DNA from: a virus
Taxonomy: Duplodnaviria; Heunggongvirae; Uroviricota; Caudoviricetes
IMG/VR virus record: IMGVR_UViG_2585427735_000017
Reading direction: 5' to 3' (one strand)
DNA length: 20,470 nt
Part shown: piece after piece, positions 1 to 20,470 of the stretch
How the letters are laid out: every line of letters begins with the position of its first letter
How positions within the stretch are numbered: the first letter of the stretch is position 1
Notes under the pieces: model-generated
What the model was told of the DNA's origin: nothing
The model's input: the letters and a program-made list of their open reading frames with translations, nothing else
Databases searched by the model: none
Made by a program: the position numbers and the translations under genes

Positions 1-1302
1 GGCTGTGGGGTATTTCCAGGGCCTCTCCTTTACCACTCTCGGGAAGGCCCTTTCCCTTCTTGTCGGTAATTTCACAAGTTGTCCCATACTTGCAAGATCG
101 CGCATCAGCTCCGGTATACGTCCCGGTGAAGCGCCCTGCAATGTCATCAGCATTCTCATCACCATTCCGCATGATTCTGAGAAACTCAGTTGATTCGGCC
201 AGTAACCTTTCAGATGTTCCGCCATTTTAATCATCTGATATCTCACCAGATTATAAGCCAGTAAGACACCCCACAGCTCTTGCTCCACAAGCTCCGGCTT
301 TTTACTTCTCAGCGTCAGCCTGCTCCGTTGCATCGTCTGTTTTATCTCCCTGTATCCCAGTTCGATTTCCCAGCGATGACTGTACAGATCCCCCATTTCT
401 CCTCCGGGGAAGCGCATGGCGTCCGTCATCGACGTCAGCAGATGGCAGACTTTTCCTTTGCGCGTCACGGTCAGCAGGCGGGCAGTCACTTCATTTCCCA
501 GTCCCGGCCACTTTTTTCGTGCCTGCGGGCTGGTTTTCAGCTTCACCAGATGATCGCCTTTACCCAGTTTTCTGATCTCTTCATATTGCGCTCCCTTTCT
601 GAGAGGTATCATCCAGTGGCGGTGTTCTCCCGCCAGGCTCCAGGCATTTAACAGTCCCAGTGAGTAATAACCTTTATCCATTAACGTCAGAGTGTTATCG
701 CCGGTTTGTTCTATAAGTTGCTCAGCAAGCTCATTTTCGCTGTTCTTCATCGTGCCGAAGGCTGCAGCCGTCAGCAGATGGCTGGTCAGTTCCATCTGGC
801 AGACCATTTTGACCTGCGGGTAGAGCGCCGGGTTCCCGGCATGTGTCTGGCGGGGGAAGGCTGCATCGTTCTCTGGTGTATCCGGTGTGCGCCAGAACAC
901 ACCATCGATGGCCAGCAGGGTCAGGCCGCACCAGTGCGGATGCGGCGTGGCGTTATGCCAGAGCTGCGCTGTTTTCGTGAACACGCGGCGGACAGCCTCA
1001 CTTCCCAGGCGCTGGCGGGCCTGAATAACGGCACTGGGGGCAACGAAGGGGCGATTGCCCGGCAACATGATGTCCAGGCGATTCACAATCTGGTGAAGAG
1101 GTTCTTTACGCTCAAGCGCCATGCCAACAATACACCAGACCATCATTTCGAGGGGAAGACGGCGCTTGCGTAGCGTTACAGTACCTGATTCGGCAAGGCA
1201 ACGAGAGATGAGTTCGGGGTCGAGGTAATCCCCCAGAGAAGTCAGTGGGTTACGCAGAGAATCGTAACGGGATACCAGATCAAGAGCCTGTCCAATGTGC
1301 AT
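1..1302 (-). CDS. insG: IS4-family DDE transposase (InsG-like), C-terminus truncated by window edge
   Basis: I translated the reverse complement from ATG (complement of 1300-1302) to position 1 by hand: 434 codons with no stop, [30 protein letters not shown]...[16 protein letters not shown]...RPWKYPTA. Absent from the ORF track only because the stop lies outside the window. Confidence 0.9.
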
Positions 1303-1386
1303 AAAAAAATCCGGAAACAAGTGAGCGTTTCCGGATTCTTACACAGCCACTGGATCGGTCAACTGATCCTTAACTGATCGGCATTA
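1..1386 (-). mobile_element. IS4: IS4 insertion sequence, partial (right terminus near 1386; left ~40 bp lies beyond the window start)
   Basis: The - strand encodes a recognisable IS4 transposase; the terminal sequence CCTTAACTGATCGGCATTA at 1368-1386 matches my recollection of the IS4 inverted-repeat end. Full IS4 is about 1.4 kb, so the other end falls just left of position 1. Confidence 0.85.
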
Positions 1387-1468
1387 CTACCTTCGGGTGG
1401 CCTTTTTTATTGCTGCGATCCGGATGGTGAGCAGCGTAACTGTCGGAAGACTTAAACCAGGTACTAAT

Positions 1469-2233
1469 ATGAAACTGAAAACGGTCGAGATTAACGGAAA
1501 ACAATACGCAGAAATTGATACTGCTGGCCTGCCAGTTTATGTGCACGACGATGGTAAAGAAATTGGCTTCGATGCACCGCTGGCGACAAAAAAAATTACA
1601 GAGCTTAATGGCGAGGCAAAAAATCATCGCCTGGCTAAAGAAGCTGCAGAGGAAAAACTGGCTAAGTTTGCCGCTATCGAAGACCCGAAGAAGGCGATCG
1701 AGGCACTGGAAATGCTGTCAAAAATCGACCAGAAAAAGCTGCTCGATGCGGGACAGGTTGACCAGGTTAAGGCAGAAATTACGAAAAATTTTCAGCAGCA
1801 ATTAGATGAAGAAAAGCAACGCTCTCAGATGCTGGAGAAGCAGCTTTACGATTCTATGATTGGCGGTAGTTTTGCGGGTTCAAAATATATTGCCGATAAA
1901 ATTGCGATCCCGGCAGATTTATTACAAGCCCGCTTCGGGCAGGCATTCAAAGTGGAAGAAGGGAGGATCGTTGCTTATGACGCTTCCGGCAACAAAATTT
2001 ATTCCCGCGCGAAGCCTGGCGAACTGGCGCAGTTTGATGAGGCGCTGGAGTTCCTTGTCGAAAATTACCCTCAGAAAGACTACATCCTGAAAGCCAGTGG
2101 CAACAATGGCGGCGGCTCCCGTCCGACACAGCATGATATTGGTCAGAAAACGATGAAACGCTCTGCTTTTGATGCACTGGATGTTGCAGGTAAGCAAAAC
2201 GCATTGAAAGACGGTATCACAATCGTTGATTAA
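1469..2233 (+). CDS. Putative head scaffolding protein
   Basis: Lys/Glu-rich 254 aa ORF (MKLKTVEINGKQYAEI...) directly upstream of the major capsid gene. Function inferred from position and composition only. Start uncertain: ATG 1469 chosen; ATG 1424 and GTG 1397 are in frame, and the open frame runs back into the IS4 end. Confidence 0.55.
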   Translation: MKLKTVEINGKQYAEIDTAGLPVYVHDDGKEIGFDAPLATKKITELNGEAKNHRLAKEAAEEKLAKFAAIEDPKKAIEALEMLSKIDQKKLLDAGQVDQVKAEITKNFQQQLDEEKQRSQMLEKQLYDSMIGGSFAGSKYIADKIAIPADLLQARFGQAFKVEEGRIVAYDASGNKIYSRAKPGELAQFDEALEFLVENYPQKDYILKASGNNGGGSRPTQHDIGQKTMKRSAFDALDVAGKQNALKDGITIVD

Positions 2234-2331
2234 CACATTTGTCAGCTTCCGGATGGGAGCTGGTGTCAGGGCTGGATAGCTCATTACTCCATCTATTCAC
2301 AATTACGCAAATTTTTAAGGAATATTTAATT

Positions 2332-3471
2332 ATGGCTGGAAATACCCTGACCGGGTTGATCCCGACTATTTATACCGCCCTGGATGTTGTATCCCGTGAG
2401 CAGGTAGGTTTTATCCCTGCGGTAGCAAAAAACGCAAAAGCTGACGCCGCAGCAAAAGATCAGACGGTAACCGCGCCAGTTGCGCCTGAGGCGAAAACCG
2501 AAGATATCGTACCGGGGCCGTCAGCTCCGAATACCGGTGATCAAAATATTGGCACTGTTGATGTAAAAATTACTAAATCCAAAATGGCACCGGTTAAATG
2601 GAATGGTGAAGAACAACTGGCTCTTGGCCCTTCAGGGACTTACAACACCATTCTGGCTGATCAGTTCAAGCAGGCTTTTCGCGCCCTTGCAAACGAGGTT
2701 GAGGCTGATCTTGGTGCGTTGTATTTCGGTGCTTCCCGCGCCGTGGGAACCGCAGGGACAACGCCGTTTGGTGTTAAAGATGATCTTTCTGATGCTGCTC
2801 TGGCTCGTCAGGTTCTGGAGGATAACGGCGCACCGACAACCGATCTGCAGATGGTGCTTGGCTCCACTGCCATTGCTAATTTGCGCGGAAAACAGTCTGT
2901 ATTGTTTAAAGTGAATGAATCCGGCACTGAACAGCTACTGCGTGAGGGCGTGTTGGGGCGTCTGGAGGGATTCAATATTCACAGTTCGGCAGGTGTGAAA
3001 CGAGCGCCAAAGGTTGCTGCAACTGGTTATCTCGTGAATGGAGAGAAAAAAGAAGGCGATGTTCTTATTTCCATTGATACTGGTTCGGGGAGTATTTCTG
3101 CAGGTCAGATTGTTACGTTCGCTGGTGATCCGAATCAGTATGTTGTGGCAGCAGCGACCAGCAATCTGATTACTCTTGCAGCGCCCGGACTGCGTCAGGA
3201 TCTGGCCGATGATACTGCCATCACAGTTGTTGGGGCCTTTACGGCAAATATGGCGTTTGATCGCAACGCGTTTCTGCTGGCATCCCGTACTCCGGCAATG
3301 CCGGAAGGTGGCGATAATGCTGATGATGTAATGAATGTTACGGACCCGATTTCAGGGATTACGTTCCAGATTGCACTGTATCGTCAGTATCGCCAGGTGC
3401 GCTATGAAGTTGGACTGGCATGGGGTGTTTCATCAGTGAAGCCGGCACATGGTTGTCTGATTCTTGGTTAA
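2332..3471 (+). CDS. Major capsid protein (family not identified)
   Basis: 379 aa ORF starting MAGNTLTGLIPTIY, with AAGGA ribosome-binding site about 10 nt upstream of ATG 2332, followed by a hairpin terminator; placed between scaffold-like and connector genes. The track start at 2239 has no ribosome-binding site. Confidence 0.7.
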   Translation: MAGNTLTGLIPTIYTALDVVSREQVGFIPAVAKNAKADAAAKDQTVTAPVAPEAKTEDIVPGPSAPNTGDQNIGTVDVKITKSKMAPVKWNGEEQLALGPSGTYNTILADQFKQAFRALANEVEADLGALYFGASRAVGTAGTTPFGVKDDLSDAALARQVLEDNGAPTTDLQMVLGSTAIANLRGKQSVLFKVNESGTEQLLREGVLGRLEGFNIHSSAGVKRAPKVAATGYLVNGEKKEGDVLISIDTGSGSISAGQIVTFAGDPNQYVVAAATSNLITLAAPGLRQDLADDTAITVVGAFTANMAFDRNAFLLASRTPAMPEGGDNADDVMNVTDPISGITFQIALYRQYRQVRYEVGLAWGVSSVKPAHGCLILG

Positions 3472-3481
3472 ACATTCAAAC

Positions 3482-3501
3482 GGGGCTTCGGCCCCATTTT
3501 T
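3482..3501 (+). terminator. Hairpin plus T-run after capsid gene (putative attenuator)
   Basis: GGGGC-TTCG-GCCCC stem-loop (5 bp stem, UUCG tetraloop) followed by ATTTTT, 11 nt after the capsid stop. Confidence 0.45.
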
Positions 3502-3513
3502 AATGGGGGGCAT

Positions 3514-3690
3514 ATGGCCGGATTAACTAAAGAGCAAAGAGCACAGCGTGAAGCCGCACAAAAAACGCAAATTGAGTTAGTGGTTATGGTGACCGATTAT
3601 CAGATGTTTCCCGGCGCACCAACTATCGCTAATGTTCATCCTGATGAAGTTGACAACTGGAAGGCTATGGGCTGGAAAACTCAGGAGTAA
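3514..3690 (+). CDS. Small hypothetical protein (58 aa), below the ORF-track cutoff
   Basis: ATG 3514 preceded by GGGGGG (short 3 nt spacer); translates MAGLTKEQRAQREAAQKTQIELVVMVTDYQMFPGAPTIANVHPDEVDNWKAMGWKTQE; exactly fills the gap between the capsid terminator and the next gene, same strand. Confidence 0.4.
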   Translation: MAGLTKEQRAQREAAQKTQIELVVMVTDYQMFPGAPTIANVHPDEVDNWKAMGWKTQE

Positions 3691-3693
3691 CAC

Positions 3694-4089
3694 ATGATCA
3701 CTTACGTGACCTGTGATGACGTTGATAATGCGTTTGGGAACGCCTGGACGAGTGAGAACGCTAAAAATAAAGCTGTTTTAATGGCTAATGCCTGGCTTAA
3801 TGGCTTCAACCTGAAAATTAACCCATCCCGTATTCCGGAAGAGGTAAAACTTGCGGGAGCATATGCAGCCAGAATTGCCTCATTCGGTAAGTTGTTTCAG
3901 CAGAAAAATGATTCTGGCGTTGTTATCAGTAAAGCCGTGTCGGCTGACGGGGTCAGTGTATCGAAATCATTTTCTGAGTTGCCAGCAAACAGCACTGCAT
4001 TGCTTGAACCCGATTTACAGCTTGCGATAGCACTGCTGAAACCGTACGGACTTAGTCGCTCACAAGTCAGGGTTGTGAGGGGGGGATAA
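3694..4089 (+). CDS. Putative head-tail connector / head completion protein
   Basis: 131 aa ORF with AGGAG ribosome-binding site; first of four small translationally coupled ORFs between capsid and tail tube genes. Function inferred from position. Confidence 0.55.
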   Translation: MITYVTCDDVDNAFGNAWTSENAKNKAVLMANAWLNGFNLKINPSRIPEEVKLAGAYAARIASFGKLFQQKNDSGVVISKAVSADGVSVSKSFSELPANSTALLEPDLQLAIALLKPYGLSRSQVRVVRGG

Positions 4090-4472
4090 TGGGGCTTCGT
4101 GAAGAGATTCAGTCAGAGGTTGCCGCTGCTTTTGATGAGGATTTAACGGACGCCGTGAGTGATTTTTCTGGTTCTTACGTTACGCACCGGCACTGGGATC
4201 CTGTGACGGAAACTGGCGGCGAATCCACCGCAATCTATACCGGGCGAGGCGTGTTGACACGTTATAAGCTGGGCAGAATTGATGGGATTAATATTTTGCA
4301 TGGTGACCTTAAATTAACCGCTCTGGTATGCGAGGTTACGGATAAACCAGCTGTCGACCATATTATTGAGATTTATGATCCTGTATCAAGGCAGTTACAA
4401 CGATACGAGGTAATTACAGCAAGTGTAGATCCTTCCGCATCAGTTTACTCTATCCAGTTAAGGAGAGCGTAA
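4089..4472 (+). CDS. Putative head-tail joining protein
   Basis: 127 aa ORF; start overlaps the upstream stop (TAATG); synteny with head-tail joining genes of siphophages. Confidence 0.55.
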   Translation: MGLREEIQSEVAAAFDEDLTDAVSDFSGSYVTHRHWDPVTETGGESTAIYTGRGVLTRYKLGRIDGINILHGDLKLTALVCEVTDKPAVDHIIEIYDPVSRQLQRYEVITASVDPSASVYSIQLRRA

Positions 4473-4853
4473 ATGGCAAAGGCATGGGATATAGAACCGT
4501 CAATATTTGCCGGGATGATTGAGGAAGATGTAGGGCTGAAGATTCGCTACATCGCTATTCAGATTCTTACTGCTATTGATATTGCTGCTCCGGTTGATAC
4601 CGGACGTTTCAGAAATAACAACCTGGTGTCGTTACAGCATCCCGATTTTGGTATATCTGATAACGTGGATCCGAACGGTACGATTGCTGTTCAGCGTGGG
4701 ATCGGGGTTATTTCGAAAGCTGCAAATTACGGAGTTATTTATATCCAGAATAACCTTCCTTATGCAGAGGCTCTTGAAAACGGTCATTCACAACAAGCGC
4801 CAACTGGCGTGTATGCCAACGCTTTTCATGGTGTTTTACAGGCTTACAAATGA
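4473..4853 (+). CDS. Putative tail completion / neck protein (HK97 gp10-like)
   Basis: 126 aa ORF with AAGGAGAG ribosome-binding site; contains a PVDTGRFRNN motif that I recall as typical of the HK97 gp10 family. From memory, unverified. Confidence 0.6.
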   Translation: MAKAWDIEPSIFAGMIEEDVGLKIRYIAIQILTAIDIAAPVDTGRFRNNNLVSLQHPDFGISDNVDPNGTIAVQRGIGVISKAANYGVIYIQNNLPYAEALENGHSQQAPTGVYANAFHGVLQAYK

Positions 4854-5242
4854 CGTTTACTGAAATCAGAAATACGGTTATTTCCAGAATGACGGCACAG
4901 ACGATTATTGATGGAAAAGACGTATTGTATCCGAACGCGCCAACGTTCGATCCTTCCGGTAAGTTAATCTGGGCGCGGTTAAGTAATATTCCCGGGCAGG
5001 CTGGAGTTAATGAAATTGGCGCGGGGCCGATTGTTTATCGCACGGGGATAATCATTATTCAGTTATTTGTCCCCGCAGGTTCTGGTTCAAAACTCATTAC
5101 TGAGACAGCCGATAAATTGCGGGAACTGTTTGAGTTTCAGGATGACGATCGTCTCAGTTACCAGGCTGTTTCCTCAATAGCCGTTGGCGAAAAGAATGGC
5201 TGGTTCCAGCTTAATCTTCAAATTCCATATCGCGCGCTCTAG
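4850..5242 (+). CDS. Putative tail terminator / tail completion protein
   Basis: 130 aa ORF with ATGA start-stop overlap with the upstream gene; sits immediately before the major tail gene, the lambda U-equivalent position. Confidence 0.55.
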   Translation: MTFTEIRNTVISRMTAQTIIDGKDVLYPNAPTFDPSGKLIWARLSNIPGQAGVNEIGAGPIVYRTGIIIIQLFVPAGSGSKLITETADKLRELFEFQDDDRLSYQAVSSIAVGEKNGWFQLNLQIPYRAL

Positions 5243-5268
5243 CGCAATTAATGACATAGGAGGCTCCT

Positions 5269-6231
5269 GTGAGTTCAGGTGCAAAGGTTATCTCGGCATT
5301 TATCCGGGAGACGGTTGCAGGCACTACGCCAGCAAGTGGTGACTGGAGTTTATTAAAACGCACAAGCTGGGGAGTAAAACCCACCCAGAATAAAGGCGAA
5401 AATAATGAGATTGGTGGCTCCCGGATGGCTCAGGGGGCGACGCCTGGCACTGTGGATGTCGGCGGTGATGTTGGTACCAAATTTCGCTGGGGTCAACATG
5501 ATGATTTTCTTGCATCCTGTTTCGGCGCGGAATGGTCAGGCGATTCTCTGACAATGGGGAATGAGCGAATAACATTTTCTCTGGCGACCTATGCGTCCGA
5601 TGTCGGAATTGCCTCTGTCGTCAGAGGAGCGCAGGTTGGCTCATGGAAAATGCAGATCCCTAACGACGGCGATATTACAGTGACCGTAACCTTTGCCGGA
5701 CTGGACTGGGAATCAAAGGCCGATGATACGAATTTTATCAAAGGCGAACCTGTGGATAGTGCAGGAAAGCTACGTTATTCGTTTAAGGAGGTTTCAGCAG
5801 TAAGCCTGAATGGTGTTGCCGGAGGTAACGGTTTTTGTATCGACAGTTTTGATATTCAGTTCGATAACAAACTCCAGACACAGCGTTGTATCGGGACTGG
5901 CTCGCCTTATGCAGGAGCAAATATTCCGACTACTTTTACACCGTCCGGTACGGTGACGCTTTCATGGTCTAAAGCCGCGTGGGAAATCTGGAGTAAAACA
6001 CTGACTGGAGAAACAGTTCCGTTCAGCTTCACGCTTTCGAATGGAGAGGGGGCATACACTTTCAGTTTCCCGAAGGTTCAGGTGTCAGGTGAATGGCCTG
6101 ATGGGGGTAATAGCGACATTATCCAGGTTCAATTGAGCATTACCGCAGCAGATGAAGCACCTACGATAACCAGAAAAAAAAATTCCCCGGCTGCCGTGAT
6201 CGCAAAAGCCAGTGCTGAGGCGATTAGTTGA
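5269..6231 (+). CDS. Major tail (tube) protein
   Basis: 320 aa ORF with GTG start 5 nt after a TAGGAGG ribosome-binding site; lies between the terminator-like gene and the chaperone pair. Not lambda V-like by recollection. Confidence 0.7.
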   Translation: MSSGAKVISAFIRETVAGTTPASGDWSLLKRTSWGVKPTQNKGENNEIGGSRMAQGATPGTVDVGGDVGTKFRWGQHDDFLASCFGAEWSGDSLTMGNERITFSLATYASDVGIASVVRGAQVGSWKMQIPNDGDITVTVTFAGLDWESKADDTNFIKGEPVDSAGKLRYSFKEVSAVSLNGVAGGNGFCIDSFDIQFDNKLQTQRCIGTGSPYAGANIPTTFTPSGTVTLSWSKAAWEIWSKTLTGETVPFSFTLSNGEGAYTFSFPKVQVSGEWPDGGNSDIIQVQLSITAADEAPTITRKKNSPAAVIAKASAEAIS

Positions 6232-6279
6232 TTTTCCGTTATTCCTCCTGTGGTACTGCCCTACAGGGGGACGCATTGA

Positions 6280-6741
6280 ATGAGGTTATGGATGTTTATT
6301 CTTAATCAGAAAATTATCATTGGTGGAGAACGCTGGTTTACGCCAATGAAGGACTTAAAACCTGTAGACGGGTTAAAACTGTTGGTGGCAAGCAGCGATA
6401 ACGATCAGTATCGCTCCCGTAATGCATTAATCCGTCGCCACATTGAGAAAATGGATGCCAGTTTGCACGTCGGAACGAAGGAGTTTGATATTTCAAAGGT
6501 TTCCGAGGTGGATTCTGTTGATGATTTACTCATTGATAATGCCGCTCGTTATCTGCTGAAAGACTGGAAAGGGGTTGGTGAACTGGTTAATGGTGTTGAG
6601 GTTGCACTGGAATATACGGCAGAACGAGGGATCGCGCTGCTTAAGCAGAATCCAGAGTTGTACTGGCAGATCCTTGCAGAAGCAGCCAGCATCGCCCAGG
6701 GTAAAGAGCAGCAGAAGCAGGATACGATAAAAAAGCCATAG
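6280..6741 (+). CDS. Tail assembly chaperone (lambda G analogue)
   Basis: 153 aa ORF ending 4 nt after an A_AAA_AAG slippery heptamer, with the -1 frame open for a further ~100 codons: the conserved G/GT arrangement. An alternative start at ATG 6345 would give 132 aa. Confidence 0.7.
   Translation: MRLWMFILNQKIIIGGERWFTPMKDLKPVDGLKLLVASSDNDQYRSRNALIRRHIEKMDASLHVGTKEFDISKVSEVDSVDDLLIDNAARYLLKDWKGVGELVNGVEVALEYTAERGIALLKQNPELYWQILAEAASIAQGKEQQKQDTIKKP
6729..6735 (+). promoter_or_regulatory. Candidate programmed -1 ribosomal frameshift site (slippery heptamer A_AAA_AAG)
   Basis: AAAAAAG at 6729-6735 is in the X_XXY_YYZ register of the 6280 ORF (codons AAA AAG), 4 nt before its stop TAG 6739-6741; the -1 frame is open from here to 7049. 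Confidence 0.6.
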
Positions 6742-7049
6742 CTGCCCAGCGGTGGTTATCGGAGTTCGGGGGAGAAAGGGGGGAAAAGGCAAGATGGAAG
6801 CGAGAAAAACTCAGGTTGCCACCGATACCGGAACCAGAAATAGACCCGGTGCTTAAGGAGTTGTTGTACGCCTATTCGGTAATATCCCGTGCCCGACGTT
6901 ATGCTGGAATGGCTGGGGTGCCTTTGCCTTTATCTCTGACAGAGATAAATGAATATTTAGCCACTCATCCGGTATTGATTGAGCGCGATGAATTTGAAGC
7001 AGTGATCTTTGCACTGGATGACCAGTATTTTCAGGAGCAGTGTGTGTAG
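6729..7049 (+). CDS. Tail assembly chaperone C-terminal extension (lambda T analogue), expressed as a G-T fusion by -1 frameshift
   Basis: The -1 frame has no stop from 6735 to TAG 7047-7049. The track ORF 6816..7049 begins at a TTG inside this frame and lacks an independent ATG and ribosome-binding site. Confidence 0.55.
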   Translation, partial: KKAIAAQRWLSEFGGERGEKARWKREKLRLPPIPEPEIDPVLKELLYAYSVISRARRYAGMAGVPLPLSLTEINEYLATHPVLIERDEFEAVIFALDDQYFQEQCV

Positions 7050-7169
7050 TTGTTAATTACGTACACTCTGTTACAGAGATGTGATGGTGTCTTTAATTAA
7101 ATCGATGATGCTCCTGGAGAAAAGCATTGCGTGACCTCGTAATCGCTATATCTACTATTATGTCGCCTG

Positions 7170-7194
7170 AAACCCACTTCGCGGTGGGTTTTTT
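7170..7194 (+). terminator. Rho-independent terminator-like hairpin upstream of the tape measure gene
   Basis: AAACCCAC-TTCGCG-GTGGGTTT stem (8 bp) running into TTTTTTG, about 20 nt before the AGGAG ribosome-binding site and ATG 7215. Confidence 0.5.
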
Positions 7195-7214
7195 GTTGTC
7201 AGGAGTTTTAATAA

Positions 7215-7841
7215 ATGGCAGAGCAAACCTCGCGTCTCGCAATAATTATTGATAGCACTGGAGCGAAAAATAATGCTGACAATCTGACCTCCTCATTAGT
7301 CAAAATGACGCAGGCTGGGGAAACTGCTGCAAATAGCGCAGGGAAAGTGACTAAGGCAACAGAAGATGAGAAGAACGCGCTCGCAAAATTAAAAGCAGCT
7401 ATTGATCCAGTTGGTGCCGCAATTGATACTGTCGGTCGACGCTATTCTGAATTAAAGAAATTTTTCGATAAAGGGCTTATTGATAAAGAAGAATATGAAT
7501 TTCTTGTCCGTAAACTTAATGAAACCACAGAGGAATTGAGCGGGGTTGCGCAAGCGCAGAGAGAAGCCGAGAAGGCCGGAAAACTTGCTGCCGCCCAGCA
7601 GGAAGCGCAGGCTCAGGCCTTTCAAAGAATGCTGGACAAGATCGACCCTCTGGCTGCGGCGCTAAGAAATCTTGAACAACAGCATGATGAACTTAATGCT
7701 GCGTTTGCATCCGGGAAAATAAATGGTTCTCAGTTTGAGAATTATAGCCGAAAAATACAGGAAACACGGCGAGAGCTTACCGGAGAGGCTCAGGCAGAGC
7801 GAGAAGCAGCAAAAGCGCATGATGAAGATGCTTTCTCCTGA
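7215..7841 (+). CDS. Tape measure protein, N-terminal coiled-coil segment (frame A), ends in premature stop
   Basis: 208 aa ORF with AGGAG ribosome-binding site; Ala/Glu/Gln/Lys-rich with repeated heptad-like motifs ([18 protein letters not shown] / [17 protein letters not shown]). Overlaps the main tape measure frame by ~120 nt. Confidence 0.6.
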
Positions 7842-10341
7842 AATGTATGAGGAGCTTTCTGGAAAACTTCGTGCTATGCGGAGTGAGCTTGAGGTTACTC
7901 AATCACAATTAAGCAAAACCGGAATGTCGGCAAAACAAACGGCTTTTGCTATGCGCATGTTGCCTGCACAAATGACGGATATTGTTGTTGGGTTGTCCAC
8001 TGGTCAGTCGCCATTTATGGTGTTAATGCAGCAGGGCGGCCAGCTAAAAGATATGTTCGGTGGGATTGGCCCGGCGATCAAAGGTGTAGGTTCTTATGTG
8101 CTGGGATTAATTAATCCTTTTACCCTGGCCGCAGCAGCCGTTGGGGTCTTAGGACTGGCTTACTATAAAGGCTCTCAGGAGCAGGACGAATTTAATAAAT
8201 CTCTTATTCTTACCGGAAATCAGTTGGGGACAACCAGCGGGCAATTGGGCGATATAGCTCAACGTGCCGGGAATGCGGCTGATTCGACAACTGGTGCTGC
8301 GGCGGCAGTATTAAATCAGCTTGTGCGTTCGGGAAAGGTAGCGAGCAGTTCGCTGGAGCAAGTGACGACAGCGATAGTAAAAACGAGCGAAGTAACAGGA
8401 ATATCAACCGAACAACTGGTTAATGACTTCAATGAAATTGCAAAGGATCCTGTCAGTGCCATATCAAAACTTAATGATCAGTACCATTTTCTGACACTTG
8501 CGACTTATAACCAGATTAAGGCGCTACAGGATGAAGGGAACCAGCAGGAGGCCGCCCGCATTGCGACAGAAGAATACTCATCCTCAATGATCCAGCGCAC
8601 CAACCAGATTAAAGAAAATCTTGGTTATCTTGAGACTGCATGGAAAGCTGTCGCAGACTCCGCAAAATGGGCATGGGATTCCATGCTGGATATTGGCCGT
8701 GAGGCCTCCCTTGATCAAAAAATCTCAGATGTTCTCCGTCAAATTGATGAAATAGAAAAAAATCCCCGACCCGGAGTTTTCGGGTTAGGTGGCATTGGAG
8801 ATGGCGGAGCTCAAAATAAAAGGCTGGCACGATTAAAGCAGCAATTGGGCGTACTTCAAGCAGAAAAAATTGCTCAGGACGTACTAAATTCATCAATAAA
8901 CGATTACAACAAGCGACAACAGGAAGGAATTGAACTCAGACAGAGAGCAGATGCCTTTTCAAAACAATATCAGACCCGGGAGCAGCAGAGAGCTAGTGAA
9001 CTTGCAAAACTGGAAAAGCTAAAGAATCAGTATTCAAAGGAAGAATATAATAATCTTATCGCTCAAATAAATGAGCGTTATAAAGATCCAAAGCAACCAA
9101 AGGCGAAAGGTTATTCTGATGATGCAGCCCAACGAATGATTGATCATCTGAATCAACAGAATGCGTTACTAAGTTCACAAGCTGAGTTGACCGTTAAATT
9201 AAGTTCCTCTGAACAGGAACTGGTTAAGTGGCGTCAGCGGATTGCCGACCTAGAGTCACGACCATCATCGAAATTAACCCAGGATCAGAAATCGCTTCTC
9301 TTCCACCGGGAAGAAATAACCGCGTTGATGGAGAAAAATGTTGCGATTGAAAAGAATAACAGGCTAATCAAGGAATCCGCCGAAATAACAGCATGGCGTG
9401 ATTCATTGCAGGCTTCGATTGATAATCGTCAGCAGGGGTATGATATTCAGATTGCTGGTTATGGGGTTGGCGATAAAAATCAGCAACGCCAGCAGGAATT
9501 ACTGCGGATTGAACATGGATATAACAATCAGCGTCTGCAACTTGAACGTGACTATGCAGATAAATCCCGTGGAATGTCAGATCATGTTTTTCAAGAGAAA
9601 ATGCAGGCTCTGAATGATGCTCTGGAACGGGAAAAAGAAATTGTCAGACAGAAAAACGAGCAACTCGATATTCAGGCAGGAGACTGGGTTAGTGGTGCCT
9701 CCCAGGGATTCAATAACTGGCTGGATGACACTAAGGATATCAGTGAGCAGATAAAATCAACCACGACTCAGATGTTTGATGGGATGACCGATGCGCTGGG
9801 TGATTTTGTCACGACAGGCAAGGCAAATTTTCGTTCTTTCGCTACTTCCGTGATTTCGGATCTTAGTCGAATGGCATTAAAGGCTTCAATTACTGGGATT
9901 TTCGACAGCATTAGTAACAGTTCTTCTGGGGGGATTTTAGGAACTATCGGGAGTGCTATTAGTAAATTTATTCCGAATGCAAAGGGCGGTGTTTATGAGT
10001 CTCCGTCATTGAGCACGTATTCGAACGGTATTTATGATTCCCCGCAATTTTTTGCTTTTGCAAAAGGGGCTGGTGTTTTTGGTGAGTCTGGACCGGAAGC
10101 CATTATGCCATTAACACGAACTTCCGATGGTTCTCTTGGTGTCAGAGCTATTAATAGTAAAAGTGGTAATGGAGGCGGAGATATTACCTATGCCCCTGTA
10201 TACCAAATCACTATTCAAAATGACGGCCAGAATGGAGAGATTGGCCCTCAGGCAATAAAAGCACTTATGGGGATGGTTGATCAGCGGGTGCAGGGCAATC
10301 TGTTAAATATGCGACGTGATGGGGGAATATTAAGTGGCTAA
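7723..10341 (+). CDS. H: Tail length tape measure protein (lambda H-like), main frame B
   Basis: 872 aa ORF; [41 protein letters not shown] and the C-terminal [35 protein letters not shown] match recalled lambda H motifs. ATG 7723 is only the first ATG after a stop in this frame; the true N-terminus is probably the 7215 ORF. Confidence 0.85.
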
Positions 10342-10672
10342 TACGGAAGAATTTCACTGGTTACCAGAGGATGGAATGAAAACAGAAAATAAACCATCGA
10401 TAAAAACTGTAAGATTTGGCGATGGTTATGAGCAACGAAGTCCAAATGGACTTAATCATTCTCTGCGCGTTTTCACCTGTGATTTCAAAGTTGAGGCGAA
10501 TGAACGTGATTCATTTGAAAAATTTTTAGCCCGGCATGAAGGCTATAAATCTTTTTTTTGGCGCCCGCCGGGTATTAACAGAAAAATCAGAGTGGTGTGT
10601 CGAACGTGGTCAGCGACAGAACATATCACCTATACAGATTTTTCGTGTCAGTTTGACGAAGTGGTGATCTGA
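10334..10672 (+). CDS. M: Minor tail protein M
   Basis: 112 aa ORF; [10 protein letters not shown]...YKSFFWRP...FDEVV resembles lambda M motifs but the N-terminus diverges. GTG start at 10334 with GGGGGA ribosome-binding site; alternative ATG at 10376. Confidence 0.8.
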
Positions 10673-11370
10673 TGCAGGACATACAACAGGAAACGCTGAA
10701 TGAATGCATTCGTGCGGAGCAGTCGGCCAGCGTGGTGCTCTGGGAAATCGACCTGACCGAGGTAGGCGGGGATCGCTACTTTTTCTGTAATGAGCAGAAC
10801 GAAAAAGGTGAGTCTGTCACCTGGCAGAGTCGGCAGTATCAGGCCTATCCCATTCAGGGGAGTGGATTTGAGATGAACGGCAAGGGCAGTGCTGCCCGTC
10901 CGACACTGACGGTCTCTAACCTGCACGGCATGATCACCGGGATGGCGGAAGATCTGCAGAGTCTGGTCGGCGGAACGGTGGTCCGGCGTAAGGTTTACGC
11001 CCGCTTTCTGGATGCGGTGAACTTCGTCAACGGAAACAGCGAAGCCGATCCGGAGCAGGAGGTGATCAGCCGCTGGCGCATCGAGCAGTGCAGCGAACTG
11101 AGCGCGGTCAGTGCCTCTTTTGTACTGTCCACGCCGACTGAAACGGATGGCGCTGTTTTTCCGGGACGTATCATGCTGGCCAACACCTGCACCTGGACCT
11201 ATCGCGGCGATGAGTGCGGTTATAGCGGTCCGGCGGTCGCGGATGAATATGACCAGCCGACGTCCGATATCACGAAGGATAAATGCAGCAAATGCCTGAG
11301 TGGCTGTAAGTTTCGCAATAATGTCGGCAACTTTGGCAGCTTCCTTTCCATTAACAAACTTTCGCAGTAA
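10672..11370 (+). CDS. L: Minor tail protein L
   Basis: 232 aa; [33 protein letters not shown]...CSKCLSGCKFRNNVGNFGSFLSINKLSQ is near-identical to lambda L as I recall it. Start overlaps the M stop (TGATG). Confidence 0.92.
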   Translation: MQDIQQETLNECIRAEQSASVVLWEIDLTEVGGDRYFFCNEQNEKGESVTWQSRQYQAYPIQGSGFEMNGKGSAARPTLTVSNLHGMITGMAEDLQSLVGGTVVRRKVYARFLDAVNFVNGNSEADPEQEVISRWRIEQCSELSAVSASFVLSTPTETDGAVFPGRIMLANTCTWTYRGDECGYSGPAVADEYDQPTSDITKDKCSKCLSGCKFRNNVGNFGSFLSINKLSQ

Positions 11371-11375
11371 ATCCC

Positions 11376-12119
11376 ATGACAGAGACAGAATCAGCGATTC
11401 TGGCGCACGCCCGGCGATGTGCGCCAGCGGAGTCGTGCGGCTTCGTGGTGAGAACGCCGGAGGAGGAAAGATATTTTCCCTGCGTGAATATCTCCGGTGA
11501 GCCGGAGGCGTATTTCCGGATGTCGCCGGAGGACTGGCTGAGTGCAGAAATGCAGGGAGAGATTGTGGCGCTGGTCCACAGCCACCCCGGTGGTCTGCCC
11601 TGGCTGAGTGAGGCCGACCGGCGGCTGCAGGTACAGAGTGATTTGCCGTGGTGGCTGGTCTGCCGGGGGGCGATTCATAAATTCCGCTGTGTGCCGCATC
11701 TCACCGGGCGGCGCTTTGAGCACGGGGTGACGGACTGTTACACGCTGTTCCGGGACGCTTACCATCTGGCGGGAATTGAGATGCCGGATTTTCATCGCGG
11801 GGATAACTGGTGGCGTCACGGTCAGAATCTCTATCTGGATAATCTGGAGGCCACAGGGCTGTATCAGGTGCCGTTGTCAGCGGCGCAGCCGGGCGATGTG
11901 CTGCTGTGCTGTTTTGGTTCATCGGTGCCGAATCATGCCGCCATTTACTGTGGTGACAGCGAGCTGCTGCACCATATTCCTGAACAACTGAGCAAACGAG
12001 AGAGGTACACCGACAAATGGCAGCGACGCACACACTCCCTCTGGCGTCACCGGGCATGGCACGCATCTGCCTTTACGGGGATTTACAACGATTTGGCCGC
12101 CGCATCGACCTTCGAGTGA
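11376..12119 (+). CDS. K: Tail tip assembly protein K (JAB/MPN plus NlpC/P60 domains)
   Basis: 247 aa ORF; MTETESAILAHARRCAPAESCGFVV...HSHPGGLPWLSEAD (HxHx7Sx2D JAMM motif)...DCYTLF...NHAAIYCGD (NlpC/P60-like Cys/His). The lambda-annotated K start corresponds to ATG 11520 (199 aa) by my recollection of lambda coordinates. Confidence 0.9.
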   Translation: MTETESAILAHARRCAPAESCGFVVRTPEEERYFPCVNISGEPEAYFRMSPEDWLSAEMQGEIVALVHSHPGGLPWLSEADRRLQVQSDLPWWLVCRGAIHKFRCVPHLTGRRFEHGVTDCYTLFRDAYHLAGIEMPDFHRGDNWWRHGQNLYLDNLEATGLYQVPLSAAQPGDVLLCCFGSSVPNHAAIYCGDSELLHHIPEQLSKRERYTDKWQRRTHSLWRHRAWHASAFTGIYNDLAAASTFE

Positions 12120-12664
12120 AAACGGGGTCCGAAGCCATCCGGGCGCTGGCCATGCAGATCCCGGCATTTCGTCAGAAACTGAGCGACGGCTGGTACCAGG
12201 TACGCATTGCCGGGCGTGATGCAGGTGAAACTGAATTGTCTGCCCGTCTTAATGAGCCGCTGGAAAATGGTGCCGTGATCCACATCGTACCGCGTCCGGC
12301 GGGTGCTAAAAGTGGCGGTATTTTTCAGGCAGTGCTGGGGGCGGCGCTGATTGCGGTTGCATGGTGGAACCCTGTGGGCTGGCTGGGGGCCACGGCTGTA
12401 TCGGGTATGTATGCGGCAGGGGCCAGTATGATCCTGGGCGGTGTGGCGCAGATGTTGGCACCGAAAGCCAGGACGCCCACGGCAGCCAGTACAGATAACG
12501 GCAAACAGAACACGTATTTCTCGTCACTGGATAACATGGTTGCCCAGGGCAATGTTCTGCCCGTTCTGTACGGTGAAATGCGCGTGGGGTCGCGGGTGGT
12601 CTCTCAGGAGATCAGCACGGCAGACGAAGGGGATGGTGGTCAGGTTGTGGTGATTGGTCGCTGA
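12017..12664 (+). CDS. I: Tail tip assembly protein I
   Basis: 215 aa; MAATHTLPLASPGMARICLYGDLQRFGRRIDLRVKTG...NVLPVLYGEMRVGSRVVSQEISTADEGDGGQVVVIGR matches lambda I; overlaps the 3' end of K by ~100 nt in another frame, as in lambda. Confidence 0.9.
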   Translation: MAATHTLPLASPGMARICLYGDLQRFGRRIDLRVKTGSEAIRALAMQIPAFRQKLSDGWYQVRIAGRDAGETELSARLNEPLENGAVIHIVPRPAGAKSGGIFQAVLGAALIAVAWWNPVGWLGATAVSGMYAAGASMILGGVAQMLAPKARTPTAASTDNGKQNTYFSSLDNMVAQGNVLPVLYGEMRVGSRVVSQEISTADEGDGGQVVVIGR

Positions 12665-12683
12665 TGAAAAACGTTTTATGTGA

Positions 12684-12703
12684 AACCGCCTCCGGGCGGT
12701 TTT
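12684..12703 (+). terminator. Terminator-like hairpin between I and J (weak)
   Basis: AACCGCC-TCCG-GGCGGTT stem-loop followed by TTTTG, about 20 nt before the J ribosome-binding site. Confidence 0.35.
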
Positions 12704-12721
12704 GTCGTTTATGGAGCGTGA

Positions 12722-16120
<3,399 letters not shown>

Positions 16121-16138
16121 ATTTTATAACCCAGAACG

Positions 16139-16162
16139 GGCGTCAGAAATGACGCCTTTTTT
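16139..16162 (+). terminator. Rho-independent terminator between the J region and lom
   Basis: GGCGTCA-GAAA-TGACGCC (7 bp stem, GAAA loop) followed by TTTTTT. Confidence 0.6.
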
Positions 16163-16186
16163 ATTGCAGAAAAGCGAGAGGTAATT

Positions 16187-16786
16187 ATGCGTAAACTTTA
16201 TGCCGCCATTTTGTCCGCAGCCATTTGTCTGGCCGTATCCGGTGCGCCTGCATGGGCGTCTGAACATCAGTCCACGCTGAGCGCGGGGTATCTTCATGCC
16301 CGGACGAACGTTCCCGGCAGCGATGATCTTAACGGGATTAACGTGAAATACCGTTATGAGTTTACGGACACACTGGGGCTGGTGACGTCATTCAGCTATG
16401 CAGGAGACAAGAATCGCCAGCTTACCCGTTACAGCGATACCCGCTGGCATGAAGATTCCGTGCGTAACCGCTGGTTCAGCGTGATGGCGGGGCCGTCTGT
16501 ACGCGTGAATGAATGGTTCAGCGCGTATGCGATGGCGGGTGTGGCTTACAGCCGTGTGTCGACTTTCTCCGGGGATTATCTCCGCGTAACTGACAACAAG
16601 GGGAAAAAGCACGATGTGCTGACCGGAAATGATGACGGTCGCCACAGCAACACGTCTCTGGCGTGGGGGGCTGGCGTGCAGTTTAACCCGACCGAGTCCG
16701 TGGCCATTGATGTCGCTTATGAAGGTTCCGGCAGTGGCGACTGGCGCACTGACGGTTTCATCGTGGGTGTCGGTTATAAATTCTGA
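16187..16786 (+). CDS. lom: Lom outer-membrane protein (Ail/Lom family beta-barrel)
   Basis: 199 aa; signal peptide [24 protein letters not shown]; C-terminal [23 protein letters not shown] matches the lambda Lom C-terminus; GAGAGG ribosome-binding site. Confidence 0.92.
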
Positions 16787-16812
16787 TTAGCCAGGTAACA
16801 CAGTGTTATGAC

Positions 16813-16839
16813 AGCCCGCCGGTTCAGGCGGGCTTTTTT
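16813..16839 (+). terminator. Rho-independent terminator after lom
   Basis: GCCCGCC-GGTTCA-GGCGGGC stem-loop followed by TTTTTT, ending 11 nt before the stf ATG. Confidence 0.6.
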
Positions 16840-16850
16840 GTGGGGTGAAT

Positions 16851-19800
16851 ATGGCAGTAAAGATTTCAGGTGTACTGAAAGACGGCACAGGAAAACCGGT
16901 ACAGAACTGCACAATCCAGCTGAAAGCAAAACGTAACAGCAACACGGTGGTGGTGAACACGCTGGCCTCAGAAAATCCGGATGAAGCCGGGCGTTACAGT
17001 ATGGACGTTGAGTACGGGCAGTACAGCGTTATTCTGTTGGTGGAGGGATTCCCGCCGTCACATGCCGGGACCATCACCGTGTATGAAGATTCTCAACCCG
17101 GTACGCTGAATGATTTTCTCGGTGCCATGACGGAGGATGATGCCCGTCCGGAGGCACTGCGACGTTTTGAACTGATGGTGGAAGAGGTGGCGCGTAACGC
17201 GTCCGCGGTGGCACAGAACACAGCAGCCGCGAAGAAGTCAGCCAGCGATGCCAGCACATCAGCCCGTGAGGCGGCAACCCATGCGACTGATGCTGCAGGC
17301 TCAGCACGCGCAGCCAGCACGTCAGCCGGACAGGCCGCGTCGTCGGCTCAGTCAGCGTCTTCCAGCGCAGGAACGGCATCAGCAAAGGCCACTGAAGCAT
17401 CAAAAAGTGCTGCCGCTGCAGAGTCCTCAAAAAGCGCGGCGGCTACCAGTGCCGGTGCGGCGAAAACGTCAGAAACGAATGCGGCAGCGTCACAACAATC
17501 AGCAGCCACTTCTGCATCCACCGCGACCACGAAAGCGTCAGAAGCAGCCACTTCAGCACGGGATGCGTCGGCTTCAAAAGAGGCGGCAAAATCATCAGAA
17601 ACGAACGCAGCCTCGAGCGCCAGCAGCGCAGCTTCCTCGGCTACGGCGGCAGGAAATTCCGCGAAGGCGGCAAAAACGTCCGAGACGAACGCCAGGTCTT
17701 CTGAAACGGCAGCGGAACAGAGTGCCTCCGCAGCAGCAGGCTCAAAAACAGCGGCTGCGTCGTCTGCCAGTGCCGCGTCAACAAGTGCCGGGCAGGCCTC
17801 AGCCAGTGCCACCGCCGCCGGAAAATCGGCAGAAAGCGCCGCATCGTCTGCTTCAACAGCCACAACGAAGGCTGGCGAAGCCACTGAACAGGCCAGCGCA
17901 GCAGCGAGGTCTGCTTCCGCAGCGAAGACATCCGAAACGAATGCGAAAGCGTCGGAAACCAGTGCAGAATCCTCAAAAACGGCAGCCGCATCGTCCGCCA
18001 GTTCGGCGGCGTCATCGGCATCATCTGCGTCTGCTTCAAAAGATGAGGCGACCAGACAAGCGTCAGCAGCGAAGGGCAGCGCCACGACAGCATCCACGAA
18101 GGCGACAGAGGCAGCTGGCAGTGCGACGGCGGCAGCACAGAGCAAAAGTACGGCGGAATCCGCGGCAACGCGCGCTGAGACAGCGGCAAAACGGGCAGAG
18201 GATATTGCATCCGCCGTGGCGCTTGAGGATGCGAGCACGACGAAAAAGGGGATAGTACAGCTCAGCAGTGCGATCGACAGCACTTCCGAGTCACTGGCGG
18301 CAACGCCAAAAGCAGTTAAGGCCGCGTATGACCTGGCTAACGGGAAATACACCGCACAGGATGCAACGACAGCACAGAAAGGGATAGTCCAGCTAAGCAG
18401 CGCGACCAACAGCACGTCTGAAACGCTGGCGGCAACGCCAAAGGCAGTAAAAGCAGCCAATGACAATGCTGAGAAACGTCTGCAGAAAGATCAGAACGGT
18501 GCGGATATCCCTGGCAAAGACACCTTTACGAAAAATATTGGTGCCAGCCGTGCCTTCGGTGGGTCAGTAAGCACAACAACAGGAGACTGGACGACTGCAC
18601 AGTTTATCGAGTGGCTGGATTCTCAGGGAGCATTTAACCATCCATACTGGATGTGCAAGGGTTCCTGGTCTTATGGCAATAATAAAATCATTACTGATAC
18701 TGGCTGCGGTAATATTCATCTCGCCGGAGCTGTCATTGAAGTAATGGGGATAAAGTCAGCGATGACGATCCGCATTACCACACCGACCACCTCCACTGGT
18801 GGTGGAACAACTAACGCCCAGTTTACCTATATTAATCACGGAACAGATTATTCACCTGGCTGGCGAAGGGACTATAACTCCAGAAATAAGCCAACGGCAT
18901 CAGAGATCGGGGCGTTACCGTCAGGTGGAACAGCAGTATCATCAGTTAATCTGGCTTCAAAAGGTCGGGTAATCGCGCTGACAGACAATACGCAGGGGGC
19001 AACAGGTCTTGAGTTATACGAGGTGTATAACAACGGATATCCAACAGCGTATGGAAATATCATTCACCTGAAAGGGATGACAGCCGTTGGCGAAGGTGAG
19101 TTACTCATCGGCTGGAGTGGTACAAGCGGTGCTCATGCTCCGGCATTTATTCGTTCACGACGGGATACGACCGACGCAAACTGGTCGCCGTGGGCGCAGC
19201 TTTACACCTCAGCTCATCCTCCTGCAGAGTTTTATCCAGTCGGTGCACCAATCCCGTGGCCATCAGATACCGTTCCGTCTGGCTATGCCCTGATGCAGGG
19301 GCAGACTTTTGACAAATCTGCTTACCCGAAACTTGCAGCCGCTTATCCGTCAGGCGTGATCCCTGATATGTGTGGCTGGACGATTAAGGGCAAACCTGCC
19401 AGTGGTCGAGCCGTATTATCTCAGGAACAGGACGGCATTAAATCGCACACCCACAGCGCCAGCGCATCCAGTACGGATTTGGGGACGAAAACCACATCGT
19501 CGTTTGATTACGGCACTAAATCCACGAATAACACCGGGGCACATACACACAGTGTGAGCGGCTCTACAAACTCGGCTGGAGCACACACACACTCACTAGC
19601 CAACGTGAACACGGCTAGTGCTAACTCCGGTGCTGGTAGTGCATCAACAAGATTGTCTGTTGTGCATAATCAAAACTATGCAACATCATCTGCTGGCGCA
19701 CATACCCACTCACTGTCCGGCACTGCTGCAAGCGCAGGTGCACACGCACATACTGTCGGTATTGGTGCTCATACGCACTCCGTTGCGATTGGTTCACATG

Positions 19801-19886
19801 GACACACCATCACCGTTAACGCTGCTGGTAACGCGGAAAACACCGTCAAAAACATCGCATTTAACTATATTGTGAGGCTTGCATAA
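16851..19886 (+). CDS. stf: Side tail fibre protein Stf
   Basis: About 1011 aa; N-terminal [30 protein letters not shown], long Ala/Ser/Thr-rich repeat region, tandem KGIVQLSS...ATPKAVKAA repeats, and a C-terminal array of GAHTHS (HxH) motifs ending [12 protein letters not shown], as I recall for lambdoid Stf/StfR. ATG 16851 preferred over the track GTG 16845. Confidence 0.9.
18246..18479 (+). repeat. Tandem 132 nt (44 aa) repeat inside stf (about 1.8 copies)
   Basis: [44 protein letters not shown] followed by [34 protein letters not shown]; the copies start 132 nt apart (18246 and 18378). Confidence 0.7.
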
Positions 19887-20470
19887 TGGCATTCAGAATG
19901 AGTGAACAACCACGGACCATAAAAATTTATAATCTGCTGGCCGGAACTAATGAATTTATTGGTGAAGGTGATGCATATATTCCGCCTCATACAGGTCTGC
20001 CAGCAAACAGTACCGATATTGCACCGCCAGATATTCCGGCAGGCTTCGTGGCTGTTTTCAACAGTGATGAGGCATCGTGGCATCTCGTTGAAGATCATCG
20101 GGGAAAAACCGTCTATGACGTGGCTTCCGGCGACGCGTTATTTATTTCTGAACTTGGCTCGTTACCGGAAAATGTCACCTGGTTATCGCCGGAAGGGGAA
20201 TATCAGAAGTGGAACGGCACAGCCTGGGTGAAGGATACGGAAGCAGAAAAACTGTTCCGGATCCGGGAGGCGGAAGAAACAAAAAACAGCCTGATGCAGG
20301 TAGCCAGTGAGCATATAGCGCCACTTCAGGATGCTGTAGATCTGGAGATCGCAACGGAGGAAGAAACCTCATTGCTGGAAGCCTGGAAAAAATATCGGGT
20401 GTTGCTGAACCGTGTTAATACAACAACTGCACCGGATATTGAATGGCCAACAGTACCCATTATCGAATAG
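19886..20470 (+). CDS. tfa: Tail fibre assembly protein Tfa
   Basis: 194 aa; [79 protein letters not shown]... matches lambda Tfa by recollection; the start overlaps the stf stop (TAATG) and the stop is the last codon of the window. Confidence 0.92.

Follow-up and report, generated by a model that had tools for sequence, protein, structure and literature searches.

Gene content and genomic position of the prophage segment

The window analysed here, a stretch of 20,470 nucleotides, corresponds to bases 3-20472 of contig JOQC01000002.1 in the draft Escherichia coli assembly GCA_000713905.1. The contig starts within an IS4 copy, and the phage DNA surveyed is that lying to the right of it; the left part of the prophage, on another contig, would carry the genes for terminase, portal, lysis, immunity and integrase. 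The element is a mosaic lambdoid prophage of E. coli, of which the window covers the part from the head genes to the tail fibre genes. The order of the tail genes (tape measure, M, L, K, I, J, lom, stf and tfa), as given by Pfam families and coordinates, is lambdoid. Near 10.6 kb, GC rises abruptly from about 45% to about 58%. The features are as follows.

1-1386, minus strand: IS4 (Pfam Nterm_IS4, 3e-33, and DDE_Tnp_1, 2.9e-31; terminal inverted repeat ending at 1386)
1387-1410, plus strand: 3' part of a terminator-like hairpin with a TTCG loop and a T run (consensus terminator scan; comparison with intact relatives)
1469-2233, plus strand: DUF6651 head-module gene, intact (Pfam PF20356, 8.7e-61; no indel relative to L001 or L002)
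2332-3471, plus strand: P22-type major capsid protein gene, intact (Pfam P22_CoatProtein; annotated as major capsid protein in relatives)
3514-5242, plus strand: five small genes between the capsid and tail tube genes, intact (translations without internal stops)
5269-6231, plus strand: tail tube gene, intact (PF18906 Phage_tube_2; colinear with relatives)
6292-6741, plus strand, with the -1 frame staying open as far as 7049: tail assembly chaperone gene of the YdaY family (PF27119 Phage_YdaY; three-frame translation)
7215-7841, plus strand: N-terminal fragment of the tape measure gene (204 native and 4 out-of-frame residues)
7827-10341, plus strand: C-terminal remainder of the tape measure gene in another frame (Pfam TMP_2, TMP_4, Tape_meas_lam_C)
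10334-12664, plus strand: tail tip genes M, L, K and I, all intact (Pfam families, translations; no indel relative to L001)
12725-15778, plus strand: truncated J (993 native and 24 out-of-frame residues; Pfam domains up to Phage_Tail_Tip)
15704-16120, plus strand: rest of the receptor-binding domain of J, containing two more 1-bp deletions, at 15938 and 15952
16187-16786, plus strand: lom, Ail/Lom outer membrane protein gene, intact (Pfam Ail_Lom, 3.7e-120; full length)
16851-19886, plus strand: stf, side tail fibre gene encoding 1011 residues, intact (Pfam phage_tail_N, Phage_fiber_2, Collar)
19886-20470, plus strand: tfa, tail fibre assembly gene, intact (Pfam Caudo_TAP, 1.2e-43)

The last of the five small genes encodes a tail terminator (Phage_tail_terminator_5), and the first four are annotated as hypothetical proteins in relatives. 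At the end of the chaperone gene, a slippery heptamer, A AAA AAG, is located at 6729-6735; the -1 extension is a candidate for programmed frameshifting rather than a lesion. A tailocin, i.e., a complete tail module without head genes, was considered and rejected, as the window has intact capsid and DUF6651 genes together with a broken tape measure gene.

The preliminary description of this DNA had stated that lom, stf and tfa are full length with intact start contexts, and this was borne out: all three are colinear with intact relatives and are preceded by Shine-Dalgarno-like sequences. The length of stf equals that of KK05-19 stf, with no indel relative to L013. Terminator-like hairpins (16138-16157 and 16813-16834) were found by the terminator scan on both sides of lom, whereas a search of the sequence preceding it for a sigma-70 consensus promoter gave none. 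Within tfa, positions 20229-20427 match Rfam IS009 (RF02111) with 225 bits.

Immediately past its right end, the window is followed by a diguanylate cyclase gene resembling dgcX, an att core and then ybhB-bio-uvrB. The core, GCTTTTTTATACTAA, is an exact lambda att core located 2.05 kb from the window end (L008 15666-15680), between the gene for a MASE4-GGDEF protein and ybhB-bioA-bioBFCD-uvrB. This right flank places the prophage in the lambda attachment site, adjacent to bio. The same stf-tfa-cyclase-att arrangement is found in strain 55989 and in O104:H4 strains, where the cyclase gene has been published as dgcX at attB (PMC4287979). Relatives at the Rac site carry pinR-ydfK-uspF-ompN on the right side. 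Assignment to the Rac prophage by locus was rejected, as the element is followed on its right by the dgcX-like gene, the att core and ybhB-bio, and pinR is absent after tfa.

Lesions and their ancestry

The right-end terminal repeat of IS4, ...CCTTAACTGATCGGCATTA, reaches 1386, and the transposase frame runs from 1320 to 1 on the minus strand without internal stops. The element is 97.8% identical to annotated IS4 copies in E. coli genomes and has lost approximately 40 bp of its far end to the start of the contig. In intact relatives the uninterrupted site reads ...TAAATAAATCATTTATTACAACAGG/CTACCTTCGGGTGGCCTTTTTT (slash, insertion point) and is intergenic; the minor head protein gene stops 22 nt to its left, and the ATG at 1469 follows 82 nt to its right. 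Thus, the insertion at the head module reported in the preliminary description is confirmed in its right end at 1386 but lies between genes, not within one; in comparison with intact relatives, no coding sequence in the window was shown to be hit by IS4. The insertion sequence has landed in an intergenic terminator-like hairpin within the head gene cluster, where it may exert a polar effect on late transcription. The junction was absent from the complete E. coli genomes searched.

The tape measure gene, previously described as frameshifted at about 7800, is indeed broken there, but by a 107-bp out-of-frame deletion at 7826/7827 rather than by a point frameshift. The missing bases are present in the Rac-type prophage L001 (18441-18547) and in L002. 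The deletion truncates the protein after residue 204, which, given the known role of tape measure proteins, should block tail assembly. Because the tape measure frame is cut after native residue 204 of 1077, the prophage, seen from the right of IS4 only, is very probably defective (cryptic), and particle production is probably lost. The deletion junction was found in 0 of 5,426 complete E. coli genomes; it is shared by two other datasets, a Logan contig (SRR1186690) and an ENA metagenome contig (L004, L005), and for this reason the tape measure lesion is no artefact. The Logan contig has the IS4 junction, the tape measure deletion and six of the seven lineage-specific substitutions, and it differs from the window at 8764, so it is not a mere copy of the window's sequence. 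The IS4 junction and the tape measure deletion are therefore real, and the caveat that the lesions might be sequencing artefacts does not hold for these two, which recur in this independent dataset.

In J, three 1-bp deletions, at 15703 (15703/15704), 15938 and 15952, are the sole gaps in the right-arm alignment, and all fall in the receptor-binding domain. Their net change is -3, such that the last 56 codons return to the original frame; an ORF at 15917-16120 matches positions 80-135 of PF12421 (Ig_GpJ_C). Frameshifts had been placed at about 15705 and 15935, and J is broken near both, by three 1-bp deletions rather than two. The chance of three random sites falling within 250 bp is approximately 5e-4, too small for the deletions to be independent events. 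The deletion cluster would scramble the receptor-binding domain, and J-mediated receptor binding should be lost.

The deletions in J are absent from any second assembly and rest on one draft assembly. It is conceivable, although unlikely, that they are draft consensus errors from mixed reads of the J genes of several prophages in one genome; J would then be undamaged, and the true lesions would be limited to the tape measure gene and the IS4 site. The truncated J, a 67-residue J remnant and the exact Lom protein are known from a single assembly only, and three deletions and two substitutions are crowded into 250 bp, with no other 1-bp indel in 19 kb. In addition, the Logan contig breaks at 10739 in the L gene, for which a near-identical copy elsewhere is one possible cause. 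On the other hand, all three deletions are located outside homopolymer runs, an independent assembly differs from the contig at only one of 9,381 bases, and 1-bp deletions are not a normal product of graph-based assemblers.

Comparison with relatives points to the age of the lesions. Positions 1387-7826 are 99.9% identical and 7827-15720 99.5% identical to the Rac-type prophage L001, the 107-bp gap being the sole gap relative to full-length Rac-type prophages before the J junction at 15703, and the right arm is 98.5% identical to KK05-19. By this measure, full-length Rac-type prophages nearly match the element in the head genes, the tail-shaft genes and the first 993 residues of J, and the J receptor-binding domain, lom, stf and tfa are of other allelic types. 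The first J deletion coincides exactly with the switch from the L001-type to the KK05-19-type allele. The J 3' end of the window was absent from complete E. coli genomes, with a best full-length match of 95.5%. Seven lineage-specific substitutions were counted in 11.3 kb (five nonsynonymous, one synonymous and one intergenic). The lesions are recent and private to this lineage, whose identity to intact relatives is still 99.5-99.9%, which leaves almost no time for selection to retain any gene.

The abrupt allele switch at a 1-bp deletion might also mark a chimeric contig, in which a Rac-type prophage left of 15703 was misjoined in J to a lambda-site prophage on the right, so that the damaged genes would come from one element and the intact lom, stf and tfa from another. 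In all relatives examined, the Rac-type structural module is located at ompN/uspF rather than at the lambda site, and the lambda-site prophages of 55989 and ST866 carry lambda-type head genes. However, the two alleles have no exact stretch in common at the junction that would let a k-mer graph pass from one to the other, mosaicism is frequent among lambdoid phages, and dgcX has been published beside different lambdoid prophages, one of them at the Rac site (PMC4287979); we regard a misjoin as barely credible.

Selection and chance in the distribution of lesions

The preliminary description read the intactness of lom, stf and tfa beside damaged morphogenesis genes as a sign that these three genes are useful to the host. 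They make up 22.1% of the phage DNA of the window, and the two largest genes, those for the tape measure protein and J, make up 34%. The probability that lom, stf and tfa receive no hit is 0.61, 0.47 and 0.29 for two, three and five random events, respectively; hence, the lesions do not avoid these genes beyond chance. Random hits suffice (P about 0.5) to account for the asymmetry, and approximately 14 further structural or virion genes are equally intact, so the asymmetry does not serve as a sign of host use. In addition, the split between 'morphogenesis' and 'host interaction' genes is partly arbitrary because stf and tfa are themselves virion genes. The term cryptic prophage stands in so far as the element is very probably defective, with the tape measure lesion found in two further datasets; a selective pattern of decay is not supported.

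Domestication, in which lom, stf and tfa are selected for host benefit and virion-only genes decay, is nevertheless consistent with several observations. All three genes are intact with plausible ribosome-binding sites, the terminator-like hairpins bracket lom as in an autonomous unit, and the much more degraded Rac prophage of K-12 keeps stfR and tfaR intact. Tail fibre genes are also reported as enriched in incomplete prophages (PMC7744054). Against this, besides the lack of significance and the other intact virion genes, the lesions are private and recent, and the sole private substitution across lom, stf and tfa, Lom S148N, is nonsynonymous, a single change without statistical power for purifying selection. 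Moreover, lom lacks a detectable sigma-70 consensus promoter upstream, and insertion sequences in related prophages strike both kinds of genes (IS110 in the tape measure gene, IS2 in ydaY, IS5 in stf of strain 4114 and IS5 in lom of K-12 Rac), such that in this small sample retention of the same genes was not found across independently degraded relatives. Domestication is therefore considered quite unlikely here; given the published enrichment, selection may act on stf and tfa in general, and this locus has no power to reveal it.

Two further readings concern the mosaic junction at 15703. The intact genes may persist not for the host but as raw material for other lambdoid phages, superinfecting or co-resident, which acquire tail fibre and J segments of defective prophages through relaxed homologous recombination, the first J frameshift being a scar of exchange. 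Recombination of lambda with Rac and Qin in stf-tfa has been shown experimentally (PMC3945230), and the junction fits such an exchange; this reading is unlikely, however, as it accounts for mosaicism and not for preferential retention, which was not detected. Very improbable, in turn, is that the right arm (J receptor-binding domain, lom, stf, tfa, dgcX and attR) is a host-selected cassette at the lambda site, passed between unrelated lambdoid prophages by imprecise recombination in J. The 15703 deletion would then be the scar left when Rac-type DNA replaced in situ the left portion of the resident prophage, and lom, stf and tfa would survive through linkage to the cyclase gene.

Based on the results presented above, the element is probably a young lambdoid prophage recently disabled by a few private mutations, in a course of ordinary decay. 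Little time would have elapsed, a few random events would have struck the largest targets first, and lom, stf and tfa would be intact for the same cause as the capsid, tube, chaperone and M, L, K and I genes.

Comparison with known prophages

Khan and Wahl (2020; PMC7744054, which also cites Bobay et al.) found degraded prophages to be enriched in transposase and tail fibre genes, with packaging and lysis genes lost, so the persistence of tail fibre genes in degraded prophages is already a published general idea. That work provides statistics over more than 1,000 prophages, whereas the window is a single locus at a far earlier stage of decay with a non-significant asymmetry, and a selective reading, if true, would add one more example to the published trend. 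As this locus shows, a small number of lesions in a defective prophage of recent date gives no basis for reading a selective pattern into its decay: the largest genes are struck first by chance, and contig ends in insertion sequences hide half of the evidence. Useful by-products of the analysis are the exact description of the lesions, the placement at the lambda site beside a dgcX-like gene and the coincidence of the J mosaic junction with a frameshift; beyond careful annotation, the significance of the locus is small.

Among the closest known systems, full-length Rac-type prophages of E. coli (such as those of strains GCM74-1-1 and C2 and the record 'Salmonella phage SPF_0923') resemble the window in gene order and are 99.5-99.9% identical over 1387-15703, and the degraded Rac of K-12 has the gene types of the ydaY chaperone, tape measure (ynaA in K-12), lom, stf and tfa in common with it. 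These prophages occupy the ompN/uspF site, whereas the element studied here lies at the lambda site beside bio, differs in its allele of the J receptor-binding domain and has no pinR following tfa; the IS4, the 107-bp deletion and the J deletions of the window are absent from all of the complete genomes.

The dgcX lambdoid prophages at attB (EAEC 55989, O104:H4 and ETEC; Richter et al. 2014, PMC4287979) have the same layout of stf, tfa, cyclase gene, att core, ybhB and bioA, and from the 3' part of stf to attR they are 98-99% identical to the present element. They differ in carrying lambda-type head and tail-shaft genes (S49 protease, decoration protein, gpG/gpT), in contrast to the Rac/P22-coat type of the window. 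Similarly, the late region of lambda (Z-U-V-G-T-H-M-L-K-I-J-lom-stf-tfa) has the same tail gene order, a -1 slippery site ending the chaperone gene and a C-terminal receptor-binding domain in J, and its J is likewise followed by lom, stf and tfa, oriented as here with respect to attR and bio. In type, however, lambda has head and tail-shaft genes unrelated to those of the window (P22-like coat, DUF6651 and YdaY chaperone).

Location and ancestry of the element

Bases 3-20472 of contig JOQC01000002.1 (323,664 bp; draft assembly GCA_000713905.1) correspond to the window at 100% identity. The contig starts within IS4, and the sequence left of the insertion lies on another contig; an assembly break at a repeated element is typical. 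A check for att sites outside the window had been suggested, and an exact copy of the lambda att core, GCTTTTTTATACTAA, is present in the contig past the window's right end, followed by ybhB, bioA, bioBFCD and uvrB. The exact core and these neighbours place the element at the lambda attachment site as a prophage in the lambda orientation.

Features of the window and of the contig to its right
1-1386, minus strand: IS4 transposase frame, uninterrupted, with Pfam Nterm_IS4 and DDE_Tnp_1
Right of IS4: complete late-gene series of DUF6651, P22-type coat protein, five small genes, tail tube, YdaY-family chaperone, tape measure gene, M, L, K, I, J, lom, stf and tfa
Five small genes after the coat protein: the last is the tail terminator; the other four are without assigned function
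lom: 199 aa, full-length Ail/Lom
stf: 1011 aa, equal in length to stf of the KK05-19 prophage
tfa: 194 aa, intact
13694-15680 of L008 (the piece of the source contig reaching past the window): MASE4-GGDEF gene (dgcX-like; opposite strand, 443 residues, intact), between tfa and the att core, and the att core

The dgcX-like cyclase gene occupies the same position, in the same arrangement and with 98-99% identity, in 55989 and O104:H4 strains, where it is the published dgcX, a cargo gene adjoining various lambdoid prophages at attB (PMC4287979).

The left part of the element has a different ancestry from the right. Positions 1387-15703 share 99.5-99.9% identity with full-length prophages of the Rac type (that of strain GCM74-1-1, for example); these relatives reside at ompN/uspF and not at the lambda attachment site. 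From 15704 on, the best relative is the KK05-19 prophage (98.5%), and the nearest tfa is that of lambda-site prophages (98.4% to ST866); in contrast to the Rac-type genes of the window, however, the head and shaft genes of the lambda-site prophages of 55989 and ST866 are lambda-type. The element is thus a mosaic. In addition, GC content rises from ~43-47% in the head, shaft and tape measure genes to ~58-60% in L, K, I and J; this step at ~10.6 kb (about 10500-11000) marks an older module boundary, common to the Rac-type relatives.

Lesions in the late-gene region

The preliminary description was partly confirmed, with corrections to both the coordinates and the types of the lesions. The tape measure gene is broken, as had been described, but the frameshift placed at ~7800 is in fact the consequence of a 107-bp deletion at 7826/7827 (18441-18547 in L001, the intact Rac-type prophage). 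After the deletion, 204 native and 4 out-of-frame residues are left, and the other 838 codons lie in a different frame. None of 5,426 complete E. coli genomes matched a 44-base query spanning the deletion junction. This part of the tape measure gene is carried by 1,070 genomes, and in the 15 best of them the hit extends over 307 bases rather than 200, indicating that the 107 bp are present there. The same deletion is found in a contig of SRR1186690 and in an ENA metagenome contig, and its occurrence in two further datasets shows that it is real and not a sequencing artefact. The SRR1186690 contig shares 6 of 7 lineage-specific substitutions and has the ancestral base at 8764, which implies that its sequence was not simply copied from that of the window. 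Microhomology does not account for the deletion: no bases are shared at the junction itself, and the GATG present on either side of it is retained in both copies.

A split tape measure gene was also considered as a normal variant and rejected, since the "phage" records with two annotated tape measure genes, such as ON470595, are partial, of low quality and broken elsewhere, with other genes missing. Closer inspection of one record, vB_EcoS-683R6 (ON470595.1), showed a partial genome in which the tape measure gene is split and neither K nor J is annotated; two tape measure genes are likewise listed for several related vB_EcoS records. ON470595.1, for one, is no basis for inferring that a phage whose tape measure gene is split can be viable.

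J is likewise broken, by three 1-bp deletions (15703, 15938 and 15952) and not by two frameshifts at ~15705 and ~15935. These were located by comparison with the nearest intact allele (KK05-19, 3399 nt), from which no further indel separates the window up to the end of tfa. Deletion 1 stops the native frame past residue 993 of 1132; deletions 2 and 3 are 14 bp apart with two substitutions in between; the net change is -3, and the final 56 codons are again in the original frame. All three fall within the receptor-binding domain, and of Pfam PF12421 only positions 80-135 are still readable. The chance that three random sites lie inside 250 bp is ~5e-4; the J deletions are therefore not independent events. 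Deletion 1 is positioned exactly at the switch from the Rac-type to the KK05-19-type allele (15703/15704), where the two alleles have no shared stretch of identity. This coincidence suggests that deletion 1 could have been left by an imprecise recombination event rather than by a point mutation. The three deletions could instead be consensus errors, as exact-protein look-ups with Lom and with both J products (the truncated protein and the 67-residue remnant) found the source assembly only; however, the deletions lie outside homopolymer runs, and errors of this kind are an unlikely explanation.

IS4 is present at 1-1386, with its terminal repeat ending at 1386, but the insertion is intergenic and interrupts no coding sequence within the window. 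In intact relatives, the stop codon of the minor head protein gene is followed by 22 nt and then by CTACCTTCGGGTGGCCTTTTTT; the phage part of the window opens exactly with that CTACC, and the ATG at 1469 is 82 nt downstream. This start point places the insertion within an intergenic terminator-like hairpin, in its 5' stem. If IS4 is a simple insertion and not the edge of a deletion or rearrangement, the left flank should consist of the minor head protein gene and an 11-13 bp duplicate of CTACCTTCGGGT, with terminase, portal, lysis, immunity and integrase genes farther upstream. Neither the right junction nor this predicted left junction had an exact-pattern match in the genome and metagenome collections, from which the source genome is absent, and no complete E. 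coli genome has IS4 joined to this phage sequence. The Logan assembly of SRR1186690 begins with the last 28 bases of IS4 and continues with the identical junction.

In E. coli SMS-3-5 (L007 6201-6230) and the other 14 listed genomes, IS4 lies between eno and a TPM-domain gene and is followed by sequence very similar to that next to IS4 in the window. The flanks are CTACCTTCGGGTGGCCTTTTTTATTGCTG (window 1387-1415) and CAGCCTTCGGGCTGGCATTTTTTATGGCTG (SMS-3-5), each a terminator-like hairpin with a TTCG loop and a T run. IS4 has a strong target preference, which the similar hairpins flanking both copies fit.

Intact genes and the distribution of lesions

As had been reported, lom, stf and tfa are full length with intact start contexts, and Shine-Dalgarno-like sequences lie upstream. 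All other structural genes in the window besides the tape measure gene and J are likewise intact. The gap between ydaY (ending at 6741) and the ORF at 6816-7049 was rejected as a lesion, because the slippery heptamer A AAA AAG at 6729-6735 and a -1 frame open to 7049 match a chaperone programmed frameshift. Tail assembly chaperones use such a frameshift, as in lambda G/GT, which the candidate slippery site and open -1 frame of the window resemble. Relatives have the two chaperone parts annotated separately or in shortened form. Between the window and the ENA metagenome contig there are differences at 6716, 6734 and 6737, of which 6734 is within the heptamer.

The sparing of lom, stf and tfa had been read as a sign of usefulness to the host; this reading is not supported. 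The three genes make up 4,220 of 19,084 phage bases (22.1%), and random events would all miss them with a probability of 0.61 for two events, 0.47 for three and 0.29 for five; the lesions are recent, and other structural genes are intact too. The tape measure gene and J, the two largest genes, jointly form 34% of the target. Insertion sequences in close relatives occur in the tape measure gene (KCJ3K291), ydaY (M18), stf (4114) and lom (K-12 Rac), so that lom and stf are not spared as a rule.

Private substitutions were counted as well, and mark the lineage as very young. The left 11.3 kb has 7 (5 nonsynonymous, 1 synonymous and 1 intergenic); three of these (8764, 9303 and 10087) fall in what is left of the tape measure gene, each of them nonsynonymous. 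The change at 8764 arose later than the deletion, since it is missing from the SRR1186690 contig. This hints at relaxed constraint on the remnant, in numbers too small for a test. Over the 4.3 kb that stretch from the end of J through tfa, the only private substitution is nonsynonymous, Lom S148N. Such counts, which are without statistical power, fit neutral drift throughout. Synonymous/nonsynonymous differences from the nearest relatives are 6/4 for lom, 20/5 for stf, 25/8 for tfa and 25/5 for the N-terminal part of J; dN/dS from these was rejected as a selection test, because the counts represent divergence among functional phage alleles and not evolution after inactivation.

Lom is the most plausible host-relevant gene inside the window. 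Terminator-like hairpins bracket it, but its upstream region yielded no consensus promoter. Outside the window, the dgcX-like gene is the best-supported host-relevant cargo (PMC4287979). A match to the Rfam family IS009 (RF02111; 225 bits) at 20229-20427 is on the coding strand of tfa and does not extend beyond the 3' part of that gene; in this window the family thus matches coding sequence.

A probably defective prophage and its relatives

The broken tape measure gene supports the earlier view that the element is defective. It is most likely a recently disabled lambdoid prophage of mosaic make-up. From the known functions of such proteins, tails should not form when the tape measure gene is broken, and receptor binding should fail when the J domain is scrambled; IS4 may also lower the expression of the genes downstream of it. 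The intact state of the remaining genes would reflect the little time elapsed. A tailocin or other tail-derived machine was rejected because of the head genes and the break in the tape measure gene.

The finding is an ordinary one. Tail-fibre genes are enriched in incomplete prophages according to a published survey (PMC7744054); their retention as a general idea is neither new nor refuted, and this locus does not bear on it. K-12 Rac, by comparison, is much older, and its stfR and tfaR are intact. Infecting lambdoid phages are also known to acquire stf-tfa segments from such defective prophages (PMC3945230), and this donor role fits the mosaic structure of the element.

Follow-up and report, generated by a model that had tools for sequence, protein, structure and literature searches.

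An IS4 copy at a predicted intergenic terminator upstream of the scaffolding and capsid genes of a defective Rac-type prophage

The window, by which we mean the whole stretch of 20,470 nucleotides analysed here, corresponds to positions 3-20472 of JOQC01000002.1 in the draft assembly GCA_000713905.1, with 0 mismatches over the 17.8 kb compared. Its left end is occupied by the insertion sequence IS4, which is followed closely by two intact head genes of a lambdoid prophage (Table 1). Window positions 1-1386 correspond to positions 41-1426 of the 1426-bp element, window position 1 being IS4 position 41. Of the element's 1426 nt, 1386 are visible, and the remaining 40, which include the left inverted repeat, lie off the window.

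Table 1. Coordinates of the features at the left end of the window.
Feature	Position	Strand	Details
IS4	1..1386	-	1 nt different from the L003 copy; 99.3-99.6% identity to copies in 3141 E. coli genomes
IS4 transposase InsG	1..1302	-	434 of 442 codons, from ATG at 1302; last 8 codons and stop off the window
Hairpin internal to IS4, then T7	1304..1340	-	Directly upstream of the transposase ATG; -22.7 kcal/mol, z -6.9
Promoter-like site	1362-1335	-	TTGACC-16-AAGAAT with TG
IS4 right terminal inverted repeat	1369..1386	.	Read from the end, TAATGCCGATCAGTTAAG; ends ...GGCATTA at 1386
Terminator remnant	1387..1408	+	5-bp stem CTACC/GGTGG, TTCG loop, CC, T6
Right-hand copy of the target-site duplication (predicted)	1387..1398	+	CTACCTTCGGG(T/TG/TGG), 11-14 bp; by analogy with L003-L005 and 24 of 26 complete copies
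Head scaffolding gene (254 aa, DUF6651), intact	1469..2233	+	PF20356, 8.7e-61; phrog_206 'head scaffolding protein', 2.1e-22
Major capsid gene (379 aa, P22 coat fold family), intact	2332..3471	+	PF11651, 1e-12; RefSeq annotation

The identity values for IS4 in Table 1 were obtained by a BLAST comparison of window positions 1-1386 with 5426 complete E. coli genomes, and the 1426-bp copy from which this segment differs by a single nucleotide is that of the rpoD/mug locus in strain FDAARGOS_1249 (L003). The visible transposase frame is open to the window edge, agrees with WP_000483767.1 at 434 of 434 amino acids and contains the Pfam domains PF13006 (Nterm_IS4, 2.9e-33) and PF01609 (DDE_Tnp_1, 2.8e-31). 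PGAP starts InsG at a TTG at 1320, six codons upstream of the ATG at 1302. A hallmark of IS4 is a pair of 18-bp imperfect terminal inverted repeats starting TAATGCC. The right repeat in the window and the left repeat of other IS4 copies, TAATGCCAGTCAGTTAAG, agree at 16 of 18 positions, and the left end of the element (TAATGCCAGTCAG... / TAATGCCAGTCAGTTAAGC) lies outside the window. The initial annotation had named the element IS4, placed its right end at about 1386 and described the transposase as directed away from the phage genes; the near-identity to 1426-bp copies, the complete agreement of the visible transposase codons, the terminal repeat and the minus-strand reading frame bear out all three statements. 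BLAST matches ran on to about 1410-1416, because terminator-like targets at separate loci resemble one another. An element extending that far was rejected, as the extra 24-30 nt vary among loci, and the 1426-bp length of the element is consistent with an end at 1386. This IS4 is canonical and probably still active.

Two other structures belonging to IS4 were observed. The hairpin at 1304-1340 is part of canonical IS4 and is absent from the terminator-scan listing; it resembles an internal terminator or a translation-masking structure and would block read-through from outside. IS4 positions 1-40, read from the rpoD/mug copy (L003 561-600), hold a perfect 11-bp hairpin, GCCAGTCAGTT-AAGC-AACTGACTGGC, followed by TCTTTTT (-18.7 kcal/mol, z -4.4). 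This left-end hairpin also looks like a terminator, the second such structure in IS4, and faces transcription arriving from the left; the source contig begins just past it.

To the right of IS4, window positions 1387-3500 are 100% identical to a Rac-type prophage carried by hundreds of E. coli genomes, among them the fuller Rac prophage of strain ECCHD184, and to the Salmonella phage SPF_0923 (ON032529). The Rac-type prophage of these relatives lies between trkG/ynaK and ompN, and its genes are ordered small terminase, large terminase, portal (DUF4055), Mu-F-like minor head protein (PF04233; PHROG 241, 'head morphogenesis'), scaffold, coat and tail genes. This is a head module of the P22/SPP1 type, with small and large terminase, portal, Mu-F-like protein, scaffold and P22-fold coat, and no nesting of protease and scaffold was found in the head module of intact relatives. 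The window shares the order of head and tail genes with the ECCHD184 prophage and SPF_0923 but differs from both in three respects: IS4 lies in the spacer, the tape-measure gene has lost 107 bp and the J frame is broken. The scaffolding protein is 100% identical in hundreds of genomes, in which RefSeq starts it at the ATG found at 1469 in the window. This ATG lies 82 nt beyond the end of IS4, and the initial placement of the first phage gene within 80 nt of the element was about right.

The insertion site was reconstructed from 11 uninterrupted relatives (L001, L002 and L006-L014). Their 104-nt spacer between the minor head and scaffold genes is the same throughout, except that two relatives differ at a single base close to the start of the scaffold gene. 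The intact target, ...GGGATTTAAATAAATCATTTATTACAACAGG^CTACCTTCGGGTGGCCTTTTTTATTGC... (the caret marks the IS4 point), is identical in all 11 at the site, and the spacer read from the minor head stop runs TAA-ATAAATCATTTATTACAACAGG^CTACCTTCGGGTGGCCTTTTTTATTGC..., with the TAA located 22 nt before the insertion point. By comparison with these relatives, the coding sequence on the right side of the insertion is uninterrupted. A comparison of the flank with related prophages had been proposed initially as a way to find the interrupted gene; on the right side of the target, it returned an intact intergenic region free of any head-gene fragment.

Within the spacer of the relatives, we identified a predicted terminator, AGGCTACC-TTCG-GGTGGCCT-TTTTTT, consisting of an 8-bp stem, a TTCG loop and T6 and beginning 20 nt past the minor head stop codon. 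A folding energy of -13.8 kcal/mol (z -4.85) was calculated for the intact hairpin, which the terminator scan also lists in the ECCHD184 prophage (L001). What is predicted at the target is a GC-rich stem-loop with an immediate T-run downstream of a gene, the form of a rho-independent terminator, and IS4 sits within the 5' arm of this predicted intergenic hairpin. In the window the T-run of the remnant starts 17 nt from the end of IS4, and the predicted duplication coincides with the inner stem and loop of the terminator. The left A-run is missing at the target (TTATTACAACAGG); the T-run is present.

We surveyed the target preference of IS4 using all exact matches to its last 24 nt, with one genome per species (98 stretches). 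A TTTT started 13-20 nt from the IS end in 66 of the 90 distinct right flanks in other genomes (73%), compared with a background of 8.3% for 20,000 positions drawn at random from these loci. Among 26 complete IS4 copies with both flanks, 24 had duplications of 11-14 bp, and most of the reconstructed targets fold as A-run, hairpin and T-run. Both runs were present at 13 of these copies, only the T-run at 4 (a less common type, to which the window site belongs), only the A-run at 4 and neither at 5. Terminator-like hairpins were likewise found at three other IS4 copies (rpoD/mug, tRNA-Pro/yejO and next to eno; L003-L005), with the hairpin centre duplicated over 11-14 bp. The window target, which in relatives is a hairpin plus T6, fits the arrangement of A-run, palindrome and T-run, though its left A-run is absent. 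The pattern of the survey, taken with the T-run at 17 nt, therefore indicates that the window site is a normal IS4 choice. Strong conservation in the target arms has been described for the IS4 subgroup (PMC2266710), and the survey agrees with this description.

The exact right ends recovered in the survey (L019-L116), often many per genome, came from Rahnella, Kosakonia, Pantoea, Scandinavium, Pectobacterium, Photorhabdus, Rosenbergiella and Photobacterium. An IS4 right end was also present on single short contigs with the labels Nostoc and Methylobacterium, which may be contamination. The two complete copies that have no duplication are both from Shigella flexneri (L047 and L088; CP182556.1). 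Each is a complete IS4 with non-matching flanks, and the last 12 bases of the left flank of L088 are the same as those of the left flank of L058. These flanks suggest inversions or deletions through IS4-IS4 recombination in that genome.

Mayaux et al. in 1984 reportedly described IS4 in the pheST attenuator and proposed the target consensus AAA-N20-TTT, and the older literature is said to give the IS4 bias only as this loose consensus. The survey results are in line with it. Where we sought an explicit statement in the literature that IS4 targets terminators, general remarks only were found. It is conceivable, if on the doubtful side, that IS4 and its close relatives in the Enterobacterales and Photobacterium are dedicated terminator seekers that read structure and geometry and not sequence. 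The excess of T-runs at the 90 sites (73% versus 8% in the background) is consistent with such a reading. If it is true, half-terminators would bracket each new copy, insulating it from host transcription and sparing host genes.

Other insertion sequences also enter intergenic hairpins. IS621, IS1397 and ISPpu9 insert into extragenic palindromes (REP), and terminator-like sequences have been described beside insertion sequences (PMC13548323; PMC3184786). IS4 resembles these REP-targeting elements in its insertion at intergenic hairpins, in its avoidance of gene disruption and in the terminator-like structures that flank the transposase gene. It differs from them as a DDE cut-and-paste element with an 11-14 bp duplication, and it appears to recognise a loose architecture of A-run, palindrome and T-run, not a specific repeat family.

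Compared with IS4 of E. coli K-12 (insG; IS4 family, IS4 subgroup), the window copy is alike both in the element, which is 1 nt from a 1426-bp E. coli copy and has an identical transposase where visible, and in the type of target, a hairpin centre with a T-run, with 11-14 bp duplications at other copies. Only the insertion site differs. The right junction of the window occurs in 0 of 5426 complete E. coli genomes, in which the best coverage of window positions 1-1500 was 94%, and it was not found among GTDB species representatives or in JGI metagenomes. A search of the JGI metagenomes for the predicted left junction, with variable duplication length allowed, likewise found none. An exact-sequence look-up of the scaffolding protein returned only uninterrupted prophages, because the protein is present in 9269 blocks.

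We consider it likely that the locus arose by a simple insertion of IS4 into the terminator hairpin in the minor head/scaffold spacer of a Rac-type lambdoid prophage. As the contig begins within IS4, a simple insertion is likely and not proven. A canonical IS4 would have transposed into the prophage of the E. coli strain represented by GCA_000713905.1, at a site picked by the usual preference of the element for a short palindrome with a flanking A-run and/or T-run. A rho-independent terminator has just this look. The staggered cut would duplicate the central 11-14 bp of the hairpin, and part of the hairpin would therefore be kept at each junction. The left junction predicted by a simple insertion is ...TTATTACAACAGGCTACCTTCGGG(T/TG/TGG), followed by the TAATGCC of IS4. 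The insertion would have separated the packaging and portal genes from the scaffold, capsid and tail genes by a further 1.4 kb, in which the transposase is antisense to late transcription, and would have weakened the terminator by reducing its stem from 8 to 5 pairs.

Regarding its effect on the phage genes, IS4 had been suggested to separate the head genes from their late promoter. This held in the physical sense, as IS4 lies between the scaffold and capsid genes and all upstream genes of the late operon. In lambdoid phages, late transcription is subject to antitermination. This would account for the tolerance of a terminator within the late operon and also suggests that IS4 need not be strongly polar on the late genes. 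The insertion may be recent and selectively neutral in a prophage that was already defective.

An alternative that we regard as unlikely is that IS4 marks a rearrangement breakpoint, at which, having inserted here or at another terminator, it recombined with a second IS4 so that the packaging, portal and minor-head genes were deleted or moved and the head and tail genes of the window are an orphaned prophage remnant. The source contig starts inside the element, at IS4 position 39, and leaves the left flank outside; IS4 also appears to be multi-copy in the sample, since a second contig, from the Logan assembly, stops 28 nt into the element, as would be expected at a repeat boundary. Two of the 26 complete copies have no target duplication, so IS4 copies do recombine with one another. 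Truncation by insertion sequences or deletions is frequent in Rac-type prophages, as by ISKpn26 in the tape-measure gene of L001 or by the loss of the genes from terminase to minor head in L015, and the window prophage already has other lesions. However, simple insertion with a duplication accounts for 24 of the 26 complete copies (92%), and the right flank starts at the normal target geometry of IS4, with the T-run at its usual distance from the end. Such a geometry means that IS4 inserted here, and later recombination at its other end would still be compatible with it.

The initial annotation proposed that IS4 may have cut a head gene upstream, such as a protease in which the scaffold is nested in-frame as in lambda C/Nu3, and had correctly noted that the open frame of the scaffold enters the IS4 terminus. 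In the window, the 34 codons that precede the ATG in this frame contain no stop, the first being a TGA at 1364 inside IS4, and the phage record SPF_0923 annotates a longer, GTG-initiated ORF. In the intact relatives, however, this frame is closed by a TGA that lies 138 nt before the ATG, inside the terminal part of the minor head gene. The minor head gene is itself in a different frame, terminates ahead of the insertion point in all 11 relatives and ends 104 nt before the scaffold ATG. It encodes a Mu-F-like protein of head morphogenesis rather than a fusion of protease and scaffold. The GTG at 1397 falls inside the terminator stem and is not credible as a scaffold start, and RefSeq uses the ATG in hundreds of genomes. 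Compared with the relatives, the open frame upstream of the scaffold ATG is untranslated intergenic sequence, and we consider the truncation of a head gene extremely improbable. We attach just as little probability to an assembly artefact, in which the IS4 repeat and a prophage contig end would have been joined into a chimera. It is true that the draft contig starts within a repeat and that the window is taken from its beginning. Against this, the same IS4/phage junction and the sequence downstream of it are present in a separately assembled Logan contig, SRR1186690_161, which covers window positions 1359-10739 with 1 mismatch in 9381 nt and ends 28 nt inside IS4. The identical junction in an independent assembly therefore argues that it is no chimera, and the join coincides exactly with the terminus of IS4, at a site that is a textbook target of the element.

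The window presents a familiar element that sits at a target of its usual type, in a prophage undergoing decay. Its importance beyond annotation is little, apart from one wider point: IS4 lands in terminator hairpins, so that an IS4 found beside a gene start usually signals that a neighbouring terminator, not the gene, has been struck. The start of the scaffold gene should be recorded as the ATG at 1469, with no head gene entered as disrupted by IS4. Read against its relatives, the prophage is defective for reasons apart from IS4, namely the tape-measure deletion and the broken J frame, and it should be treated as defective through these lesions and not through the insertion.

Other decay of the same prophage was seen in the relatives. 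In L001 (E. coli ECCHD184), an IS5-like element, ISKpn26, truncates the tape-measure gene at 16786-17766 and the remainder of the tail module is absent, which is a further independent route of decay. L015 (E. coli CP057166.1, at about 3900-4000) is a Rac-type prophage that lacks the genes from terminase to minor head and has no insertion sequence at the deletion joint. We rejected the possibility that this deletion shares the IS4 site, as its joint is found beyond the terminator, about 30 nt before the scaffold ATG.

In the tape-measure gene of the window (7215-10341), the 107-bp deletion relative to SPF_0923 is located at 7826/7827 and results in a truncated product of 208 aa and a separate downstream ORF. 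The same deletion is present in three independent contigs, from NCBI, the Logan assembly and an ENA metagenome; an exact-sequence look-up of the truncated product returned three contigs, among them JOQC01000002.1. The J tail-tip gene (12725-16120) is interrupted, with a 1017-aa ORF that stops at 15778 and a 1-nt gap near 15705 when compared with the J gene of a relative. The Ig_GpJ_C domain of J is found in a separate 67-aa ORF at 15917-16120, and the C-terminal part of J diverges from that of the comparator, which suggests a mosaic receptor-binding end.

What the first reader, a model, noticed from the sequence alone, without database searches (positions are those of the whole stretch)
6729..7049. 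Programmed -1 frameshift predicted between the tail assembly chaperone ORFs at an A_AAA_AAG heptamer
AAAAAAG at 6729-6735 is in the correct codon register of the upstream ORF and lies 4 nt before its stop. The -1 frame is then open for ~104 codons to 7049. This is the conserved G/GT arrangement of long-tailed phages, and AAAAAAG is a well-known efficient slippery sequence (the dnaX case). The downstream ORF in the track (6816, TTG start) is better explained as the fusion tail than as a separate gene.
Basis: partly seen in the sequence, partly recalled or inferred. Interest (0 to 1): 0.5.

Follow-up and report, generated by a model that had tools for sequence, protein, structure and literature searches.

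The report
Unannotated tail-chaperone frameshift in Rac-type prophage
This is an ordinary but unannotated example of the well-known "G/GT" trick of long-tailed phages: a small share of ribosomes slip back one base at AAAAAAG near the end of the tail-chaperone gene (the ydaY family of Rac-like E. coli prophages) and make a longer fusion protein.

Summary
A_AAA_AAG lies at 6729-6735 in the codon register of the ORF 6292-6741. The stop codon comes one codon later. The -1 frame stays open for 104 codons, to 7049.

The window is a Rac-type lambdoid prophage of E. coli. The ORF is the full-length form of K-12 ydaY. It sits between the tail tube gene and the tape measure gene, and it matches tail-assembly-chaperone profiles and folds.

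In 177 related enterobacterial loci an in-register slippery heptamer sits at the homologous position every time: A_AAA_AAG in 169 and G_GGA_AAG (the lambda heptamer) in 8. The T homology is in the -1 frame in 176 of the 177.

Third-codon-position variability switches from the 0 frame to the -1 frame at the heptamer. That is about 80 nt upstream of the first possible start codon of the "separate" ORF, and no start codon is conserved.

A distant Acinetobacter phage homologue already carries an annotated joined CDS. I found no conserved downstream RNA structure. A conserved AGGA 8 nt upstream is a possible stimulator.

GenBank, RefSeq, Pfam (local copy) and NCBIfam do not mark this frameshift.

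The parts
5269..6231 (+). Tail tube (major tail) protein gene, immediately upstream of the chaperone gene
   Evidence: Pfam Phage_tube_2, E = 9e-32. Annotated as 'phage tail tube protein' in RefSeq relatives.
6292..6741 (+). G-like tail assembly chaperone ORF (full-length ydaY family), 149 aa, 0 frame, stop TAG 6739-6741. An alternative upstream ATG lies at 6280.
6719..6722 (+). [quoted passage not shown]
   Evidence: AGGA or AGGAG is at this spacing in 20 of 21 distinct upstream 30-mers. It falls inside the 6-17 nt window used by Sharma et al. 2014 (PMC4066793). The signal is confounded with the coding of Gln/Lys-Glu/Asp.
6729..6735 (+). Slippery heptamer A_AAA_AAG, the -1 frameshift site
   Evidence: In register. 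Conserved at the homologous position in 177 of 177 related loci as A_AAA_AAG (169) or G_GGA_AAG (8). Both heptamers are equally shift-prone in E. coli reporters (PMC4066793 supplement).
6735..7049 (+). T-like -1-frame extension: 104 codons plus stop TAG 7047-7049. With residues 1-148 of G it gives a predicted 252-aa GT fusion.
   Evidence: Open frame. PHROG 1189, E = 1e-36; weak matches to the C-terminal half of PHROG 313 (positions 173-246 of 258) and to Pfam Phage_TAC_18. 38.8% identical to the -1-frame part of the annotated joined chaperone CDS of Acinetobacter phage TRS1. Wobble periodicity is in the -1 frame from the heptamer onward.
7215..10341 (+). Tape measure protein gene downstream (the client of the chaperone). 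In this window it is broken by a 107-nt deletion after 7826.
   Evidence: Pfam TMP_2, Tape_meas_lam_C and TMP_4. Deletion relative to SPF_0923.

Best explanation

Most ribosomes translate the 149-aa chaperone (6292-6741) and stop at TAG 6739. A minority do something else. With tRNA-Lys on AAA in the P site and on AAG in the A site, both tRNAs slip back one base on A_AAA_AAG (6729-6735). Translation then resumes at GCC 6735 and adds 104 residues in the -1 frame, up to 7049. The result is a 252-aa fusion protein, ...DTIKK-AIAAQRW....

By analogy with lambda gpG/gpGT, the G part would bind the tape measure protein and the T part would recruit the tail tube protein, with the fusion made in a small fixed proportion.

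Shown here: the site, its register, its conservation, and selection on the -1 frame starting at the heptamer. Inferred: that slippage occurs, its efficiency (probably below a few per cent), the role of the upstream AGGA, and the division of labour between the G and T parts.
For: 1. Anatomy. The heptamer is in register, 3 nt before the 0-frame stop, and the -1 frame is open for 104 codons.

2. Context. The genes run tube, G-like, T-like, tape measure. G matches PHROG 313 'tail assembly chaperone' at 4e-46, and that 258-position profile also covers the T part weakly. The top PDB fold hit is the HK97 tail assembly chaperone, and BFVD hits are annotated chaperones, several 230-270 aa long, about the length predicted here for the GT fusion.

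3. Conservation. All 177 enterobacterial loci carry an in-register heptamer at the homologous position: A_AAA_AAG in 169 and G_GGA_AAG in 8. In the variant, three bases change together and the X_XXY_YYZ pattern is kept. The T homology is in the -1 frame in 176 of 177. The position of the 0-frame stop varies (3, 21, 75 or 105 nt after the heptamer) while the heptamer stays fixed.

4. Selection. In 98 distinct sequences, variability peaks at the 0-frame third position upstream of the heptamer (p = 2e-14). Between the heptamer and the TTG at 6816 it peaks at the -1-frame third position (p = 2e-6; 0 frame p = 0.97).

5. No conserved start. The first canonical start codon in the -1 frame lies 75 nt or more after the slip site in most of the distinct sequences and at no fixed place. 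The window's AAGGAG-TTG is confined to the E. coli subgroup.

6. Efficiency of the two heptamers. AAAAAAG and GGGAAAG gave nearly equal -1 frameshifting in E. coli reporters: 0.29 vs 0.28% unstimulated, 4.3 vs 3.8% and 39 vs 43% with stimulators (PMC4066793 supplement).

7. Precedent. The distant homologue in Acinetobacter phage TRS1 has an annotated joined CDS at an in-register G_GGA_AAG.
Against: - There is no expression evidence of any kind for the fusion protein.
- No conserved downstream stem-loop or pseudoknot was found: the window fold has z = 0.12, and the RNAalifold consensus is -3 kcal/mol with no covariation. Efficiency may therefore be low, since unstimulated reporters give about 0.3%.
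- Many of the 177 loci are near-identical prophages. There are only about 19 clusters below 93% identity, so the counts overstate independence.
- Two distant lineages lack a canonical heptamer at the homologous site: G_GAA_AAG in Pseudomonas phages and C_GCA_AAG_TAA in Erwinia phage Gungnir39.
- In this window the tape measure gene is broken, so the prophage may no longer need or use the site.
Confidence: 0.9

Rival explanations
1. The downstream ORF is an independent gene. It would be translated from its own start (TTG 6816, as PGAP sometimes calls it, or TTG 6861/6864 behind AAGGAG 6854-6859, as in the SPF_0923 record), and the heptamer would be incidental.
For: PGAP annotates a 77-aa 'hypothetical protein' from the TTG at 6816 in some genomes. 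GenBank record ON032529 annotates a 61-aa ORF from the TTG at 6864. A good SD (AAGGAG) lies 4 nt before TTG 6864.
Against: The 27 codons between the heptamer and 6816 show -1-frame wobble periodicity (p = 2e-6) and protein-level conservation from the first codon after the slip site. There is no ATG, GTG or TTG in the -1 frame between 6705 and 6816. The position and type of the first start codon vary widely among relatives. AAGGAG-TTG is absent from most relatives, which have GGGGAGATCCTCAAC there with no start codon. An internal start could still add a minor product in the E. coli subgroup.
Confidence: 0.05
2. The fusion arises by transcriptional slippage. RNA polymerase would add one A in the A6 run, giving an mRNA that encodes the same ...KK-AIAAQ... 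protein.
For: An extra A in the run would give exactly the same protein sequence as a -1 ribosomal shift (read from the sequence). Homopolymer length errors at this run and at the nearby G run are seen among database sequences, but those are more likely sequencing errors or mutations.
Against: Eight enterobacterial loci and the Acinetobacter phages have G_GGA_AAG at the same site. That sequence keeps the tandem-tRNA slip pattern but has only 3-base runs. Established knowledge (my own, not tested here): efficient slippage by bacterial RNA polymerase needs runs of about 8-9 or more. The strict codon register of the motif is required for ribosomal slippage and is irrelevant for polymerase slippage, yet it is kept in 177 of 177 loci.
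Confidence: 0.03
3. There is no recoding. The arrangement would be a decayed gene (a once-continuous G-T ORF broken by an indel) or a chance heptamer in a cryptic prophage.
For: The window's prophage carries at least one disabling lesion, the 107-nt deletion in the tape measure gene. K-12 ydaY is itself a truncated remnant. Rare variants with continuous G-T reading frames exist (P0001).
Against: The same two-frame arrangement with the same site is found across Escherichia, Citrobacter, Klebsiella, Raoultella, Siccibacter, Pantoea, Scandinavium and Dryocola, and (by protein homology) in Acinetobacter and Pseudomonas phages, including isolated phages. Both frames show coding-type constraint. The continuous variants are rare and arise from different indels.
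Confidence: 0.02

Closest known systems
Phage lambda gpG/gpGT programmed -1 frameshift (Levin, Hendrix and Casjens 1993; Xu, Hendrix and Duda 2004, 2013, 2014; as summarised in PMC5009743)
   Same: The position is the same: between the major tail gene and the tape measure gene. A short chaperone ORF overlaps a -1 ORF that has no start of its own. The slip site lies a few codons before the G stop (lambda G_GGA_AAG), and that same heptamer replaces A_AAA_AAG in 8 relatives. Here, as I recall is also the case for lambda, no strong downstream structure accompanies the site.
   Different: No detectable sequence similarity to lambda G or T by BLASTP. The heptamer is A_AAA_AAG rather than G_GGA_AAG. 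A 165-nt non-coding gap with a terminator-like hairpin separates T from the tape measure gene, whereas in lambda T and H overlap. Function and product ratio are untested here.
Acinetobacter phage vB_AbaS_TRS1 tail assembly chaperone TRS1_18/TRS1_19 (NC_031098; joined CDS)
   Same: A true but distant homologue: the T part is 38.8% identical (E = 4e-6). The gene order is the same. An in-register G_GGA_AAG is followed by a 110-codon -1 frame, and the record already annotates it as a two-piece join.
   Different: A different heptamer, placed 78 nt before the G stop rather than 3 nt. Extra genes lie between T and the tape measure gene.
E. coli dnaX (tau/gamma) -1 frameshift
   Same: The heptamer A_AAA_AAG is identical, and the same slippage of the single E. 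coli tRNA-Lys is expected. An SD-like element lies upstream (AGGA here).
   Different: dnaX has a strong downstream stem-loop and roughly 50% efficiency, and its frameshift product is shorter (established knowledge). Here no conserved structure was found and the frameshift product is longer. The genes are unrelated.
ECs1801 tail assembly chaperone cluster 'A_AAA_AAG_25' of E. coli O157 Sakai prophage Sp9 (Sharma et al. 2014, PMC4066793)
   Same: An E. coli prophage tail chaperone with A_AAA_AAG immediately before its stop and a -1 ORF upstream of the tape measure gene.
   Different: No BLASTP similarity to the window's G. It is a different chaperone family, so that catalogue entry does not cover the ydaY family.

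Membership tests
G/GT-type programmed frameshift of long-tailed phage tail assembly chaperones (Xu et al. 2004) | Two overlapping ORFs located between the major tail/tube gene and the tape measure gene | tested here: met
   Tube gene 5269-6231 (Phage_tube_2, 9e-32), G 6292-6741, T frame 6735-7049, tape measure gene from 7215 (TMP_2, 1e-82).
G/GT-type programmed frameshift of long-tailed phage tail assembly chaperones (Xu et al. 2004) | A slippery sequence, in the register of the upstream ORF, lying within the overlap of the two frames | tested here: met
   A_AAA_AAG at 6729-6735. The -1 frame is open from 6705, and the 0 frame stops at 6739.
G/GT-type programmed frameshift of long-tailed phage tail assembly chaperones (Xu et al. 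2004) | The slip site and the frame relation are conserved among homologues while the surrounding sequence diverges | tested here: met
   All 177 loci have an in-register heptamer (169 A_AAA_AAG, 8 G_GGA_AAG), and 176 have T in the -1 frame. G identity falls to 55%. Distant phages keep A_AAG at the site, but the P-site triplet is non-canonical in the Pseudomonas and Erwinia phages.
G/GT-type programmed frameshift of long-tailed phage tail assembly chaperones (Xu et al. 2004) | The downstream ORF has no start of its own and is under coding constraint from the slip site onward | tested here: met
   Wobble periodicity switches to the -1 frame directly after the heptamer (p = 2e-6 over the 80 nt before TTG 6816). 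No start codon is conserved.
G/GT-type programmed frameshift of long-tailed phage tail assembly chaperones (Xu et al. 2004) | The upstream ORF encodes a tail assembly chaperone (family or fold) | tested here: met
G/GT-type programmed frameshift of long-tailed phage tail assembly chaperones (Xu et al. 2004) | Both G and a minor GT fusion are made (about 30:1 in lambda), and both are needed for tail assembly | not testable with these tools
   This needs protein or ribosome-profiling data and genetics. The lambda values are from PMC5009743.
dnaX-type stimulated -1 frameshift signal | A stable stem-loop 5-9 nt downstream of the heptamer | tested here: not met
   The window's 102-nt fold is no better than shuffled sequences (z = 0.12). 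The consensus fold of 18 diverse relatives is -3.1 kcal/mol with a covariation term of 0.01.
dnaX-type stimulated -1 frameshift signal | An SD-like sequence 6-17 nt upstream of the motif | tested here: inconclusive
   [quoted passage not shown] It also encodes conserved residues, so selection on the RNA cannot be separated from selection on the protein.

The most novel reading that the evidence does not exclude
In this chaperone family the only invariant element may be the A-site tetramer A_AAG. The P-site triplet varies: A_AA, G_GG, G_GA (Pseudomonas phiPSA1-like phages) and C_GC followed directly by a stop codon (Erwinia phage Gungnir39). If the non-canonical sites are functional, single-tRNA-Lys slippage would be enough for natural G/GT expression, perhaps helped by the conserved upstream AGGA or by an adjacent stop. 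The family would then offer a graded natural series for studying how phages set the G:GT ratio.
Probability: 0.3. Interest if true: 0.35.

Novelty: new member of a known kind. Interest (0 to 1): 0.2.

Why it matters
The value is mainly for annotation. About one in five complete E. coli genomes (1075 of 5426) carries this locus, K-12 included. There the upstream gene is named only 'protein YdaY', and the -1 ORF is either missed or called a hypothetical protein. No frameshift is annotated, and NCBIfam has no model for either part.

Recognising ydaY as a gpG-type tail assembly chaperone, with a gpGT-type fusion made at A_AAA_AAG, would assign a function to a K-12 y-gene remnant. It would also allow a joined CDS to be propagated to thousands of prophage and phage records.

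It adds no new mechanism.

Tried and rejected
- Downstream stimulatory RNA structure. A single-sequence fold and a consensus fold of 18 diverse relatives found nothing significant. The local hairpins seen in some Citrobacter/Klebsiella-type sequences lie 35-90 nt downstream and are absent from the window.
- Rfam scan of 6000-7600. Only a sub-threshold sroH-like match at the terminator-like hairpin (E = 0.94).
- Pfam and NCBIfam for the G part: no hit. Pfam for T: only a weak Phage_TAC_18 match (E = 0.003).
- Literature. No paper in the library links ydaY to a frameshift or to tail chaperones.
- The E. coli prophage chaperone cluster in Sharma et al. 2014 (ECs1801) proved to be an unrelated family.
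- Sequence similarity to lambda G and T: none.
- Independent start at TTG 6816 or at AAGGAG-TTG 6864: rejected as the main route because neither is conserved and the -1 frame is constrained upstream of both.
- Continuous G-T proteins in the database (P0001, P0002 and the 181-188 aa variants): these trace to scattered indels or homopolymer length errors and are not natural in-frame fusions of the family.

Full report
**1. The observation**

The sequence reads ...GAT ACG ATA AAA AAG CCA TAG.... ATA occupies 6727-6729, AAA 6730-6732, AAG 6733-6735, CCA 6736-6738 and TAG 6739-6741. AAAAAAG at 6729-6735 is therefore in the A_AAA_AAG register of the ORF that ends at 6741.

After a -1 slip the next codon is GCC at 6735. 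That frame, open from 6705, runs for 104 sense codons to the stop at 7047-7049. The junction reads ...QDTIKK|AIAAQRWLSEF.... The TTG ORF 6816-7049 listed mechanically lies in this same frame.

The likely start of the upstream gene is ATG 6292, not 6280. GAGG lies 6 nt upstream of it, and homologues begin MFIL or MLII. This gives a 149-aa protein and a predicted 252-aa fusion.

The site is not a chance feature:
- The + strand of the window holds only two AAAAAAG, and the other (3046) is out of register.
- Among 18 in-register X_XXY_YYZ heptamers in 15 genes, only this one is a highly shift-prone type followed by a long open -1 frame.
- G_GGG_GGA at 4080 is the ribosome-binding site of the next, overlapping gene.

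**2. What the locus is**

The window is 99.9% identical over this region to Salmonella phage SPF_0923. It is 98% identical to a set of induced E. coli phages and to prophages in 1075 of 5426 complete E. coli genomes.

RefSeq names the upstream gene 'protein YdaY'. In K-12, ydaY is the 5'-truncated remnant in the Rac prophage. That remnant keeps the identical heptamer and an identical 104-codon -1 ORF.

The gene order is:
- tail terminator-like protein;
- tail tube protein (Phage_tube_2, 9e-32);
- the G-like ORF;
- the T-like ORF;
- tape measure protein (TMP_2, Tape_meas_lam_C);
- homologues of lambda M, L, K, I and J.

The G part matches PHROG 313 'tail assembly chaperone' at 4e-46, over positions 13-149 of a 258-position profile. 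The T part matches the far end of the same profile weakly (positions 173-246), matches PHROG 1189 strongly, and matches Pfam Phage_TAC_18 weakly.

No record examined annotates a frameshift here, and NCBIfam has no model for either part.

**3. Comparative test of the frameshift**

I collected 177 related loci from reference genomes and viral contigs. They come from Escherichia/Shigella, Citrobacter, Raoultella, Siccibacter, Pantoea, Dryocola and Scandinavium; Klebsiella relatives appear among the phage and protein hits. G identity to the window falls to 55%.

Slip site and frames:
- Every locus has an in-register slippery heptamer at the homologous position: A_AAA_AAG in 169 and G_GGA_AAG in 8.
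- The T homology is in the -1 frame in 176. The single exception has a one-base deletion in a downstream G run.
- The change from GTA AAA AAG to GTG GGA AAG alters three bases together and one amino acid, yet preserves the X_XXY_YYZ pattern. No intermediates were seen.
- The 0-frame stop moves about (3, 21, 75 or 105 nt after the heptamer) while the heptamer stays put.
- tblastn matches to the T peptide begin at its first residue, the codon right after the slip site, in nearly all loci.

Codon-position variability in 98 distinct sequences:
- Upstream of the heptamer, variability peaks at the third position of the 0 frame (mean entropy 1.16 against 0.31, p = 2e-14).
- In the 80 nt between the heptamer and TTG 6816 it peaks at the third position of the -1 frame (1.06 against 0.38, p = 2e-6). 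The 0 frame shows no such signal there (p = 0.97).

Start codons:
- The window has no ATG, GTG or TTG in the -1 frame between 6705 and 6816.
- Among relatives the first such codon lies 75 nt or more after the slip site in most of the distinct sequences, at no fixed position.
- The AAGGAG-TTG at 6854-6866, used as a start in the SPF_0923 record, is confined to the E. coli subgroup.

Together these results show that the -1 frame is read from the heptamer onward and not from a start of its own.

**4. Mechanism**

The best explanation is tandem slippage of the two tRNA-Lys on A_AAA_AAG.

AAAAAAG and GGGAAAG behave almost identically in E. coli reporters (supplement of PMC4066793):

| Context | AAAAAAG | GGGAAAG |
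|---|---|---|
| No stimulator | 0.29% | 0.28% |
| IS911 stimulator | 4.3% | 3.8% |
| IS3 pseudoknot | 39% | 43% |

This fits their interchange in this family.

The G_GGA_AAG variants also argue against transcriptional slippage. That route would give the same protein but needs a long homopolymer run.

I found no downstream stimulator. The window's fold is no better than shuffled sequences (z = 0.12). The consensus fold of 18 diverse relatives is -3 kcal/mol with no covariation.

[quoted passage not shown] This is inside the 6-17 nt window used by Sharma et al.. Because it also encodes conserved residues, its role is only a hypothesis.

Efficiency is therefore expected to be low, as in lambda, where the G:GT ratio is about 30:1 (PMC5009743).

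The functional reading (G binds the tape measure protein, T recruits the tube protein) is by analogy with lambda only.

**5. Comparison with known cases**

- Lambda G/GT. The arrangement is the lambda G/GT arrangement, but neither G nor T shows BLASTP similarity to its lambda counterpart. The lambda site is G_GGA_AAG.
- Sakai ECs1801. The E. coli prophage chaperone cluster with A_AAA_AAG catalogued by Sharma et al. is a different, unrelated family.
- Acinetobacter phages. The chaperone of phage TRS1, a true distant homologue, already carries an annotated joined CDS at an in-register G_GGA_AAG. Phage TCUAN1 has the same site.
- Non-canonical sites. Pseudomonas syringae phages (phiPSA1, Aurca01, Cruim01) have G_GAA_AAG at the homologous position. 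Erwinia phage Gungnir39 has C_GCA_AAG followed directly by TAA. In all of them the -1 peptide (AIA..W..E / VIEAQEWLNEF) is conserved from that point on. So A_AAG is the invariant core and the P-site triplet is flexible. This is the only mildly unusual aspect, and I did not test it further.
- Literature. No paper in the searchable library links ydaY to a frameshift.

**6. Verdict**

This is a new, unannotated member of a very well-known kind. The mechanism is conventional and no experiment has been done on it. Interest is low. The practical value is a correct annotation for a locus present in about a fifth of E. coli genomes, and a function for the K-12 y-gene remnant ydaY.

**7. Limits**

- Many of the loci are near-identical, with about 19 clusters below 93% identity.
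- The fold evidence is weak in absolute terms.
- The prophage in this window has a broken tape measure gene, so here the site may be a fossil, though it is intact.

Noticed in passing
window 7215-10341 (junction at 7826/7827): The tape measure gene is split into two out-of-frame ORFs (7215-7841 and 7723-10341). 107 nt that are present in phage SPF_0923 (L001 7828-7934) are missing here. The top E. coli genome hits all carry the extra 107 nt (their matches span 227 nt for a 120-nt query). This prophage copy is probably tail-defective, unless the gap is an assembly error.
   Followed up: partly
window 7050-7214; relatives L007, L014, L073, L119, L123, L124, L131: The 165-nt non-coding gap between the T stop and the tape measure start holds a strong terminator-like hairpin (7169-7192 plus a T run). 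In relatives this gap ranges from 29 nt to more than 2 kb and carries cargo genes: an Ail/Lom outer-membrane protein, a KilA-N protein, lipoprotein-like ORFs and zinc-ribbon membrane ORFs. It therefore looks like a moron insertion hotspot inside the tail operon.
   Followed up: partly
L004 (E. coli K-12 MG1655) 2993-3660: K-12 ydaY is the 5'-truncated remnant of this chaperone gene, fused next to ynaK. It still has the identical A_AAA_AAG and an identical 104-codon -1 ORF, which is not annotated.
   Followed up: yes
L179, L183, L184 (Pseudomonas phages Aurca01, phiPSA1, Cruim01); L181 (Erwinia phage Gungnir39) 1986-1995: At the position homologous to the heptamer these distant relatives have non-canonical sites: G_GAA_AAG in the Pseudomonas phages and C_GCA_AAG directly followed by TAA in Gungnir39. 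The -1 peptide is still conserved from that point. Only the A_AAG tetramer is invariant across the family.
   Followed up: partly
protein P0001 (E. coli, 240 aa); window 6677-6686 and 6712-6721: A rare variant encodes a permanently in-frame G-T fusion (...AEAGYDKKAIAAQ...). By my reading it arose through a 35-nt deletion between two copies of GCAGAAGCAG. Other database proteins of 181-188 aa reflect one-base length changes in the A run or the nearby G run.
   Followed up: partly
window 4080-4086: An in-register G_GGG_GGA lies at the very end of gene 3694-4089, and the -1 frame runs into the next gene (4089-4472). This is the ribosome-binding site of the overlapping downstream gene, and the motif is a poor slippery sequence in the reporter data. 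It is not a second frameshift site.
   Followed up: partly

Follow-up and report, generated by a model that had tools for sequence, protein, structure and literature searches.

The tape measure gene at positions 7215 to 10341 of the window (the whole 20,470-nt stretch of DNA analysed here, IMG/VR record IMGVR_UViG_2585427735_000017) is in our reading a pseudogene, inactivated by a 107-bp deletion in a decaying and most likely non-inducible Rac-like prophage, and we put the probability of this reading at about 0.9. Gene-inactivating deletions in cryptic lambdoid prophages are a well-known and ordinary kind of event. The sequence-only reading of this DNA had described a single tape measure gene broken at about 7790–7840 by a lesion that changes the frame; our comparisons with intact homologues of 1077 codons, which span the junction, bear this out as to the single disrupted gene and the position of the break (found at 7826|7827), but not as to the nature of the lesion, which had been taken for a single-nucleotide frameshift and is a clean deletion of 107 bp.

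Two frames of one tape measure gene

Two apparently overlapping ORFs lie on the plus strand of this region. ORF A (7215..7841, 208 aa) begins with an ATG preceded by the Shine-Dalgarno motif CAGGAG and ends in a TGA at 7839–7841, while ORF B (7723..10341, 872 aa), which also begins with an ATG, is in the +1 frame relative to it ((7723−7215) mod 3 = 1). The ORF list gives exactly the two frames initially described, and both statements made about their starts are correct: the ribosome-binding site at 7215 is present, and frame B has no start context of its own, none of its ATGs at 7723, 7819, 7822, 7828, 7843 and 7876 having an SD-like motif (AGGA, GGAG or GAGG) within the 18 nt upstream. The longer ORF is also lambda H-like as proposed, with matches to the Pfam families TMP_2 (PF06791; 1.4e-82, 276.8 bits, cut-off 30.2), TMP_4 (1.7e-24, 86.2 bits, cut-off 27) and Tape_meas_lam_C (PF09718; 7.2e-28, 96.9 bits, cut-off 23), where domain membership required a score above the Pfam gathering score. 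The 208-aa fragment taken by itself has only sub-threshold matches in Pfam (TMP_3, E 0.004), and its identity therefore rests on alignment to homologues.

Translated, 7215..7826 (plus strand) matches residues 1–204 of the tape measure protein (1077 aa) in Salmonella phage SPF_0923, and this native N-terminal part, codons 1–204, aligns without gaps to each of three phage loci (L001, L002 and L003). Frame A then continues into an out-of-frame tail at 7827..7841 (+), consisting of GAT GCT TTC TCC, read as DAFS, and the TGA. The native C-terminal part, codons 241–1077 plus the stop, occupies 7828..10341 (+) in the +1 frame, begins with the ATG at 7828 as native codon 241 and contains the TMP_2, TMP_4 and Tape_meas_lam_C domains. 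The rest of frame B, 7723..7826 (+; 35 codons from its ATG), is a non-native open stretch of DNA that is read only in frame A in the intact homologues. The ORFs thus seem to overlap only through the chance that the wrong frame has no stop codon between 7723 and 7826, and the earlier impression that both frames look protein-like across 7723–7841 must be given up for this accidental part of frame B.

The tape measure protein is encoded by one ORF of 3234 nt in Salmonella phage SPF_0923 (UOX38122.1, 1077 aa), in Escherichia phage vB_EcoS-473R12 (URC09997.1, 1077 aa) and in a prophage of E. coli M8 (WP_073535227.1). All three run continuously through the junction, the point on which the sequence-only reading had suggested a comparison, and share with the window 98.3–99.7% DNA identity over the whole gene, as well as the same start and stop and the same flanking genes; unlike them, the window lacks 107 bp, which divides its gene into an ORF of 208 aa and a remainder in another frame. 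Since close homologues read the region as a single gene, the split is not a chance pattern of ORFs, and on these alignments the two ORFs are two parts of a single tape measure gene. The arrangement that would have spoken against this, a separate N-terminal protein split off at the junction, occurs in none of the homologues inspected. The intact gene has 1077 codons, and no corrected sequence would give the continuous ORF of about 1040 codons that had been anticipated. A functional member of the family has one continuous ORF for the whole ruler, whereas here it is interrupted at 7826|7827; by sequence, then, the gene is classed as a pseudogene of the lambda-H-type tape measure family and not as a functional member.

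Annotations were inspected in three of the 10 phage records recovered by similarity (SPF_0923, vB_EcoS-473R12 and vB_EcoS-885R8). In the partial genome of vB_EcoS-885R8 the tape measure is annotated in two pieces, split much further downstream than the position corresponding to 7826|7827; the region 1501–6234 of this locus (L003, ON470602.1) holds the tape measure and tail tip genes in pieces (e.g. 1501–3999 and 4165–4734). Several deposited partial genomes of induced Rac-like phages similarly have tape measure and tail tip genes in at least two annotated pieces. Such pieces point to further disruptions of the frame, or to errors of sequencing, that have nothing to do with the 107-bp deletion.

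Relative to phage lambda, the family is recognisable but extended. Residues 57–850 of lambda gpH (NP_040595.1, 853 aa) align with residues 270–1077 of the intact homologue at 28% identity over about 800 aa (E 5e-76); TMP_2 and Tape_meas_lam_C are common to both, and as in lambda the gene sits between the G/G-T chaperone genes, with their −1 slippery site, and M-L-K-I-J. The intact family member has in addition an N-terminal extension (its first 270 residues or so, with about 213 aa that lambda H does not have) built of three divergent tandem repeats of about 60–70 aa each (32–38% identity) with the motif [IL]DP...L...G.I....Y....K..E...EL (L001 1501–2310, equivalent to window 7215–7900 plus the deleted 107 bp). 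The deletion takes the first half of the third repeat and leaves the lambda-H-homologous core (aa 270–1077) untouched. In lambda, tail length is reportedly set by the length of the tape measure, a finding credited to Katsura and Hendrix.

The 107-bp deletion

Megablast of 7215–10341 against phage genomes gave 10 records at about 98.3–99.7% identity, in all of which (10/10) the matching stretch is 3234 nt long compared to 3127 nt in the window and the alignment falls into two pieces. Pairwise alignment to the three phage loci places a single 107-nt gap after window base 7826, with no other indel in the gene, and on this basis a single-nucleotide frameshift is rejected. The segment missing at the junction (7826..7827, plus strand) corresponds to L001 2113–2219 (CAGGTTGTTG...AAGCTAAGGG). 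Each breakpoint is unique (0 bp of microhomology), and as the bases on both sides do not let the gap slide, its position is unambiguous. A direct repeat flanking the deleted segment was looked for and not found, and slipped-strand or repeat-mediated deletion is rejected given this and the 0 bp of microhomology; neither kind of feature accounts for its origin.

The loss comprises codons 205–240 minus one base, the last G of codon 240 being kept, and as 107 is not a multiple of 3 everything downstream is read in the +1 frame. Reading now passes through 204 native codons and four out-of-frame codons to the TGA, with 837 native codons remaining beyond. We propose that this one event, between 7826 and 7827, accounts for the split: translation from the native start would yield a 208-aa fragment (204 native residues followed by DAFS) that stops at 7839–7841, the remaining 837 codons would be left with no ribosome-binding site of their own, and no functional tail ruler would be made. 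The deletion is observed directly in the alignments, the consequence for the ruler being deduced from it.

An exact-sequence look-up of the 208-aa product returned three contigs, all of which contain the exact 60-nt junction. The first is NCBI contig JOQC01000002.1 (GCA_000713905.1), which begins 2 nt before the window and whose positions 3–20472 are identical to it; the second, SRR1186690_161 from the Logan assembly of SRR1186690, has 1 mismatch in 9381 nt and begins at the end of the IS4 copy described below; the third, k141_28471 from the ENA metagenome assembly ERZ27246392, has 3 mismatches in 2623 nt. The identical junction in two further assemblies points to a real and inherited allele and not to an error of sequencing or assembly, although the SRR1186690 reads may come from the same isolate or from a sister of it, and independence is therefore owed mainly to the ENA metagenome contig.

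We consider it very unlikely that the organism carries an unbroken gene and that the 107-bp gap was introduced in sequencing or assembly. The source is a 2014-era draft assembly, and absence of the junction from the 5,426 complete E. coli genomes, the GTDB representatives and the JGI metagenomes is in keeping with an artefact; but the same junction recurs in three assemblies made by different pipelines, the metagenome contig, with its 3 differences from the window, representing a non-identical strain, and repeat collapse is improbable as no direct repeat flanks the missing segment. Compared with the prophage of E. coli M8, a relative with 99.5–99.9% identity, the 14.3 kb flanking the junction contain zero other indels (1387–7826 alone aligns with zero gaps and 5 mismatches), which indicates that the assembly is not prone to errors of this kind.

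The tape measure region, searched with a 300-bp query, is carried by 1,070 of the 5,426 complete E. coli genomes. Among the matches listed, all 40 extend in two pieces over 407 bp where the query has 300 bp, which means that these genomes carry the extra 107 bp. They include ynaA (tmpR) of the E. coli K-12 Rac prophage, a member of the same gene family that matches the 300 bp around the junction region with 100% identity and, in contrast to the window, keeps the 107 bp. The K-12 gene is another case of a tape measure gene decaying in a cryptic prophage, its copy presumably being truncated elsewhere than at the junction found here. The junction itself, as a 60-mer, was found in 0 of the 5,426 complete E. 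coli genomes and, as a 40-mer, neither in the GTDB species representatives nor in the JGI metagenomes. The deletion allele is rare, and its junction could serve as a lineage marker.

Expression of the split gene

A further explanation, which we hold to be highly improbable, is that the split gene works. Ribosomes that terminate at the TGA at 7839–7841 would reinitiate at the ATG at 7843 or 7828 and make a protein of 832 or 837 aa, roughly the size of lambda H (853 aa), which, alone or together with the 208-aa fragment, could build a shorter tail. It would fit this idea that the TGA and an in-frame ATG are only 1 nt apart (TGAAATG, 7839–7845) and that the deletion falls within the approximately 213-aa repeat extension, outside the part shared with lambda H. 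However, every frame-B ATG is without an SD, and the allele is rare and was conserved in no other genome in the searches of complete E. coli genomes, GTDB and JGI; with J truncated as well (see below), no infectious particle would be expected in any case. It also speaks against a working split gene that in phage TP901-1, where tail length is set by the length of the tape measure protein, the N-terminal 154 residues of this protein are essential, infectivity being abolished by N-terminal deletions (PMC5099701).

Going by the close spacing of stop and start, some reinitiation may occur, and a C-terminal product of 832 aa could be made at a low level. A deletion allele that is still alive, whether through reinitiation at TGAAATG to yield a lambda-H-sized tape measure free of the repeat extension and a shorter tail, or through a separate role for the 208-aa coiled-coil fragment, strikes us as a very faint prospect; if true, nature would here have tried out the modular shortening of a tape measure.

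Programmed frameshifting of the usual kind is predicted upstream, in the tail assembly chaperone pair (6280..7049, plus strand). This comprises a G-like (YdaY) ORF at 6280–6741, whose product belongs to Pfam Phage_YdaY, and a T-like frame open to 7049, with a weak match to Phage_TAC_18. A canonical A_AAA_AAG slippery heptamer at 6729–6735 in the G-like ORF is phased so that a −1 slip would lead into the T-like frame and produce a G-T-like fusion of 249 aa. This chaperone frameshift is distinct from the split of the tape measure gene. Joining of the two tape measure frames by transcriptional slippage or a programmed +1 (or −2) ribosomal frameshift, on the model of the G-T pair 1.1 kb upstream, might be suggested by that genuine −1 site and by the overlap of two open frames at 7723–7841, but is effectively refuted: 7723–7841 has neither an X_XXY_YYZ heptamer nor any homopolymer exceeding A5, those inspected homologues in which the gene is uninterrupted at the junction use a single frame, the change of frame falls precisely at a deletion of a length not divisible by 3, and the two-frame arrangement is not conserved, homologues carrying the 107 bp and 0 of 5,426 complete E. 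coli genomes having the junction.

The T-like frame is separated from the tape measure start by an unusual non-coding spacer of 165 nt (7050–7214), whereas in lambda T and H overlap. The spacer contains a strong terminator-like hairpin of 10 pairs followed by a T-run (7169..7192, plus strand), directly before the tape measure SD, which may have a role in attenuation of tail gene transcription.

A defective Rac-like prophage

From position 1387 onward the window is 97–99% identical throughout to E. coli Rac-like prophages and, judged by identity and gene order, it represents the tail module of an E. coli Rac-like lambdoid prophage. A scaffold gene, a P22-type major capsid gene, head-tail joining genes, the tail terminator and the tail tube are followed by the YdaY/G-like chaperone, the T-like frame and the tape measure, and then by M, L, K, I, J, Lom, the side tail fibre and Tfa.

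The pseudogene reading of the tape measure is consistent with further inactivating lesions in the same element, in J and at the IS4 copy. The tail tip/host specificity gene J (12725..16120, plus strand) is itself a pseudogene, with 1-nt deletions at about 15700–15704, at 15938 and at 15952, scored relative to both close alleles and none of the three lying in a homopolymer. They put about 80 codons out of frame and create a stop at 15776–15778, and the product has 1017 aa instead of 1132–1137. J also looks recombinant, agreeing with the allele of E. coli M8 as far as about 15704 and with a Combat11I9-like allele beyond that point; for the stretch with the deletions, no complete E. coli genome exceeded 97.5% identity. 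The IS4 copy (1..1386, minus strand; 99.3–99.6% identity), the transposase gene of which runs off the start of the window, adjoins the prophage within the spacer that immediately precedes the scaffold (DUF6651) gene, beside the head genes.

With J frameshifted and IS4 beside the head genes, the prophage is most likely a decaying, non-inducible remnant. It is a reasonable inference that no functional tape measure, and hence no tails, would be produced, although this consequence is largely moot in view of the same two lesions. Together with the tape measure deletion they mark the Rac-like prophage as defective, which is relevant only to predicting phage release by the strain. For annotation, both ORFs should be recorded as one tape measure pseudogene with a 107-bp deletion, and not as two proteins or as a candidate programmed frameshift.

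An Rfam scan of the window gave no match near the tape measure gene, its sole match being a full-model hit to IS009 (RF02111; 225 bits) at 20229–20427 on the plus strand, inside the tail fibre assembly (tfa-like) ORF that starts at 19886.

Follow-up and report, generated by a model that had tools for sequence, protein, structure and literature searches.

Gene content of the locus

The stretch of DNA analysed here, hereafter the window, comprises 20,470 nucleotides of the IMG/VR virus record IMGVR_UViG_2585427735_000017, begins inside an IS4 element and ends at the stop codon of tfa. The partial IS4, whose transposase is encoded on the minus strand, occupies positions 1 to 1386 and is 99.3-99.6% identical to annotated IS4 copies, with a 446-codon open frame on that strand and the element end (...GATCGGCATTA) at position 1386. 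IS4 copies matching this segment occur in more than 1700 E. coli genomes, and every Rac-like relative of the window begins to match at position 1387; the element interrupts or truncates the prophage upstream of its scaffold gene.

The prophage genes, all on the plus strand, form a left module that runs from the head genes to gene M and a right module that runs from L to tfa. The left module encodes a scaffold-like protein (1397-2233; Pfam DUF6651 and RefSeq annotation of relatives), a P22-type major capsid protein (2239-3471; Pfam P22_CoatProtein), four small head-tail connector ORFs, the last of which is the tail terminator (3694-5242; Pfam Phage_tail_terminator_5 and RefSeq annotation of relatives), and a tail tube protein (5269-6231; Pfam Phage_tube_2). 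A YdaY-like tail assembly chaperone ORF (6280-6741), annotated as ydaY in relatives and with a homologue in C. sedlakii that matches Pfam Phage_YdaY, is followed by a second chaperone ORF in the -1 frame (6816-7049) with a weak match to Phage_TAC_18, and the two are probably joined as a frameshift fusion. The tape measure gene (7215-10341; Pfam TMP_2, TMP_4 and Tape_meas_lam_C) is AT-rich, as is the module as a whole, whose last gene is a Rac-type M for the distal tail protein (10334-10672; Pfam Phage_min_tail, E 1e-31) with a GC content of 0.41 and 46% nucleotide identity to lambda M.

The right module consists of L (10672-11370; Pfam Phage_tail_L), K (11376-12119; Pfam Prok-JAB and NLPC_P60) and I (12017-12664; Pfam Lambda_tail_I), which together (10672-12664) have a GC content of 0.56-0.60, followed by J for the central tail fibre and host specificity (12725-16120; J-domain Pfam matches), a lom-like gene (16187-16786; annotated Ail/Lom in relatives), the side tail fibre gene stf (16845-19886; annotated tail fibre in relatives) and tfa (19886-20470; annotated tfaR in relatives). 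The families of M, L, K, I and J are all present and in lambda order (PF05939; PF05100; PF14464 and PF00877; PF06805; PF24801, PF13550, PF24421, PF24489 and PF09327).

Several lesions mark this copy of the prophage. A 107-nt deletion at 7826/7827, recognised by comparison with M8, C2, SPF_0923, S. flexneri and E. ruysiae, splits the tape measure gene and shifts its frame. In J, single nucleotides are missing at about 15704, 15939 and 15953 by comparison with C2 and SPF_0923, and these three 1-nt deletions bring about a premature stop at 15776. The tape measure frameshift and the J deletions may be sequencing errors. As they stand, the disrupted J and the frameshifted tape measure gene do not make up an intact gene set for a functional tail tip, and together with the IS4 insertion they flag this prophage copy as degraded or defective.

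Identity to lambda and base composition change together at the M/L boundary

A sensitive blastn comparison (word size 7) aligned lambda with the window in a single segment of 5,083 nt at 92.3% identity, covering positions 10650-15694, and returned no lambda match to the left of 10650; the same starting position was obtained with megablast. Nucleotide identity to lambda across the junction, which the preliminary description had named as a check, is therefore undetectable by this search up to 10650 and forms a 92% block to the right of it. Per 100-nt bin, identity to lambda lies between 0.29 and 0.59 through 10699 and then between 0.80 and 1.00, save for a patch in gene I, an abrupt change at a definable point of the kind that marks a mosaic junction.

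Base composition changes at the same place. The GC content per 500-nt window is 0.42-0.44 across 8751-10750 and 0.56-0.61 across 10751-12500, and the maximum-likelihood single change point of this step from 0.44 to 0.58 falls at 10711 (2-lnL support interval from approximately 10663/10674 to 10726; lnL gain 47-75). Third-position GC rises from 0.34 (M) to 0.67 (L). The shift from AT-rich to GC-rich sequence that had been noted by eye is thus borne out by sliding windows and change-point analysis (0.416 in 8751-9250 and 0.600 in 11501-12000), and the GC discontinuity coincides with the identity breakpoint, as at a mosaic junction.

The proteins encoded on the two sides differ accordingly in their relation to lambda. 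The scaffold, capsid, connector, tube and chaperone ORFs gave no lambda match in tblastn searches at E<0.1, in agreement with the earlier view that the proteins from scaffold to tube are unlike those of lambda, and M, described as M-like yet divergent, proved to be so (42% amino acid identity over 105 residues, within the Pfam family given above). The tape measure had been credited with short shared motifs only; this needs correction, as its sequence identifies it as a distant, full-length homologue of lambda H (28% identity over 853 aa, E 7e-75). To the right of the boundary, identity to the lambda protein is 93.5% for L, 95.5% for K, 77.6% for I, 95.6% for J (aa 1-1006), 46% for the lom product and 94.8% for Tfa.

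The claim that everything from L onward is nearly identical to lambda holds for L, K, the first 1006 residues of J and tfa, but not for I, for the C-terminus of J past 15694, for lom or for the middle of stf. Gene I contains a non-lambda patch at about 12200-12500 that is 57% identical to lambda and 87% identical to a C. sedlakii prophage, J is lambda-like until 15694, where the lambda alignment ends, and then continues as a different allele, and stf is itself a mosaic (81, 51 and 71% identical to lambda in successive parts, the middle being the 51% part). The right module is a patchwork whose only lambda-like portions are 10650-15694, the gene I patch excepted, and parts of stf and tfa.

The parent switch lies at the end of M and the start of L

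To locate the switch, we used as parental proxies lambda and L006, a metagenomic relative of the left module. Across 338 informative sites the switch between parents falls between 10668 and 10689 (maximum chi-square 206, a value reached in 0/2000 permutations), the ratio of L006-type to lambda-type sites being 142:22 left of the switch and 15:159 right of it. The run of left-parent-type sites ends at 10668, with stragglers at 10685 and 10686, and an unbroken lambda-type run begins at 10689, so that the switch interval takes in the final 3-12 nt of M and ~17 nt at the start of L, together with the TGATG stop/start overlap; the crossover interval that we derive is 10660-10689. The window is 82% identical to L006 on the left and 63-74% in L, whereas its identity to lambda rises from 45% on the left to 89-96% in L. 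Identity at four-fold degenerate sites follows the same course, being 0.22 in the tape measure gene, 0.35 in M, 0.80 in L and 0.89 in J in the comparison with lambda, and 0.53, 0.51, 0.35 and 0.52, respectively, in the comparison with L006. The closest relative therefore differs by side, synonymous sites included, as expected of a mosaic junction, and this reversal in the order of relatedness upholds the earlier proposal of a junction inside M or at its end.

The crossover lies inside a conserved patch (10650-10700) that the alignments show to be common to all M/L types and that encodes the M C-terminal motif F-(D/E)-(E/Q)-V-V, the TGATG overlap and the L N-terminus MQDIxQET. It is short: the M-side part spans ~23 nt with roughly 80% identity, and the L-side part ~30 nt with 83%. 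In a comparison limited to the late region, this patch of ~23-50 nt at roughly 80% adjoins a wider left flank with 45-50% identity to lambda. De Paepe et al. (2014) recognise an 'HR trace' where the flank adjoining a mosaic is at least 10 points above the genome background identity; within the late region an extended trace in this sense is not visible, the 2-kb left flank being ~45-50% identical to lambda. Equally conserved patches also lie inside M, for example the RFGDGY region at about 10412-10440, and microhomology alone therefore fails to explain why the seam sits at a gene boundary. At the junction we found no direct or inverted repeats, promoter- and terminator-like matches were at the level of shuffled sequence, and no Rfam families were found near the seam.

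The seam is shared by the whole Rac-like prophage family

SPF_0923 and hundreds of E. coli prophages match the window at 97-99% identity over 1387-20458. Uniform identity to a single known phage had been named beforehand as an observation that would speak against a junction, and formally such identity exists, but these records carry the same seam, which is thus ancestral to the family, not absent. Of 5426 complete E. coli genomes, 715 contain it and 721 contain the left side; a left side lacking the seam is essentially absent from E. coli, the exception being strain HeN100, where a truncated remnant is left. The seam also occurs in S. flexneri and E. ruysiae, so that the junction is reproduced in independent genomes and is common to the whole Rac-like prophage family, not particular to the window. 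It is old and fixed, having arisen before the family became distributed across Escherichia and Shigella.

When one genome per species was scanned, the Rac-type M turned up in Escherichia and Shigella only, and no further parental forms came to light. Among phage records we found no unrecombined parent of the left module, the range of M identities between 99% and about 51% being empty; a search of 5.8 billion proteins recovered L006 and the C. sedlakii prophage as left-module relatives (83% and 75% amino acid identity in M, respectively). Every lambda-type sequence found differs from the right block by 5-8%, and none of them is identifiable as the actual donor. Four M types, 46-60% identical to one another, are each joined to one L type (89-97% identity), and every transition maps to the interval from -25 to +60 relative to the L start codon. 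Because four M types are joined to a single lambda-type L, we conclude that the M/L boundary is a recurrent exchange zone.

Origin of the junction

These data show that the fusion stems from an old recombination event involving two lambdoid genomes that had diverged but kept their synteny. The window is very probably the late operon of a Rac-family lambdoid prophage in which two ancestries were fused at M/L by an old crossover at about 10660-10689, with short-homology exchange as the likely route. The left parent would have contributed an AT-rich module with the P22-type capsid, tail tube, chaperone, tape measure and M, and the right parent a GC-rich module with the lambda-type tail-tip hub of L, K, I and most of J. 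A Rac-type genome may have gained the lambda-type tip, or else the left module may have entered a lambda-type genome.

An account without recombination, in which stronger functional constraint alone sets L, K, I and J apart from the tape measure and M, and codon usage that varies by gene accounts for the GC difference, could appeal to the wide conservation of tail-tip hub proteins among lambdoid phages and to L alleles that cluster at ~90% identity across several phage types. We consider it extremely improbable. At four-fold degenerate sites, where protein constraint does not act, identity to lambda climbs across the seam from 0.22-0.35 (saturated) to 0.80-0.89, L006 shares the gene order and shows no GC step at M/L, and the order of relatedness reverses, L006 being closer on the left and lambda on the right; as this rank reversal extends to synonymous sites, rate variation cannot explain the pattern, and rate heterogeneity is ruled out. 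That reads from two prophages of one genome were joined during assembly or scaffolding is less credible still: E. coli genomes do hold several lambdoid prophages with near-identical L-J regions (at a median of 2 places per genome), which can mislead assemblers, but the identical seam in 715 complete genomes from many laboratories, in records of induced phages, in S. flexneri and in E. ruysiae rules out such an artefact.

A less remote but still improbable competitor is illegitimate, non-homologous joining at a random position followed by selection (the 'random joining plus selection' of Hendrix), the product being kept only because a junction between genes leaves both proteins intact and compatible; in this account the conserved patch would be mechanistically irrelevant. 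The almost complete lack of nucleotide similarity to lambda in the left flanks of the seam, the coincidence of the junction with a gene boundary and a structural interface, and the slightly different switch points of the three other M types (up to +60) agree with it. Against it, the crossover interval lies inside the sole stretch near the boundary that is common to all types, the genomes are syntenic and in register without an indel at the seam, as expected of homology-guided exchange and improbable for random joining, and phage recombinases have been shown to build such mosaics from diverged sequences (PMC3945230).

For the recombination favoured here, the exchange most likely took place within the ~35-50-nt stretch that is still similar between otherwise dissimilar genomes, where coding for the conserved ends of both proteins (M C-terminus, L N-terminus) maintains the similarity. 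Phage recombinases of the Rad52 type, such as Red-beta or Rac RecT, would most likely have carried out the exchange by 'relaxed' recombination at short homology; relaxed homologous recombination by these enzymes generates lambdoid mosaics from diverged sequences (PMC3945230). The recombinant may have survived as the seam is a structural interface: the gpM ring contacts the tube and gpL/gpJ (PMC10721106), and since the six-fold M ring joins the tube to the three-fold L/J hub, tube, tape measure and M would form one co-adapted unit and L-K-I-J another. The mechanism is not readable from one old seam, and the patch is conserved for coding reasons regardless of any use in recombination. It is a tentative and rather doubtful idea that the M-end/TGATG/L-start stretch of ~35-50 nt serves as a recombination 'linker' used repeatedly by Red-beta or Rac RecT to swap tail-tip hubs; if so, lambdoid phages in general would exchange host-range modules preferentially at the M/L boundary, which would then be more than one selected survivor among many.

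Lambdoid mosaicism at gene boundaries and the homology between Rac and lambda tail genes are long established, and the seam is an ordinary recombination junction in a common E. coli Rac-type prophage. Its analysis locates the switch of tail ancestry in the Rac family, coincident with the interface between the M ring and the L/J hub, offers a tidy example of how phages evolve by modules and gives a hint of the place at which lambdoid phage engineering could exchange tail-tip (host-range) modules. It has little importance beyond annotation and opens no new question, and the prophage copy itself is one flagged as defective.

Comparison with known systems

The relatives of the window occupy the locus of Rac and Rac-like prophages (K-12 Rac, Sp10, CP-933R and the inducible 'KingRac'): those that are 97-99% identical sit between trkG and pinR/ydfK/uspF/ompN, and relatives of 98-99% identity are found at this ttcA/Rac locus; the window's own flanks lie outside the stretch. 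The window also has the late genes expected of Rac, namely ydaY, the tape measure, a lom-type gene, stf and tfaR, with 97-99% nucleotide identity to regions annotated ydaY, tape measure, Ail/Lom and tfaR. By its annotation, K-12 Rac retains little of this region and is without M-L-K-I-J, so that K-12 itself does not carry the seam. Compared with K-12 Rac the window copy is more complete, yet it is damaged by IS4, the tape measure deletion and the J frameshifts. Full-length, particle-forming Rac-like phages are classed as lambdoid (PMC6731689; PMC4632033), and Rac encodes RecET (PMC3945230).

The window resembles the M-L-K-I-J region of lambda in its identical gene order and Pfam families and in the 94-96% identity of L, K, J aa 1-1006 and tfa. 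It is unlike lambda in its unrelated heads and tube and its divergent M (42%) and tape measure (28%), and also in the C-terminal half of I, the receptor-binding end of J, lom (46%) and the middle of stf. As in the mosaics of De Paepe et al. (2014; PMC3945230), a block of more than 90% identity ends sharply at a gene boundary with short residual similarity; in the late region, however, no extended HR trace is visible, and the seam is old, its block being 5-8% diverged from all lambda-type relatives found, unlike their 'recent mosaics'. Further parallels are tails of the mEp460/cdtI and ECE218 types, in which a non-lambda M and tape measure are likewise joined to the same lambda-type L (89-91% nucleotide identity). 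They have M genes of different types, with 47-56% identity to that of the window, and their switch lies within ~60 nt of the L start codon, high lambda identity resuming only at about +60. In mEp460 a 10-nt spacer separates M from L, whereas in the window the two genes are linked by the TGATG overlap.

Identity of the prophage and its genes

From 1387 to 20458 the window is 97-99% identical to prophages found in hundreds of E. coli genomes, and a few records deposited as 'phage' match it too; the E. coli genomes that cover 80% or more of the window number 329. In the annotated relatives, E. coli strains M8 and C2 and 'Salmonella phage SPF_0923' (ON032529.1), the region is flanked by trkG and pinR/ydfK/uspF/ompN and contains ydaY and tfaR, and their locus is the Rac prophage locus. 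Published examples of full-length, inducible Rac-like phages, grouped with the lambdoid phages, include KingRac (PMC6731689) and the Rac-like prophages of PMC4632033. SPF_0923 was deposited as a complete phage genome and includes trkG, sitABCD, uspF, ompN and part of nifJ; since these genes belong to the chromosome around the Rac locus, the record resembles a stretch of prophage rather than a packaged phage genome. Assignment of the window's ORFs with Pfam yielded a scaffold-like protein (DUF6651), a P22-type coat protein, a tail terminator, a tail tube (Phage_tube_2), the tape measure (TMP_2, TMP_4, Tape_meas_lam_C), M (Phage_min_tail), L (Phage_tail_L), K (JAB and NlpC/P60), I (Lambda_tail_I), J (five J domains), Ail/Lom, a side tail fibre and a tail fibre assembly protein. 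An Rfam match to IS009 (RF02111; 225 bits versus a gathering score of 117) lies at 20229-20427 on the plus strand, wholly inside tfa.

Identity to lambda and base composition step together at the M/L boundary

Sensitive blastn found no similarity to lambda left of 10650 and a single 5,083-nt alignment at 92.3% identity over 10650-15694, beyond which lambda matches were patchy, in lom, stf and tfa. Forced global alignment gave 100-nt bins with 0.29-0.59 identity to lambda as far as 10699 and with 0.80-1.00 beyond that point, 12200-12500 in gene I being the exception on the right (0.57). GC content per 500-nt window was 0.42-0.44 at 8751-10750 and 0.56-0.61 at 10751-12500; a binomial single-change-point fit placed the change at 10711 (2-lnL support ~10663-10726), with mean GC of 0.44 ahead of it and 0.58 past it, and GC3 was 0.34 in M and 0.67 in L. 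Both steps are real and coincide to within ~60 nt, which bears out the preliminary description of a mosaic junction at 10334-10700.

The gene-by-gene comparison modified that description. None of the head, connector, tube or chaperone proteins matches lambda in protein comparison, and M is 42% identical, but the tape measure, said to share only short motifs with lambda, proves to be homologous, if distantly, to lambda H over its full length (28% identity over 853 aa, E 7e-75). The portrayal of everything from L onward as near-lambda holds for L (93.5% protein identity), K (95.5%), J (aa 1-1006, 95.6%) and tfa (94.8%), but the block stops within J, at 15694, lom reaches no more than 46% identity, stf is itself mosaic (81, 51 and 71% in three segments), and gene I (77.6%) has in its C-terminal half, at 12200-12500, a patch closer to a Citrobacter sedlakii prophage (87%) and a metagenomic contig, L006 (77-79%), than to lambda (57%). 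This patch is a second small mosaic piece within the 'lambda-like' block. Past 15694, the J C-terminus is an allele distinct from those of lambda and strain M8, matching C2 and SPF_0923.

The seam is a recombination junction

Two more relatives of the window's M were recovered from a large protein collection, one on the 9.2-kb contig L006 (83% identity) and one in the C. sedlakii prophage (75%), both with the order M-L-K-I-J. L006 is the decisive relative for the recombination question: its M is AT-rich as in the window, and so is its L (0.38 to 0.44), which leaves no GC step. Over the 3' end of the tape measure gene and M, the window is ~82% identical to L006 and ~45% to lambda; over L, it is 63-74% identical to L006 and 89-96% to lambda. 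With L006 and lambda standing in for the parental sequences, M and L offered 338 informative sites, which divided into 142 L006-like and 22 lambda-like sites left of the best breakpoint and 15 and 159, respectively, right of it (maximum chi-square 206, reached in 0 of 2000 permutations). Sites of L006 type occur in runs as far as 10668 and then as two stragglers (10685 and 10686); an unbroken run of lambda-type sites begins at 10689, so that the switch falls around the TGATG overlap of the M stop codon (10670-10672) and the L start codon (10672-10674).

We also considered that a difference in protein constraint, and hence in rate, could have produced the step. At four-fold degenerate sites, however, the window matches lambda at 0.22 in the tape measure gene, 0.35 in M, 0.80 in L and 0.89 in J, and L006 at 0.53, 0.51, 0.35 and 0.52, respectively. 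The order of relatedness thus flips at synonymous sites across the seam, which a difference in constraint cannot bring about, and rate variation was rejected. We conclude that the M/L seam is a genuine mosaic junction, statistically unambiguous and precisely mapped, at which two syntenic, diverged lambdoid late operons recombined in register.

Age, distribution and recurrence of exchange at M/L

A 1-kb probe spanning the seam was at least 80% covered in 715 of 5426 complete E. coli genomes and the left side alone was found in 721, so the left module essentially never occurs without the seam in E. coli. Shigella flexneri and Escherichia ruysiae carry the same seam, with identical 30 nt on each side. 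This recurrence excludes an assembly artefact and dates the event to before the family spread. None of the lambda-type sequences found is closer than ~95% to the right block, so none of them can be named as the donor, and the event is not a recent one. Uniform identity to a single known phage, which had been proposed as evidence against a junction, is formally what SPF_0923 and many prophages display; as they carry the same seam, that test is ill-posed.

The right side only was found in ~3,500 further genomes, with matches beginning at 10650, 10661, 10669 or 10720. Among representatives, four M gene types (Rac, lambda, ECE218 and mEp460/cdtI), 46-60% identical to one another in nucleotide sequence, are all joined to a single L type (89-97%), and for each the rise in identity to lambda falls between -25 and +60 nt relative to the L start codon. 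A short conserved stretch common to all types codes for the C-terminus of M (F-D/E-E/Q-V-V) and the N-terminus of L (MQDIxQET). The M/L boundary is thus a recurrent exchange zone. The C. sedlakii prophage has more seams, ~160 nt ahead of the M start and near the L end, so mosaicism of the operon is pervasive and the M/L junction is not the sole one. The tape measure of this prophage is unrelated to that of the window until ~160 nt ahead of the M start, and KilA-N, Arc/RHH, P22_AR_N and ANT-domain genes (its positions 3225-7047) lie between its tail chaperone and tape measure genes.

State of this copy

Positions 1-1386 are a partial IS4, with the transposase on the minus strand. At 1386/1387 it meets intergenic prophage sequence that precedes the scaffold gene, and a terminator-like hairpin (CTACCTTCGGGTGGCCTTTTTTATTG) lies beside this boundary. 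With IS4 copies at unrelated loci of other genomes, the match extends 27-30 nt beyond the IS4 end, which suggests either that they have a target sequence in common or that a longer variant of the element exists. A 107-nt deletion at 7826/7827, seen against M8, C2, SPF_0923, S. flexneri and E. ruysiae, frameshifts the tape measure gene and splits it into two overlapping ORFs in different frames (7215-7841 and 7723-10341); several vB_EcoS records have two annotated tape-measure CDSs. The receptor-binding end of J has three separate 1-nt deletions (~15704, ~15939 and ~15953), none in a homopolymer run, which put ~83 codons out of frame, with a stop at 15776-15778; at a net -3, the frame is regained for the last ~55 codons, with stop codons in between. 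The J deletions reflect either pseudogenisation or sequencing error. Unless the tape-measure and J lesions are sequencing errors, this copy is predicted to be unable to make tails.

Proposed mechanism

The exchange most likely proceeded through the short conserved M/L patch as a substrate of relaxed short-homology recombination, which has been shown experimentally for Red-beta and Rac RecT between lambda and defective prophages (PMC3945230). The main rival, less likely but compatible with the sequence, is illegitimate joining followed by selection for the product that fell at a gene boundary. That the junction is in register and within the sole shared patch favours guidance by homology; that no extended 'HR trace' flanks the junction, and that M contains similar conserved patches of its own, argues for a part played by selection as well. 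The product was probably viable because its seam falls at a structural interface: gpM of the lambda virion is a hexameric ring whose beta-sandwich face docks on the tube and whose E-loops touch the three-fold gpL/gpJ ring (PMC10721106). The tube, tape measure and M would thus make up one co-adapted block and L-K-I-J a second, each able to move as a whole. The M/L seam is a textbook case of modular evolution among lambdoid phages, in a prophage that is very common.

Follow-up and report, generated by a model that had tools for sequence, protein, structure and literature searches.

The intact lom gene of the window (the whole 20,470-nt stretch of DNA analyzed here) lies between two intrinsic-terminator hairpins in what is probably the usual J-lom-stf part of a late operon of the lambda type, where it would be transcribed mainly together with its neighbors by Q-antiterminated polymerase. 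The window itself is a defective Rac-like prophage. An earlier note on this DNA had described the same region as the classic moron layout. The two terminators on which that description rested were confirmed, but the layout was not, since the order of elements is terminator-gene-terminator here as opposed to the promoter-gene-terminator order of a moron. The features of the region are collected in the table.

Intrinsic terminators were scanned for on both strands of the window using a strict definition (stems of 7 bp or more that include 5 or more G-C pairs, followed by 6 or more T among 7 nt), and just these two hairpins qualified. The chance expectation for such terminators, estimated from 100 dinucleotide shuffles, was 0.03-0.04 per strand. 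Both hairpins are intergenic and on the + strand, and both carry the intrinsic-terminator signature of a G+C-rich stem directly followed by a T-run. The upstream hairpin, GGGCGTCA-GAAA-TGACGCCT at 16138-16157 with a T-run at 16157-16162, folds at -14.7 kcal/mol (z = -6.4), and the downstream hairpin, AGCCCGCC-GGTTCA-GGCGGGCT at 16813-16834 followed by TTTTTT, folds at -18.2 kcal/mol (z = -4.0); in each case 0 of 200 shuffles folded as well. The scan, the fold z-scores, and the shuffle expectation all support the placement of lom between two hairpin-plus-T-run terminators. The distance from the end of the upstream T-run (16162) to the lom ATG (16187) was 24 nt, in agreement with the roughly 25 nt given earlier. 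On the other side of the gene, the ATG of stf, which is annotated as stfR or side tail fiber in relatives, follows 11 nt past the T-run of the downstream terminator. Weaker terminator-like hairpins with T-runs were also observed in intergenic + strand gaps, one at 3482-3495 behind the capsid gene and one at 7169-7192 ahead of the tape-measure gene. Because stf and other gaps of the operon are built alike, a terminator placed before a gene is better regarded as a feature of the late operon than as a mark of autonomy.

Features of the J-lom-stf region of the window (positions are those of the whole 20,470-nt stretch)
Feature	Position	Strand	Details
J tail tip pseudogene	12725..16120	+	open frame 12725-15778, 1017 aa, ends early
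Conserved non-coding motif TTATAACCC	16124..16132	+	between J stop and upstream hairpin
Predicted upstream intrinsic terminator (J's)	16138..16165	+	stem 16138-16145 / 16150-16157, GAAA loop, T-run TTTTTTATT
lom leader	16166..16186	+	Shine-Dalgarno GAGAGG at 16176-16181
lom (Rac-type lomR), intact	16187..16786	+	199 aa; single ORF of region 16121-16850
Mosaic joint in lom 3' end	16690..16735 (approximate)	+	sliding identity versus lambda, and alignment
Predicted downstream intrinsic terminator	16813..16839	+	stem 16813-16820 / 16827-16834, T-run 16834-16839
stf (stfR-like), side tail fiber gene, intact	16851..19886	+	Pfam phage_tail_N, Phage_fiber_2, Collar

The identity of the gene was examined by profile and structure searches. 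The Pfam profile PF06316 (Ail_Lom) covers residues 1-199 of the 199-residue lom product, with a score of 399.4 bits against a curated cut-off of 23 (E = 3.7e-120). In a search of the PDB, the product aligned with the lambda Lom structure 9wso_C (E = 1e-49) and with the structures of OmpX and Ail (E about 1e-18). An apparent signal peptide, consisting of MRK, a hydrophobic core, and AWA/SE, was recognized by eye in the translation at about 16187-16258; residue 26-29 of the product is where the mature OmpX and Ail chains begin aligning. The C-terminus reads GVGYKF and ends in the aromatic residue typical of outer-membrane barrels. Membership in the Ail/Lom family (PF06316) is therefore indicated both by the full-length profile match and by the signal peptide and C-terminal aromatic residue, and the Pfam and PDB matches uphold the earlier naming of the gene as lom, with a signal peptide and an Ail/Lom C-terminus. 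The product is predicted to be an eight-stranded outer-membrane barrel of the Ail/Lom/OmpX type. The same barrel family includes Ail of Yersinia, OmpX of E. coli, and Rck/PagC of Salmonella, although these are encoded on chromosomes or plasmids and have regulated promoters of their own, whereas the window lom is found in a phage late operon and the surface loops of its product differ. Mean pairwise dN/dS across 99 distinct intact sequences of the lom family was about 0.19, and purifying selection acts across the family. In the window copy, S148N is the only private substitution, and there are no signs of decay. The solved lambda Lom structure (PDB 9wso, chain C) comprises 206 aa; lambda J and Stf, which were checked as candidate Lom partners, are absent from entry 9wso, and a literature search found no paper for this entry.

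According to PMC3594210, a moron is added DNA of distinct GC content that has its own promoter and terminator and is expressed from the repressed prophage. If lom were an autonomous moron, it would be insulated, would carry a constitutive promoter at the J end (about 16090-16140), and would act as a conversion factor for adhesion or serum resistance. Lambda Lom has been described as a moron product expressed from the prophage (PMC3594210, PMC7067206, PMC1151598), lambda lom is dispensable for plaque formation (PMC10695390), and the site after J hosts the cor moron in HK022 and is without lom in HK97; the terminator downstream of lom and the purifying selection on the Ail/Lom family are likewise consistent with this explanation. 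Among the moron features that can be tested on sequence, however, the downstream terminator alone was found at lom. A consensus scan detected no sigma-70-like site on the + strand across 12000-20470, a result that a non-consensus or activator-dependent promoter would escape, and a -35/-10 weight-matrix scan of the window and lambda yielded nothing above background and no candidate at corresponding positions in both. Within 15950-16186, the top candidate of the weight-matrix scan (-35 at 16085, -10 at 16108) ranked 159th on the + strand of the window; it sits upstream of the terminator and has no lambda counterpart. The promoter that had been expected to overlap 16090-16140 was thus not recovered by either scan. 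Moreover, any transcript begun in this interval carries the full hairpin and U-tract ahead of the lom Shine-Dalgarno sequence and would meet the terminator first. Because just 24 nt separate the T-run from the ATG, a lom promoter, if any, would be located upstream of or inside the terminator.

Composition and layout also argue against autonomy. The GC content of lom (56.0%) is not atypical, showing no contrast with J (56.3%) or stf (55.2%), the layout of a terminator followed by a gene is shared by stf, no close relative was found without lom, and one array study saw no lom in lysogens (PMC2147009). Compared with morons such as HK97 gp15 and HK022 cor, lom is similarly accessory, dispensable for plaque formation, situated in the tail region, and followed by a terminator, but it differs from them in having no recognizable promoter, no GC contrast, and no presence/absence polymorphism among the close relatives sampled. 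Taking both sides, an autonomous moron is rather unlikely. The Phi24B small RNA 24B_1, which is located downstream of lom, was considered and found not to be relevant, as its authors describe lambda-type regions as lacking it (PMC4426718).

The sequence between J and lom was compared across 154 lom loci, comprising viral contigs, the window, and reference phages. Among these loci the upstream stem was found in the forms GCGTCA/TGACGC, GCACCA/TGGTGC, and GCGCCA/TGGCGC. In an alignment of 18 distinct variants of the window type, two pairs have substitutions in both partners (G-C to A-U and C-G to U-A, 9 cells), and 97.9% of the cells in the stem are paired, compared to 33-61% with the 3' partners slid. 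The observed covariation score was reached by 0 of 500 shuffles, and the slid controls scored 0. Because compensatory changes keep its stem paired, the upstream hairpin is a selected RNA structure. The stretch from the T-run to the ATG, by comparison, is identical across the 18 variants, barring a single lost nucleotide in the T-run. Still other stems occupy this position in lambda and in a third Lom type (about 62% identity to lambda Lom). Stem variants segregate together with the receptor-binding allele of J, which marks the hairpin as the terminator of J and part of the J module; on this evidence the boundary between the J and lom modules is placed at the upstream T-run.

It is also conceivable that the hairpins serve mainly as 3'-end stabilizers or processing barriers that set the ratios of the J, lom, and stf messages. 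Similar hairpins in other gaps of the same operon (3482-3495 and 7169-7192) would fit such a role, as would the conservation of the upstream stem in structure and not in sequence. The full terminator signature with its six conserved T's points the other way, since a stabilizer would not need a T-run, and the roles of stabilizer and terminator are not exclusive. Stabilization as the main function is accordingly regarded as very unlikely.

The short motif between the J stop and the upstream hairpin, TTATAACCC, is retained in all J-end variants, and as TTATTAACCC in the second Lom type, while neighboring bases vary. The motif was not found in lambda, it scored as a poor -10 element in the weight-matrix scan, and a search for a conserved pairing partner found none. 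A leader structure that sequesters the Shine-Dalgarno sequence was rejected, as the consensus fold of nine diverse leaders supports just the terminator hairpin. A scan of the window revealed no Rfam family in or near the lom region; the sole Rfam match in the window was RF02111 (IS009) at 20229-20427 on the + strand (225 bits), inside the tfa ORF at 19886-20470.

The arrangement in the window is shared with phage lambda. In lambda (NC_001416, 18.9-19.7 kb) the order is likewise J-lom-stf (orf-401), and one hairpin with a T-run precedes lom by about 25 nt while a second precedes stf by about 16 nt. The upstream hairpin of lambda has a different stem and a weaker U-tract than that of the window, and the receptor-binding domain of J differs, whereas the stretch from the 3' end of lom across the terminator to the start of stf has about 97% nucleotide identity to the window. 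The Lom proteins (206 aa in lambda, 199 aa in the window) are 46% identical. Nucleotide identity to lambda is about 40-50% on the 5' side of a joint at 16690-16735 and at least 90% on its 3' side, and from about 16730 the last ~20 lom codons, the terminator, and the start of stf are 90-100% identical to lambda DNA. Such a change from divergent protein to lambda-like DNA indicates a mosaic joint inside lom, and because the joint falls within the last ~30 codons, the units of exchange coincide with neither the gene nor the terminators. The downstream terminator is nearly unchanged behind all three Lom types, lambda included, and is too conserved for a covariation test. Judging from these alignments, it belongs to a conserved block that joins the 3' end of lom to the 5' end of stf.

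Within the Rac prophage of E. coli K-12, the fragments of lomR (b4570) are 98.6% and 96.2% identical to window positions 16391-16600 and 16598-16861, respectively, and stfR, tfaR, and pinR are found downstream. The K-12 gene occupies the same place in the same prophage family as the window lom. The K-12 lomR is without its first ~204 nt and the upstream region and is split by IS5, whereas the window copy is complete and retains its upstream terminator. Since the K-12 fragments map onto it, the window lom represents the intact form of lomR. K-12 was rejected as a source of start-site data because its lomR is without the 5' end and upstream region.

The presence of lom among relatives was assessed in two samples, each comprising the 80 best matches of a scan (one anchored on the stf N-terminus, the other on the J receptor-binding region) and therefore biased to close relatives. 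In the stf-anchored sample lom was present upstream of stf in 77 of 80 loci; two of the others end at contig ends and one has a putative IS200-like element in the way, leaving 77 of 77 informative loci. In the J-anchored sample lom was present downstream of J in 78 of 80 loci, the other two of which stop at contig ends (78 of 78 informative). Within these samples, the gene is fixed in the window's clade of close relatives. At one locus (IMGVR_UViG_2563366879_000003, 2600-3000), foreign DNA, a putative IS200-like element, was observed directly before stf in place of lom, and this locus keeps the stf leader from window position 16834 onward. Of 5,426 complete E. coli genomes, 4,891 contain a match to the lom segment, and the median copy number per genome is two. 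The gene is missing after J just in distant lambdoids: J is followed by stf in HK97 and by the cor moron in HK022, and the flanking genes of neither phage can be aligned with the window. HK97 was dropped as a comparator without lom, and no clean insertion boundary can be drawn from it, because its J-stf spacer and stf N-terminus are non-homologous. A coupling of Lom type to the receptor-binding type of J was also rejected, with a correlation of just 0.25; tight matching of Lom and J is not evident, as one Lom type (median 96.5% identity) adjoins at least three divergent J C-termini that represent different receptor-binding types.

From position 1387 on, the window is 99.5-99.9% identical to the prophage at the Rac site of E. 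coli M8; the downstream order in M8 is tfaR, pinR, ydfK, uspF, and ompN. Positions 1-1386 are occupied by an IS4 that is 99.4-99.6% identical to E. coli IS4 copies. Its transposase, on the minus strand, is open for 446 codons and runs off the start of the window, and the element abuts the late region at 1387, between the M8 positions of the minor-head-protein gene and the DUF6651 gene. Compared to M8, a deletion of 107 bp at 7826/7827 shifts the frame of the tape-measure gene (ORFs 7215-7841 and 7723-10341); this is a second inactivating lesion, independent of J. The J gene is indeed broken, as had been claimed: measured against the intact copies of PhiR30_1 and E. coli M8, one nucleotide is missing at each of three sites (15705, about 15940, and about 15954), none of them within a homopolymer, and an in-frame stop at 15776-15778 cuts off the receptor-binding domain. 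Because the three deletions sum to 3, the reading frame is restored for the last ~55 codons, which end with the TGA at 16118-16120. Pfam J domains were detected in 12725-15778, and the Ig_GpJ_C receptor-binding domain just in the fragment 15917-16120. These J lesions were found in 0 of 5,426 complete E. coli genomes, where the best match was 97.6%. Assembly error as their source is disfavored by the adjacent 6.4 kb, which is 99.92% identical to a relative with no gaps, and by the open IS4 transposase frame, and the deletions are probably real.

Given these defects (the IS4 at the left edge, the tape-measure deletion, and the three J deletions), lom might be no more than a silent relic that is intact by chance in a dead prophage, with terminators inherited without present function. 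About five lesions in ~19 kb would spare a 600-nt gene with a probability of about 0.85, so the intactness of lom is not evidence of selection. The importance given earlier to lom having been kept intact beside a broken J is consequently not upheld. Furthermore, truncated lom (160 or 166 aa) was present in 4 of 100 distinct J-lom combinations of relatives, indicating that lom is lost now and then in prophages, and the K-12 copy is destroyed. The lone private substitution without decay in the window copy and the purifying selection on the family count against a relic, which is considered unlikely.

In the late-operon reading favored here, Q-antiterminated polymerase would ignore both hairpins and lom would be carried in the late transcript. 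Read-through of both terminators is expected because the virion genes stf and tfa lie behind both, and the 11 and 24 nt that follow the T-runs leave no room for a promoter. Without antitermination, both hairpins would hold transcription of the lom region low. Any lom expression in the repressed state would then be basal, its source being either a leaky upstream terminator or a weak promoter that departs from the consensus. Q and pR', if the defective prophage still has them, would lie outside the window, and IS4 sits at the left edge of the late region; both points count against this reading. Lambda lom is strongly expressed in the lytic cycle (PMC9836094), and a passage in PMC12366544, citing Liu 2013, has Lom rising dramatically late in infection, with a level in the lysogen too low to exclude lambda-vir. 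Transcription of lambda lom in lysogens has been reported (PMC1151598, PMC7067206), while lom was undetected there in the array study (PMC2147009). Such transcription in lysogens would imply some Q-independent promoter and counts against the read-through model. The upstream hairpin of lambda is weaker than that of the window (centroid -8.1 kcal/mol, U-tract UUUUAUUAU), and leakiness may therefore differ between phages.

A related proposal, which we consider doubtful, is that lom is promoterless and that the upstream hairpin with its U-tract acts as a leaky attenuator; it would set a low level of Lom in the lysogen until Q overrode it in the late phase of infection, at which point Lom would benefit the phage. 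Overexpressed lambda Lom was described in 2025 as a strong, lambda-specific phage defense, and the authors suggest a late role against re-adsorption (PMC12366544). Under attenuation, late Lom might block re-adsorption of progeny in the way they suggest, and the motif TTATAACCC could take part in that control. If this proposal were true, lom would be a regulated late gene and not a lysogenic-conversion moron.

With regard to function, a contribution of Lom to adhesion or serum resistance is a reasonable expectation from its family and from lambda Lom (PMC3594210), and lysogenic conversion by lom is plausible by the same analogy. The gene lom/lomR, its position between J and stf, and its accessory status in lambdoid prophages are already known from lambda and Rac. 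The arrangement is textbook material and the segment is common to most complete E. coli genomes, so that the present example matters little in itself. The conserved terminator directly before the gene narrows the possible location of any promoter behind the expression of lom that has been reported in lysogens. More generally, flanking terminators alone do not identify a moron in a Q-antiterminated late operon.

Follow-up and report, generated by a model that had tools for sequence, protein, structure and literature searches.

The seven HxH motifs of a lambdoid side tail fibre correspond to the histidines of the phage T4 gp37 needle

The C-terminal region (residues 796 to 1013) of the side tail fibre protein Stf described here is a close homologue of the tip with which the phage T4 long tail fibre protein gp37 binds its receptor. 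It very probably forms a trimeric needle in which His-x-His (HxH) motifs hold metal ions and a variable tip sits on the receptor. The HxH needle of Stf is an already known feature, belonging to the family of K-12 StfR and the T4 gp37 tip. The evidence for this assignment was obtained from a window of 20,470 nucleotides, which is the whole stretch of viral DNA that was analysed, and from comparisons of its stf and tfa genes with known fibre systems.

The stf gene and its genomic setting

The side tail fibre gene stf (positions 16845 to 19886, + strand) was assigned from the list of open reading frames, Pfam domains and gene order, and it is the largest late + strand reading frame in the window. 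Its product has 1,013 residues if translation starts at the GTG at 16845 and 1,011 residues if it starts at the ATG at 16851, and the TAA stop codon occupies positions 19884 to 19886. Residue numbers of the HxH motifs count from the GTG start (1,013-residue form). Pfam places a prophage tail fibre N-terminal domain, the part that joins the fibre to the tail, at residues 3 to 136 (PF08400, E = 3.6e-71), Phage_fiber_2 repeats (PF03406) and a tail collar domain at residues 800 to 847 (PF07484, E = 6.1e-11). Residues 1 to 94 also resemble a 94-residue chain named "Tail fiber protein" in PDB 9E7M (E = 1.9e-51).

Upstream of stf, Pfam recognizes genes for a lambda-type tape measure protein, M, L, K, I, J and Ail/Lom. 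The order J-lom-stf-tfa is also found in lambda 4W, phage Turner and the Rac prophage. These domains and neighbouring genes identify the locus as the stf-tfa pair of a lambdoid Escherichia coli phage or prophage. Both stf and tfa are intact reading frames, and all 14 histidines of the HxH motifs are kept.

The HxH array

An earlier note on this DNA, made from the sequence without database searches, had reported about seven HxH motifs within Gly/Ser/Ala-rich spacers at positions 19446 to 19805. Translation confirms exactly seven in the C-terminal 146 residues, in the order listed there, and the stated span takes in precisely the codons from the first motif histidine through the last. Along the + strand they are SHTHS (motif 1, residue 868, positions 19446 to 19454), AHTHS (motif 2, residue 900, 19542 to 19550), AHTHS (motif 3, residue 914, 19584 to 19592), AHTHS (motif 4, residue 953, 19701 to 19709), AHAHT (motif 5, residue 967, 19743 to 19751), AHTHS (motif 6, residue 976, 19770 to 19778) and SHGHT (motif 7, residue 985, 19797 to 19805). 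A single copy of the 14-residue Phage_fiber repeat (PF03335; 23.5 bits against a curated cut-off of 20) covers residues 895 to 908 and has motif 2 inside it. Fourteen of the 15 histidines in residues 868 to 987 belong to the motifs, the sole other being His941, and the remaining 893 residues of Stf hold just eight histidines.

Could such an array reflect only chance, or the low complexity of a tail rich in Gly, Ser, Ala and His, and have no specific role? The composition of the 120-residue span, in which Gly, Ser, Ala and Thr make up 63%, leans that way, as do short DNA repeats inside it. However, when the last 160 residues of Stf were shuffled, the mean number of HxH motifs was 1.3 (sd 1.05). 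Seven motifs appeared in none of 20,000 shuffles in a first set and were the maximum in a second set of 20,000. By chance, seven HxH motifs are therefore to be expected in at most about one sequence in 10^4. The comparisons with gp37 and with other Stf proteins, described below, bear further on this explanation.

Homology to the receptor-binding tip of T4 gp37

A phmmer search of all PDB sequences with the last 266 residues of Stf matched 2XGF (T4 gp37, residues 785 to 1026) with E = 9.2e-88, aligning query residues 49 to 266 with residues 28 to 242 of the chain. The sole further match was a weak one, limited to the collar, with a short tail fibre. The C-terminal 218 residues of Stf are identical to gp37 at 150 positions (69%). 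The note had also proposed that lambdoid Stf C-termini are related to the gp37 tip, and this holds for lambda Stf, which aligns over the same region with eight HxH motifs. Such homology is long established, with papers of 1989 and 1992 cited for it in PMC9659904 and PMC11705849. The lambda Stf C-terminus has already been modelled on 2XGF (PMC7291167), and lambda gpStf is described as extensively similar to the gp37 tip (PMC12617516). No solved lambdoid Stf tip was present among the PDB sequences searched, and PMC12617516 notes that no atomic structure is available for the receptor-binding domain of Stf.

The alignment with gp37 that the note had suggested pairs all 14 motif histidines of Stf one-to-one with gp37 histidines. 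The partners of motifs 1 to 3 are His 883/885, 915/917 and 929/931, those of motifs 4 to 7 are His 966/968, 980/982, 989/991 and 998/1000, and gp37 785 to 1026 contains no histidine beyond these 14. Successive motifs are 32, 14, 39, 14, 9 and 9 residues apart in Stf, compared to 32, 14, 37, 14, 9 and 9 in gp37.

In T4, seven iron ions lie along the gp37 needle, bound by the HxH histidines (PMC6957217; PMC6116203), in agreement with the iron binding described in the note. The structure of this needle (2XGF) dates from 2010. Each site is octahedral and built from six histidines, with one HxH motif contributed by each of three chains (PMC6116203). With the substitution H929A or H931A in gp37, T4 no longer forms plaques (PMC6957217). 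Octahedral HxH sites of six histidines are likewise found in the trimers of R-type pyocin fibres and of the P2 gpV and phi92 spikes (PMC6116203). Those proteins differ in having one site and another fold, whereas Stf has a stack of seven motifs, and no sequence homology of Stf to any of them was detected.

These comparisons also bear on the identity of the metal. It is improbable, in our judgement, that the HxH sites of Stf hold a metal other than iron, such as zinc. An HxH site of T4 gp12 does contain zinc in a crystal, although that protein had been refolded in a zinc salt (PMC6116203), and the identity of a metal is not readable from sequence. Against zinc, the stem of Stf is 76 to 78% identical to that of gp37, whose ions were assigned as iron, and iron usually fills the six-His HxH sites of pyocin fibres and of the spikes of P2 and phi92 (PMC6116203).

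The relationship with T4 is one between proteins. In a codon-aligned comparison, the tip region of Stf shares 60% of nucleotides with T4 compared to 69% of amino acids, and 104 of the 150 identical residues are encoded by different codons. These values point to long purifying selection, and recent transfer of DNA from T4 is ruled out. A megablast search of a phage collection returned no T4 record among the matches listed.

Domain map and path of the chain

The domain limits of gp37 (PMC6957217) were transferred to Stf through the alignment. The gp37 collar (D10) comprises residues 811 to 881 and 1010 to 1026, the needle stem (D11) comprises residues 882 to 931 and 960 to 1009, and the tip, at the distal pole, comprises residues 932 to 959 and binds LPS and OmpC (PMC6957217). 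The N-terminal part of the Stf collar is residues 796 to 866 (positions 19230 to 19442, + strand), which are 82% identical to gp37 811 to 881. It is followed by the outward strand of the stem with motifs 1 to 3 (residues 867 to 916, 19443 to 19592, + strand; 78% identical to gp37 882 to 931), a hypervariable tip or head subdomain of 30 residues that corresponds to the T4 tip (917 to 946, 19593 to 19682, + strand), and the returning strand with motifs 4 to 7 (947 to 996, 19683 to 19832, + strand), whose histidines align with those of gp37. The C-terminal part of the collar (997 to 1013, 19833 to 19883, + strand) is identical to gp37 1010 to 1026 at 16 of 17 positions. The collar is thus split by insertion of the needle, with the PF07484 match at residues 800 to 847 on one side and 17 final residues that are also collar-like on the other.

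Similarity to gp37 is not uniform along this region. Residues 952 to 1013 are about 76% identical, close to the values for the collar and the outward stem, whereas the variable block of residues 917 to 951, which includes the tip, is 17% identical. The Stf tip loop is unrelated to that of T4, and therefore the OmpC and LPS specificity of T4 cannot be transferred to Stf.

By homology, the Stf chain would run outward through motifs 1 to 3, turn within the tip, return through motifs 4 to 7 and end in the collar. In a hairpin chain of this kind, the distal end of the fibre is the turn that separates motif 3 from motif 4 rather than the C-terminus. The idea that the array marks a receptor-binding needle is retained, whereas a linear arrangement with the array as distal tip is not; by homology to gp37, receptor contact would fall to the loop midway along the array. 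Residues 917 to 946 would be that receptor-contacting end of the fibre.

A repeat search found that the segment encoding the tip is flanked by imperfect direct repeats of 26 nucleotides (85% identical). The left copy (positions 19572 to 19597, + strand) and the right copy (19689 to 19714, + strand) both encode SAGAHTHSL.

Conservation of the stem and variation of the tip

We compared 102 homologous Stf C-termini. The motif histidines are conserved in 96 to 100% of them, compared to 4% for the non-motif His941. Because these histidines persist amid varying surroundings, and because they are exactly the ligand residues of T4, the explanation by chance or low complexity is refuted, and we give it practically no credence. 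Between motifs 3 and 4 the homologues carry 50 different segments, 32 to 53 residues long, that form many unrelated groups.

This pattern is also pertinent to the suggestion, made for HxH-bearing fibres under the name "Ferrojan horse" and discussed in PMC11705849, that bound iron acts as bait for the iron-uptake receptors of the host. Bait would predict the reverse of what the homologues show, where the tip is variable and the histidines are invariant. Moreover, the ions of T4 run along the needle core, whereas the contacts with OmpC and LPS are made by tip residues (PMC6957217). We consider such a role for the Stf array very improbable, and a structural role for the ions remains the preferred reading.

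The length of the stem also varies little. From motif 1 to motif 3 it spans 46 residues, and from motif 4 to motif 7 it spans 32 residues, in 87 of the 102 homologues. Lambda-type homologues have spans of 56 and 41 residues with eight motifs, and one homologue (P0117) has spans of 42 and 27 residues with six motifs. Both of these real changes in length alter the two strands together, which fits two antiparallel strands held in register. The other deviants are single sequences in which one histidine is missing or the tip is deleted. In one of them (P0104) the tip is absent, and motif 2 abuts sequence that normally follows motif 4. In the collar, Stf has Cys846 in place of an Arg that is at least 90% conserved.

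Relationship to StfR, lambda Stf and phage Turner

Judged from its sequence, the tip described here is the variant that the Rac prophage of E. coli K-12 carries in StfR. The DNA at positions 19580 to 19715, which encodes it, is 100% identical to stfR of K-12 MG1655, and tip DNA of the StfR type was found in 414 of 5,426 complete E. coli genomes (about 8%). An alignment with K-12 StfR, also proposed in the note, revealed only two substitutions in the C-terminal 218 residues (T822 in place of Ala and C846 in place of Arg). The N-terminal approximately 550 residues are likewise nearly identical, and Tfa is 94% identical to TfaR. In contrast, the middle of Stf (about residues 560 to 790) is unrelated to StfR, the two proteins differ by one extra Phage_fiber_2 repeat of 44 residues, and their lengths are 1,013 residues for Stf and 1,120 for StfR.

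Lambda (Ur-lambda) shares with this locus the N-terminal attachment domain, collar, HxH needle and C-terminus of Stf, as well as the J-lom-stf-tfa order. Unlike the protein described here, lambda Stf has eight HxH motifs rather than seven, with an extra 10-residue FDYGTK repeat in the outward strand and an extra 9-residue HxH unit in the returning strand. Its tip is also different and longer, and binds OmpC (PMC12617516).

The tip of the isolated phage Turner is 99.5% identical to that of Stf. Compared to Turner, the J gene in the window has three deletions of one nucleotide each, the first of which leads to a stop codon at positions 15776 to 15778 that cuts off the receptor-binding domain PF12421. 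Given these frameshifts, the prophage around this copy of stf may be decaying, and the fibre it encodes may never be assembled. It would then be a non-functional remnant with the same fold and metal sites, which is compatible with the main explanation. Cys846 in place of a nearly invariant Arg is in keeping with decay, and so is the occurrence of an identical tip in K-12 Rac, a defective prophage. However, stf and tfa are intact with their full set of motif histidines, the nearly identical tip of Turner comes from an isolated phage, and the frameshifts in J could be sequencing errors. We regard a remnant as unlikely, if less so than the other alternatives, and its status would bear on expression rather than on the nature of the array, which we continue to assign to a gp37-type needle.

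The Tfa chaperone

The gene directly downstream (positions 19886 to 20470, + strand) encodes a tail fibre assembly chaperone, Tfa, of 194 residues (PF02413, Caudo_TAP, E = 1.2e-43), and its ATG overlaps the stop codon of stf by one base (TAATG). Its sequence is close to that of lambda Tfa (94% identity) and related to that of T4 gp38 (30% identity, E = 1e-18), in agreement with the identity that the note had given to this neighbour, and its C-terminal part matches Mu Tfa (5YVQ_B, E = 5.8e-9). T4 gp37 also requires gp57A. Assembly of Stf is assisted by Tfa (PMC7291167), and lambda Tfa substitutes for gp38 (Montag et al. 1989, as cited in PMC9659904).

Stf and T4 gp37 share a gp38/Tfa-type chaperone gene directly downstream of the fibre gene, along with a layout of collar, HxH needle and tip. 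They differ in that the chaperone of Stf is of the lambda type, in that the tips are unrelated (30 residues, 917 to 946, in Stf and 28 residues, 932 to 959, in T4), and in that Stf is the side fibre of a lambdoid siphophage whereas T4 carries the tip on the long fibre of a myophage.

Proposed structure of the Stf needle

The trimer, the bound metal, its identity and the receptor role are features that we infer from T4. Three Stf chains would intertwine into a trimer as in the T4 crystal structure. Each chain would pass from the collar into an outward beta-strand bearing motifs 1 to 3, turn through the 30-residue tip, and then follow a returning strand bearing motifs 4 to 7 back to the collar. 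In the layer formed by each motif, two histidines from each of the three chains would face the three-fold axis and together, through six imidazoles, bind one metal ion octahedrally, which is Fe(II) in T4. The outcome would be seven buried ions stacked in a six-stranded needle. The ions would be structural, setting the register of the chains and stiffening the needle, and would leave all contact with the receptor to the hypervariable tip that lies between motifs 3 and 4. Folding of Stf would need translationally coupled Tfa, encoded immediately 3' of stf.

We also modelled a monomer of residues 796 to 1013 with AlphaFold2, using an alignment of 58 sequences. The model has low confidence (mean pLDDT 53.4, pTM 0.19), and Foldseek found no PDB match for it at E of 0.001 or below. 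A poor model is expected for a single chain of an intertwined trimer that is held by metal, and the Foldseek outcome does not speak against the proposed needle.

Implications for tail fibre evolution and host range

The array delimits a conserved scaffold (positions 19443 to 19592 and 19683 to 19832) and an exchangeable tip (19593 to 19682). Such boundaries are what engineering or prediction of host range requires, and the value of the finding lies in this annotation.

OmpC and LPS are the receptors of the T4 tip (PMC6957217), and OmpC is that of lambda Stf (PMC12617516). A receptor for StfR was not found in the literature searched, where the gene is mentioned only in passing, and a Nature 2024 paper on lambda engineering holds nothing on the StfR-type tip. 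We tentatively suggest that tips of the StfR type may use a receptor other than OmpC or LPS, and that the HxH stem together with the SAGAHTHSL repeats may serve as a landing pad for tip swaps, although we would not count these proposals as likely. If true, a different receptor and recombination of tip cassettes would extend the known mosaicism of tail fibres rather than reveal a new kind of system.

Mosaic composition of Stf

Sequence comparisons indicate that the side tail fibre protein Stf is a mosaic over the part that precedes its T4-type tip (aa 1-795, window 16851-19229). Its first 94 residues correspond to a PDB 9E7M chain named "Tail fiber protein", itself 94 residues long (E=1.9e-51). 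Near-identity with StfR, the Rac prophage fibre of E. coli K-12, extends over aa ~1-550, where Stf carries one additional 44-aa Phage_fiber_2 repeat compared with StfR. Residues ~539-694 bear no relation to K-12 StfR and match 8JU3, a tail fibre protein S/S' structure (E=2.5e-84). The T4-type tip comes after this 8JU3-like segment.

Long antisense and other-frame ORFs of up to 372 aa were also observed on both strands of window 17074-18466, where they overlie an Ala/Ser/Thr-rich stretch of stf (aa ~120-470). These look like by-products of repetitive, GC-rich codon composition and not genes.

Within the collar domain, residue 846 of Stf is Cys (TGT at 19380-19382), giving DMCGW in place of DMRGW. 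T4 gp37, lambda Stf and K-12 StfR all have Arg here, as do at least 90% of the 58 homologues compared.

Genes around stf

The tail tip gene J, which begins at 12725 upstream of stf, was compared with its counterpart in phage Turner over window 15700-16120, and three single-base deletions were found (15703/15704, 15938/15939, and 15952/15953). The first of these creates a stop at 15776-15778, and the J ORF is therefore 1017 aa long rather than 1132 aa. Measured against the Turner gene, J is disrupted: either it is a pseudogene of a decaying prophage, or the deletions are sequencing errors.

On the other side, the stf stop codon and the start codon of the tfa chaperone gene share one base (TAATG at 19884-19888), as they also do in lambda and Rac. 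This overlap suggests that stf and tfa are translationally coupled. The tfa stop codon (20468-20470) is the exact end of the window, with nothing visible beyond it; in Rac and phage Turner, an invertase gene occupies the position downstream of tfa.

Variation in the needle and its tip

Two imperfect copies (85%) of a 26-nt direct repeat that encodes SAGAHTHSL, at 19572-19597 and 19689-19714, flank the hypervariable tip segment. In one homologous C-terminus (P0104), the tip is absent, and HxH motif 2 abuts sequence that otherwise follows motif 4. Because repeats bracket the tip and P0104 lacks it, the arrangement suggests that the tip is deleted or exchanged through recombination between repeats of this kind.

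Compared with the stem at 19443-19832, lambda-type Stf (L002, lambda-type phage 4W) has an eighth HxH motif. Its outward strand is extended by a 10-aa FDYGTK repeat and its returning strand by a 9-aa unit, IGAHQHPVV. Needle lengthening seems to proceed by matched insertions in both strands, which would add one more metal layer.
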